Part shown: positions 1 through 64,000 of the stretch, in pieces
How positions within the stretch are numbered: position 1 is the stretch's first letter
Layout: the number at the start of each line of letters is the position of its first letter
Assembly: GCA_025603075.1 (NCBI GenBank)
Contig: MU626372.1
Location: 1-64,000 of the forward strand
DNA: 64,000 bases
Source of the DNA: Neoconidiobolus thromboides FSU 785
Lineage: Eukaryota > Fungi > Entomophthoromycota
Direction of reading: 5' to 3'
The notes under the pieces: generated by a model
The model's database searches: none
Told to the model about the DNA's origin: nothing
Seen by the model: only the letters and a program-made list of their open reading frames with translations
Made by a program: the position numbers and the translations under genes

Positions 1-19
1 AGATAATAAAGATAATGAA

Positions 20-1843
20 TTAAATGCGGTAAACTTTGGCTTCAGGTAAAACTGACTCCCATTGAGTTTGAGTTTTAAGCCAATCGAATAATATGTTATA
101 TATACAATTGCAATTATCCGGCTTGCTATAATTCGAGCAGTATTTAGCAATACGTTTACGAACTATACTTGCTTCGATTTTATCTCCAACCAAAATATCT
201 TCGCTACTATATTCGTCATGAATATAACATTTATTAATCCCTGAATATTTTTTAGGTGTTAAATCCACATTTGCAAATAACTTCGAAGCACTAATTAAAG
301 GAGATTCCAACTTACTATAAGCAACTAATGGTGATACTAATCCTGAAACATAACGTGGTGAAGCTAGAGTTCCAAGAGCCCAGCCCAATAAAAGATATAC
401 AACATAATCTGGAAAGTAACCATTGATAACAGCATCAATCCATACTGCAATTGGACAAAAACCTTCACGACGTAAAATATAAGCAATATTAAGCCCATCT
501 CCAGTTATACTATCATCTACCTCTTGCCATAAATCATGTGATAATGTAACCAAGATCCCGATTAAATTGATAGATTCTACATCATCACTTAATTCAGGAT
601 GATTAAATGCTAAAGCACAAGTCACACCAAAACCGCCAGATACCCTTGATCTTAAGAATGCAGCACTAGGAGCATTTAATAATTCTCGAGTTAACTCAAC
701 CGATCTACCCCCAACAAATTTACGCATCAAAATAGAAAAAACCTGTGGTAGCCATAACAATTTATCTGCATTTAATGAATCTTTTAGTTTCTCAAAAAAA
801 AGATTGGTACTAATCCAACCTGCATAGAAATGGGAAAAATCAGTAGTACCATAAACTGTATTTGCTTCTTGAGCAGTATATAGGATCCAAGCAGAAGACA
901 AGAAGTCAATGAGAGACATATCACAGCCGCGGAACGCCAATACAGAGAATGGGTATGTGGCGTCAAATAGGTCACTGTTTTTAAGAATTTTATAACAGTA
1001 GTTATCGCCTAAATATGTATCATGAAATATCATTTCCTTGACTCTTTTCTTCTTCTTCATACGAGAATCATCGCCATCTTTAGGTAATTTTCCTGTGGTC
1101 CCATGGATTAGGGAAGCTATAGTGGCTAACTTATTTGTATTTCCACCTATAACATGGTCTGACATCTCATAAAGGTACTCGATTTCCTTCTTATAATTGT
1201 TGAAATCAAAGCTATTTTCTGCTAACGATAAATTAGATGGTGTTATATTTCTCTCATATCTAGTATAGCTATTATCATCAACTAGCACTTCGGTTAATAA
1301 CTTCTTGATAGGGATATTCCAGTTCAAAGAATCTTTGTTAAAGGTAGACATCATCAATATAGACAATGCATCACCTTCAATAGTTGAAACAACAAAGCTC
1401 AAAAAAGCATCTGGATTGTTGCTATCATTTCGAAATAGCATTGATACATTATTCGTGCCATGGTGATTCCTATTTACCATAAAGTTATCTCTTATTAACC
1501 ATTTCAACCTGTTTTCACTCCAAGACAAAGTTTTCCATGGAAGCTCTTCCTTTGTTATTTCTAGTTGATCAAGATCAATTCCATCACATATCTTTAAGTG
1601 TTGTAAGATATTGTTATAGGTATAAATTTGATCATTATTTAAGAATAATTGACATTTGTTGCAAGTAATCTTTGGAATAGTTTGATTCAATAGAACTCTA
1701 GTATGGTCATCAAAATTTCCTATATTACTACAATCTATTGTCAATATATTAGATTTGTTATAATTCAAATAAATTGATCTAAAGCTGAAAGTGGTATTAA
1801 GTTTATATTTTAAAGGTAATATATCGATGGTCCCATTCAACAT
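20..1843 (-). CDS. 607-aa intronless orphan protein; C-terminal half has class I terpene-cyclase-like motifs (tentative), N-terminus has a C-x2-C-x17-H-x3-C motif
   Basis: Long ORF with coding-like composition in AT-rich DNA. Motifs FLRSRVSGG (aa ~396-404), HDLWQEVDD..GDGLNIAYIL (aa ~436-457) and GWALGTLASPRY (aa ~487-498). The CDS is confident; the product assignment is weak. Confidence 0.75.
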   Translation of the reverse strand: MLNGTIDILPLKYKLNTTFSFRSIYLNYNKSNILTIDCSNIGNFDDHTRVLLNQTIPKITCNKCQLFLNNDQIYTYNNILQHLKICDGIDLDQLEITKEELPWKTLSWSENRLKWLIRDNFMVNRNHHGTNNVSMLFRNDSNNPDAFLSFVVSTIEGDALSILMMSTFNKDSLNWNIPIKKLLTEVLVDDNSYTRYERNITPSNLSLAENSFDFNNYKKEIEYLYEMSDHVIGGNTNKLATIASLIHGTTGKLPKDGDDSRMKKKKRVKEMIFHDTYLGDNYCYKILKNSDLFDATYPFSVLAFRGCDMSLIDFLSSAWILYTAQEANTVYGTTDFSHFYAGWISTNLFFEKLKDSLNADKLLWLPQVFSILMRKFVGGRSVELTRELLNAPSAAFLRSRVSGGFGVTCALAFNHPELSDDVESINLIGILVTLSHDLWQEVDDSITGDGLNIAYILRREGFCPIAVWIDAVINGYFPDYVVYLLLGWALGTLASPRYVSGLVSPLVAYSKLESPLISASKLFANVDLTPKKYSGINKCYIHDEYSSEDILVGDKIEASIVRKRIAKYCSNYSKPDNCNCIYNILFDWLKTQTQWESVLPEAKVYRI

Positions 1844-3799
1844 TTTAATTTAAGTATAAAATTTATAACCAAAAGATGTGTTTTTATTATATTTACTTTC
1901 CCTATTTAAATTTCTTGAAATGAAGGGAGCTTTTCATACTAACTTAAGATACAGGACACATCTACTTCATTAGGTATACAAATGAAAATAAAAGAAGTGA
2001 CCCAAAAACTTGTTTTATTAATATTTACATTTGGTTTAACCTATATTATGAAAAACAAAGTATGTACCATTAGATCAACTGGTCATATATTTATATTTAT
2101 TTATTTTTTATCATTTATCAATCTTGTTATCATTCTGGTTTTGTAATTTTATATTTATAGTAATTTTAGTATAGAATTTCATTTATAAAATAAAAATACT
2201 ATCAAAAGGCAACGAACTAGTTACTAACAATGTATTATAAATTAATTTATATAACAATGATAATATTTATGTTCAGGACAACGGGAAGCATAATGAAATA
2301 AGCTAAGCGACATACTGATTTTATTAACTATTAAATAAATTAAGTTTCAAGGGACCGAATTTCTCCCTTATGAAAAAGTAACTGTTTAAAGATAATTATC
2401 GAATTATCCTCTATTTATCCATCATTAATTTCGAGGTTTTTAAGACTCGGTTTATTTTATCCCCTTTCAATTATAAGTATGATGGTTACTATGTCAGTCA
2501 TGGAACTATAAACTGTCCAAAAAAGATAGCAATGATAAATCCTGTATGAATTTTTTTAAAAATTAGTTCAAGATCTCTATGACTTGAGATTTATTATCCT
2601 TATTATTTTATGTACGTTTATTACAAAATCAAATCTAAATCTGGATTTAAATTTACTTTTATAATATTGTTTTATAGCATTTTAATGTTAAAGCATAAGT
2701 AACGAAGCCCAATTCGATTTACTATATTTATTAGCTTAGTTATATAAATAATATCATCAAATTAATATATTATAGTTATATAAAATAACATTGATAATTT
2801 AATATAATATTTGAGCGAGATGTTATTACCTTTTTTTAATCTTTATAACTACCACCCCTTACTGTCATCGGTTTTTATAACATAAGTAATTAAATCTTTG
2901 TAAATAAAGCTGGTTTTATGGGTTATTTATAAACATTTTTTATTCTATTTTAAGTAGTTACTTTAATAAATTTAATATGCGTTCTTAAAACAGTGGATGA
3001 ATGTGATATGTATAGTATCAAAACCTCAAGTTGGAATTTCTATTTTTGAAACTATGTCATGTAGAAGACTAACAATGAACTTTTTATAAATTAGGATCCA
3101 TAAATTAAATGAATTTTCCAAACATAACTTAGTACTACTTGTAATTAAGAATAACCCTTGTAGAGACAATCGATATATGGTTTAGGTTGATTTAAATGAA
3201 GATTGATGTATTAATAAAACTAAACCAACGATATAAATAGATTATTAAAACATAGTAACATAACATTAACATCCCTTAAACTAGAAACTCCTGTATATAC
3301 TAATAATATTAACGGTTATAATATTATTAGTAACTAAAAGGATGAGGTTGTTTAATTCCCCAAATCAGGTATTACCACAGTACCTTACTATCTTGATTTA
3401 AAATTAAGGTTAAATATAGTACTAAAATAAAAAATTAACAATGTATTTAATCACTATTACTTGATAATTTTCCATACGGTTCATTCACACAGCTTTTTAG
3501 TATTTTAATGTAAATTTAACACTATAAGATATTATTTAATATAGTTTTACATTATAGACATTATTAAAATAGCAGTTTAGTGGATTGTGTTTAATGTGTA
3601 GATAAATACTACCTTCAGAGCTGGGTTTTGTAATACGTTTAAAGGGTGTAGATGTAAACCGCATCCCCTTTCAAGAAGGCCATATTTTAAAATAAAATAA
3701 AATAAAATAAAAATATTATACACCTTAAAACCTAATATAAGAACAAAAACAGGTAAATAAGAAGCTTCTAGTTTGGTTGAAATTTATAAGGAAGATCAA

Positions 3800-4880
3800 C
3801 GCTTCAGAGCATTCAAGTTTTCTAACATTTTCAAAGAATAACAACTTACTTGTTCCGTCTTTTTCTATGAGTATGCCCATGCTTGCCTCCAGACCTTATG
3901 ATAGAAGCTATTTGCTTATTCATGGTCTTTCAAGGTAAGACTACATTCCTATTTGGCTTTTAGGGTTGTTAAATAAAATGACTATCATATGATAGTGTGA
4001 TATTTCTAACCATTTTATAAATTAAGATCATTAAGTCCAGTCAGAAATTAATTGATTAATTTGAGCTTTTGTTATAATTCTATTACTAATAGCATTGAAA
4101 TCATATTTAAATTAATAAAAAATAGAAAAAAAAATTTATTAACTAAAATAGGTGATTATACGAAAGAAATTAATACGAGATTACTGCTAAAAATAAATAA
4201 ACATTAACAATCGATTGTACCCTCCCTTAAACTAAAATAAATCTAAAGTTTAGACCAGTCGATTTTTGAAATTTTATTTTTTCAAAATTCGAATATTCTA
4301 AAAGAATTATTGGTTGAAATTAAATGAAGATACAGATCTAAAACCAAAGTTAAATATTCAATTATTAATTTTCTAAATAAATAATACTAGCTTAAAGCCT
4401 GCTTTAGACTACTAAGTTAAGAAATTTAAACTTTTAATTATCGTTTTAATAATTTGTATTCATCTTTATTCCTAATTCAATATTATCTACATCTGGCGAT
4501 GTATTTTTGTGTTTAAGAATTTTACTAACAATTTTTTGCTCAAACAGTGCTTAAAAGACGGAAAAAGTAATAAAGCCAAAAAGACACCCCATCTCCTTTT
4601 ATATTTACATATTTTTTTGAAAAGAAAGTTAATGTGTTTTTGCACTATACTATTTTGCCACTCTTCCCAAATTTGTTGATCTTATATCGACCTTTTTGGC
4701 CATCTACATAGTCTGTACTATTCATTATAATTTTACAACCAGTATTATGTATCTCTTATGGTTTTTCCACTATACAAATGCTAGTGGTGTAGCAGGACAA
4801 ACTCTTTTATAATGAGTTTGTATACTTCTACTAAGGAACTAGACATACCCCAAACCAACTGTTAGATCCCCAAGTAATAT
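3800..4880 (-). mobile_element. possible heavily decayed LTR-retrotransposon integrase relic, interrupted by a MITE
   Basis: Minus strand gives HLYSGKTIRDT*YW...CRWPKR (H2C2-like) near 4690-4790 and NPKA(N)..VE-like sequence near 3945-3970, with stops and frameshifts. By-eye resemblance only. Confidence 0.25.
4495..4590 (+). mobile_element. ~98-bp MITE family copy
   Basis: Termini GGCGATG...CACCCC; direct 4-bp flank ATCT/ATCT. Confidence 0.85.
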
Positions 4881-5177
4881 GTTATTCTTCAATTTTTAAA
4901 ATTATACCCATCGTTCATTTCTTTTAAGTCTTTGAATTTTAGTATCTAAGCCCCATACATTTTTGAAGTTTTAATTTTAATAAAAGACCTTTCAAGTGCT
5001 TTTATACAGAAGAAAAAAGTAGAATAAATGAATATAAAAGTTAATTAGCAGAATAAAGTAAAATGAGAGTTATAAACGGAGAAAAAAGGAGATATAGTTA
5101 TTAGAGTATTAGACAAGATTTAAATTTTTGTTTTATACCTTCATTTTTAAAGCTTTGGTATTTAATTTAAAACAAAC

Positions 5178-5273
5178 GGGGATATGCTTTTTTGCCCAAA
5201 AGTTATTGACAATTTTTCCACTCGAATAGCACTTAAGAAATGGAAAAAGTAATGAAATCAAAAAAAGTATCTC
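5178..5273 (+). mobile_element. MITE family copy (diverged)
   Basis: GGGGATA...tttttccactcgaatagcacttaagaaatggaaaaagtaatgaa...; no clean TSD. Confidence 0.75.
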
Positions 5274-5483
5274 ATCTCTTCAAATTGATAATTTGAAAGA
5301 ATTATAGTATATTTGATGTTACTTTGCAGTTAATAATAATTTCATAAAAAACTTTGAAGTATAAATTAATTAAAAACCTATAATAATAATAAGCAATGCT
5401 TTTAACTGTAAAAATTAAGAATATATATTATAACAACATAATATTAATTAATTTAATTCAATTTAATTTAATATATGAATAGT

Positions 5484-6247
5484 TTACATAATTTTACATT
5501 CTTTTTTAAACTTATTTAAAGTAATAAAATCAAATAAAAAATTAGATAAATTATCAATATCCTCCAATTTCTTATTTGAGATTTGAAAATATCCTAAGGC
5601 ACCTAAAGATCGAGCCATATTCCAACCCTAAGAAATAAAGTTATTAGTTATTTGTTATTTAATAATTGTAGTTATGAATTACTTGGGCTATTGTAATCCT
5701 ATGATCTAAATTCATATTTAAATCGGAATGAGTACCAATTAATATTAATTGACAATTCTTTAACTTTTTATAAATTATTGATAATAAATTATTTCTTAAA
5801 ATCAATAAACTTTCTGGCTGACATATATTAAACACTCCAAGTACTATTTTACTATCATTCACTCCTAAATGTAAAAATGTTTCATATTCTTTTTTTCCTA
5901 TTGTATTTGATTAACTTGTATCTTTTTATTATAGAATAAAGCCTACCGCTAATATCCCATATATGTACTACTTTGGAATTGGAAGAGTATTTATTCACTG
6001 TATATTGTACTCGATAAAAGATTTCTTCATCTGAACTCTATAATATTAGATAAAATTTTGTTTTAATAGTACATAAAATACAAATAGTTACCAATTTGAC
6101 ATGTTCTCCTTTGGTCAAATTATTCAATAAATTAGTTTTACCCACTCCAGAAGTACCCAGCATACAAATTTTAATAATCTTTTGTTTTTTATTGATTTGT
6201 TCATTATAACTTTCAATACGATTATCATTTTCTAAAAAGCGTATCAT
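5484..6247 (-). CDS. atypical Rho/Ras-superfamily small GTPase, 4 exons, ~201 aa, ends in CaaX (CKIM)
   Basis: Splicing three GT-AG introns joins GTSGVGKT (P-loop), WDISGKKEY (G3), LIGTHSDL (G4) and a polybasic KFKKECKIM* end in one frame. Confidence 0.8.
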
Positions 6248-7472
6248 AATTATAGAAATAGAAAGAGTTGTATATCTTGTTATTAATTTTAAAAGATGAA
6301 AATAAATAAATTAAAAAATATTAAAAATAGTTTAAAAAGCCCTTAATATTAGTTTTATAAAAAGAATAATATTTTGTAATCACGTTGATTGGAGAGATAA
6401 AAGCAAATCGATGTCAATTAAAATCCAATAATATGACTATTGCATTTCTTTTTTGATTTAGTTATTTGTTCATTTCAAAAAAAGCAATATTATATTTGAT
6501 CAGAATACAGCGATTATGTATTAAGAAATCAGTTAGATAAATATATAATTATAAAAATCAATGCTAAAGAAGCCACAAATAACTTTTAATAACTGTAAGT
6601 TGATCAACTTGTCAAATAAAATGAAAAAGCCCTACTTTTATTGGCGTCAATTGAAGCAAATAACTTTTTAAATTTTAGGTTTAAGTAACACGAATCTTAG
6701 TTTCTTTTTTTATGGTGGAAATTTATCTTTATTGAGTAAAATTGAAGCTTGGTTCACTTACATGGGGGTTCGTAATTCTAATCTATTAGTGAATTTTTTG
6801 TACCCATTTTGTTTTCAATTGCTAAAAAATTCAGGAGATACTAAAAAACATGTTCAGTTTAGCTAATTAGACTGAATAACTATAATAAAAGCTAGAATAA
6901 TTTTTTATTAAGTAATCATATAAAATCTAATTAATTATATAATCTAGAATAATCCCAAAATTGCATTATGGATTATATATTTTTCATCTAAAACTTTTTA
7001 TATTGTTACAGCTTTATTATGATTTTATTGGCAGTTCATTTAAGAATAAATTTTTTATTGAAATCACAGGAAAAGTAAAGATTAGTTTTAAAAAAGCCAA
7101 AAAAGATATAACTAGGTCTAAAAATTACTATAAATTAAGTCACAATAGAGTTGTAACAGCTATACGCTAAAGCTAAATTTCATCATTTCAAATTCAGGGG
7201 TAGATTTCAAATTAGCCAACCCACCCAAAACTAGACTAAATTTTTAGCAAAAAATTATCAAACTAATAAATTATATCTTACCACCCTAATAAAACTAAGT
7301 TAAACAAAAGAATAACGACACTCCATAAAACCCAATATTTTACTTAAAAATAACACAACTATTTTTAAAATGAAGTATAAAAAGAAGTATAATTGCAGTC
7401 TCAATTACAATAAAAAAATAAGTATCTAACCAACTAATCCTACTTAATTCCCTAATTTTCATTCAAAAAAAG

Positions 7473-7991
7473 ATGAACTATCAATTAATTTTACTTACTT
7501 TGATTTCCATAATTAAAGCTAATGACTATAATAACAATGATATCCAAATTACTGTAAAGAGTCCAACTAATTATATCCCTACCGTCAACACTCCCGGTTA
7601 TTCTTCTGGTCCAAGTGCTCCAAACACTAACACTCCACCAATCAATGCACCAGGCTATTCACAAGGTCCAAGTGCCCCCAATACTAATACTCCACCTATT
7701 AATTCTCCTGGTTATTCTTCCGGCCCTAGCTCACCAAGCAATTATATCCCACCAGTTAATACTCCAGGTTATTCTTCAGGTCCAAGTGCCCCCAATACTA
7801 ATACTCCACCAATTAATACACCAAGTTATTCACAAGGTCCAAGTGCTCCCAAAGATTATATACCAATTATTAGTGCCCCAGGATATAGTAATTCTCCAAG
7901 TAGTCCAAACACCCCTAATTCTCCAAATGCTCCTAATAATTATATTCCTATTATTGCCCCACCTAGTTATAAATCACCAGTTTATTATTAA
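7473..7991 (+). CDS. secreted Pro/Ser/Asn-rich tandem-repeat protein (cell-wall/extensin-like)
   Basis: Signal peptide MNYQLILLTLISIIKA; ~19-aa repeats of (NYIP/NTNTP)PxNxPGYSxGPSAP; AATAAA downstream. Confidence 0.8.
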   Translation: MNYQLILLTLISIIKANDYNNNDIQITVKSPTNYIPTVNTPGYSSGPSAPNTNTPPINAPGYSQGPSAPNTNTPPINSPGYSSGPSSPSNYIPPVNTPGYSSGPSAPNTNTPPINTPSYSQGPSAPKDYIPIISAPGYSNSPSSPNTPNSPNAPNNYIPIIAPPSYKSPVYY

Positions 7992-8651
7992 GGAATAAGG
8001 ATTTGGTATTAATAAAACTATTTATTGAAAATATAAGTGGTAACCAATTTAGTTATTTTTTTAAGTTTATAATTTTAAAAGCTTATTGTAGCCATTTTAA
8101 TATTATTAAATTATCTTCATAATATTAAAAATTAATAATTAATAATAAATTCTATTTTCTCTCTCTTAATAGATTTGACACCTTGTTAGCTATAATAAAG
8201 AATAAAAACACTTAAATCACATAGCTTAAGCAATTGAGGTATTAATGGGATGTGATTGAAAGGAAAGGTTGAATTCAACTAATTACTACCTTTGATAACA
8301 CCAGAGTGACTTAGTGAAGTCCAATTTCTTTCCTCTCTCTTGAAACTTTCTCATTGAGCAGTAATAGACACAAATTGAAAGAAGCAACAAGATTATAGGA
8401 TTCTATTGAAAAGCTGGCTCTATTTTTATTTCTAAACTATATTTCAACTTAACTTCTATTATTAATTTTATTGAAAACAAAATTATTAGTCTATCTTATC
8501 CAAGCTTAAAAATATTAAGAATACAATGAAAATAATAAAAAGTCAAAAATAAAATGATTAATTAAAGTTCATTCTAAATAATAAGTAATTTTTTTATTAA
8601 TACTTAATCGATATGCTAGAAATATTGAATACATTTTTTTATAAAAATTAG

Positions 8652-8993
8652 TTATGAATGATAAGTAGCCACTACACTTTTACCTCCATTACCATCGTCA
8701 TAAACTTGAACATCAGGTTGAATATTACCACTACTATAAACCACAGTATTAGAGTAGCCACCATTGTTATCCGTTTTACTATTAGAGTAATCCACTTTTA
8801 ACCCTCCGTTGTTACCATTAGGAACGTAGGCTCTATTGAGTGTATTAAATTGTTGATTGAACCCATTTTGAATTTGATTTTGAATTTGAGAAGCCATAGC
8901 ATTGAACTGAGTTTGATAATCGATTGTTGGGGGAGCTAAATAAGAGGATAGATAAAGGGGGAGATTAACAATGAGGAGAGAACCGAATTTCAT
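8652..8993 (-). CDS. small secreted Asn/Gln/Gly-rich protein (~113 aa)
   Basis: ATG at 8993 gives hydrophobic leader MKFGSLLIVNLPLYLSSYLA; coding-like composition. Confidence 0.65.
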   Translation of the reverse strand: MKFGSLLIVNLPLYLSSYLAPPTIDYQTQFNAMASQIQNQIQNGFNQQFNTLNRAYVPNGNNGGLKVDYSNSKTDNNGGYSNTVVYSSGNIQPDVQVYDDGNGGKSVVATYHS

Positions 8994-9359
8994 TCTTGTA
9001 TTAGTTTGTAATAAATAAATAATAATTTTAATAATTGTTAAGTTCAACTTTTTGTTGAATTTTCGCTATTTATATCTTTTCTTTACTTACTAGTTTCTCC
9101 CCCCTTAATCGATAAGTTTTTTTAACCATTTTCTTTTGCTAGAACAGCAAAAATTTGGTTATTTTTTTGGCATAAAGATGGGTAAAATAGTTGGAGTCAA
9201 CTCCAATCAATTAACGGAGTTTAAAAATTGATTGGAATTATGTTTAATTTTATATTAACCTCCTCATTGTATTTTTCGCCTAATATTGAACTTTAAAATA
9301 AATTCTGGATACTTAAATCTATATTCACCCATCTAATTTTAAACTAAAATTTAACATTA

Positions 9360-9452
9360 GGGGTATTCTCTTTTAGTTTCATCGCTTTTTTCATTTTTTA
9401 AGCACTATTTAAGTGGAAATTTTTTTAATAAATTCTTAAACAAATAAACCCC
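9360..9452 (-). mobile_element. MITE family copy (diverged)
   Basis: Reverse-orientation core ttttttcattttttaagcactatttaagtggaaa...aaattcttaaac. Confidence 0.7.
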
Positions 9453-10162
9453 TAATAATACCTTAGGTATTCATATTAACGTTATAAATAATCTATTTGC
9501 TCTTTTATATACAATAAAATTGTTACAAAAAGCTTCAATTATATAAAATAATTGTTTATTTTAGTTGGTAATGATTGTTTAATCTCCTTTATTTAAGAAG
9601 TCTAAGAATATAAAATATAAAACATTGTCTTAAGATAATAAAATAGTCACCATAAAAGTAGTATAATGATTTAGGTTTAGAATCATAAAAGAACTGGAAG
9701 CTTTCTATATAAGCTTTTTTTAAGTAGTTTATTTGAGTTTATTCATTAAAAAGTAAGACTTTGTTTTGATAAATAATGAATAGAACTAAAAGGATGATAT
9801 TATTGATTTAATTAAATTTATTCAAAACGGTAATTTTTTTTTTCAAATGTTTGGTATCAATTAACTAAATTTCGGGAATTTTTGTTCAGTTCCAATAATT
9901 TTTTAATGAGAAAAGATTGAATTTTTGTACTATATAGATGTATTTTTTCATTATCATTTTTTATTAATAAAATTTTTAGTTTTAAAATTATATCTTGTTT
10001 TCATTAGTTTAAATAGTTTGAAAATTGGTTGACCTTTAGCTTGAAAAAACAATTAATATAAAGCGTTTACTTTAAATACTTGTATCAAGAAAAAACGATA
10101 TCTAATATTTAAAAAAATATTAAAAAACTTAAATAATAGACTAAATAAACAAATAACCATAT

Positions 10163-10260
10163 GCGGATGTATTTTTACATTTAAGAATTTTACTAACAAA
10201 TTTTCCACTCAAACAGCGCTTAAAGATGGAAAAAGTAATGAAGCCAAAAGAAACATCGCC
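10163..10260 (+). mobile_element. MITE family copy, followed by a partial reverse copy (10266-10297)
   Basis: GCGGATGTATTTTT...AAACATCGCC matches family consensus. Confidence 0.85.
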
Positions 10261-10412
10261 AAGCGTTAGTGAAATTCTTATATAAAAATACACCCTCATG
10301 TATATTATATAAATCCATTTTTTTTGCTGCATTTTTAAAATTGTTAAAATACATCCCCGTATTAATTTCTATTTATGTTAAATTCAAAACTTTTACATTT
10401 ATTAAAAAGACA

Positions 10413-10514
10413 GGTGGATGTTTTTTTTTGATTTTATTACTTTTTCCATCTTTTAAGTGCTGTTTGAGCGGAAAGATTGTTGATGAAATTATTAAATCTA
10501 AAAACATATCCCCC
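10413..10514 (-). mobile_element. MITE family copy
   Basis: Reverse-orientation consensus match. Confidence 0.8.
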
Positions 10515-10745
10515 TATACTGAAGCTATAGTTGATAACAATGGTATTTGTCGGTTTTTATTTTCCATTTTTTAAGTATTGGTTTTATATATCGTTTGACT
10601 AATTGATACTATTAGTAGTAAACTTTAATAATATGTCTTTTTATTTTGTTATAGAACCCTATAAAGATTGTATTATTATAGATAGTTGTTGAGATTAATA
10701 TAAATGAATTACAATGTTTATATAGTGTGTTTCTCCTTATTATAT

Positions 10746-10844
10746 GGGGGTGTTTTTTTTGGTTTCATTACTTTTTCCATCTCTTAAGCACCATTTGAGC
10801 GAAAAAATCGTTAATAAAATTCTCAAACGCAATGAAACATCACC
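10746..10844 (-). mobile_element. MITE family copy
   Basis: Reverse orientation; ATAT/ATAT flanks. Confidence 0.85.
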
Positions 10845-11122
10845 ATATTAAGATTTTAAAAAAATTCTGTTTTAAAGTTTAGTTATAAAAGTCTGCATTT
10901 TGTTTTTATTTTAACAAAAAATGAAATAAAATAATAGTATGTTTATATGCTATACATCTATTAAGAACTTAATAGAAATGATACAAAGCATATAATTAAA
11001 AAAATCAGTTATTTAAAATAAACAATTAAAATAAGTTTTTCAAGTTAAAATTTTTTGTATTTAATTTTAAACTTCTTAAATTCAGCTAATCACATATTAA
11101 AGATTTATAAATTTCAATAAAT

Positions 11123-11220
11123 GGGGATGTATTTTTGTATTTAAGAATTTTACTGACAATTTTTCCACATAAATAGCGCTTAAAAAATGGAAAAATAATG
11201 AAACTAAAAAAAACAGCCCC
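11123..11220 (+). mobile_element. MITE family copy
   Basis: GGGGATGT...CAGCCCC; non-palindromic TSD AAAT/AAAT. Confidence 0.9.
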
Positions 11221-11249
11221 AAATTCTCAAATCAATTCAAACATTCCCA

Positions 11250-11790
11250 CATTTTATTAAATAATAGTCGAATTTCAATTAGTTATAAATATAGTTTATT
11301 TAAAATAATAATAACAATAGCTAGATTGAGAGTAAAAAATAAATAGAAATAGAAATAGAACTATCATCAGGACACTTAAGGATATCATTAAATCAGTAAG
11401 ATAAACGCTAAATTATATCAAAATCACATTGACTAAGAAATGATTATTTGGCAATAAAAGGAGTTAAACTAAGCTTTAGAGTATATTCAAAATTATTATT
11501 AGAACCTTTGAAGCCTTTTATCAGCATACTATCGAAATCAAGTAAACTATCTTTCTTTCGGTGCTCAAATCCCTTTATTTCATAGTTCAAATCCCCCAGA
11601 TTACAGGACGATAAAAGCATTGAGCTCCATTTATCAAATCTATATGATTTTTTTCTCCAGATCATTTTGATTATTCATTAAGAAAATTAAATTTTACTAA
11701 AAATTAATTTTTTAAGCTAAATACATAAATATATATACTATTATTACTATCACTGTCATTATAATATAATTCTTTAAGCAATTATGACCA
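11250..11790 (-). repeat. left arm of ~540-bp inverted duplication (partner 18040-18570)
   Basis: Reverse complement aligns with 18040-18570; 3' part nearly identical. Confidence 0.9.
11444..11665 (-). CDS. 73-aa protein with C-terminal YTLKLSLTP motif (paralog of 18153-18374)
   Basis: ORF conserved in the inverted duplicate; terminal motif shared with the ORFs at 19556 and 36926. Confidence 0.6.
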   Translation of the reverse strand: MIWRKKSYRFDKWSSMLLSSCNLGDLNYEIKGFEHRKKDSLLDFDSMLIKGFKGSNNNFEYTLKLSLTPFIAK

Positions 11791-12499
11791 TCAAAATATT
11801 TAACATGGTAATAGCGATAGCAGAGACATTTTAGTTTGTAAGTATGAAATAAATGCTGAATATAGTATACTCCATGTATGAAATGGATTAAGAAAACTAA
11901 GAGTTTTATTAATTTAATACGGTAACTTTTTGATTCTTAGGAAGCGCTTGGTTTAATAAAAAAAACTTGTTATATTACTGAAAAAGTAGTAGAGTCTATT
12001 TAATACATAAGTACAAAAAACAAAAATAGTATTAGATACAACATAACAAAATTCTGGCTTATAGAAACATATTTGACGTCTTTAAAAGTTACTAATTTAT
12101 AATATCTAAAGTGTAGAAAGATATTCAAATTATATAAGAGCCATATATAATAAATCCAACATAATATCATAGATTATCAAAAACAAGATAAGAGCTCGGA
12201 TTTAACAAGATTACTTATATAGCTCATTTTCTTAATATCTTAGCATTTGAAGCTTAATTAATGACGTTTTAACTTTGATCAGAAATAGCCCCAATTTATA
12301 GGCATTTTTAGTTTGAATGCTTCTAGCTGCTACAACTCTATTTCAACCTAATTGCTTATTTAAGAGTAAATTTTTGCCAATATCAGGCTAAATTCTGAAA
12401 TTAGGCTTCGAAAAAGCCAAATGAATAAATAACTGGCTCTAAAAATTACCATAAATTAGTCATAATAGAGCTGCTGAAACCATAATTTAAGTAGAATTT

Positions 12500-12598
12500 G
12501 GGGATGTGTTTTTGTGTTTAAGAATTTTACTAACAATTTTTCCACTTAAATAGTGCTTAAAAAACGGAAAAAGTAATGAAGTCAAAATAAACACTCCC
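12500..12598 (+). mobile_element. MITE family copy
   Basis: GGGGATGT...ACACTCCC; TSD ATTT/ATTT. Confidence 0.9.
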
Positions 12599-15490
12599 AT
12601 TTTGTAAAAATTCTGCTCCACTTTTTTTAAAAATTATACGTTATGACATCAAATTTTTGATCTAATAAATAGTAAAATTAATACATTAAGCTTTTTTTTA
12701 TGTCTATATTTTGAATAGTTTATCAAATTTATATTTAAATGTAACAAAAATAATGACTGATTTTGAAATAAAGACGATAGGATATCATCTACATACTTAG
12801 ACTAAATAGAATTAGCCTAGGCTCTTAGTGTTGTTCATAAGAAGGGTTAAGATTAATAAAATAGTTAGTTTGATGATAAAAAAATCATGTCTCTTTAATA
12901 AATCTGTCTTCTAGTACTTATGCATGAAATAATAATATTTATTATAACCCTTAGATTATTTCATAGCCAAATACTATCTATTTTTACAGTCTTTATTTCA
13001 AGATAGGAGTATGCTATTGCTTATTTTTCAATATTTAAAAGTAATATTTATAAGTAATATCGTCTAATCTATAAGCATTTTTGATTTTAACAAGTCTTAG
13101 TCAATTCGCCCATACTGATTTAAATTACCAACTTATAGTTCAACTACTCTACTAAATCCAGAAACGCTCATACTTCACTTATAAATAAATTTACATAAAG
13201 CAGAGTATAAAGCTTATGAATAAACTTATCAATGACAGAAACTGGCAAAAAGATTCTTGAATATCTCCTTATTAAGTAATTACTTTTCATTTGAATTTAG
13301 TATAGCTCGTGTTTTCACAGTTCATTATTATTAACCTCACATATCAACCTTAGCAAATCTTAACACGAATAAAATGCTTGGGAGTTTATGACTCCTTCAA
13401 AGTTTTCTAAATAAGAACAAAATTACAAGTTTTTTATTTTATCATTGTTTATTTTATTTTATTTTATTTTATTTTATTTTATTTGATGTATCTCTTATTT
13501 GGCTAATAATATGAAAAAAATTGGCATTTAATCTAAAAAAGGCAAAATAAATTAGTAAAAGGTAAAAAGAAAATACAAAAATCTTTGCTTATAAGACTCT
13601 ATAAGTTTAGAGTATAGCTAGAGTTTAACTATTAAACTCTATTATAAAAAACACGAAGCCACCCAAAGTAGTGATGAAAATAAAGCAATGGGATAATTTT
13701 AATGCTCATTGATTATCTAAATTAGGTCTATGATAATAGCAACAATGTCAAAAGCACTATAATTCACAATGTGATATCACATATAAGATAGCAGTAAATT
13801 TATGATGATGATAGAAATAAAATATTTGCCACTATCTTGTATCAATGGAAGATCCTAAAATTAGCTCATTTTAAAGGTATTAAATTCTTTTATAAACAAA
13901 TAATATAACAAAATAATTTACTAAAGATAATTTCTAAATTGAAAAGCTCTTAACTGAAAATAGAAGGGCGAAATAAATAAGTAAATGAAAGCCACATTTA
14001 AACATGTAATAGAAACTTAATAATACAATATAATAAAGAACAGGTTTTATGCAGGAATGATCTTTTATAAAAATTTTATACCATTTATTAACAACAGAAA
14101 TTACGGTTTATACAAAAATAAAGTCAGTTAGTATCTAATTTGGCTAAGAAAGATTTATGAGATTACTACATAAACATAAAGCTTTGAAAAATGAGCTAGT
14201 TAAAAATATATATGATTATTTAATGTATAAACTCACAATTATGAATAATATTAAAATTACATATACATCATTTCACAAATATATCATTATAAATAATCAA
14301 TTTTTATTCTTTACTATAGATTTATCTGGTGGTTTATCAACACCTATTAGTAATTTTAAAGGGATAATTAGTTATTAAAAATTTTAATGTAAGTTATGTG
14401 AACAGATTTTTAATAATAAACCAAAACCTCATTTAGGCTGCTTATTAGCTACTTATAATTTAAACAAATGCGTTGGAATTATTGAAAACTCTAATTTAAT
14501 TAATAACAAGATCCGAGCTGAAAAAACTTATTACTTATTTTAATGACTTTCAAGTAAATTTGTTGTAGTTGTTTTTTTAACTTTTATGTTAAATCTTGCT
14601 CTTCTTTACAACTATTTTGTGAAAGTCGCATAAACAAATGCATTTATTTTCCTTTTCTCAGTATAATCTCATTTAATGCTTATGTAATATTTATTATGAT
14701 CTGTTAATACTATTCAAGTTATCATGGATAAGCTTCAAAAGCTTGTCATAAACTAGCCTCATTTTTGGAACCAAAGTTCATATTTTATTTTTTAAGATTA
14801 GGCTAAATTCAGTTTTTAATTAATAAAATATTTAGTTTAGTGACATCTTCATAAAACGTGTTGAAAGGGAGGTCGTTTAGAGTAGCTTGGTTGCCAACTT
14901 GTAGAATTATATTTCAAATGCTTCAAGGTAAAGAACAAAAAAGTGGAATATAAAAATTTATAAGATATAGAGGCTAGTTTAAATATAGATAGATCCAATA
15001 GCAGAAAGCATTTCAAGGTTAGCATATGAAAATGAAGTTTGTGAACTTCTAAAAAACAACTCAGTTGGGTTTATAACCAGTCTTCACAAATATTAATATC
15101 CTGTTTTAAATTGCAAGGTTCTCTAAAAAAGGCGAAAAATGTGTAATAAAAAGGATCATTGACAACACAAGATAGTTGATTTTTAATTCTATTCATGTTA
15201 TTTAAGTTGGCTATTGCAAAATAAGCTATTAGCATTTAAAGAAAAAAGCTGAACCGTTGTAATAATTTAGCCGATCATTGCTATTGCCTAAATAAGCTTT
15301 AAAGCAAAGATAATACTCTTTGAATTGGTATTTCAAGCACCAATTCCATTTAACTATGATAACGTAAACAAAAATTAAATGAACAACCAAATAAAGTAAT
15401 GTAAATTAAAAGCTATGCAACATACAAATCCTCACTTACGATGAACTATAAATATATCTATTGTGACATGTAACAATTAAAAAAATCAAA

Positions 15491-17058
15491 ATGTTTTATC
15501 TCTTATCCTTATCATTGTTAACATTATTCTACAGCTTTTTTAATGCCTGCTATTTACCAAGACGTTATAGACACCTAAAAAAAATATCAATCTTGGAGCT
15601 TTTAAATTATATATTAAAAAAGAAATCTCTTTCTGAAACTTTCAATGAGTTATATCAACCAATTTTAAATAAACAAGGGTATAGCGTCATTTGGCAACCA
15701 AGGGTATGGAACTTAATAGTAACAGATTATAAAATAATCAAAGAGGTTATGCTAAACACTGAAACTTTTTACAAAAGCCCAGAAAAACGAGTAAATTATG
15801 GAGATCTATATTTTAAATTTTTTGGCGGATTTAATGTTGTGTTTTCGGATGAACAAGAGTGGAAACTTCATCGTAAATCAGTCAATCCTGCATTTAAAAA
15901 ATCTTGGGATATAAATGTATTTGCCAAAAGTGGCTATGAACTTATTGATAAAATAGAATCTAGAAATCAAGAGCCAACAATTATGCAAAACATGTTCCAA
16001 CAGTTAGCTTTAGATATATTAGGTCGAAGTTTATTTAGTTATGAGTTCCATGCCTTGAAAAATGGTGATAAAAATGAGAATTTGCTTAATTACAATCAAA
16101 CCGTAAAAGGAGTTTTTAATCTTATTTACTTTATGTTCCCTATCCTTGACTTTTTTGCTTCAAAACTATTAACGTCACGCAAATTGGTACATCAGAATTG
16201 TGATGACTTTAAAAACTTTTTAAAAAAAATTATTAACAGCAAGAAAGAAGAAATTGAATCAGGTTTAGTAAAAGATGACATTGTTACTTTGATGATTAAA
16301 GATTCTATAAAAAATGGTGAAGATAGCTTAACCAACGAAGAAATTTTGAATAACTTAACGATTTTTTTTGTTGCTGGCCATGACACCACAGCAAATACTT
16401 TTACTTCCACTTTGTATTTCTTAGCCAAATATCAAGTAAGTAGATGAACTATTGATTTTATAGGTATTAACACTTAATTATTAGGATATTCAAGAAAAAG
16501 CTAGAAAACAAATTTTAGAAGTTCTAGGCAATTCAAATGAAATCAAAGTACCAACTAATTCCCAACAAAAAGAATTAGATTATCTTAATTGTGTTATTAA
16601 AGAAAGCATGCGTATAGCTACAACTTCTGTTCCACTTAAAAGATATGCTAATAAAAATGCAACCTTGAGTGATGGGACTGAGATTAAAAGGGGAGATATG
16701 ATCAGTTTAGTATTATACCTTCATCATAGAAATCCAGAATATTTTCCGGAGCCTGAAATATTTAACCCTGATAGATTCAAAGATCCCCACAGTATACAAT
16801 CAACTATGTGGATGCCCTTTGGCATTGGTTCGAGAATATGTAAGCTCTGAAACTTTTAATGAATTCATGATTAATTAAATTTTAGGTGTGGGATTAAACT
16901 TTTCTTTGATTGAGCAAAGAGTTATACTCTTGATGCTATTACAAAAATATTTCATTCACCTTGGCCCTAGCTCTAAGCAATGGAAAACCCCTAAATATAA
17001 TTCTACTGGCTTTATGTATATTGACAATGCTGATATTGTATTTATCCCAAGGATTTAA
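15491..17058 (+). CDS. cytochrome P450, 3 exons (15491-16435, 16485-16839, 16886-17058)
   Basis: N-terminal membrane anchor, I-helix AGHDTT, ExxR (KESMR), PERF-like NPDRF; heme motif FGIGSRICVG is restored by splicing two GT-AG introns. Confidence 0.95.
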
Positions 17059-18039
17059 CTATTCACTTTATTTAGTTTGGAGCAAATAGTTAATATGCAA
17101 TTTTAGAAAAATCGGCCTAAAATTTCTATCTTTATTGTTTATTAATCATTCAATCTAAAAAAAACTCTTCAGAGGATCATTGCTAACCAAAGATTATAGC
17201 ATCATTATCAAAGTTTAAATATTAAAACATTGAAACATTAAAACAGAATGAGTTATAAGCAATATCAGTAAAGCTGAGTCCTTATTTTATTTTTGGTTGA
17301 CTATACTATTAGTTTGGGGTTATCATTCAAAGCTCGAACTTACTCATATTTTAATACACTTCCAATGTCTAAGAATTATGATAAAATAACAACTCTTAGG
17401 CACTAAGCCATGTTTTTGAGTCATATCCCTTTATGACCCGTATTTTCTTTTCTTTTATACTTACTTATTAGTTTATATTGAATTTTATTAAAAGCAGACT
17501 TTATTTTCATACAGATAAAATGAGGTTTAACTTAAGCTAAGTATTTCCCAAAAATAGATAAATTAAGTTGTGATGTTAAAATTAAACATGACAACTTTTT
17601 TTTATAATGTTTTTCGTAAAACCTTTATTATAACCTGTTTATAAATATAATTGTAACTATAGCTGTTATTTCAATATGCCCAAATATAGCTATTGTTATA
17701 TTTAAGATATATCAAAAAATATTTATAAGAATAAAACTAAGACCTTGTTAATATCTTACAGCATTAATATTATAATAACTAGTAGATAATGGAAATAAAA
17801 ACAGGACAATGTTTGATATTGCTAAGGATAATGAATGTTATCATAAATATGCTAAGTATAGATATGATTTAATAAATACTCACTAATATAATTTTTTAAA
17901 CTCAATTTAAAAAGTTATATTAAGAAAACCCTTAATTTTTTTGATCTATTTCACATGCTGAGTTTAGTACTCAGTATTTGTTTTCATATTTACAAAACAA
18001 AAGTCTTCTTATCGTTATTATGGTGTTAGGTATTTTAAC

Positions 18040-18570
18040 AATCATAATTGCTTAAAGAATTACATCATGGTAACAGTGAAAGATATATAAGTACATATTG
18101 TTAGCTTAAAAGATTAATTTTTAGTAAAACTTAATCTTAAAAAACAACCAAAATGATCTGGAGAAAAAAATCATATAGATTCAACAAAGGGAGCTCAAAG
18201 TTTTTATCGTCTTGGGATCTAAAGGATTTAAGCTATGAGATAAAGGGATTTGAGCACCGAAAGAAAGATAGTTTACTTTATTTCGATAGTATGCTGATAA
18301 AAGGCTTCAAAGATTCTAATAATAATTTTGAATATACTCTAAAGCTTAGTTTAACTCCTTTTATTGCCAAATAATCATTTCTTAGTCAATGTGATTTTGA
18401 TATAATTTAGCGTTTATCTTACTGATTTAATGATATCCTTAAGTGTCCTGATGATAGTTCTATTTCTATTTCTATTTATTTTTTACTCTCAATCTAGCTA
18501 TATTGTTATTATTATTTTAAATAAACTATATTTATAACTAATTGAAATTTGACTATTATTTTTAAAAATG
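18040..18570 (+). repeat. right arm of inverted duplication (partner 11250-11790)
   Basis: Direct alignment by eye. Confidence 0.9.
18153..18374 (+). CDS. 73-aa protein with C-terminal YTLKLSLTP motif
   Basis: Paralog of 11444-11665, same length and reading frame. Confidence 0.6.
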   Translation: MIWRKKSYRFNKGSSKFLSSWDLKDLSYEIKGFEHRKKDSLLYFDSMLIKGFKDSNNNFEYTLKLSLTPFIAK

Positions 18571-19555
18571 CTATAAATTGCGATTTCGATCTTATTGTCT
18601 GATATCTAACATTGAACAAAACCTTGGTACTAAAATCAAGAATGTCCTAGATTAAGGTTGCTAAAAACATGGTAATTAAAAACAAAACAATGCCGTGTAT
18701 GAAACAAGTAAAAAGGAATGAATACTAATTATTTAAACTAAATCTGCTAAAAGATTTGCTATTAAATTATATCTTGGTTTTTTCCCCATAGTTAAATTTT
18801 TATGCTTTATAAAATCACTAGAAATTTACTTCTCCAAAAAATCTATGCAATTAAAGATTTTAAAAACTGATAACTGTTTAAATTGTTTAAAGTGTGTAAT
18901 TTTCGTATATAAAATATTTGATTTTATTTCTTATTTTATTTTTCTTATATTACTATAAGAATATTAAAATATATTTATGAAATACAAAAGCCATTAGCTA
19001 AACTATATATAATTTTAAGTGGTTTTAACCTTATAACCTGTTTTAAAACTAAACCTTAGTCTAATAAGTTCTTCTAATATAATACTAATTCTGCTATTGT
19101 TTTTTAGAACATATATGATTGAGAGTTAGATGTTACCTGTTTCCCCGCATAGCTTATATTTAAAAGTTTGGAGAAATAATGTTATTTTAACTCCAAAATT
19201 TAAGATGCCAACTTTTTTGGGTTGCTTTTTGTTAGTTTTATTTTTACGCTTTTACAATTTTAAATGGCCCATAAAGATCCGCATTTTAGTTTTACTAATA
19301 AATCGAGGAACTTTCACGGTTTTGTTTTAGGGCTATATCCTTAGGCGTTTTAGTTAAATAGCAGTTTTTATGATAACTAAATAAAAACAATATAATATAC
19401 AGTTCAAATATTATTTAACATAACAAAACAGATGTTTTTTACAATTTTTGATTAGCATTGACTATATTTGTAAAACCATGGTAATGTTATTTTTATTTTA
19501 TCATTTGTAATGCTATTCCTTTTAATAAGATTCAGAATAAATTTATGGAAATTTA

Positions 19556-19954
19556 ATGGGTGTAGTAAATTTTAGTATAAAAAGAGAGATTAATTATTTA
19601 CAAACTAAAATAAAGATGCTAAATAAACAAAATAACAGACAATATTTTAGCTCCACTATACCTTTCAATCAAAATTTAATAAACTATTTAGATGATAAGA
19701 ATAGTAAAAAAAATTTACTGCGCTTATTAAAGTTTAAATTAAATATTAGGAATGGTAGTTATACTAAAGAAACAAATACAAATACAAAGGCTACGACTGC
19801 AAGGCCATTGAATAAATTAAGTAAAGAATATCAAATTGGCTTCGAACAGCGCTGTGAAATGGATGAAATTGAATTTGAAAACATAATAAATAATGGATAT
19901 GGCAATACGATTTATACACTAAACTTAACTCTATCTCCTTACTTGATTAGATAA
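19556..19954 (+). CDS. small protein with C-terminal FENIINNGY...YTLNLTLSP motif (start uncertain)
   Basis: Shares terminal motif with three other ORFs in the window. Confidence 0.55.
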   Translation: MGVVNFSIKREINYLQTKIKMLNKQNNRQYFSSTIPFNQNLINYLDDKNSKKNLLRLLKFKLNIRNGSYTKETNTNTKATTARPLNKLSKEYQIGFEQRCEMDEIEFENIINNGYGNTIYTLNLTLSPYLIR

Positions 19955-20057
19955 TCAAACTTTGCTTTTGTAAATAAATATTTTTAGATATCATTTTTTA
20001 TTTGTTTCTTTTTTATTATAATAAACTGTTTTATATCTCTTGTAAACTTTGATATAT

Positions 20058-20148
20058 AGGGTGTTTTTTTGATTTCAGCACCTTTTCCCTTCTAAATGCT
20101 GCTGAGCAGAAAAAATGTTAGTAAATTTCCTAAACAGAGAGACATTTT
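20058..20148 (-). mobile_element. degenerate MITE copy (variant subfamily)
   Basis: Core similar to consensus; variant end ctaaacagagagacattt shared with the 28694 copy. Confidence 0.6.
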
Positions 20149-20433
20149 TATGTCCAACTTGCCATTTTTTAAATCATTAATTAGTTTATTTAAATTTAAA
20201 CCTATTATTTGGACACACTTATTGCTATGACAATATTGATAGCGCCTTTTTACGTCTCAATTACTTACTTACATATAGTTTAAAACTCAAAAAAACATCG
20301 CTAAATGTTTAACAAAAGTTAGCTCAGATACATTATTTTTCTAATTTTTCCATATATTTTAAATTAATTTTTAGTCTCAAGATATTTTTTACAATACTTG
20401 TATATTAGGTAAAGTAAATTGCTAACACTATGT

Positions 20434-20532
20434 GGGGGTGTTTTTTTTTATTTCATTACTTTTCCATTTTTTTAGGCCCTATTTGAGTGAAAAGATCGTT
20501 AGTAAAATTCTCAAACAAAAAAATACATCCTC
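20434..20532 (-). mobile_element. MITE family copy
   Basis: GGGGGTG...TACATCCTC, reverse orientation. Confidence 0.85.
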
Positions 20533-21929
20533 GTATTAACAATAGCTGTTTAACAATATGGCTTAAAATGAAGTTGTAAAATTGAAGTTTTATTTTAATC
20601 CTCACTCAACTTCGAGATATCCCTTAGTAAGACTATAAATATAAGGTATGATTATAAATGACTAACTATGCAATTTACTTTAACCTGGGGTATTTAAAGC
20701 AAACTAGAACACTAGGTCGTAAAAACTCGATATATATAACAAAAGTATGATCAACAACAACAAATAGCTTAAATTAAATATTCAGTTAAAAAAAGGGGTG
20801 TAGTAAGAATTAACTTGACAAATTGGTTGTTATTTTTATTTTTTATCATGCACACAAAGTTTTTTTTTACAAACATCTTATCTTCTGTAGCTTAATTTTC
20901 GTTAATTTCGTAGTAATTATTTTATTATTTCAGTCCAAATAAGCAGTGATTTGTTATAATTTAACTATGCTGTTATTTAAAAAGTTGTAATGTTCTGTTT
21001 AAAAAAATTCAAATTAAGCAACTAAACCTAAAAATCTCAATATAAAATATAATTCAACCTCAAAATTCAAATAAATTAAGCACAACCTTTAATATAACAT
21101 CAATATACTATCAAATATTAAATACTAAAATCGGTACTTCAATTCTCTTTAGGTCCCGCTTCTTTTTAAAAACATGTCATTATTATTAAATGTAAATTCA
21201 TTATATGATTTTATATTTATTATCCCTACCTAAAACTTTATTCTAAGACCTTCACCATTAATTATGAATTGTAAGTGCTTTTCCGTTATCGTTGGCTTTT
21301 TTTATTAAAAATAAATTGATTTATCCTTGTAGTAGTTTTTAATGACAGTATAGTATAAAATGTTGATTAAATTTTGGCATGTTGATCACTATCTTGAAAT
21401 TATATAGAAATTCTAAGACTATTTTATATAAAGCCACTTTAGTATAGCTTAAAGTGAAGCTAGTAAGTTACAATAATGTTAAAACTATGCTCTTAAAATA
21501 CCATAATAAGTACAGATTAGGTGATAAAGACAGATAAAATTAACAATATTAACCAAATTTTAAACCTCAAAAGTTCAATTTTAAAAATAGGAGCTAATTT
21601 GAATTAGATAAGAACATTTTTACTTTTTAATTAATAAAATTACAAATACGTATAAGCCATATTAGATAAACTAAACAGGTTGACTAAAATTGTATATAAA
21701 ATTTTACCATTGATTTAATTTTAAGTAACAAGGCTTATATAGCTAGTTTTAACAACCCAAGGGATTACCACTTTCTTTGTAATTACATTTAATTTGTGAT
21801 ATTCAAGGTAAATCGAAGCTGGAACAAAAAGGAACATTGAGTATAAAATAGTCTATAAATAAAACTTTATTCTAATTTTTAAACTATATATTCCTTTATA
21901 AAGTAAGTTAAGTATCCTTTTTATTTATA

Positions 21930-23297
21930 ATGTCATTTTATTTATTTATTATAAACTTTTTACTTCACATGATTAATGCAGTAGTACCGAGAGTAACAGG
22001 TGGCGGATGTATAGTAGTGAAAGATGAGTTATATTATTTGGGAGGATTTGTCTCAATACCAAATATAGATGTATCCGAAATCAATAAAAATTTATGCAAA
22101 TTAGATTTGAAAAAAGGATTTAAAGTGATTAGTAATACAGTAGAGTGGGAATCGTATAGTTCAATTAATCCACCTGTAACTGCACATGGCCCGTATGTAT
22201 TTTATTTATAAGATAATACATACATTACTTTTCAAAGTACCTTTGCGACGGTCCCATGATTTGATTACTTTAACATTAAAAGCAAAGAATGGTATAAGGA
22301 ATATATAATTAAAGAGTTATATAAACCAAACGATAAGTCAAATGCTTCGATAGATATAGGCATTGATGGATATACTCCCTATTTTTATATTCTACAAGAT
22401 GAATTTAACCTAAACAAGCTTTATATTTCTGGCTATTTAAGCAAAGAGCTACCATCAATAAGGGTAAAGTTGTCTGATATTCAATCGAAGGAAATGATAT
22501 CAATTTATAAAGTTAAGGAAGGATATTACGTGCTTCAGTTGTTTACCAAGGATGATAAGATTTACTTCTTAGAATATTCAAAGGATAATGCGAATAATAC
22601 TGGTTTTATTGATATAATATACGAATTAAACTTAATGACCAATGAGGTAAAAAAGCATAACATTAAACTTAGAGATGGATTTTATAAACATGTATTAAAG
22701 AGTGAACAAGCAACTTACTTTGTTATATGTAATCATAAACCCGAACCGAATGTTTATCAAGTTCAATTTAAACCTTTGGGTTTCAGGAAGTCAGAGAAAA
22801 CAAGTATTACAAATTCTAATAGGTCTTGCCTTGTTATTTATAACAAAATTGTTATAAATTCATTTGATTTTACCATTTTAGATAATAAAGATTCAAACAA
22901 ACTCCAAAGTATGAGTCAGATACAAGTATTAAATGCTACCAATTGGAAACTCCTTGAAGGTTTGCCTTCATCAATTGGCGAAAACAGCTATACTCTAAAC
23001 AAGGATAACAGCGGACTATACATAGGAATAATTATGGGAGTGATAAGACTGATCATGTCAACAAGTACTGCTATAGTATTTAAACTATATAAATATAAAC
23101 TAAAGAAAGAAAAACCTCCAAGTCTTATTATTCAACCTATTGCTATTGAACCTACTGATATATCTGATACTAATACTACTTTTTATGACACTGGAATTTT
23201 TACTTATTGTCAAAAGATAGATAATGCTAACACTGTGTTACCTATAAATTATAAATTTAATTCCAAAGAGTATAAAAATAAAAGTGAAAATTTTTAA
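21930..23297 (+). pseudogene. pseudogene of kelch-like single-pass membrane protein (paralog of 51838-53202)
   Basis: One reading frame colinear with the intact paralog but with in-frame TAA (22209-22211) and TGA (22257-22259). Confidence 0.85.
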
Positions 23298-23459
23298 TGC
23301 CATTGAGTTTATTATTAAACTTATATATATACCTTATTTATTTTATATAATGATAATTTATAAAATCAAGATAATAAAAATGCCTTTTCGATAATCCAAT
23401 TATTGAAGGTTGACACTCTTATCATTCATTAAAATTAAACAAAATTTTAATAACGAAAA

Positions 23460-24120
23460 TTTAGGTACTGTCCCTACCTGCTCGTCTTTACCCCCTGATC
23501 CCTTCATTGGCTTTTTATTGGTGAAGGATCTTAATCTTAAATCTTCCTATCCTATGACGTTTTACTTATTCTATTTTTGATCCACTTCCTGCCACTGCTC
23601 ATTTTAAACTAATTTCCCTCATCTGTCCTCAATTTTCAGTTATTGGCCTAGTTTCTCTTAATATGCTTACCTCGTATTCATTCCCTTTTAGACTTTAAGC
23701 CTATGTTATTACTGATTTCAATGTTTTCTCTATGATTTTTCCTAATTATATTATCTTTATCTATGTCCTCTATTTTGTTTCTGAATTTTCTCCTTTTATT
23801 ATATCATTTATCCTATATCCAGGATTTTGTACCATATACATAAGTTTTATGAAAATTCAATTTAATCTACCGTCTCCTTCTTCCAATCATTTAATCCCAT
23901 CTATCTCCTTCACTCAATGAGAAACTTTGTGTGACTAGGATTGAGATGTATTCCTTTTTAACCCCCCCCCCCAATTCGAAAGACGCTTGAAGAGCTTGGA
24001 CTCACTTCTTATTCTTCCACAATATATCTTGTATAGCGGTTCTGTCATCAGACTTTACTGCCTCTAATATTTATCCTCTTATTTTAGTTAGTATAATACT
24101 TGGGATACAAGTCTTTCAAG
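23460..24120 (-). mobile_element. possible decayed non-LTR (LINE) retrotransposon fragment
   Basis: Strong purine skew on the minus strand; NNIGLKSKRE*I...VSILRETR resembles the start of an APE endonuclease domain; many stops. Confidence 0.3.
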
Positions 24121-25485
24121 GGAAAAAAAAAGAGTACTATTCAAAGCAAAAATCAGAAAAACAAATAGTCTGTATATGCTTTAGCATTAAAAAGTTTACT
24201 AACATATTTAATTTCAACATTGAATCTCCAATCTTATAGTATATATATATGATATATACAAAGCTATCTTTAGTAACATAAGCCCTAAGTACTTGAATAT
24301 TTTCTCTATTTTTAGAATGGAAAATCGCCTGACTTATCGACTTTAATAGTGCAAAAGTTAGGCTAACTAAGAACAAAAGAGGTTATAACTATCCCACTTA
24401 ATCTCACATTCCTCTCTTACATAATCTGTTACTTTATCTAGTTGATAAAACACTTACAAGTTAGTGCTATTTCAGGGTTCTAAGAAAAATGTATAAATGA
24501 TTTATTAAAAGTAATTAATATAATTTAAAAATATTGAAACACCAAAAAGAAAAGGAAAAGATAGAAGTAAAAAGCAAGTATAGTTTTATTATATGATTAT
24601 ATAAATAATACAATTTTATATAGACTGTATGAAAAAAAGATACAAAGTTATTAAAAATGATACCAATACGCCTAACTGCCCAAAAAAGTCATACAGATTA
24701 CCTTCTAAGCCAAAACTAAAACCAAGGCTTCCAATAGTAACAGTACTAATGGAATCCATTCTATCCGTTTATTTGTATATCCCCTCTTCTTTTGATTTAA
24801 TATTACTGGAATAAAATCTAATAAGCTTATACCTAATATCCTTCGTTAATTACGGAGTATTATCAAAACAAATCGAAGGTTGGCAACAATAATAAAGCCC
24901 GCCCACTTTATTTATATTTAATAATTTTTTCTTATTATCTGGTGCCATAATAAGCAGCCTTGTAACAGGAATGAATAACAATGAAATCTGACCCGTTTAA
25001 TTATATTAATTTCTTGTAGCCATTATTTAAAGTCCAAAAACCTAACCCAGACCAATATTAATATTAATAATAGGGATCTAAGTTTGAAATCCTTTTCATC
25101 TCAATTAACGTTATTGATTTATATCTTATCTAGTAACAATAATAAGAAAAGCATAGACTTAAGTAAATTATTTTATTCCCCTTAACGTATAATATTACTA
25201 AAAAAAGCTGGTTTGATAACAATAACAAAAACCAAAACACATTTGTAATTAGAATTAACTCACTATCTGTTGCCATCAAATTGAGTCAAGCTTGTATCAA
25301 AATATATTAAAACACAACCTATCTATTAACATCTAAAACCTTTTTTTTAATATCTAGTACTACTATAATAAAAACTAAATTAGCAATAATAATAAACTAA
25401 ATTTGAATACACTGATCCTTTTTCCACTATTTTAATTACCAAAAAAACTATACATTATCAATAGAAACAAAAACACTCATTATTT

Positions 25486-25584
25486 TGGGATGTTTTTTTT
25501 GGCCTCATTACTTTTTCTATCCTTTGAGTGCTATTTAAGCGGAAAAATTGATAGTAAAAGTCTTAAACACAAAAATACATCCCT
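25486..25584 (-). mobile_element. MITE family copy
   Basis: Reverse orientation; ATTT/ATTT flanks. Confidence 0.85.
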
Positions 25585-25849
25585 ATTTATTAAGATTTGT
25601 CATCTAAACTAATTAATGTTATTAATGTAAAAGTTGGACTGAAAACAACTGTAAAGATTTTGAAGCGCTACTACAACTTACTCCTCATTAATACTACTAT
25701 AGTGACGAAATTTAAACTGAAAGCAGTAATGATCAATCCAGGCCTACCTATCTATAATTATTCTTCACCCATCCTCACTAACTCCAAAGATATCATTTTG
25801 ACTATTATCAAAAACAATAAAACCTGGCGAAAATATTCATACATTATAT

Positions 25850-25944
25850 GGGGATGTATTTTGTATTTAAGAATTTTACTATCAGTTTTTCCACTTAAAT
25901 AGCACTTAAAAGATCGAAAAAATAACAAAGCCAAAAACATCTCC
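25850..25944 (+). mobile_element. MITE family copy
   Basis: GGGGATGT...CATCTCC; ATAT/ATAT flanks. Confidence 0.85.
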
Positions 25945-26788
25945 ATATAATTGCTTAAAATTGAATAAAAAACAAAATCAATTTGAACATCCTCATTTTA
26001 AGTATTGAAAATTCAAACAAGCTTTAGAGTGTAATTCAAATACAGATATTAAATGCTATTTTAGCTGACAGTTATTAAAAAGTTTATTTTTATTAATAAA
26101 AGCAGAAATATTTTAAATAAAAATAATAGCTAGTTACACAAAAACAACAATAAAAGTATTAAAAAGAATTATTTTAACAAGTACTATTATAGTGTTCAAA
26201 ATGTATTAAGTGAATTTATTTTAAAAAATAAGTTGATTTTTAAAATATTTTTTATCTAAACATGTTTTTTAAGCAAAAACTTGATGATTTTTTTAATTGA
26301 GTTACTTAGAAAAATACCCATTTTATTTTAGATTTTTGAAATGAAATATGTTTTAATAAAATGTTGTAAACTGGGTACTTAAAATTAATTCTGGTGGGAA
26401 AAAGTTAATTTAAGTTCCCAAACTACAAATTTAATGATTAATTTGCTTAAATTTGATTAAAATTTTTGCAATAGCTGAAAAATAGTTAAAACTAAAAGTA
26501 AAAGCTGAGCTAAAAAAACTAAATAAGCTAATTTTCGGGCTTAATTTTTTTAGATTACACAATAAAATTACTAAAAATTGTACTAATAATTTGACTAGTA
26601 TTTATTATGTTTGAGAGATGCTTCCAGTAGATTAGAAATTTAAATTTTAGTGCCTGAGGGGATACTTCCAGGAAGCAAAAGGTTAAGCGAGAATACAAGT
26701 GGAAATCAAATTTTTATGAGAAAGTTAAAATCAATTAAGTCATAATAATTTTATTTAAAATTAATTATATAATATAAATGGTATTCTT

Positions 26789-28288
26789 CTAGAAAAGATA
26801 AGTACCAACGATTGCAGCTGCTAACAAAGAAGAAGAGTATTTCGTAAATGAAACTCCACTACTACCTTTGTTTTCAGAACCAGAACCTAGAGCACTAATA
26901 TCTTCTTTTACATCATTACAAGAATCGATATTGTTTTTGGAAGTTTGAACTTCACCTAGTCCATTTTCGCCAACGCAAGCATCATTGTTCTTATTTTCCT
27001 TTATATAAACTTCATTGAGTGCCCAACTAAGCTGATCAATAGCAGAACATGCCGAAATAACACCATATTCACCTTTGGAAGGTTCCGATCCAAGTGTTTT
27101 TTTACAATCCACTTTACCACAAAGGTATTTAAATGTTTCTGCAATTTCATCGCCACTTAAATCCGTCTTTTTGACTTTGCAGCTTAATGAATCTACGATA
27201 CATTTACATTTTTTATTTGAAGGTGTTGGTGGTAATTTTTCATTTGATTCCCAATTTTTATCGACTTTGGGACAAGTAGAAGCCTTCGTGTTTTCTGGTT
27301 TATAGTCATTAAGGGTATATTTTTTTGGTTTAATATTAGCCAATGCTTTTTTAAAATTATCATATTCCTCATTGATTTTTTCAACTTTACCATCTTTAAT
27401 TTTAACAATACCATAATGATTTGCTTCATCATTATACTCATAAAGAATACCACCTGCAATAACTTCCTCCATATCGGGTCCATACATAGAATTTAATTCG
27501 TTAACAAATTCACGTGGATGTGCGGTATTACAACCATATTCACTAAGGAAAACGGGGATAGTATAACCTTTAAGTTCTTCAGCAAGTTTAGAATAAGGAG
27601 AGCCTTCGAATGATTTAGCACGACACCAAGAATAGACATTAACAGAATAAAAATCAGCTCTTTCTTCATCTTTGCCACAATTGAAATAAGCTTGTATGTT
27701 TTTACGAGTATTGACATCATCATTATTTGCATATCCGACTAATACTTGATGCTTCTTAGTTTTGATGTAAGCTTTCATATCTCTTAAAGAAGCCTTAACA
27801 AATGGATTAGCATCAGTATTTGTTTTATCATTGTTAATTTCATTTCCTGCAAAGTAGAAAGCAACGTTATCGAATTGATCAAATGCATCAATATTTTGTG
27901 TGAAGTGCTCTAACATATCAATAGTATAAGTAGGTTTGCTTCGATTAATAGAATATTTTGGTATAGGTATATCTAATGCTAAATAAATACCAGCATCAGC
28001 AAAAATCTTCATACATTCTTTATGATCTTTGGCGGGATCGACTTCGTATACTCGGATAACGTTGACACCTAATTCTTTGAAATATTCAACATCTCTCTTA
28101 CAGCGATCTGGAAAAGTTAATGGATCTTCTTGAGTTCCCTTTGGGCTCCCACGGGGTTGATAAGCTATACCTTTCACGTGAAATATTTCTCCTGTGTTTT
28201 TGTTGAAAAATTTGTTACCCTTGGCAATAATGGGGTCCAATGCAAAGGATGAGGCTACTAATAAAGATACAACTAGTCTTTTTAACAT
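26789..28288 (-). CDS. GH72 beta-1,3-glucanosyltransferase (Gas/Gel/Phr family) with X8/CBM43 Cys box and GPI signal
   Basis: KGIAYQP, NVIRVY, FAGNE, FLSEYGC and GGILYEY motifs; Cys-rich C-terminal domain; hydrophobic tail. Likely ATG is 28288 (MLKRLVVSLL). Confidence 0.95.
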   Translation of the reverse strand: MLKRLVVSLLVASSFALDPIIAKGNKFFNKNTGEIFHVKGIAYQPRGSPKGTQEDPLTFPDRCKRDVEYFKELGVNVIRVYEVDPAKDHKECMKIFADAGIYLALDIPIPKYSINRSKPTYTIDMLEHFTQNIDAFDQFDNVAFYFAGNEINNDKTNTDANPFVKASLRDMKAYIKTKKHQVLVGYANNDDVNTRKNIQAYFNCGKDEERADFYSVNVYSWCRAKSFEGSPYSKLAEELKGYTIPVFLSEYGCNTAHPREFVNELNSMYGPDMEEVIAGGILYEYNDEANHYGIVKIKDGKVEKINEEYDNFKKALANIKPKKYTLNDYKPENTKASTCPKVDKNWESNEKLPPTPSNKKCKCIVDSLSCKVKKTDLSGDEIAETFKYLCGKVDCKKTLGSEPSKGEYGVISACSAIDQLSWALNEVYIKENKNNDACVGENGLGEVQTSKNNIDSCNDVKEDISALGSGSENKGSSGVSFTKYSSSLLAAAIVGTYLF

Positions 28289-28693
28289 AATTTTAAAGTC
28301 AAAGGTTGTGTTTTTTAAAAAGAAAGTAAATAGAAAACCTATTTCATACCATTTGTACAACACTTATTTAAGGTACCATTAAGAATATAAAAATATTTAT
28401 AAATAGATGTAAACTAAAGAATATTGTTCAAATTATTTAAAAATAAATTTTAAAAATAAATTTTAGAAATAAATTTTAGAAATTTATACTATAAACAGTA
28501 ATCCTAATTCCTTTCTAAGTGACTCTAAACTTTATATATTCTCAAAACACTTGGCGTACTATTTGAACTATTTTCAATAGTCTAATAGTAATACGGAGTA
28601 ACTGACTATTCTATATGTTTTATAGATTATAATAATTTTCTTAATAAATTAATGATAAAAATAAAAAAGTTAATATTCATTTAAAATAATAAG

Positions 28694-28786
28694 TGGTGGT
28701 TTTTAATGTCATCATTTTTTCCATTTTTTAAGTCCTATTAAATGGAAAAAATGTCAGTGAATTTCTTAAACAGAAAGAGATATTTC
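28694..28786 (-). mobile_element. degenerate MITE copy (variant subfamily)
   Basis: ttttttccattttttaagtcctattaaatggaaaaaatgtcagtgaatttcttaaacagaaagag. Confidence 0.6.
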
Positions 28787-29614
28787 TGTATAAAAATCAG
28801 ATTGAGTTTGAAGCTAAAAATAGTAACTATTATAATTAGATGCTTTCTTTTAAATCAAAATAGTAGTTATCACGACTACACTGCTATTAAACTACAAATG
28901 CGTTGTAAGCAAAAATAATTTTTAGAATTAATAATTTGGATTATTACACCCATTTCAATCTAATATTTCAACTTGATTTTAATTACTTGAGTACTATGAA
29001 TAAACATTACTCACACAGTTTAAATCAGATTAACCCTTTGAGTATTGAATTTCAAAAAGCGATCTAATTGCCATAAAATCAACTAGAAATCATAGACTAA
29101 TCAAACCAACTTTTTTGAGACTTAGTACTTAAAGGGTTAATAAGTTCTTAACTACTCAGAAACCCATTTATTCCTCAAAGCTTCATAATAAATTTGACTA
29201 AACTCATTTCAAAATTATAACTAGATCATTAATATAAATGTTAGAATAATAATTTTACTTGACTTACAAAAAATACTAATAAAAATGCGTCAAGTAGCAT
29301 AAATCATACCTTCACTTTTGAAGGATATGGTAAATATTTTCTAATTTACTTTACAAACAAAACTGAAACTTCATAAACCTGAAATGGAAAATAATAAGTT
29401 AAATGTTATATCATGAATATAAGCTTAACGATTCTTTTGATTAAAAAGCTTGTGAAGTTTATGATTTCAGTTTCATAACAAATTGTTATATATCAATATC
29501 CAAGTGTTACAATTATAAAATTAAAAAGAAATACTATCAAACTCATTTTATTGAATAAAAATATAGCTTAAATCAATTAAGTTATATTAAAAACAATTTA
29601 AACACTTATATCCC

Positions 29615-30133
29615 TTAAGCAACGATAAGGTTTTCGTTAACTGCATTAAAGTTATTATCAAATAAATTGAAGTCATTAATACTATCACAAAATACAGCTG
29701 CTTCAGTATTACGATTAAAATCATTAACACAGAAACTGTTATCGTTAACTGCATTAAAGTCCTGTACAATGAATGGGAAGAAACCACATCCACCAAAGCC
29801 TCCCCATCCACCAAAACCATCACAACGACGATGAATACCAGATTGAGCAGATTGAGGATAAGCTGGTACAGCTCTACGATGGATTCCGGACTGAGCCATT
29901 TGTGGATAAGCTGGTGAAACTGGTGAAGCTCTACGATGGATACCAGATTGAGCCATTTGTGGATAAGCTGGTACGGCTGGTGAAGCTCTACGATGGATAC
30001 CAGATTGAGCAAGTTGGGGATTGATGGGCATAGCTCTACGATGGATACCAGATTGAGGTTGAGAAGGAGGTTGAGGAGAAACAGCAAAAGCAGTAGCTAA
30101 AAGAGATAAGGAAACTAAGGTGTTGAAAATCAT
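29615..30133 (-). CDS. secreted tandem-repeat precursor (5 x ...QSGIHRR) plus Cys/Gly/Asn-rich tail; KEX2-processed repeat protein-like
   Basis: Signal peptide MIFNTLVSLSLLATAFA; repeats ending in RR; paralogs at 59012 and 60622. Confidence 0.9.
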   Translation of the reverse strand: MIFNTLVSLSLLATAFAVSPQPPSQPQSGIHRRAMPINPQLAQSGIHRRASPAVPAYPQMAQSGIHRRASPVSPAYPQMAQSGIHRRAVPAYPQSAQSGIHRRCDGFGGWGGFGGCGFFPFIVQDFNAVNDNSFCVNDFNRNTEAAVFCDSINDFNLFDNNFNAVNENLIVA

Positions 30134-30325
30134 TTTTATAGTTTAAAAGTATTGGATAAATGTTTAGTCAATAAACAGTCAAATATTTGATATTGTTTTT
30201 TGAATGAATCTGAATTGCTTTTATACTCCTTTATAAAAACAATTTATCTTTAGAATCAATAATTTATCATTTGAATTCCTTTTTAAATAAATCGATTATT
30301 AGAATTCCATTTAATTTATCTTCTG
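30134..30325 (-). promoter_or_regulatory. conserved promoter/5'UTR of the IHRR-repeat gene family (TATAAAA plus several GATAA)
   Basis: TATAAAA ~92 nt upstream of ATG; GATAA near 30244, 30264 and 30316; aligns with 60486-60621 and 58880-59011. Confidence 0.6.
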
Positions 30326-31437
30326 CATCACTTTTTTGATTAACATTAATGATTAATAAAAAAATATAATAATATTAGTTTAAAGTTTTATTTTTTATTA
30401 TTATTTATAAATAGATAAATCTACTTTAAAATTCATACAAGCTAATAAAGTATAACTAGATTTAAGTAACTTTAATGTCAGTGGTCAGAATAAAGGAGGG
30501 CTATCAAATCAAAACAATAATTCGATGTCTTTTTAGCTCTAATTTTTTGAATTCTGGTATACTTGACATATAATAGTCTTTTTAATTTATTAAGGGTTCT
30601 ATTAAATTATCTAAATCTTGACTTAAACCTTTTAAGCATTGAAAGTCTTAAAATATTCTTTTTGATTGGACTATAATTTTTAAGAGATTTTACTAGTTAA
30701 TTTGCTTCTTTTAAAATTCAATATTTAATAGTTAATCAAATTGAAACTGTGTAAATAATGTTCATTATGATTTGATTTTAATAAAAAGTTGACAAATATT
30801 GTTTGCCTACAATATTCAAGTAATTAAGAAATAAAGTCAGTTTGATGAGATAACTTGTTTTGAGTATTAGAAGAGTAAAAAATCTCAACTCAAATGAAGT
30901 TTGATTGGATTAATTCAACTTTTTAGTTGAGATTTGAAAAAGAGAATAGCTTGTGTGCTTTTATTTAAACTTAAGAATTTATTTTAATTAGTAATTAAAT
31001 TAATATAATTTGTAATTTCATTAATATATAAATTCAACAAACTATCAATTTCTAAATAAAAATAGAATATATATTTTTAAACTATAAAACTCTTAAGTTT
31101 TAATGAATTAAAAGTTGGAATTCAATTTTTATTAAAATGAACCAATCATTGTCAAACATTTAGTTTGCTTAGCTAACCACCAACAATTGAATTAAAAAAG
31201 GGTAACGTAATTGAATTTTAAATAAAGGAGAAATAAATTTTAGATTGATTACACTTTTTATTTATTTCATAAATAAATAAACTACATATAAAAAAGAACA
31301 AGATAATCTAAAGGTAATATGATAATTTAAATAACTATATATTTAATTAATTCATGTTTAAATTTATTTTATCTTAATTGTTTACTAATCCATTTTAAAG
31401 TTATTTTTGTATTTTTAAATTAGATTAAATTTCAAAA

Positions 31438-32322
31438 ATGTCTGATAATCGATATATAACACAAAATAAATTAGGAGAAGGTACTTATGCCTCTGTTTAT
31501 CGAGGAATTAATCGAGCCAGTGGAGATGTAGTAGCATTAAAAGAAATAACTTTAGATCCAGATGAGGGAGCACCAAGTACAGCTATTCGAGAAATTTCAT
31601 TAATGAAAGAGTTAAAACATCCCAATATAGTACGATTGTTAGATGTAGTTCATACTGAAAGTCGACTTACGTTAGTATTTGAATATATGGAACAAGATTT
31701 AAAAAGGTATCAAGATACTAAGGGAGTTAATGGAGTATTAGATCCAATAACCATTAAAAAATTTATGTATCAATTATTATCTGGATTAGCTTATTGTCAT
31801 GATTCAAGAGTATTACATCGGGATTTGAAACCACAAAATTTATTAATTGATGCTAGAAATAATTTAAAATTAGGGGATTTTGGACTAGCAAGGGCATTCG
31901 GTATACCAGTAGCTTCATTTTCTAATGAAGTTGTTACTCTATGGTATAGAGCTCCAGATGTTTTATTAGGTAGTCGAAATTATTCTACTGCTATTGATCT
32001 TTGGTCTGTTGGTTGTATTATGGCTGAATTATTTATTGGTAGACCCTTATTTCCAGGGGCCAATAATGACGATCAATTAATTAAGATATTTCGTATACTA
32101 GGTACACCAACAGACCAAACTTGGCCAACTATTAATCAATACCCCAATTGGAGACCTAATTCTCATCCTTATTACCCACCCACTAATTTAGCTAATCATA
32201 TTCCTACTAATGATCCTATTGCTTTAGACCTTATTGCTAGATTACTAATGTATCAACCACATCATCGTACCTCCGCTCAAGAAGCTCTTGATCATCCTTA
32301 TTTCCAAAATGTTATATTATAA
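31438..32322 (+). CDS. PHO85: Pho85/CDK5-type cyclin-dependent kinase (intronless)
   Basis: [33 protein letters not shown] and [10 protein letters not shown] motifs. Confidence 0.92.
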
Positions 32323-33161
32323 TAAGTAGTTTATTTTATATATTATAAATTATTTTATTTAATTTATTTAATTTTAATATTAATATTAGTTCTTTATTTA
32401 TTATAATAATTTTGTTATTAATTTTTTGATTTACTATTACTTTCAACTTAAAGTTTAGTATAATAATAAATATTATATTCATTACTCATTCAAGTTATTA
32501 TTACTTCTGTCTTTAAAAAAAGGATTTCATTTTGTAAAAGGTTTGTGTTTTTAATCAAAACAAAGTTAAGTAGATATGATTCTTTTATAGTTTATAAGGT
32601 ATATATATGTTAAATTATAGAACTAGTTATATTTTAATCTTTTGCTTTTTGAATTTATTAATCATTTCTTTTATATGAGTTTTTCAAACTTGCATAAATC
32701 ATTAGAGTACTTTTATTTATAAAAATGAAATTAGTATGTAATTTATTAAAATAATATAAATTTCAAATGTAATTAATACAATTTAATTTTAATTTTATTA
32801 GTCATTTTAATTAAAATTCTAAAATTCTAAATAACTTATTTTATATTATATTTTAAATAAAATATTTAAATTACACTATATTAATTATTAAGTAACTTTA
32901 ATTAGTTTAAAAACATATTATAAACCTTTATTAATTAGCCTAAAAGTTTAAAAAAGGACTAAATTCGAGTTAACCTCGAATACTTCTATTTATTAGAATA
33001 TTTTTTAAATCAAATTTTGTTATTATTAAGAAATAGATGACTTATAGCAATTAATTATGTTATAAAATTGAAAAATACTAGTTTTTTTTTGAACTTTATT
33101 TAAATAAAAATCTAAGCATTATTAAAAAACTGACTAGTTTATTGTAGGATAAAGATATTAA

Positions 33162-34436
33162 TTATTTAAATAAGTTAATCAATCTATTATGAAACTTTTT
33201 AGAATTATTTAATTTTAATTCAATATGTTGATAGTTAATTTCTTTTTCTTCTTTTATATTATTATTATTGAATGAGTTGAGCTTATTAAGGTTGATATTA
33301 TTATCTACAAAATAATAATATTTAGGTTGATTGAATATTTCACTTTTATAATATCTATTTAGTAATTCAATACTACTAATACGTAATTCTCCCTTCGGTA
33401 TAAAACATTGTTGCATTATTTGTTTATATTCTATTTTAATTAATATCATACATCTTACTGTATATTAAATTGTAACTTACCTATTTTGATTTTCTTTGAA
33501 TAATTCACTTGACCAGTAACAATAGCATAATAATTCTTTTCAACACTTGGATTTCCAAAGGGTAATGTACGTGTACACATAGCATATAATATAACCCCAA
33601 TAGACCAAATATCTACTTCTGGACCTTTACAGAAAATATTAATCATAATAGTAAATGAAACTCAATTGTAATTACCCACATAACAATTTGCTTTTACTAT
33701 TTCTGGGGAAATATAAGGAACAGTACCACAATAAGTAGTTAATTTTTGAGTTATGTTGAAATAATTAGACAATCCAAAATCTATTACTTTTAATTGTGAG
33801 GTATTAGTAATCATTATATTCTATAATTTATATTATTAATATCTATATATTATTTGATTAATAATTAATTAATGTTTACTTCAATTTTTAAATCTCTATG
33901 GACAATTGAATGGTAATGACAATAAGCTAAAACAAAATTTAAATTTAGTAAATAATAAAATAAATAATAAAACTTACTGATAGCATCTAATAATTGAAAT
34001 AAATATAAATTAATTTGTTTGGATTTTAATTTCTTTTTCTTTAATAAGGTAGCCAATGAGTTGCCTTCGATATATTCAAAGATTAAATAATAATACTCTT
34101 CGTCTTTAAAGTAAGTTTTTATATGTATAATATTGGGATGATTTAATAATAAGCAAATTTGAATTTCTCTTTCAACCCACTTATCTCTTTTTAAATCATA
34201 ACTACGTGCTATTTTTTTAAGAGCTAACTTTAGATAGGTTAATTATAGTTAATAATAATTAGTTAATTATAATACTTGAATAAGTGAAAACGAAATGTTA
34301 CCTTTTGGTTACTCATTATATCTTTAACTAAATACACTTGTCCATAGTTACCTTGTCCCAAGGTCCTTATAAGTTGATAACGATCATTTAATAATGTTTC
34401 ATCTTTTTTAGGCTCAATAGACAATTGAAATTTCAT
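33162..34436 (-). CDS. Ser/Thr protein kinase, KIN1/MARK/AMPK-related catalytic domain, 6 exons
   Basis: Five GT-AG introns join GQGNYGQV, LALK, HRDLKIEN, DFGLSN, YCGTVPYISPE and GPEVDIWSIGVILYAM; short Asn-rich tail. Confidence 0.85.
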
Positions 34437-34998
34437 TATTTAATAAAAGTCAATATAATATGCTTATTAAATAAATTTTAGTAATATAAAATAAATAAAT
34501 AAATAAATAAATAAGAAAAAGAAAAAGAAAAGGAAAAAGAAAAAGAAAAAAAGAAATAAGAAATAAGAAATAATAAATAATTTTATTACAAATAACAATC
34601 ATTCTTATTATTTCCTAAAAATTAAAATTAAATTTCCTATTTTTACTTTAATGAAATAAAGTTAACAACTCTAGATTGGAAATTAAAGAAGGTTGATTTT
34701 AAAATTTAAAACTTCCTTCTAGTTTGACACTAAAACATAGCCAAATAACTTAATATAAAACATAATAAACTTAAATATAAAATTAATTAAATTCAATTTA
34801 ACGACTCTTTTTTAAAATAATGATTAAAATCAAAATGAAATAATAAATATATTACAATAAGTTTTAAAATCTATTAATAATCTTTGTTTTTAAAAGTAAG
34901 CTTTTATTTGATCATTTGTATTAATGACTATCAACTAAATAATAAGTTGTATCTCTACATTCTAGTTTTATGCTTTATATATGTCTATATATGTATAT

Positions 34999-35099
34999 GG
35001 GGATATATATTTTTATTTAAAAATTTTACCGAATAGTCTTTCTACTCAAATAGTGCTTAAAAAATGGAAAAAGGTAATGAAACAAAAAAAAACATCCCC
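34999..35099 (+). mobile_element. MITE family copy
   Basis: GGGGATAT...ACATCCCC; ATAT/ATAT flanks. Confidence 0.85.
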
Positions 35100-35104
35100 A
35101 TATA

Positions 35105-36460
35105 ATACTAATCCAAATTCAAGACAATTCAATTATATTATACCACTTATTGACTATAATTTATCAAAGTTTTATTCAACTTTACTGAAACAGTTACTCC
35201 ACAAATTCAAAATCAACTATTATCAAGAAGTAAACTAACAATTTTAAAAATCAAAGCCAATAAATAAAATGGATGTTCTAAAAATTTACAAAATATGGGG
35301 TAAAAAATAAAAAGAGGGAATTAGTATATTAAGTAATCAATAATTTGACCAAATTTAGTACACTTGTTCCATCAAAGTCTAGATTATTTGTCTTTAGATA
35401 AGTTAATGAGTTTCTGATTTGTAACTATAAGTTATTATTATTAAAATACAATTTCTTCTAGAATTAACTTTCAAATTCATTATTTTTATTAAAGTTATTT
35501 TTGTTCTATTTTTACCAACTATTTCAAAACATTGAAACAATCTAGTCAAATTATTTTAATAAGTTATAGACTCAAACAATTAAGATTTAACTAGGAACTA
35601 TAACTTTATTCGAACTTCACCATTATTACTAATAAATGACAAAATCAATAATATCAAGAGTCAAGTAACAATTCTATAAAACTATTTGTCAATTTCAATT
35701 ATTTAATATGAGGGATGTTTTTTGGCCTCATCACTTTTTGCATTTTTCAAGCACTATTTGAGTGGAAAAATTGTTAGTAAAATACTTGAATACAAAAATA
35801 CATTCCCATATGTTATTATTTATTTTTCATTCTAAATTATTAAAAATCAAACAAAAGTAGAATATAAATTATATTAGGATTCTATTTCCATTTTTTATTT
35901 ATAGAATTCAGTCTCATATTAGACAATTTCGATATGTCATCTAACTATCTTAATTAGATCAAGAAGTTATTGACTTAATTTCATACCAAATACTATTCTA
36001 AATTTAAATAACTATTAATAAAAATAAAACAACAATTTTAAATAGATAAAGCCGATAAACAAATAATATATTGTATAAGAATATTTCAAAAGATGGGGTA
36101 AAAAAAGGAATCTGATTAAATTTAGTAACTATTTTCTACTCTAAGTTCAAATTACATGTGTTTAGATAAGTCAACAAGTCTCTGATTTCCAACTATAAAT
36201 TATTATTATTATTATTATTAAACTACAATTTCTTCTAGAATTGACTTTAAAATTCATTATTTTTGTTTTATTTACTTTTTAGTTTTATAGAGAAACATTG
36301 TTCTCATTTTTTATTAAAATTTTTAAAACATTCAAATAATCCGGTGTCAAATTAAATTGTTTAAAGAAATTATACAACATGTGGAAAATGAATTGTAGAG
36401 AGTTACAGATTCAAACAATTGAAATTTAATACAAAATTTAGTTTTATTTGACCATTATTA
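35105..36460. repeat. old tandem duplication of a ~550-bp non-coding unit (35105-35630 and 35880-36460), separated by a MITE
   Basis: Colinear shared blocks: atggggtaaaaaa, tttagataagt..a, ctgattt..aactataa, tacaatttcttctagaatt.acttt.aaattcattattttt, ga.tcaaacaatt. Confidence 0.7.
35710..35807 (-). mobile_element. MITE family copy
   Basis: GAGGGATG...CATTCCC; ATAT/ATAT flanks. Confidence 0.85.
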
Positions 36461-36925
36461 TTAACATGTTATGAAATAATCATAAGAAATTGGGAGATGA
36501 GCAACTGGTAATCCAAGGATTTCAAAAACAAAATGCCAAGTTAATATTTTAATAAAAAAGAAAACAACTATTTTTAGTTAATCAAAAGAGATCATCAAAC
36601 AGACCTCTAAAAGACACTAAAAATAGGCATTAAACTAAATAAATAAAAATAGTGATGTGATAAAAATGGACATTTAAATTAATCGTATGGCTAAAGTTCA
36701 TTACTTTATTTTCAGGGGTAAAAAGGTAACTTATAGTAATTTGATGTGGATAAAGAATTCCCAATTTAAGTTCAAGTTATTGGTTCAATGTCAAACCGTT
36801 AGTTAACTTTTTGAAGATGTTGATACTAGGTTTTAGAATAACATATATAAACAATTAAAAAAGTAATTTGAAAAAATATTCAAAAATAAATAATTTAATT
36901 CAATTTAGTTTAATTCAACTTTATA

Positions 36926-37477
36926 ATGACTATTACTTCTACTTCTAATTCTAATTCTAATTCTACTTCTACTTCCACTTCTACTTCTACTTCTACTTCT
37001 ACTTCTACAATTAATTTAATCAATCAAGATAATAATGATTTAAATTCCATCTATGAAAAATACCAACTTGATATTCATTCAGAAGAAGAAAGTGATAATG
37101 AAGATATAAGCTATGATACTAATTTGACTTTTTTTAAAAATTTAAAAAGACGAGTTTCTCATGGTACTATTAATTTCAAGCCCATTGCTTCAACTAATAA
37201 ATTAAACTTCAATTTATCTACTGCATTATTTAATAAAGGGCGTAGAAATTCATCTACTAGTATAACTACTGTATCTTCGAGCTCAACAACAAGTAAAATG
37301 GCCTCCCCTTCATTATTAAATAATGAGTTGAATCATCATAAACTAGGCTATTATCAAAGAAAAAATTCACATAATACTGATTTTGATCATATTTTATTAA
37401 ACGGTTTTTCAACGGAAGATAATCTTGGGAAAGATTATACATTGTCTTTGACATTGACACCGGATCTTATAAGATAA
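36926..37477 (+). CDS. 183-aa Ser/Thr-rich disordered protein with RRxS sites and C-terminal YTLSLTLTP motif
   Basis: ORF with (ST)n tract from a TCTACT microsatellite; KRRVS, RRNSS and RKNS motifs; terminal motif shared with three other ORFs. Confidence 0.75.
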   Translation: MTITSTSNSNSNSTSTSTSTSTSTSTSTINLINQDNNDLNSIYEKYQLDIHSEEESDNEDISYDTNLTFFKNLKRRVSHGTINFKPIASTNKLNFNLSTALFNKGRRNSSTSITTVSSSSTTSKMASPSLLNNELNHHKLGYYQRKNSHNTDFDHILLNGFSTEDNLGKDYTLSLTLTPDLIR

Positions 37478-38699
37478 CAATCATAAGCTGATTATTGATT
37501 TGTATATATTAATTTGATTCTCAAGGATATTTTCTATACTATCTAATGCTAATTTTTTTGTGCCATTTTATTTTTATTTTTTTCTATCTCCCCTTTTTTT
37601 ATCTAATTAAATATTTCTCTTTTGTTATATCTTTTGTTATTTTTACAATGTTTTAACTTTATTTTTTTAAATTATAAATTTAATTAATTATTGTTTAATA
37701 ATTTGATTTAACTTATTTTAATCTTTATTTAATAACAATTTATTATAAATTAATAATATCTTATACTAAAATAAAATGTCAGTATTAATAACTAATAAAA
37801 TAATGAATTTAATAAGATTACTTTGTATATTACTTTTTTTTTATATAAGATTAAAAGTAACAAGACATCAAAGTATTTATGTTAATGTAAAAAAAGATAA
37901 AATGAAACTAAGAGAAAGAATTAGAAAGACAGTATAGTAAAATTATATATTTTTTAATTTTATATATTTTTCATAAATTACTAGAATCCCTAATTAGTAG
38001 AAACAAATTATTATTCTTAATTAACAAAGTTAAATAATAATTTATTTTTTGATGCGCACTTATATTAAATAATGATCGAAATGTAATTAACATCCAATTT
38101 CATATACCATAGATTAGGTATGCATTTTGTATACAAATATATAAAAAATCACATATTATAGAAAATAATTTTACTTTTTTGTATAAGAAATTTTAAGATA
38201 TAGAATATTTATAACTTATGTGCTTTTGTTTCATTTTATTATAATCTTTGAATCATTTTTGAACTTGCTTTAGAATTTTAATAAAATTTAATATTTTTAC
38301 AATATTTTTTATTTTTATTTTAATAAAATAATTTGAGAAAGATTATTGGATATTAAAATGAAAAGCTATTCTTATAGGTTCCTTCAAAATTCCTAATTAG
38401 AAATTCGCTATCGAATTTTCAACTTTAAAAAATTAGCTCATTTTTAAAATTTACTAAATTGATTGAGAACTTTATTAACAATTCAACTCACATGGTGTTT
38501 TATTATTAAATAAATTAAATAATACTGCACCCAAATAATAGATGATTCAATTATTAGCCTACTTTTAATACCTTAAAAATATGAGCTCACTATTATAATA
38601 TTATTAAAATTATTAGAAAAAGATATATAAACCAAAGAATTTGAATATTTAAATATTATAATACAATTTAATTCGATAAATATAAATATTCAATCAACA

Positions 38700-39116
38700 A
38701 TGCAATTCTTCCAAACTATCTTAGCTTTATCTGCTGCTTCATTAGTAGTTTCCCAAGATGCTCAATCCAGCAATCCAACTCCATCCTCTTCTGCTACTGG
38801 AGTTCCAGATAAAGCTTCCTCTGTTTTATCCAAAGCTAGTGAAAGTGCTTCTTCTATTAAAGATGCAGAATCTAGTTCTCTTTCTTCTGTTAGATCCGAA
38901 GCTACTTCTGCTTCCGACTCTCTTAATTCAAAAATTTCTAGTCTTACTGAGTCAGTAAGCTCTCAAATCTCTAGTATGCAATCCAGTGTCTCTAGTCAAA
39001 TTCAATCTAAGAGTTCTGAAGTTAAAGGTAGTGGTACCTCAGATGCTTCAATTTCTAGCTTTAAATTTGTTGCTTACTCAGTTCCTGTATTGGCTGTCGC
39101 TTACGCTAATCTTTAA
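38700..39116 (+). CDS. small Ser-rich secreted, probably GPI-anchored cell-wall protein
   Basis: Signal peptide, Ser-rich body, hydrophobic C-terminus. Confidence 0.8.
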   Translation: MQFFQTILALSAASLVVSQDAQSSNPTPSSSATGVPDKASSVLSKASESASSIKDAESSSLSSVRSEATSASDSLNSKISSLTESVSSQISSMQSSVSSQIQSKSSEVKGSGTSDASISSFKFVAYSVPVLAVAYANL

Positions 39117-40945
39117 ATTGTTGTATATCTTTTAAGCTTACTATCGTAAATAATAAAACAGTTAATATTTGATATTTTTGAGTTTTTATGTTTTTTTGAA
39201 CTTAATTTTAAACTTGATTTAATCAAGGTTAACTTTTGTGATTGAAATTCAAACTAACTTATTTAATAAATAATAATCCAAATCATATATAATACAAAAT
39301 AAAGGCTATATTACTTTTATCTTTATCAAATAGGTATATATATAGTTCATAAGACTAGATAGGTATCTAATTTTAGCTTATATTTAATATAATAGATACG
39401 CTTTTTATAAAAAATTTATCTACTAAATTTTCAAAAATTATCACTTCTTACTTAAGTGAACAAATAGTTTAAACAGAGAATACTGTCTACTGTCATATTC
39501 TACTTGAATCATAAAGCTGCTATAGGACTTGCTCAATTTTGTTTATATTTAAAAGATTAAACTAAGCGAGAGTAAGGCTCTGAAGACTATATGATGTTAT
39601 TAAATAGCTTTTTATAATATACAAAAAAGAGGTTACAGTTTTTATGCTGTTAAATAGCATGTTCAAAGGTCTCAGGAATTTATTGTAAGTTTTATTAAAT
39701 CTTTAGAGAACCAATCAATTTCTAGATAATTTATCTGTAATTTTTAATATTTACATTCAATTTAATATTTATAAAATGAAAGGTAAAAAATAGCCCCTTT
39801 TCATATTTTATATGAGAATTTTTTTTCTTGCTATAATTCATTCTTTTTTTAAAAATTTTCACAAAATAAACTTAATGTTAGCCTTTTGTCTTGACTTATT
39901 TTTAGGAAAACACAGGTTTTAAACAGTAAACCATATCAGTCTATTTTTTAACTAATCAACCACTTATGCACAATTTCTTTTTAATAATTTCATTTCCATA
40001 CTGAACTTATTTTTAATTATGTTATTTAATAAGTAGGTTCCTTAAGTTTAGACTTTAGTTTAAAAAACAGTAAGTATAATTGTCAAATATGCCTAAGTAC
40101 TTATCGTTTTATGTTCTTTTCAAATATGATTTATTATTTCGTTAATTTTAAATTTATTTATTTGTAATAAGTAATATAAAATATATAGAAACTTATTTTG
40201 AATAATAATTATCAGTTAATAAATTAAATTAAGTTCAAAAAGTAACTTTGATATACAAATTACCAAATCTTATTGTTAACTTAGTATTATCAAGTAACTA
40301 AATTTATTTAGAAATAGGAGTAAAAATAGAGAATAAAAGTTATTAGATACACAAAATATATTAAATCACTAAAACAAAACAAGGAAACTATAAATTATGT
40401 TTCATGCTTATTTATTTATTAAAGAACCACTATTAGATTCAACTTTTTGGAATAAGACTATTCTGATGCCTGAAGTATTAGATCCTGATAGTAAAATAGT
40501 ATTAAAAAATACAATTAATATAATAATTTTTATTTTCAAAACTAAATGTCAAATTTTCATTTTATTTTATCAACCTTAAGCTAAAAATAAACTTAAATGA
40601 GGAAGTTACAAACTCTTCTAAAAATAAACCATAGTTTAAAAAGAAGTACCGTAAGCCCAAATTAGAAGCAGAATTTTTAAGTTGATTGGAATGTAATTTT
40701 TGGAAGTTATAATTTAAATATTTTGGTGTTTTTAGCCAATGAAATCTCTGAAGCAATCCATTAATCTGAGAAAGCTGCAAGAAATTCCATAGAACTTTGA
40801 TTTGATTTGATAAAAAGCTAAAAATTGGTGGTTCCCGAACTTAAATCATCAATAAATTTAAAGGTGTCACAATAATTATTATATAAATAACATGTAATTT
40901 ATTACTTTACTTACTTTTTTTAAAACAATTTTAAACCTTAAAAAC

Positions 40946-42439
40946 ATGTTAAAGGGATTTATTTTATCTTTATTAGTGGCTTCATCACTTGCTTTGGACC
41001 CTATCATTGCCAAAGGAAATAAATTCTTCAATAAAAAAACTGGTGAAATATTCCATGTGAAAGGTATAGCTTATCAACCCCGTGGAACTACAGACGAATC
41101 CAAAAAAGATCCATTGGCCTTCCCAGAAAATTGTAAAAGAGATGTTGAATATTTCAAAGACTTAGGTCTTAATGTTGTTCGAGTATACGAAGTCGATCCC
41201 GCCAAAGATCATAAAGAATGTATGAAGATTTTTGCTGATGCTGGTATTTATTTAGCATTAGATGTACCTATACCAAAATATTCTATTAATCGGGATGAAC
41301 CTACTTATACTATTGATATGTTAGAGCACTTCAAACAAAATATTGATGCATTTGATCAATTCGATAACGTTGCTTTCTACTTTGCAGGAAATGAAATTAA
41401 CAATGATAAAACAAATACTGATGCTAATCCATTTGTTAAGGCTTCTTTAAGAGATATGAAAGCTTACATCAAAACTAAGAAGCATCAAGTATTAGTTGGA
41501 TATGCTAACAACGATGATACTGATACTCGTAAAAACATTGAAGCTTATTTTAACTGTGGTAAAGATGAAGAAAGAGCTGATTTTTATTCTGTTAATGTCT
41601 ATTCTTGGTGCCGCTCTGAATCATTTGAAGCTTCTGGTTATCCTGCCCTTACCAAAGAGTTTAAAGATTATAGCATCCCAATTTTCTTTAGTGAATATGG
41701 TTGTAATACCGCACGTCCTCGTGAATTCGTTAATGAATTAAAATCTATGTACGGACCTGATATGGAGGAAGTAGTTGCTGGTGGTATCCTTTATGAATAT
41801 ACTCAAGAAGATAACAAGTATGGTATTGTTAAAATCAACGGTGGCAAAGTAGAAAAGATTAAAGATGAGTATGATAACTTTAAGAAAGCTCTTGCTGGCA
41901 TCAAACCTAAGAAGTATACTATTGATAGTTATAACCCTAAAAATACCGAAGCTTCTACTTGTCCTAAAATTGGAAAGGATTGGGAAGCTAGTGAAAAATT
42001 ACCACCAACACCTTCAAATAAAAAATGTAAATGTATCGTAGATTCATTAAGCTGTAAGGTCAAAAAAACCGACTTAAGTGGTGATGAAATTGGAAAAACA
42101 TTTAAATACCTTTGTGAAAAGGCCGATTGTAAAAAAGGACTTGGTTCTGATCCTTCTAAAGGTGAATATGGTAACCTTTCTGGATGTTCAGCTATTGATC
42201 AACTTAGCTGGGCACTCAATGAAGTCTACATGAAAGAGAACAAGAATAGCGATGCTTGTGTTGGTGAAAGTGGATTAGGTGAAGTTCAAACTCCTAGTGG
42301 AGATCTTAAATCTTGTGATGGCGTAAAGGAAGATATCAGTGCTCCAGGTTCTGGAAGCAATGGTAGTAGTGGAGCTTCATTTACAAAATACTCTTCTTCT
42401 TTGTTAGCAGTTGCAGTTGTTGGTAATTACCTTCTTTAA
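40946..42439 (+). CDS. GH72 beta-1,3-glucanosyltransferase (paralog of 26789-28288)
   Basis: Same GH72 motifs, X8 Cys box and GPI-like tail. Confidence 0.95.
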   Translation: MLKGFILSLLVASSLALDPIIAKGNKFFNKKTGEIFHVKGIAYQPRGTTDESKKDPLAFPENCKRDVEYFKDLGLNVVRVYEVDPAKDHKECMKIFADAGIYLALDVPIPKYSINRDEPTYTIDMLEHFKQNIDAFDQFDNVAFYFAGNEINNDKTNTDANPFVKASLRDMKAYIKTKKHQVLVGYANNDDTDTRKNIEAYFNCGKDEERADFYSVNVYSWCRSESFEASGYPALTKEFKDYSIPIFFSEYGCNTARPREFVNELKSMYGPDMEEVVAGGILYEYTQEDNKYGIVKINGGKVEKIKDEYDNFKKALAGIKPKKYTIDSYNPKNTEASTCPKIGKDWEASEKLPPTPSNKKCKCIVDSLSCKVKKTDLSGDEIGKTFKYLCEKADCKKGLGSDPSKGEYGNLSGCSAIDQLSWALNEVYMKENKNSDACVGESGLGEVQTPSGDLKSCDGVKEDISAPGSGSNGSSGASFTKYSSSLLAVAVVGNYLL

Positions 42440-42580
42440 AGTAATACCGTTTATATTATATATCATTAATTTTCAATAAAATTATTATAATTTAATTAAT
42501 TTTGAGTGTCTTTTTAAAGATTTTATTTAATTTTTGGCCATTTGTACTTTAAATTAGCTTGATTCTGTTATCTAGCATTT

Positions 42581-42678
42581 AGGAATGTTTTTTACGTTTA
42601 AGAATTTTACTAATAAATTCTCCGCTTAAATAGCGCTTAAAGGATAGAAAAAGTAATGAAGCCAAAAAAAACACTTCC
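42581..42678 (+). mobile_element. MITE family copy
   Basis: TSD ATTT/ATTT. Confidence 0.85.
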
Positions 42679-43457
42679 ATTTTATCTGAACATGTTTTAT
42701 CCTAAAAATCTGAAAATAAAAGGGATGTTTCTTTCTTTTACTATTTTGTTCACTTTTAAGCTTTAATTTAGAAAACTATCAGCTAAATTTAAGACAACAA
42801 AACATCAGTATACGCTGCTTGTATGTTGTATTTGCGCACTTCTTGAGAGAAAAATGCGCACTATTAAATTTTAGTTTACCTTTTTAGACAAGAAGCCAGA
42901 ACAATCTCGGATTTTTTTATTACACATCCATAAAGGATAGTATAATTTATTTAATAAAGTATTAAGAAAATGAAGGGATAGAGGTAAGAAGGTTAATTGC
43001 GTAACAAAAACCTCCTTTCATTTCTTCTAAGTATTAGAATTAATAAATTCGAAATAAGCAAGAAAAATAATGATGAATTTTATACATAATAGAAAGGAGT
43101 AATTTTTCATTTAAAAGACTTGGGTAATAAGGACGTAATTTTCTAAGAAAGATATTATTGTTAATAAATACAATTCCTTATATAAATTAAATTAATATTA
43201 GCCTATAATATCCTTAAAAGCATTCATAAAAATCTTTACGAGATATACTTACTTATACTAGAATATACTTGATCCATTTAAATTAAAATTACTACATAAA
43301 GTATGTTAGACTCTAAGAGGATCTTGGATATGAAAATCTTATAATCATCGAGACAGTTCATTTGTTTTATAAAACTTTATTATTGATAGTTATTTAAAGT
43401 TCCACTAAATAAAATCACTTCCAATTGAATCTTTTAGAAACTCAATATCAGAAATAT

Positions 43458-43552
43458 GGGGATGTATTTTTTGTTTAAGAATTTTACTATCAAGTTTTCC
43501 ACTCAAATAGCGCTTAAAAGATGGAAAAAATGAAGTCGAAAAAAACACTCCC
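43458..43552 (+). mobile_element. MITE family copy
   Basis: ATAT/ATAT flanks. Confidence 0.88.
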
Positions 43553-43758
43553 ATATACTCACTCTATTCATTTTTATGTAATGTAAAATCAAAAACTACA
43601 TTAATACAGAAACGAGGGCATAAATGATTTAAGTTTTTCATGTGTAGTTAACATTGAAATCGATATTAAAAAAGAATTTGTAGATAAGAGACTAATTATT
43701 AATATAAAAAACTTTATTTATAAGTCGAGATTTTAAAGTATATTAATTACTAATTAAA

Positions 43759-44265
43759 TTATAAGTTGTTAGCAGCGAACAAGGCTAAAGCTGCTGAGAA
43801 GACGAAATATTGTGGTTCACTTACAATTGAACTAGAGCTAGAGTTACTAGAAGATAATTTAGAGCTGGTACTGGAAGCTTTAGATGAAGCAGATGAAGCC
43901 TTTGAAGATAATGAGCCTGAAGCAGATGAAATGCTATCAGAAGCTGAACTTATAGCTGAAGAAACATTATCAGTAGCTTTGCTTACGGCAGATGAAAGAG
44001 AATCAGTGGCTTTGCTTACAGCAGAAGATACAGAATCAGTGGCCTTAGAGACATCAGTAGAATCAGTGATTTTAGTAGCAGAATTTCCAGCACTAGTTTT
44101 AACGTTATCAACTAAACTGGAAGCATTGGTGAAGATGTCGTTAGCTGCGTTAGCAATATCATTACCCACGGCACCAAGGGCATCAGTGATTTTTTTACCA
44201 GTATCATCTTGAGCTAAAGTAGATGAAGCTAATACAGTAACGAAGGCGAGTTTGGTGAATTGCAT
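43759..44265 (-). CDS. small Ser/Ala-rich secreted, probably GPI-anchored protein
   Basis: Signal peptide MQFTKLAFVTVLASSTLA; 11-aa VSSAVSKATDS repeats; hydrophobic tail. Confidence 0.8.
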   Translation of the reverse strand: MQFTKLAFVTVLASSTLAQDDTGKKITDALGAVGNDIANAANDIFTNASSLVDNVKTSAGNSATKITDSTDVSKATDSVSSAVSKATDSLSSAVSKATDNVSSAISSASDSISSASGSLSSKASSASSKASSTSSKLSSSNSSSSSIVSEPQYFVFSAALALFAANNL

Positions 44266-44565
44266 TTTAGATATTATTAAGTTATTGAAATTATAAATAT
44301 AAATTTATTTGTTATTTAATTTTAAGAGATGAGTTGAACCCTTTTTATATACTAATTTTTTCTGCTAAACTATATAATTTATTTTTAGATCCCTTGTTTT
44401 TCCGCTATTTCGATTACGCTATTTCGAGTTTATGGGAACAATAGGTTACTATTATGAGCATTATAACGAGTAATATTAAATAGTGGTAAATATCCTGCTA
44501 ATTAGTGGTGGATTTTTGCCAAGGAATTTCAAGCCATAAATTCATTATTATTAAATATTCCTATC

Positions 44566-44636
44566 TTAAAGGTTTGATTGGCCTCTAAAAATTCAGCAAT
44601 GCATAAATGTGGCTCTACCAACTGAGTCACCTTTAC
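44566..44636 (-). other. tRNA-like relic (D-arm and acceptor stem only)
   Basis: GTAAAGG-TG-ACTCAGTTGGTAGAGC...CCTTTAA with canonical 71-nt spacing; no TTC T-loop, anticodon stem does not pair. Confidence 0.25.
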
Positions 44637-45563
44637 CTAATTGCACATTTAACTTATAATTTTGCTTGAATTCTCTTATTTAAGTTAATAAAACAAAATG
44701 GATTAATTAATAACACACAGGGCATAGTTTGAGTTAAAGATGAAAATGAAAGATACAAGAAAATCTTAGCTTAAACCCTTCCTCAAGAAAATACTACTTG
44801 GCGTGTTTCTATTTTTAAGTTTATTAATATAGAAATAACATATTGGCGTTTTCAACTTAACCAAACTTTTCCAAATTATTCTGTAACTAGGCAATTAAAA
44901 CGGAGATGCTTAAAGCTGCTACTTTAATGTACAGAAAATAATTAAGAAAGATCAATTATTGAAAATCTCAAATCATTAATACAAATGAAGAATAAATAAC
45001 ATTAGAATAAAGTATTTTCTAATTAATTGTTTTTATAAAGGATCCACTTAACAATCTATATGTTATTATTTTTTACACAACAATCTATAGTTATTATTGT
45101 TACTAAAGTTTAATTAAAAAATAGCATTGCAACTTTATTTATTGTTTTAATGTTTTTAGAACTCTTATATAACATAGTTCTTTTATGTTTTATTTTTGAA
45201 AGTGATTAAAAGTTAAAGAATTACGATTCTCAATTGCCCACTAAACATTTTTTAAATTTGAATTTTAATAGGTGAGCGTTTGTTCCTTAAAAAGGAGGTT
45301 GGGCTTTGCCCATTTAAGCTTAGTTTTTAAACAGTAATTTTCTAATTTATGTTAATTTAACCTATTAAATGGTTATGACGAATATATACATTCAAATAAA
45401 AGGTGACATTGGATCAAATATGTCTAAAAAATTAGCTGATCAAGGATTGATTTGATTAGCTAATTTTTTTTGGATTTTATTGGCCCCATATTGTTATTGA
45501 CGAATTCGATTAAAGGGATTAGCTGTAATCAAATTCTTAAAAAAGTTGATGACGCTCAAGAGG

Positions 45564-46520
45564 TCAAGCAGTTTGTGGTTTAGCAAGTTCAATACTGTTA
45601 GTGGCACCGAGAATACGTTTAATATCGCCGTAAATAGCGAACTGGCCTGATGTAAGGGCACCAACCATGATAATACGAGCGCCAAGGCCAAGAAAGAGCC
45701 CACGTGGACCAAGTTCTTTAGCCGCGATGATTAAGCGAGGTACAATAGACCCTTCAGCACCCTTTTGTTTATTGATTTTAGAGAGAAGGGTATCAGCTGG
45801 TTGGGATATAATAGCAGCAGCAAAACCAGCAATCAAACCAGCACCAAGGTTGATATAAGTATTAGTGACTGGAGAAAGTTGTTCCTTTGATTTGCCAATG
45901 GAAGCGTAGATGGCTTCAGTGGCACGTTCGTAGGCAACAAATTTAGTCATGTTGTATGGAACTTGTTTGAAAAGAATCGGGATGAAACCGGAGTAGAAAC
46001 CACGGGCTACACCTTCTTCTTTAAAGATACGACTGAAACCCGATATAAGGCCAGTAGCGAATCCAGGTTGAGAAACAAGACGAATACGAGTGGCTTCAAG
46101 TGGGCAAAGAGCGATATCAGCAAAGAATTCAGCAATAGCTGAAGAAGCAAGGTATACGGCAGTACGATTATTAGTGGCAGTTTCAACACCAACTGTTTCA
46201 ATAATGGTCTTTTTGAAGAATTCATATCCCCCAAATTTAAAGGCACCTTGAATAAAATAACCAGTAACAGTTGGTCCAAGACCAGTAAGAAGGATACCAG
46301 CACCTTCATTCTTAACTACTTGGCGGAAAGAACCAAGCATTCCATTTTTGTACACAGTTGGTTCAAGCTGCATACGAGTTTTAACAACATCAATTGGGGT
46401 TAAAGTACCATGGGTAACAGCGCAGGAAATGGCACCTGCAAAGGCAGAGCGGGCAAAAAAGTCTATTCCAGTTGGTGGAGCAGATTCTTTAGGCTTACGA
46501 GCAATAATATTTGAGTGCAT
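45564..46520 (-). CDS. MIR1: mitochondrial phosphate carrier
   Basis: Three PxDxxKxR-type carrier repeats; [17 protein letters not shown] and [21 protein letters not shown] are typical of Mir1/PiC. Confidence 0.92.
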
Positions 46521-47119
46521 ATTAATTAATAGCTAATAGCTTTTAATAGCTGGATCGTAAAATTATAAGTCTAAGTATAATAAAGAAAAGTTCGAAATTT
46601 TTTAATTTTGTTGAAACTTAAAGATTATGATATATTATAACCAATTAAGAAAATAGAACATTTGACCTTTCAGTTGAGATGTATAACTTTTCTTAAGCTA
46701 TATTTGAGGTTGGAAATGTAAGCCTTTCAATTGGCTATCGCTTTTTACACATTTCGAATTATCTCAATTCAACAGATCAAGTGTCTCTTCGCTATTTTTA
46801 TAATTGGTTATACTATCTTTTTTATCTTAAATTAGTTCATCCCCAATTTATTTAATATATTGCTCTATGAATCTCCAAGTTAAATGTTAGGGGTTAATAG
46901 TGATGAATAATGAAATAAGTTAGCAAAAAAACACTATCGAAATACATCAAAAAAAAAGTAAAAAACATAAAAAAATTAAAGAAATAAAAATTAATAATTA
47001 TTAGTAGTAAAAATATAAAATAATAATACAAAATTTTTAATATCAAATTAAATATTTTTTAAACCAGCTATCATTAATATAAAAAATATCAAACAAAAAA
47101 GAGAGGATCCATCATTGAA

Positions 47120-47800
47120 CTAAATTAAATGGTATTTGGACTGTTTAAATCGAAGTAATTCAAGTTTACGAAAAGCCAGCTTTTGACGGTATCTTAGCAC
47201 TGTACCAGCCAGATAGGAAACTAAAGATAAGAATAGCAATATGGAATAAATCGATAATCCTATTGGGAACCCTACTAAGTAAGTCCCATCTGCTTCCAAT
47301 TGAGCATCATAAGTATACCCTTTTAACTTAACTCTCTTTTTGTTAGGTACATTTGACTGTTGAGTAATATTATTTGTGGCTTCGATATTAGTAGTAGTGT
47401 TAGTTTCAAATTTAATAATATTCCACTTATCAAGTGACATATTAAAATCATTTGAATCTATTAATTTTGATTTAATAATAATTTGAAATTGCACATCATT
47501 ACTTGATTTTATTGTAAAATTATTATCATTAAAATTGTAAATTAAGTTAGTTGGTATTATATTCATAATTTGAATCTCATTATTTTGAAATTGATTACTT
47601 AAATAATAAGTTGTATCTGGTGTTATATTCCATTGAATCGTATAGTTGACTTCAATGACATTACTTTCTACGCGCTTAATGTCATTGACACTTGTAAGTA
47701 AAGAATAGTTGTTGGCATTATCGCATTTTATAAGAAATAAAGAAGAGAAATAAAGAAATAAATAGAAATAATAATAATTAATAGAAGGCATTAATTTCAT
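47120..47800 (-). CDS. single-pass membrane protein of unknown function
   Basis: N-terminal hydrophobic signal, Asn-rich ectodomain, C-terminal TM helix followed by basic residues. Confidence 0.65.
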   Translation of the reverse strand: MKLMPSINYYYFYLFLYFSSLFLIKCDNANNYSLLTSVNDIKRVESNVIEVNYTIQWNITPDTTYYLSNQFQNNEIQIMNIIPTNLIYNFNDNNFTIKSSNDVQFQIIIKSKLIDSNDFNMSLDKWNIIKFETNTTTNIEATNNITQQSNVPNKKRVKLKGYTYDAQLEADGTYLVGFPIGLSIYSILLFLSLVSYLAGTVLRYRQKLAFRKLELLRFKQSKYHLI

Positions 47801-49497
47801 TATTAAAAAGTAGAATAAAAAACATTAAAAGATAAACCTATTGTTTATTAAAATTATTATTTATTTGTTGATACCCCCTTCTTTTTTAATTCAGTTAGCT
47901 TTCATTTATCTTCAACAAGTATTATTTGCCATGTGAAAATTGCTAAATTTAGACTTTACGTTGTATGGACTTTGTTGATTTACCTAATATACGAAGGTTT
48001 TCTTAATACCCTATTGGTTATCATTTTCATTGTTTGAAACTAACATTAAGAGCTGATTTAATGTTTGTTTTTCAAGGCTTACTGAAAATTAAGATTTTAA
48101 TAGTAAATTTTTACTTGCTTTAGTAGATTAGCCAAAGGGTGCAAGCATTTATTTTTCCAAAGCATTAATACAGAAATTTGGTATAGTTTTTTGAGTTTTA
48201 AGGCATAAAGCCAAGAGAAGAGTTTATTTGCGAAAATTAAAAATAGCCATTTTTTAATATAAAAAACTGTAAAATTAAATCATTTAAACAGTATAACATA
48301 CTATTTTTATAAATTAAAAAGAATTAAATTACAATATTTGAATTACAATATTTGAATTTATAGATTAATTGATTAAATGTTTTCAAATCTCAATTAAAAT
48401 GTCCCAGTTTAATCTAGTAGCTGTAATTTTATTATAGTTATTTTGCTTGGGGAAAGTGATCCATTTTTATCATCCCCCTATTTTTTATTTTCAAGATGAA
48501 ACGCTGTTTTAGCAGTAAAAAGCCAAAAGACATAATATAATTTATAAAAATATATGTAAGAATCAAGTTTCCAATACCATAAGTTGCATATTAAATGTAA
48601 ATTAATAGTGGGATGTTTATAAGAAGCAACTTAGATATGAAAGAGATCTATTTAAAGTATAAATAAGCAATCAAGAAATCAAATTAAACCTCAGATGTCA
48701 AAAGAAAACAACTTAAACAAAAGCAAAAGCTTTATAAAGGAAGATTTTATTGAATTAGCAATAAAGATAGAAGCTGAAAAGATTACTAATTAATAATAAG
48801 ATAGCAGTAATAGCTGAAAGTTATTGTAAATGCTCGGGGAGACATTAGAAGTTAGCGATTTACAACTTTGAAATGTAGTATCTATTGCTCCATTAGTTTG
48901 AAACTGTGATCTTGTTCCCAATAAAATGAAAAACACAGGATGTTTAAAGTTTTTATGGACGTTTTTAAGGCAGTATAATTTTGAAAGAAGTAGGGATAAG
49001 ATAGCAATATTAATAAATATGGTTTGAAATAATCTGCTTTTTAATAGTTTTGATTTTTGTATTAATAGAATCAAAAATATTAAAATTATTAATATTGAAA
49101 CAAAATGACCTAAAATATGTCTTTTCAAACTTTTAAGAAAATTCGAATTTTATATTTATATTGAAGGCTTTATATTTAAGTATCTTTATATATATTAAAA
49201 TAATAATTATTAATTTATAGTTTATCACTTAAATATATATTTCAACTTTAAAAAGAAACAATTTATTATATAAACTATTTTTTTATAGAAAAAAAGTAAA
49301 ACAGAATGAACAAAATTAAATATAAATATATATTATTTATAACAAAAAATAAACTAGAACATTATTTATTAAGATTTATTTGTTATATCTAATTAAAAAT
49401 TTCAATATGATCAACCTAAACCAGTACATATAAATTTATAAAAGCAGATGCTTATATTTTAAAAGTTTAATAAAGCTTTAATCTAATAATGAAATAT

Positions 49498-49593
49498 GTG
49501 GATGTATTTTTGTGTTTAAGAATTTTACTAACAATTTTTCCACTTAAATAACGCTTAAAAGGGAGAAAGTAATGAAGCCAAAAAAACACTCTC
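49498..49593 (+). mobile_element. MITE family copy
   Basis: ATAT/ATAT flanks. Confidence 0.88.
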
Positions 49594-50001
49594 ATATGAT
49601 AAAAAAAGTTTTGAAATACAAAAGTTTTTTTAAATTAAAAATTACTGTTAAAACATTTAAATATTGACTTTTAAACAAATAATTAAAGAGTATTATGAGT
49701 TTATGTTAAGTAAATATTCTTCATTAGAATACAAGGTAACAAATAACTAAGGGGATGAGGGGCATGTAATGGGGAATAAATCAAAGCATATTAAGTGGTA
49801 TTTTCTAAAGTAAGCAATAAAAGAGAAAATTCATTTAATTATGAAATGTGATAAAAGCTACTCATACTTTATATAATTGTGACGCACCTCTATTCAAACC
49901 TTCGAGTACTGTAGCTAATTGTGAAAAATTCTATTTATACAGAGGGAAGGCTGGATATTTCCTTTTCAAGAGGGAACTATTAAAGAATCTAAAATATATA
50001 T

Positions 50002-50092
50002 GGGGATGTTTTGTTTAAGAATTTCATTAATGATCTTTTCACTCAAACAATGCTTAAAAAATGGAAAAAGTGATGAAATCAAAAACATCCTC
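50002..50092 (+). mobile_element. MITE family copy
   Basis: ATAT/ATAT flanks. Confidence 0.85.
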
Positions 50093-51837
50093 ATATAAAA
50101 GGTTTTAGACAACATGCCAATGATAGAAAAAAAGCTGATTTTGAAAGATTTAAGCTACATAATGCAGATGAAAATTTACCTCATTAATCCTTTGGTTCAA
50201 CTTAAATTATTGTTTTGATAATTACAACCAAAATTTTTAATGACAAATTTATTTATCCTTAAAGCTATTAATGTGTTTATGAATGCATTTGTACCAAGCA
50301 AGGTGGGAGTTATGTTAGTATCTTATGGCGGTCAAAAGGTTGTATAGGAGATTACTTCAGAAGGACTTTAACCTACAACCATCTAGCTTTAGAACTTGGT
50401 GAGCGTGATATTGCTTATATGAAATTTGTTCATTATTATAATTGCTGACTTCAACGGTTACTGCCAAAAATTTGGTGAATAAATTTTCTATTGATGGCGA
50501 AAGCTTAATTTTTAATATATAATAAACATTGTTACAAATTGCTTTATACGTTTCTTTACTCTTTTATTATCTTTTATCTTAGTGTCTTGAATATTGATAT
50601 TTTTATAAAGTTTTTCAAACACACTCTTGTATATTTAGTATTTAATATACATAAGACTCTATTTTACTCATTTAAGTTTGCTTTTGACCATGATGGTTAT
50701 TATGTAATATAGGTAAAAATACTTCTGTTCTCAAAGCAGAGGATTTTGTTAAGGAAATGTAAGACGAGAAGTACTACGACATAAAAAGGATATAATAATT
50801 TATATTTAAATTCTCTATGAATAAGAAAACATTCAATCTTCTTTGATTATTATTTAAAGTTAGCGTCCTATACCCCGAGACTTTATTTTTGAAGCAACAG
50901 AGTTATCCAAAGGAAGTATATTTGTTGGATTTACACCAATACTTTATAAAAAGGCTATAGGTTGTATACACATAGTGAAGAGGTTAAAAGTTTACTTACT
51001 TGGTTAGGACCTTTAGCTTAAATGACTTTATTTAAAACTATGTAGTATTTTGAATTTGAGCCCTATTTACAATTTGATTAAGCTGCTGTGATGACATTAG
51101 TCTAAATAATTTTTAAACAAAGTACTAAATTTAAAAATATCTTTTGTGTAAAACGCAAATTCTGTTCTAAAAATTATAAATTATAATTCTTGGCAAAACA
51201 CCTTAATACTTCATAGGGTGAGAAATGCTAGCATCTCTCTTTTTGACTCTCCTAGAGCTTTATTCATTTTATAATAAATTTTAACATTGATAGAAGTTCC
51301 AAAACATATCATCTATTATTTATATTATGCTAAAACCTTATGAGTTTATGTCTTTAAGTGTGTAGTAAAATTTATTTAACAAATCCTAATAACTTCAAAA
51401 AACACATAAATTATTATAATTTCAATAGCTAACTTTTAGTAAGGTTGTAAACGATTCGCCTATGTTATATTACTTTAAGAACTTCGAGTTTGTGTAGCAA
51501 TTTAAAATTTCTTATAATAAATCATATCAATATAATTTGGAATAGGGTTGACTAGAATAATGAACTTTTTAACTATATTATAAAACTTTGATAAAAAAAT
51601 ATTGCTATAATAATACTAACATGTAATATTTATATATTGACGTTATTTATTTGGTTATTTTTAATTATATGAATTAAATTTAGATGAAAAAACAAGATTT
51701 CTAATTTTAAAATCCCGAAAGGGTCCAAAAGCTTAAATTATTTTCGAAAAAGTAGGAACCAAATAGGAACACATCGTATCAAAATATATATAAATGTCCA
51801 ACTTTAGCCAAGCTTTCGGACATGCTTTTTTTTAGTA

Positions 51838-53202
51838 ATGTCGCTTTTATTATTTATTATAGCCTTTTTACTTCCCATAATTAACGCAGTAGTACCAAGA
51901 GTAACAGGTGGTGGATGTATAATAGTTGAAGATGAATTATATTATTTAGGGGGTTTTGTTTCGATGCCAAATGTAGGTGTATCTGAAATCAATAAAGAAA
52001 TGTACAAACTAAATTTAAGGAAAGGATTTAAAGTGAGCGGTAATACAGTAGAATGGGAAGAGTATAGTACAACAAATCCACCCAGAGTAGTACATGGTCC
52101 ATATATATTTTATTTTGGAAATAAGACCCTGGTAACTTTCCAAGCCGTTTCCGCAACCACACTTTCATTCGAGTATTTTGATATTGAAAAAAAGGAATGG
52201 TACAATGAATCCATAATTGAAGAATTATATGAATTGGATGGTAAACCTGATATTTCAATCGAAACAGGCGTTGATGGATATACTTATCATTTTTATATTT
52301 TACAAGATGAGAGCAATTTAAACAGGTTTTATATCTCTGGTTACTTAAATCGGGAACTACCATCGATGGGTATAAGATCATATGATATTCAATCAAAGCA
52401 GATGAAGCTGCTTTATGGCGTAAAAAAAGGCTATTATATTCATCAGTTATTTGTCAAAAACAATAAAGTGTATTTTTTGGAATACCCAAAAGAGAATGTA
52501 AATCATAATGGTTTTATTGATGTAATACATGAATTAGATCTAACAAACAATCAAGTGAAAAAGTATAGTGTTAAACTTAGAGATGGGTTTTATATATATG
52601 TTTTGAAAACGGACCACTCGACTCATCTTGTTATACGCGATTTTAAGCCCGAACCAAGTGTTTATGAAGTTCAATTTGAGCCATTAAACTTTAAAGAGTT
52701 AAATCAAACAAGCAGTGTAAACTATAACGGATGTTGCCTTACTATTTATAATAACCTTTTGATAAATTCATTTGGTTTTAATATATTGGGTGATAAAGAC
52801 GAAAATAAACTCCAAAGTACTAATGAAATCCGAGTGATAAATACAACTGATTGGAAACAGCTTGAAGGCTTACCTTCCTTAGAAAATGAACAGAATAACA
52901 ACAATATTCTTTCAAAAAGTAGTCATGATGGAAAAGTATTAATAGGATGTATTGTAGTTGAAATATGTGGAGTTATAATAATAGTAATAATTATAGTATT
53001 CAAACTGTATAAACGTAAATTAAAAAAAGAAGAGCCTCCAAGTCTTATTGTTGAGCCTATTATTATTGAGCCAGATGATCCATTCGATACTAAGATCACT
53101 TATTGTGATAGCGAAATTTTTACTTATTGCCAAGAAATTGATAATGGTGATACCATGTTACCTAAAAAACTTAAATTTGATTATGAGGAATACAAGGTAT
53201 AA
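51838..53202 (+). CDS. type I membrane protein with kelch-like/beta-propeller-like ectodomain
   Basis: Signal peptide; kelch-like start (GGGC..V..ELYYLGG); aromatic beta-rich repeats; TM helix ICGVIIIVIIIVF followed by KLYKRK. Confidence 0.75.
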   Translation: MSLLLFIIAFLLPIINAVVPRVTGGGCIIVEDELYYLGGFVSMPNVGVSEINKEMYKLNLRKGFKVSGNTVEWEEYSTTNPPRVVHGPYIFYFGNKTLVTFQAVSATTLSFEYFDIEKKEWYNESIIEELYELDGKPDISIETGVDGYTYHFYILQDESNLNRFYISGYLNRELPSMGIRSYDIQSKQMKLLYGVKKGYYIHQLFVKNNKVYFLEYPKENVNHNGFIDVIHELDLTNNQVKKYSVKLRDGFYIYVLKTDHSTHLVIRDFKPEPSVYEVQFEPLNFKELNQTSSVNYNGCCLTIYNNLLINSFGFNILGDKDENKLQSTNEIRVINTTDWKQLEGLPSLENEQNNNNILSKSSHDGKVLIGCIVVEICGVIIIVIIIVFKLYKRKLKKEEPPSLIVEPIIIEPDDPFDTKITYCDSEIFTYCQEIDNGDTMLPKKLKFDYEEYKV

Positions 53203-53471
53203 ATATATAAATAAATTTCTGTGCACTTAATATATCATTACTTCAATTATTAATTTACTATAGATTACACAAAATAAATATAGTTTATAATAGGCTATTT
53301 TTCAATCCAAGTCGGGTATAATGAAAAAACGACTATATGTATTATGTTTAATAATCCTGCTTATTTTAATCAAAAAGTACAAAATAAAATTAAAAATAAA
53401 GTTAAAACAGAATAAATTAAATTTTTTGTAAACATTTAACAATTTTTATATAAATGATAAAGTAGGAAGAG

Positions 53472-53549
53472 TTGAGAAATTTGCCCAATTACCAAGAAAT
53501 TCCGTAAGCTTGTGAGCTATTTTGCTGAGAGATTGGGCAAATTTCACAA
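53472..53549. repeat. 19-bp inverted repeat (one mismatch) with 42-nt spacer
   Basis: ttgagaaatttgcccaat ... attgggcaaatttcacaa. Confidence 0.7.
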
Positions 53550-54301
53550 TTACCCGCTTAAAGATATATTTTCGTTATTCCATGTTTTAAAATCCAGTTT
53601 GTAATTTTTAGTTAATTTTAAAAAACCAATGTTCTACTTTAATTCATTTGTAAAATTTAAAAATTCACTAAGACTTAACGTTTCGTTACTATTGAATTAG
53701 TATTAACTCAATTTACCAGTGCCAGGTAGTCATAAATAGTAATTGAGCTGTAGATACACCTTATTCTGAAAGCTCTATTTTTACAATCTAATTAAATTAA
53801 ATATGATTTTTAAAAAAGCATCATCTCACTTAAAATACGAAATGGCATAAATGGGCATTTTATGATGCAATATTAAAGTGAAGTGTCCAACTTTGATTAG
53901 TTTAAATAATTGAAAAGAATTAATGATAAGAAATCCAAACATGACAAAAATCGCTAATAATTCTATCATTTATTCTAGGTAAATAAATCGAACTCTTAAC
54001 CATTACAGTGTCATTTTATTAATAAAAAGTGTAATGACCCCTTCTTACAAGAAAAAAAGCTGAACCTCATAGCTATTATTTTATCGGAATAAAACCTGAT
54101 TGGATTGTTCTAAAAATAACTTTGGTCCATAATTGGCTCTAAACTTCACTGGGGTAGAATAGTGTGGAGTTAAGTCCGCGATAGCCAAATGAAACATTTC
54201 CAACCAATAAGCTTTCAATCAAAAAAAGTTGTAAAATAATATAAAAAGTATGGACTAGCTATAAGAATATCTTTTTTTTTAAAAAAATATAAGATAGAAA
54301 C

Positions 54302-55325
54302 ATGTCGCAAACCTATAACTTACGCCAGATCGGTGCTGCTAATACCGCCGAATACCGTCTCTATTATGGTAAGTAGTATTATTGATTTGTTTCTTAATTA
54401 TTCATTTTCAATTAATAGAGGAAAATGGTACTATAATTTCACCATTCCATGACATTCCGCTTTATGCTGATGAAGCTAAAGGTATCTTCAACATGGTCGT
54501 TGAGATCCCTCGTTGGACCAATGCCAAGCAAGAAGTAAGTTTAATGATTTATTAGTAAGAATTAGGTTAATATTTTTAGATTGCTACTGGGGAACCTTTC
54601 AACCCAATTAAACAGGATATTAAAAAAGGTAAACCACGTTTTGTAAGAAACTGCTTCCCACACCATGGTTATATCTGGAACTATGGCTGTATCCCACAAG
54701 TAAATTTAAATCTCTTCTAATTGGCTATAATTTATTTATATTCTAGACTTGGGAAGACCCTAACTTTAGTCACCCAGATACCAAAGCACGTGGTGACAAT
54801 GATCCAATTGATGTGTGTGAAATTGGAGAACAAGTCGCATACCCAGGTCAAATCAAACAAGTTAAAATTTTAGGTACACTTGCTTTGTTAGATGAAGGAG
54901 AAACAGATTGGAAAGTTATTGTAATTGATATCAATGATCCTTTGGCTTCAAGGCTTAATGACATTGAAGATGTTGAACGTCACCTTCCAGGTCTTTTAAG
55001 AGCCACTGTTGAATGGTTCCGTATTTACAAAATCCCAGATGGTAAACCAGAAAATCAGTTTGCTTTCTCAGGAGAAGCCAAGAATAAGAAATACGCTACT
55101 GAAATCGTACTTGAAACCCATCATCACTGGAAGAATTTAGTTAATGGTACTACACCTGCTAAATCAGCCTCTTATGACCTGTCAATTGTTAATTCAACTT
55201 TGGAGAATAAAGTCAGTAAAGACGATGCTGTTTATCAAAGCGTACCACAAGAAAATGTTAAACCTGCTGCGTCTATTGATCCTTCCGTTGATAAATGGTT
55301 CTTTATCTCCGGCTCTTCAGTCTAA
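54302..55325 (+). CDS. IPP1: inorganic pyrophosphatase (family I), 4 exons
   Basis: [34 protein letters not shown] and DEGETDWK motifs across three GT-AG introns. Confidence 0.93.
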
Positions 55326-55443
55326 TCGAATTTAAAATATAATTATAAAGAAATATAAAAAATTTAAAAATGACTTACTAAGTTTAATATGCGAAAGTTT
55401 TATTATAATAAAGTTGATTTGAATTCAAACTGTCAATAATAGT

Positions 55444-55542
55444 GAGGATGTATTTTTGTGTTTAACAATTTTACTAACAATTCTTCCGCTCAAATAGCGC
55501 TTAAAAAATGGAAAAAATAATGAAACCGAAAAAAACATCTCC
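55444..55542 (+). mobile_element. MITE family copy
   Basis: Consensus match; lies between the two pyrophosphatase genes. Confidence 0.85.
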
Positions 55543-55987
55543 AGTATAGTAATATAGTATATAGTAATATAGTAAGATTGGTTAATAAATTGTTTAAACT
55601 TAGAATGACTATTAATTATAAAGCTAATTAACAAAATTATTTATTATGCTAGAATTTAATGCCTCTGATCAAAAAAATATTCTATCTCTTGGGATATATA
55701 TAAAGAGCAATCTTATTATCAAAATAAACATTGATTAAACATTTGAATTGACTTTATTAAATATTCTTACACTCTCAAGCTAAATTAATCGTCCCATTAT
55801 TGACTATAATATTTAACAATTAGTAGTGTCTTTGAATTTATCCATCATCACCCAATCATAGTTGACTATAAAAAGTATTTAAGCATTTGAAAATAAAACC
55901 AAAGCTTAAATTCCAAAGTAAGAAAAACATAACAAAGAGTTCTATTTATTAATTAATTTTGAAGTGTTTAAACAAACAATAAGAAAG

Positions 55988-57017
55988 ATGAGCAGTTATC
56001 AACTTCGTCAGGTAGGCTCAAAATACTCTAAGGATTTCAAGTTATATTTAGGTAACAAAAATTTATTGATTTCAATAATATGAATAAGTACAATTCAATA
56101 TTTGAATAATAGAAAAAGATAGCAAACCCATTTCTTTTTTCCATGATGTACCAATGAGACCAAATAAAGGTGATGATTATGTATTCAATATGGTTGTAGA
56201 AATCCCTAGATTTTCAAATGCAAAAGCAGAGGTAATTATAAGTTACAGCTTCAAGTAGATTTTTTATCAATAAGGTTAATAGATTGCTACTAAGAGTGAG
56301 TTGAACCCAATAAAATACGATGTAAAAAAAGACAAAGTACGCTTTGTAAAAAATCAATTCCCTTATAAAGGATACCTTTGGAACTACGGTGCTATTCCTC
56401 AAGTAAGCTTAATATAACAATATATAAAATAATATCTTTAATTTTAATAGACTTGGGAAGACCCAGAATATATTAACCCAGATACTAAATGTAAAGGAGA
56501 TAATGACCCAGTAGATGTATGTGAAATAGGAACTCGAGTAGCTAGTATAGGTGAAATTAAACAAGTAAAGTTGATCGGTACTCTAGCCATGTTAGACGAA
56601 GGAGAAACAGACTGGAAGATGTTATGTATTGATATTAACGATCCAAAAGCCAATTTAATTAACGATATTGAAGATGTTGAAACCCAATTTCCAGGCTTAT
56701 TAAATGCTACTTTAGATTGGTTTAAATATTACAAAGTACCAGATGGTAAACCTAAGAATAAGTTTGCTTTTAATGAAAAGTTTTTAAATAAAAAGTACGC
56801 CTTAAGTGTTATCAATGAAACTCATCATCATTGGTCAAACTTAATCAAAAGTAAAGCCCCATATGACCACCTTCATACTAGAAACTCTACCTTACATGGT
56901 ACACCTCATTATAAAAAAGATATTTCTGATATACCAAATCAAGATGTAAAACCCGATCATCCTATTTCAAAAGACGTTGATGACTGGTACTTTATTAACA
57001 AGAATTCGAAATTATAA
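55988..57017 (+). CDS. second inorganic pyrophosphatase (tandem paralog), 4 exons
   Basis: [38 protein letters not shown] and DEGETDWK; introns at the same positions as the upstream copy. Confidence 0.9.
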
Positions 57018-57081
57018 ATAAAAATTCAAAAGGCTTTTAATGAAATTAGATTTAACATGCACTTTATTTCAATGAAAATGT

Positions 57082-57337
57082 TTATTTAGCTGATGGAGTA
57101 TGCTTTGAGTGTGAGTCATCCATTCTGCCTTTGTAAAAAGAATACTAGTAAAAATTAATAACTAATAACATTGTTAAAATAAATCATTACCAAAAGCATC
57201 ATACCAACAGTAAGTCCCGAGCCCATGGCCATGGACTTCATGTCGTATTTTCCAAAATTATCGGTAGTAGAAGTGTAGCCCCTTTTAAATAATTTTAAAT
57301 TAAACGGTTTAAAGCCATTAGTCGATAGCAAACTCAT
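57082..57337 (-). CDS. putative ~69-aa single-TM microprotein with mitochondrial presequence-like N-terminus, 2 exons
   Basis: MSLLSTNGFKPFNLKLFKRGYTS...; a 46-nt GTAATG...TACTAG intron gives the tail YSFYKGRMDDSHSKHTPSAK*. Confidence 0.45.
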
Positions 57338-57760
57338 TTTTTGAAATATCTCTTCTTTAAGTCACCCTTTTTATTTTTATAGTTTTTGGAGCTGCTCAGG
57401 ATGATATCAACTTGAGTTCAATTTTAAGTCATGCAAAGCTCATAGTTAAATGCTGATTTTTATTTCATCGAGATCATTATTTATATTAATCATTAGCTTA
57501 TGAATATACTGGACTTTAATAATAAAATAAAACTCCAACTTATAAATATTTATTATATTTTTGAATAATTTTAATATTCCAACCTAAAAACCCACAGCAT
57601 TTAGTTAAACGAATAAAAACGCTTAAAATCCAAAAATCATACCTATTAATAGGCTATTTTCTAAAGCACCAAAGTATCAACGTCATCTAAATACTGCTTA
57701 CAAACTATAACTAAGTAATTTGCTCAAATTTGGTTTTTATCTTATACTTATCAAATCAAC

Positions 57761-58733
57761 ATGTATGCCTCACGTTCCGAATATGATCGAGGAGTGAACA
57801 CCTTCTCCCCAGAAGGACGTTTATTTCAAGTTGAATATGCCTTAGAAGCCATTAAAGTAAGTTACTTATTTATTAGAGAAATACTTGTTAAACAATTGTA
57901 ATTTTTTACTAGCTTGGTTCTACGGCCGTCGGCCTTGAAACTTCTGAAGGCGTAGTTTTAGTAGTTGAGAAAAGAATTACTTCAAAACTGTTAGAACCTA
58001 GTTCAGTAGAAAAGATTTTAGAGATTGATGAGCACATTGCTACCACTTTCTCAGGATTAACTGCAGATTCTAGAACCATTATCAATCATGCTAGAGTTGA
58101 AGCCCAAGTAAATAATTCTATACTTTTATTAAGTTGATATTAATTACAGACTTAGAATCACACTTTTACTTATAACGAAAAGATTAAAGTTGAATCAGTG
58201 ACTCAGGCAATTTCAGATTTAGCGTTGAGGTTTGGAGAAATTGAAGATTCTGCGGCCATTATGGTAAGATGATTTTAGAAATATCATATTATATTTTAAT
58301 ATTCATCAGTCACGTCCCTTTGGTGTTGCTACTTTAATAGCTGGTGTAGATGAAGTTGGACCTCAATTGTAAGAAAATCTAATCTTTTCAAAGAAACATG
58401 ACTAATCATTTAGATATTATTGTGATCCTTCTGGTACATTTTCAAGATATTCAGCCAAAGCAATTGGGTCCGGATCTGAAGGTGCACAAAGTGAATTGAA
58501 GGAATTATATAATAGTGTAAGCTAATTCAAATAATATAATTAAATATGGATGATAATGATCAAACTAGAATTTAACCTTAGAAGAAGCAGGTATTATGGC
58601 TCTCAAAGTAGTTAAGCAAGTGATGGAAGAAACACTTACAATTAAAAATGTACAAGCAGCTATTGTTACTAAGGAAAAGGGATTCCATATCCTTGATACT
58701 CAAGAGTTGCAAAACTGGCTCGCTCATTTATAA
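57761..58733 (+). CDS. PUP2: 20S proteasome subunit alpha-5, 6 exons
   Basis: [34 protein letters not shown] and [12 protein letters not shown] motifs joined by five GT-AG introns. Confidence 0.95.
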
Positions 58734-59011
58734 ATAATGGATTAAAGTACCATTTTTTTGTTCTTTTAAGGTATTTTTTGTTTTTTTCTTAATATTTTCT
58801 ACCATTGTTTTATAAAATTGTTAATTTAATTTTAATTTTAATTTAAATTAGCATGATTCAAATGATTTATCAAGTAATTAAATTGATAGATAAATGATTT
58901 TAAAGATAAATATCTACAAAAGAGTATAAAAGTAATCAAAATCCTTTGAAAAGCTTTATCAAGCATTTAACTGTTTATTGACTAAACAATTATTCAATTT
59001 TTAATTACAAA

Positions 59012-59482
59012 ATGATTTTCAATACCTTAGTTTCCTTATCCCTTTTAGCTTCTGTTTTTGCTGTTTCTCCTCAGCTCCCTTCCCAAGCCCAATCTGGTAT
59101 TCACCGTAGAGCTATGCCCATTAATCCTCAACTTGCTCAATCTGGTATTCACCGTAGAGCTATGCCCATTAATCCTCAACTTGCCCAATCTGGTATTCAC
59201 CGTAGAGCTATGCCCATTAATCCTCAACTTGCTCAATCCGGTATTCATCGTCGTTGCGACGGTTTTGGTGGATGGGGAGGTTTTGGCGGATGGGGAGGTT
59301 GTGGTGGATGTGGCTTTTTCCCATTTGTCGTACAAGATTTCAATGCAGTCAACGACAATAACTTCTGTGTCAATGATTTTTGCCAAAATACTGAAGCAGC
59401 TGTATTTTGCGATAGTGTTAATTGCTTCGATCAAAATTGTTGCAACTTTAATGCAGTCAATGAAAACCTCATTATTGCTTAA
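59012..59482 (+). CDS. secreted tandem-repeat precursor (4 x ...QSGIHRR, three identical AMPINPQLAQSGIHRR) plus Cys/Gly/Asn-rich tail
   Basis: Signal peptide; 48-bp coding repeats; paralog of 29615 and 60622. Confidence 0.9.
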   Translation: MIFNTLVSLSLLASVFAVSPQLPSQAQSGIHRRAMPINPQLAQSGIHRRAMPINPQLAQSGIHRRAMPINPQLAQSGIHRRCDGFGGWGGFGGWGGCGGCGFFPFVVQDFNAVNDNNFCVNDFCQNTEAAVFCDSVNCFDQNCCNFNAVNENLIIA

Positions 59483-59903
59483 AGTAGTCAATATTTAATT
59501 GTTTTTGATGTAGCTTAATTGATTTAAGTTTCATTTTTATTCAATAAAATAGGTTTGATAGTATTTTAGATTTTAAAAACCTTTATTTTTTTATTTATAA
59601 TATCCTTAAATCAAAATGAAATTAGGACTATCTATAGGGGTGAATTTATTACAAAAATCAAGTCAGTGTAAGCATAAAAACCAGAGCTTTCTACTATCAT
59701 ATGATATTTACTTACAACACTTTTCATCTAGATCTATGAATTATCACCGTATAATGATGTAGGGAATTCTATAAAACTAGCTATTTTTCAAAGGTTTATT
59801 AATGTCTTTAGACTATTTTATTTAATAGCTTTTATTGTTATGTTGTATTATTTTTTACATAAAAATAATAGAGAATACCATCATATAAATATCATTTAAT
59901 ATA

Positions 59904-60002
59904 AGAGGTTATTTTTTTGGTTTCATCACTTTTTCCATTTTTTAAGCGCTATTTGAGTGAAAAAATTGTTAGTAAAATTCTTAAACAAAAAAATATGTCT
60001 CT
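59904..60002 (-). mobile_element. MITE family copy
   Basis: Reverse-orientation consensus match; termini worn. Confidence 0.8.
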
Positions 60003-60485
60003 ATTTTTATTGAATTGTAAATAATTTTATAAACAATTTTAAAATATTTGCTTAATTCCAAACTTAAGATAGTAAACATTATATGAAAAATTTTGTAAGG
60101 ATTGTCTCTTGTGTGGTAATACCCTATCTATTAAAACTTTGAATAATTCTATGTAAAGTTTAATAATTCTTAAAAGGCATTATGATATATTAAAATATAT
60201 CGTCTCAAGAAATTATATCTAAAAAGGGACTTAATAATCGTTTTAATTTAGTGGCCCTCCTTTATCCTGATCTCCAACATCAAATTTACCTAGGTTTAGA
60301 TGTGCTTAAACAATTTACATGGGCTTTAAAGTTGATATCTATCTATAAATAATAGAAAAAAATAAGACTCTTTGAACTAATATTATTACGATTCTTTATT
60401 GATCACCAAGATTAATCAAAACAGTGATACTGAAGATAAATTAAATAGAATCTTAGTGATTGATCTATGCAAAAAGCAATTAAAC

Positions 60486-60621
60486 TGATAACTATTGATT
60501 CTAGTGATAAATTAAAATTTTGAGTAAATATAAAAAGCAATTCAGATTCATTCAAAAAACAATATCAAATATTTGACTGTTTATTGACTAAACATTTATC
60601 CAACACTTTCAAACTATAAAA
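60486..60621 (+). promoter_or_regulatory. conserved promoter/5'UTR of IHRR-repeat gene
   Basis: GATAA at 60487 and 60506, TATAAAA at 60529; nearly identical 5'UTR to the 30134-30225 copy. Confidence 0.6.
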
Positions 60622-61062
60622 ATGATTTTCAACACCTTAGTTTCCTTATCTCTTTTAGCTACTGCTTTTGCTGCTCCACCTCAACGTCCTTCTCAAGCTC
60701 AATCTGGTATCCATCGTAGAGCTTCACCAGCTTCACCAGCTTACCCACAAATGGCTCAATCCGGAATCCATCGTAGAGCTGTACCATCTTATCCACAATC
60801 TGCTCAATCTGGTATCCATCGTCGTTGTGATGGCTTTGGTGGATGGGGAGGATGTGGTGGATGGGGAGGATGGGGAGGATGTGGTGGATGTGGTTTTTTC
60901 CCATTCATTGTACAAGACTTTAATGCAGTCAACGATAATAACTTCTGTGTTAGTGATTTCAACCGTAACACCGAAGCAGCTGTATTCTGTGATAATATCA
61001 ATGACTTTAATGCAGCATCTAATTGCTTTAATGCAGTTAACGAAAATCTTATCATTGCTTAA
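60622..61062 (+). CDS. secreted tandem-repeat precursor (3 x ...QSGIHRR) plus Cys/Gly/Asn-rich tail
   Basis: Signal peptide, RR-terminated repeats, GGWGGCGG tract, FNAVND...FNAVNENLIIA. Confidence 0.9.
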   Translation: MIFNTLVSLSLLATAFAAPPQRPSQAQSGIHRRASPASPAYPQMAQSGIHRRAVPSYPQSAQSGIHRRCDGFGGWGGCGGWGGWGGCGGCGFFPFIVQDFNAVNDNNFCVSDFNRNTEAAVFCDNINDFNAASNCFNAVNENLIIA

Positions 61063-61395
61063 GGGATATAGTTGTTTGAGTTATTTTTAGTATAGCTTAA
61101 TTGACTTAGGTTATATTTCATTCAATAAAATGAGTTTGACAGTAGTTTTTTTAAGATATATTTGACATGTTTCTATAATATTTACAACTATTTTTAAAAG
61201 GCTTTGATACAAAATATAAATGACTATAACTTATTAGTATTTTATCTAATGTGTAACAAATGATAACTATTGGTCCTAATGATGAATTAAAATTTTGAGT
61301 GAGTGCAAAAAAGCAACTCAGATTCATTCAAAAAATAGTATCAAATATTTGACTGTTTATTAACTAAACAAATTTCAATACTTTTAAGCTATAAA

Positions 61396-61530
61396 ATTAA
61401 TTTCAAATACTTTAGTTTCCCAACTTCTTTTAACAGCTACTTTTATTGCCTCTCCTTAGCCTCTCTCAAGCTCAATCTGGTATCCACCATAGAGAGCTAC
61501 TCTAACTGCCTCAGCCTATCTACAGAAAGC
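61396..61530 (+). pseudogene. truncated relic of the IHRR-repeat gene family
   Basis: Upstream region homologous to 60486-60621; ATG changed to ATT; residual gctcaatctggtatccaccatag repeat; premature TAG; tail lost. Confidence 0.8.
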
Positions 61531-61646
61531 TATAAGCTAGATTTCTTAAAATAAATCAAAGATATATCCATGTAATCTAACAGATACGCTAATAATTTTA
61601 ACACTTATAACATCCATCTATTTATATTGCAGGTAGCTTAACATAT

Positions 61647-61743
61647 GGGAATATGTTTTTATATTCAAGAAGTTCACTAATTTTTTCGCTTAAATATTGC
61701 TTAAAAGATATAAAAAGTGACTAACCCAAAAAAAAATCCCCTC
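61647..61743 (+). mobile_element. MITE family copy (diverged)
   Basis: GGGAATATG...AAATCCCCTC. Confidence 0.7.
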
Positions 61744-62111
61744 ATACTATATAAATATTATGATTCATTCACGTTAATTTTAACAACTATTTATAGCAAC
61801 CCAGAGTTTATGAAATTTTATAATAAAGATACTAAAATTTACTATTAATGACAACAAACTTAATTAAGCAATATGTAAAGTTAATGCTTTGAAAGAAATA
61901 ATAAATAAATACCAATAGATACTAATAAATACCATTATTATTAACTATAGCTTCAGTATATTCTTTTGGTCAATATAAAAGTTTCAGATTTAATACAACT
62001 AAAAATTAATACAACTATTTAAAAATGATCAGTAATAATAAAATACTAATATTATAATCTATTACTAAAAATAAATAAAAACTAGAAACGAGCAAATCGA
62101 AATTATTATAT

Positions 62112-62183
62112 GGGGATGTATTTTTATGCTCAAATAATGCTTAAAAAAGTGGAAAAGTGATGAAGTCAAAAAAAAACATCCCC
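62112..62183 (+). mobile_element. internally deleted MITE copy (72 bp)
   Basis: Perfect GGGGATGT/ACATCCCC termini; ATAT/ATAT flanks; ~25 bp internal deletion. Confidence 0.85.
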
Positions 62184-62363
62184 ATATAATATTTATTTAA
62201 TAACTCAACTATTTTATTAAGATTTAATAAAAGCAAAAATAAAAATAAATATTTGTTAGATAATATATGTACTAATAAAATCAAAAAAATAACATGCAAT
62301 AAATATTTCAATAATTTTAAAAATAAAATGATAACTAGCTTAATATTTATTTGTTCAAGGATT

Positions 62364-62432
62364 GTACTAGCAATCTTTCCGCTCAAATAGCATTTAAAAA
62401 ACGGAAAAATAATGAAACTAAAAAACACCTTC
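62364..62432 (+). mobile_element. 5'-truncated MITE copy
   Basis: Only the 3' two-thirds of the consensus is present. Confidence 0.7.
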
Positions 62433-62484
62433 ATGTATTGAACAATTTTAAAAATATAGTAAGAAAAACAGATTTACATAATAT

Positions 62485-62581
62485 GGGGATGTATTTTTTT
62501 GTTTAAGAATTTTATTAACAATCTTTCCACTCAAATAGCGCTTAAAAAATGGAAAAGTAATGAAATAAAAAAAACGTCGCC
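62485..62581 (+). mobile_element. MITE family copy
   Basis: GGGGATGT...CGTCGCC; ATAT/ATAT flanks. Confidence 0.88.
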
Positions 62582-62619
62582 ATATATGTGCTTAATATTA
62601 TGAAATCTGGTACTCAGTG

Positions 62620-62920
62620 GTTGGATTCAAGAGCAATTTTTGCTTAATTGCTTAATTGACTAGTTATAAGTTGAGAGGCCTTAATCTATGTAGTTAAGAT
62701 AGACTTAAGTTGTGAAGAATAGGACGTAATATGCTACGGACTATGTAAGACAAATAGAATAGACAGTACTACTATAAAATCTATGTAAAATACTATCAGA
62801 AAGATTTGGTGGCTTTATTAAAGATATGATACCGGGGAATAATTCAGTTAAAAAGCCTTATGTTATTATGTTGAAGAATCTCTTTTATACTCCGACAAGT
62901 ATGGACACCAAAACAAGAGA
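62620..62920 (+). mobile_element. possible decayed CACTA/Tnp2-like transposase fragment
   Basis: ERFGGFIKDMI...KKPYVIML resembles the MERxxGxxK...PY region of such transposases; weak. Confidence 0.2.
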
Positions 62921-63238
62921 ATGATGTTCTTTGCAGTGGGAAGTTAGAAATTCTCGCATCAAATCAAAATAAAAGGATTGGGATTGATTGCGTCTAAACT
63001 CGAGAACACAATGACTCAAGTAATTGTTATGTTATAATCAATCATAGAGCTGATAAAGTGACATTTTACAATATGCAACCAAAAAAAGTTATACAAGTTG
63101 CATAAATTCTATATTAATACTTAAAAAAGCATATCTAATAAAATTATTAAAAAATCAAATAATAGAAGTTATATAATGATTTTAAACTATTACAATAGAC
63201 AGGCTATATCAGTATTAAAGTTAAGTATTTTATATTTA

Positions 63239-63468
63239 AAAATAATAAAATAATAAAATAATAAAATAATAAAATAATAAAATAATAAAATAATAAAATA
63301 ATANNNNNNNNNNNNNNNNNNNNNNNNNNNNNNNNNNNNNNNNNNNNNNNNNNNNNNNNNNNNNNNNNNNNNNNNNNNNNNNNNNNNNNNNNNNNNNNNN
63401 NNNAAAATAATAAAATAATAAAATAATAAAATAATAAAATAATAAAATAATAAAATAATAAAATAATA
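63239..63468. repeat. (AAAATAAT)n 8-mer microsatellite spanning a 100-N assembly gap (63304-63403)
   Basis: Seen directly. Confidence 0.95.
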
Positions 63469-64000
63469 GGCAAGTTTATTCTGATTACTTATCTGAAATA
63501 TTAAGCTATAATTCGGTATGTAAAGAAAACTGTTTAATTAATCAAATGTTTGAGTTTTTATTTAAAAACTTTATAAAAATTGATATAAAAGTAAATATAA
63601 GTAGATATAGGAAATTATGTTAAACTTCAAAAGTTCCTATATTGTATATTTAAAAAAGTTATAAAACAATAGTTCAAATATTAATATTGATTTTTTTATC
63701 AAACATTGTAAAAAGAAATAATCGGCGAACATTTTGAGAAAACTTTATAATAGAAAAATAGTTTTGAAGTATTAAGTAAAAAAAATATTAATTGATTAAT
63801 TCCAAAGTTGAGATTTTTGTTTATGAACGCAATAAAATTAACAACTTAACATTTAATAATAAGAAAACAGATATAACTTTTTAAAAGTATTTCCATTTTA
63901 TTAAGCACAATAAAGTACCTTATTATCTAGTATCTGATAAATCAAAAAATAGTGATATAATTTCAATTGAAATTATGAAGTCTATAGAAAATAGAAGAAC

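Follow-up and report, generated by a model that had tools for sequence, protein, structure and literature searches.

QSGIHRR repeat proteins of Neoconidiobolus thromboides: predicted kexin substrates in which a propeptide appears to have been tandemly amplified

The yeast alpha-factor precursor (MF-alpha) is a secreted polyprotein from which short peptides are freed by Kex2 and Kex1. Fungal Kex2-processed repeat proteins (KEPs) are defined by a signal peptide and at least three tandem repeats of 8-100 aa separated by KR, RR, KK or RK (PMC6339444, PMC7329392). Two surveys (Le Marquer et al. 2019, PMC6339444; Umemura 2020, PMC7329392) found KEPs to be mostly lineage-specific; the set includes 2560 stand-alone KEPs, and Zoopagomycota is the KEP-richest phylum, with 11.6 per strain (PMC6339444, PMC7329392). 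Almost no KEP products have so far been observed in early-diverging fungi. N. thromboides was not among the species of either survey, and QSGIH, the motif described below, was not found in the accessible portion of the survey supplements. In Ustilago, Kex2 release of surface-active peptides has been proven for Rep1, which together with Hum3 and Rsp1 formed our Ustilago comparison set (PMC4617103). [quoted passage not shown]

The window analysed here is a 64,000-nt stretch of contig MU626372.1 of N. thromboides FSU 785. A sequence-only reading had reported in it three intact genes, each encoding a signal peptide and three to five QSGIHRR units of 16-19 aa, and open reading frames were found at exactly those positions. 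Gene 1 (29615-30133, minus strand, 172 aa) consists of a signal peptide (30083-30133), five units (29825-30082), a tail (29618-29824) and the stop codon (29615-29617). Gene 2 (59012-59482, plus strand, 156 aa) has a signal peptide (59012-59062), four units (59063-59254), three of which are the same peptide, AMPINPQLAQSGIHRR, and a tail (59255-59479). Gene 3 (60622-61062, plus strand, 146 aa) has a signal peptide (60622-60672), three units (60673-60825) and a tail (60826-61059). All three are intron-less. Genes 1 and 2 are missing from the public protein set, and gene 3 is identical to its model P0001. All copies keep the 17-aa signal peptide, called by eye, whose hydrophobic core spans 12 uncharged residues and which has A-F-A at -3 to -1.

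The copies also share flanking DNA. A conserved 26-nt leader box holding the dyad TGTTTA-N5-TAAACA lies upstream of gene 1 (30161-30186, minus strand), gene 2 (58963-58988, plus strand, 3 mismatches) and gene 3 (60569-60594, plus strand). Since RNA contigs begin at ~60555, the gene 3 box lies within the transcribed leader. This subfamily box was not found at the P0004/P0011 locus. The ~85 nt directly 3' of the stop codon are conserved across genes 1-4; in gene 3, the 3' UTR (61063-61144, plus strand) has an AATAAA signal, and a poly(A) run follows position 61144 in an RNA contig. The relic that had been noticed at ~61396-61530 is real and begins further upstream (61345-61530, plus strand): its leader box (61345-61370) has 1 mismatch, and behind it lie the decayed remains of a signal peptide and a first unit. 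The relic has lost its ATG and its tail, contains an in-frame TAG and a 2-nt deletion, and reads QSGIHH where intact copies read QSGIHRR (Arg-to-His). A neighbouring contig carries a second relic, a fifth gene (L001) and gene 4, which runs off the end of the contig. This gene 5 is unannotated, and has the same leader, only two units and a Gly/Cys/His tail.

RNA-library contigs span genes 2 and 3, and one of them carries the poly(A) end. Word depth for gene 3 reached ~45,000 in one RNA run (X1). For gene 1, 0.5-0.6 of the sampled words were present in RNA runs, and many runs held such words. The relic was almost silent, with an RNA depth of ~3. Intergenic DNA was mostly without RNA coverage, except for an 84-nt high-depth element (59912-59996). 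This element is a dispersed repeat, and matched neither a tRNA nor an Rfam family.

Every unit in genes 1, 2 and 3 ends in QSGIHRR, and the number of units differs between the paralogs (five, four and three), as had been noted from the sequence. A degenerate DNA pattern for QSGIHR gave 12 exact matches and one match with a single mismatch, the latter in the relic, against a chance expectation of 0.03. Across the subfamily the units take the form [AV]xPxxP[QS]x[AP]QSGIH-RR, in two to five copies. The core variants listed earlier are all present, and further variants were found: ASPASPAYPQMAQSGIH, and first units that begin VSPQ.. and APPQR... The 15 motif copies differ at seven nucleotide sites, and the four copies of AMPINPQLAQSGIHRR at eight; all of these differences (7/7 and 8/8) are synonymous. 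No K/R interchange or loss of the dibasic site occurred in the 15 motif copies, while the motif has decayed in both relics. Judged by this substitution pattern, purifying selection acts on the amino-acid sequence of the units, and concerted evolution among them could inflate the apparent conservation. A scan of metagenomes with the motif DNA returned 29 loci, none of which is a real family member: each is a single match in DNA of 42-70% GC with surrounding stops, as expected by chance.

The tails had been described as Cys-rich, a description that has to be revised. Those of genes 1-3 (69-78 aa) contain 4, 9 and 7 Cys, whose positions are not conserved; Gly, Asn and Phe outweigh Cys, and Phe/Cys swaps occur. 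Tail pN/pS was ~0.1-0.35, with pS of 0.2-0.8. Pfam returned nothing above noise for the three window proteins, gene 5 and 10 family members, and a PDB profile search returned only noise. Neighbours in the ESM Atlas language-model space scored at most 0.72 and serve as leads only. AlphaFold2 gave no fold, with a pLDDT of 35 for the whole protein (4 sequences) and 42 for the tail (18 sequences). A hydrophobin domain with the conserved 8-Cys pattern is absent from the tail, as judged by the absence of a Pfam match and by its 4-9 Cys at non-conserved positions.

Homologs of the tail were sought by profile search over 1.84 billion representative proteins. The first search returned P0004 of N. thromboides, P0005 from a metagenome and P0007 of Coemansia, all aligned to the tail and not to the repeats; the second added P0017 and P0018 of N. 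thromboides and P0019-P0025 of Coemansia. Five other matches were rejected. P0003, which has no signal peptide and whose repeats read VSGPHRR, and P0006 matched the repeat part of the profile and are unrelated repetitive ORFs; P0009 and P0010, likewise matched through the repeat part, resemble them; P0008 matched the Gly-rich start of the tail and is an unrelated repetitive ORF with no signal peptide. On sequence grounds, the tail is the conserved core shared by an unnamed family of small secreted proteins in Zoopagomycota, a family that comprises N. thromboides paralogs and many proteins of Coemansia (Kickxellales). The family plan starts with a signal peptide and a single short propeptide that ends aliphatic-x-(K/R)-R; then come a (Gly-Gly-aromatic/Cys)n stretch and an Asn- and Phe-rich C-terminal part of ~55 aa with the terminus N-x-N-(V/L)-I-(A/G). 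Among the homologs found, the tail occurs in N. thromboides, Coemansia and the metagenome protein, and the QSGIH units in N. thromboides only.

Loss of the RR sites in homologs had been named beforehand as evidence that would speak against processing. The dibasic site was instead kept in distant homologs: RR (or KR) directly before the Gly-rich part is invariant in the alignment (A3). Exactly one [KR]R per whole protein, at the propeptide junction, is present in 15 of 17 relatives, and their mature parts avoid additional [KR]R pairs. P4 in the relatives is L, I, V or M, with one exception, and Kex2 prefers an aliphatic P4 (10.1101/2020.05.27.120113). Aliphatic P4, basic P2 and Arg at P1 of the junction are thus shared across two subphyla. 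One relative, P0025, has no propeptide, which suggests that the propeptide is non-essential for the tail. In the tree, Coemansia split from N. thromboides with support of 98/95, and the QSGIH clade has the P0004 clade, whose members carry a single propeptide, as its sister, which makes amplification the derived state. Because the relatives carry a single propeptide that ends at the same junction, the QSGIHRR units appear to be this propeptide, amplified together with its cleavage site. Small ORFs are often unannotated (here 3/5), so both the restriction to two genera and the single-propeptide state of the relatives may be artefacts.

We propose, with a probability of about 0.6, that the genes are a young N. 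thromboides-specific subfamily with a tandemly amplified propeptide, within an older pre-pro-protein family, and that their products are released by kexin. The precursor would enter the ER, where the signal peptide would be cut off after ..AFA. A kexin of the late secretory pathway would then cleave after each I-H-R-R, and a Kex1-type carboxypeptidase would remove both Arg residues. The tail-derived secreted product would be one acidic Gly/aromatic/Asn-rich polypeptide of 69-90 aa or, for gene 5, a 43-aa Gly/Cys/His peptide. It would be co-secreted with two to five uncharged Pro-containing 14-17-mers ending QSGIH. The tail would represent the ancestral product. Since the units are constrained at the amino-acid level, their role probably depends on their sequence, whether they act as released peptides or assist the secretion and cleavage of an aggregation-prone tail. 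Kexin domains are reported for Entomophthorales generally; counting against the model, the 18 subtilases listed for C. thromboides FSU 785 include no S8B kexin (PMC6169396). The original reading of the locus as a peptide precursor stands in part: the KEP architecture and the aliphatic P4 favour it, and the tail, as the probable ancestral and conserved product, would not be the accessory it was taken for.

In line with the original reading, the QSGIH-terminated 14-17-mers might themselves be the main bioactive products, for instance extracellular signals, quorum- or pheromone-like factors, or effectors against insects or microbes; the tail would then only be co-released. Whole units kept despite synonymous divergence are consistent with this, as are the retention of units next to a different tail in gene 5, the very high transcript depth, a peptide size within the 9-24 aa class typical of pheromone-like KEP peptides (PMC6339444), and a unit number and type that differ among paralogs and among isolates, as in other KEPs. 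However, conservation across subphyla lies in the tail, which is under purifying selection, and not in the units, and the propeptide of the relatives is single and dissimilar. The predicted peptides have no net charge (pI ~6.8, two at 9.8), and the tails have a pI of ~4, which led us to reject a cationic antimicrobial role. A Ste13 signature (X-Ala or X-Pro) does not follow the Kex2 site, as the units start A-[MSVI]-P. Because the peptides are uncharged and without this signature, neither a cationic antimicrobial nor an alpha-factor-like role is indicated by their predicted sequences. We consider it possible, if somewhat unlikely, that the peptides are the main products.

The proteins might also remain uncleaved, as Pro-rich/Gly-rich structural components of the wall or conidial surface in which RR serves for charge or wall binding. 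Their composition resembles that of low-complexity secreted structural proteins, their variable Cys positions would suit intermolecular cross-linking, gene 1 adjoins a gene for a GH72 wall glucanosyltransferase, and the language-model neighbours include cuticle, chorion and spidroin-like clusters (<=0.72, leads only). This is nevertheless very unlikely, given an invariant aliphatic-x-basic-Arg, present once per relative at the propeptide junction, which is the signature of a processing site; the stability of the dibasic site over the 15 motif copies and the avoidance of extra [KR]R pairs in the mature parts argue the same way. A RiPP origin, dikaritin-like or other, with the units as core peptides, is extremely improbable, even though a signal peptide, repeats and Kex2 sites make up the layout of ustiloxin-type precursors (PMC7329392), and a P450 fragment is present at 15491-16447. 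Gene 1 is 14 kb away from this P450 and genes 2 and 3 are 43 kb away, the known dikaritin clusters come from Dikarya, and the units would derive from a propeptide. In agreement with the earlier statement that no tailoring gene is nearby, Pfam scans of the 13 large window ORFs found no DUF3328/UstYa domain, the only HxxHC matches in a six-frame scan of the window lay in two open stretches (14 and 30 aa), and neither a tyrosinase nor a methyltransferase turned up in the window.

Returning to the amplified-propeptide explanation, a tentative and rather doubtful extension is that the tail is a Zoopagomycota-specific self-assembling surface or matrix protein, a hydrophobin stand-in. The propeptide would keep it soluble until the kexin cut, and the amplified propeptide would have been recruited as a second peptide product. 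To our knowledge, hydrophobins are known only from Dikarya. If this extension were true, a KEP would have been caught arising from a propeptide. More generally, the locus adds to the KEPs a highly transcribed family, mostly unannotated, from an insect-associated fungus that has been little studied. It also defines an unnamed small secreted family with a conserved dibasic site, common to Entomophthoromycotina and Kickxellomycotina. Amplification of a propeptide and its Kex2 site in tandem would be an evolutionary route to repeat-peptide precursors, and the exactly predictable peptide masses make the family a simple system in which to study kexin processing in early-diverging fungi.

Among described systems, the family is, by sequence criteria, a fairly ordinary new example of fungal Kex2-processed repeat proteins. 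Tandem amplification of the propeptide and its site to two to five units would bring the proteins under the formal KEP definition; genes 1-3 have the sequence features of KEPs (five, four and three units), while gene 5, with two, falls outside. The likeness to KEPs lies in the signal peptide, three or more RR-separated tandem units of 8 aa or longer, and the lineage-specific occurrence; the differences are that the units can be traced to the amplified propeptide of an older single-propeptide family, and that a conserved non-repeat domain follows them. Ustilago maydis Hum3 likewise has Kex2-separated tandem repeats followed by a conserved C-terminal domain (PMC4617103), but that domain is a hydrophobin with a fixed 8-Cys pattern, whereas in the tail described here the Cys positions vary and Pfam gave no match. 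The repeats of Hum3 and Rep1 are 31-55 aa long and amphipathic, in contrast to Pro-containing, uncharged units of 14-17 aa. The alpha-factor precursor yields peptides of similar size (Atlas neighbour score 0.65, a lead only), but X-Ala/X-Pro Ste13 spacers and a glycosylated pro-region are absent here, a conserved C-terminal domain is present, and there is no sequence similarity. K2PP proteins such as SnTox3 share the order of signal peptide, short disordered pro-region ending aliphatic-x-K/R-R, and mature protein. P0004 and the Coemansia proteins, the relatives with a single propeptide, fit this order exactly; all of them, together with gene 2 (tail 75/139) and gene 3 (78/129), have the K2PP features, and gene 1 is borderline (69/155). 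The subfamily differs from K2PP proteins in that the mature part is of low complexity rather than a folded Cys-stabilised effector, and in that the pro-region is multiplied two to five times, each copy with its own site.

The three genes proposed by the sequence-only reading were found by an ORF check: gene 1 at 29615-30133 on the minus strand (172 aa, five units), gene 2 at 59012-59482 on the plus strand (156 aa, four units) and gene 3 at 60622-61062 on the plus strand (146 aa, three units). All three have the same secretory-type, hydrophobic N-terminus of 17 residues with A-F-A at its end, followed by units of 16-19 aa, each closed by QSGIHRR, and a non-repeat tail of 69-78 aa. The unit consensus was [AV]xPxxP[QS]x[AP]QSGIH-RR, with I-H-R-R invariant; the residue after RR was Ala in 10 cases and the first Cys of the tail in five. 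A degenerate DNA pattern for the motif (QSGIHR) had 12 exact matches and one match with a single mismatch in the window, where 0.03 were expected. The public model of gene 3 is P0001, and genes 1 and 2 are missing from the public protein set, since the first protein matches comprised only P0001 and a partial protein, P0002. The predicted peptide AMPINPQLAQSGIH has a computed monoisotopic mass of 1475.755, and those of the other predicted linear peptides include 1424.705, 1440.700, 1723.835, 1739.830, 1711.799, 1457.726, 1447.742 and 1472.748.

Gene 1 adjoins the first of two inverted GH72 (Gas-type glucanosyltransferase) + X8 paralogs, located at 26789-28363(-) and 40946-42439(+). The window also contains a P450 fragment (15491-16447), a protein kinase (31438-32322), a mitochondrial carrier (45564-46520) and a pyrophosphatase fragment (54813-55325). 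At ~63400 a stretch of N marks an assembly gap; beyond it, close to the end of the contig, lies a (AATAAAAT)n microsatellite. The window reaches the end of its contig (66,981 nt).

The relic that had been claimed is real: it lies at ~61396-61530 on the plus strand and is the one-mismatch match of the motif pattern. It retains the conserved 5' leader, but its ATG is gone, and it carries an in-frame TAG, a 2-nt deletion and QSGIHH, with no tail. Further copies were located in the same assembly (GCA_025603075.1) on contig MU626339.1 (locus L001). P0002, from N. thromboides FSU 785, lies at the very start of this contig and is cut by its edge. A second relic at L001:1438-~1720(+) has lost 1 nt and shares its in-frame TAG with the window relic, which suggests duplication of a gene and a relic together as one block. 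Gene 5, at L001:3149-3436(+), encodes 95 aa with the family signal peptide, two QSGIHRR units and a 43-aa tail made of a Gly/Cys/His repeat, (CGGHGG)n, with 23 Gly, 9 Cys and 6 His. This gene is unannotated; in the public annotation, the other strand carries a gene of 76 aa instead. Its first 169 nt, including the leader, are 98% identical to gene 3, and its 3' UTR is unrelated.

The seven copies whose 5' end is preserved all have a leader of ~110 nt in common. Within it is a 26-nt box with a TGTTTA-N5-TAAACA dyad, found in the window at 30161-30186(-), 58963-58988(+), 60569-60594(+) and 61345-61370(+). The box lies ~35-50 nt upstream of each ATG, and in gene 3 it is within the transcribed leader. 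The dyad may represent forkhead-like half sites, or it may form a 6-bp hairpin in RNA.

Both the units and the tail showed purifying selection. Among the 15 complete copies of the motif in five genes, all 7 of 7 variable nucleotide sites were synonymous (naive probability ~4e-5). The unit AMPINPQLAQSGIHRR occurs in four copies, one in gene 1 and three in gene 2, and its 8 variable sites were likewise all synonymous (~1e-5); thus the whole unit is constrained, and not RR alone. In the Asn/Phe-rich part of the tail, pN/pS was 0.11-0.35 at pS 0.2-0.8. In both relics, the motif decays once the frame is lost.

RNA-library contigs cover genes 2 and 3, with a word depth of up to ~45,000 for gene 3 and only ~3 for the window relic, contig-derived depth being a poor measure of expression. 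Intergenic DNA was mostly without such coverage. Position 61144 is followed by a poly(A) run in one RNA contig, and there is good support for both transcription and polyadenylation of gene 3. For gene 1, a fraction of 0.5-0.6 of the sampled words was present in several RNA runs. In one library, a variant of gene 2 lacked two units and one Gly-rich segment, and hence the repeat number is polymorphic. Near-identical transcripts of the QSGIHRR genes appeared in RNA runs X1-X27, which carry the labels of about a dozen organisms. These may be labels of related isolates, or else this fungus or strains close to it often accompany or contaminate other samples. A dispersed repeat of ~84 nt at 59912-59996 had very high RNA-contig depth and many different flanks. 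Its copies number 22 in the 64-kb window (e.g. 62492-62574, 55451-55534 and 11130-11212), three in L001 and seven in L031 (contig MU626265.1), and it matched neither a tRNA nor an Rfam family.

A search with a profile of four QSGIHRR proteins covered 1.84 billion representative proteins. It brought up no relatives of the repeats, but the tail matched P0004 (from another N. thromboides contig), the metagenome protein P0005 and P0007 of Coemansia sp. With a second profile, P0017 and P0018 from N. thromboides and P0019-P0025 from Coemansia joined the list. All of these relatives are annotated as hypothetical proteins. Small ORFs are under-annotated, which limits any conclusion on taxonomic distribution. 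No relative of the proteins was found in Pfam or the PDB, and AlphaFold yielded no fold. The relatives share a common plan, in which a signal peptide is followed by one short propeptide, often with His, ending in KR or RR. The mature part then runs through (GG-aromatic/Cys)n, GFFPF and an Asn/Phe-rich stretch of ~50 aa to N-x-N-(V/L)-I-(A/G). Cys positions are not conserved across the family, and Phe/Cys swaps are common; in several Coemansia proteins, as in the QSGIHRR proteins, a Cys directly after KR starts the mature part.

Lack of conservation of the RR sites in homologs was one of the results that would have refuted the sequence-only reading; the dibasic pair proved invariant in the family alignment, distant relatives included. 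In 15 of 17 relatives, the propeptide junction holds the only [KR]R in the whole protein; the exceptions are P0011, with two, and P0025, which has no propeptide. With one exception, the relatives have L, I, V or M at P4 of the junction, matching the reported preference of Kex2 for aliphatic P4, basic P2 and Arg at P1 (10.1101/2020.05.27.120113). P0004 and P0011 are tandem paralogs of the wider family (L031:6001-6339 and 7293-7850), and the 26-nt leader box was not found at their locus. Between its two dibasic sites P0011 has an extra Asn/Phe-rich segment, a further modular variation of the pro-region.

In a maximum-likelihood tree built on the mature parts, Coemansia was separated from N. thromboides and the metagenome protein with support of 98/95, and the sister group of the QSGIH clade was the single-propeptide P0004 clade. 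Parsimony makes one propeptide the ancestral state and the 2-5 units a derived state, reached by tandem amplification of the propeptide together with its site. Units 2 and 3 of gene 2 are neighbours with 98% identity; near-identical adjacent units and a polymorphic unit number show that the amplification is recent and still ongoing.

We propose that a kexin cuts after each RR and that a carboxypeptidase then trims the basic residues. One acidic tail polypeptide (pI ~4) would be secreted, accompanied by two to five peptides of 14-17 aa that carry no net charge (pI ~6.8). Kexin domains have been reported in Entomophthorales generally. For C. thromboides FSU 785, no S8B kexin is listed in PMC6169396. 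Other roles for such a precursor were considered. The composition argues against cationic antimicrobial peptides, and the lack of X-Ala or X-Pro spacers speaks against a precursor of the alpha-factor type. A RiPP is disfavored by the absence of a DUF3328/HxxHC ORF and of other tailoring genes near the genes; a Pfam scan of 13 large ORFs found no such domain, as had been stated from the sequence.

Kex2-processed repeat proteins (KEPs) are abundant in Zoopagomycota, and most are lineage-specific. N. thromboides is absent from both KEP surveys (PMC6339444; PMC7329392), and the QSGIH motif did not occur in the survey supplements examined. Genes 1-3 fall under both published KEP definitions (PMC6339444; PMC7329392). 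A precedent for the two-part layout is Hum3 of Ustilago maydis, in which repeats separated by Kex2 motifs precede a conserved C-terminal domain (PMC4617103), and the single-propeptide relatives fit the pattern of Kex2-processed pro-domains (K2PPs; 10.1101/2020.05.27.120113). Given the definitions, the Hum3 precedent and the K2PP fit of the relatives, we would place the QSGIHRR genes in the known KEP type, to which they would add a clear origin story.
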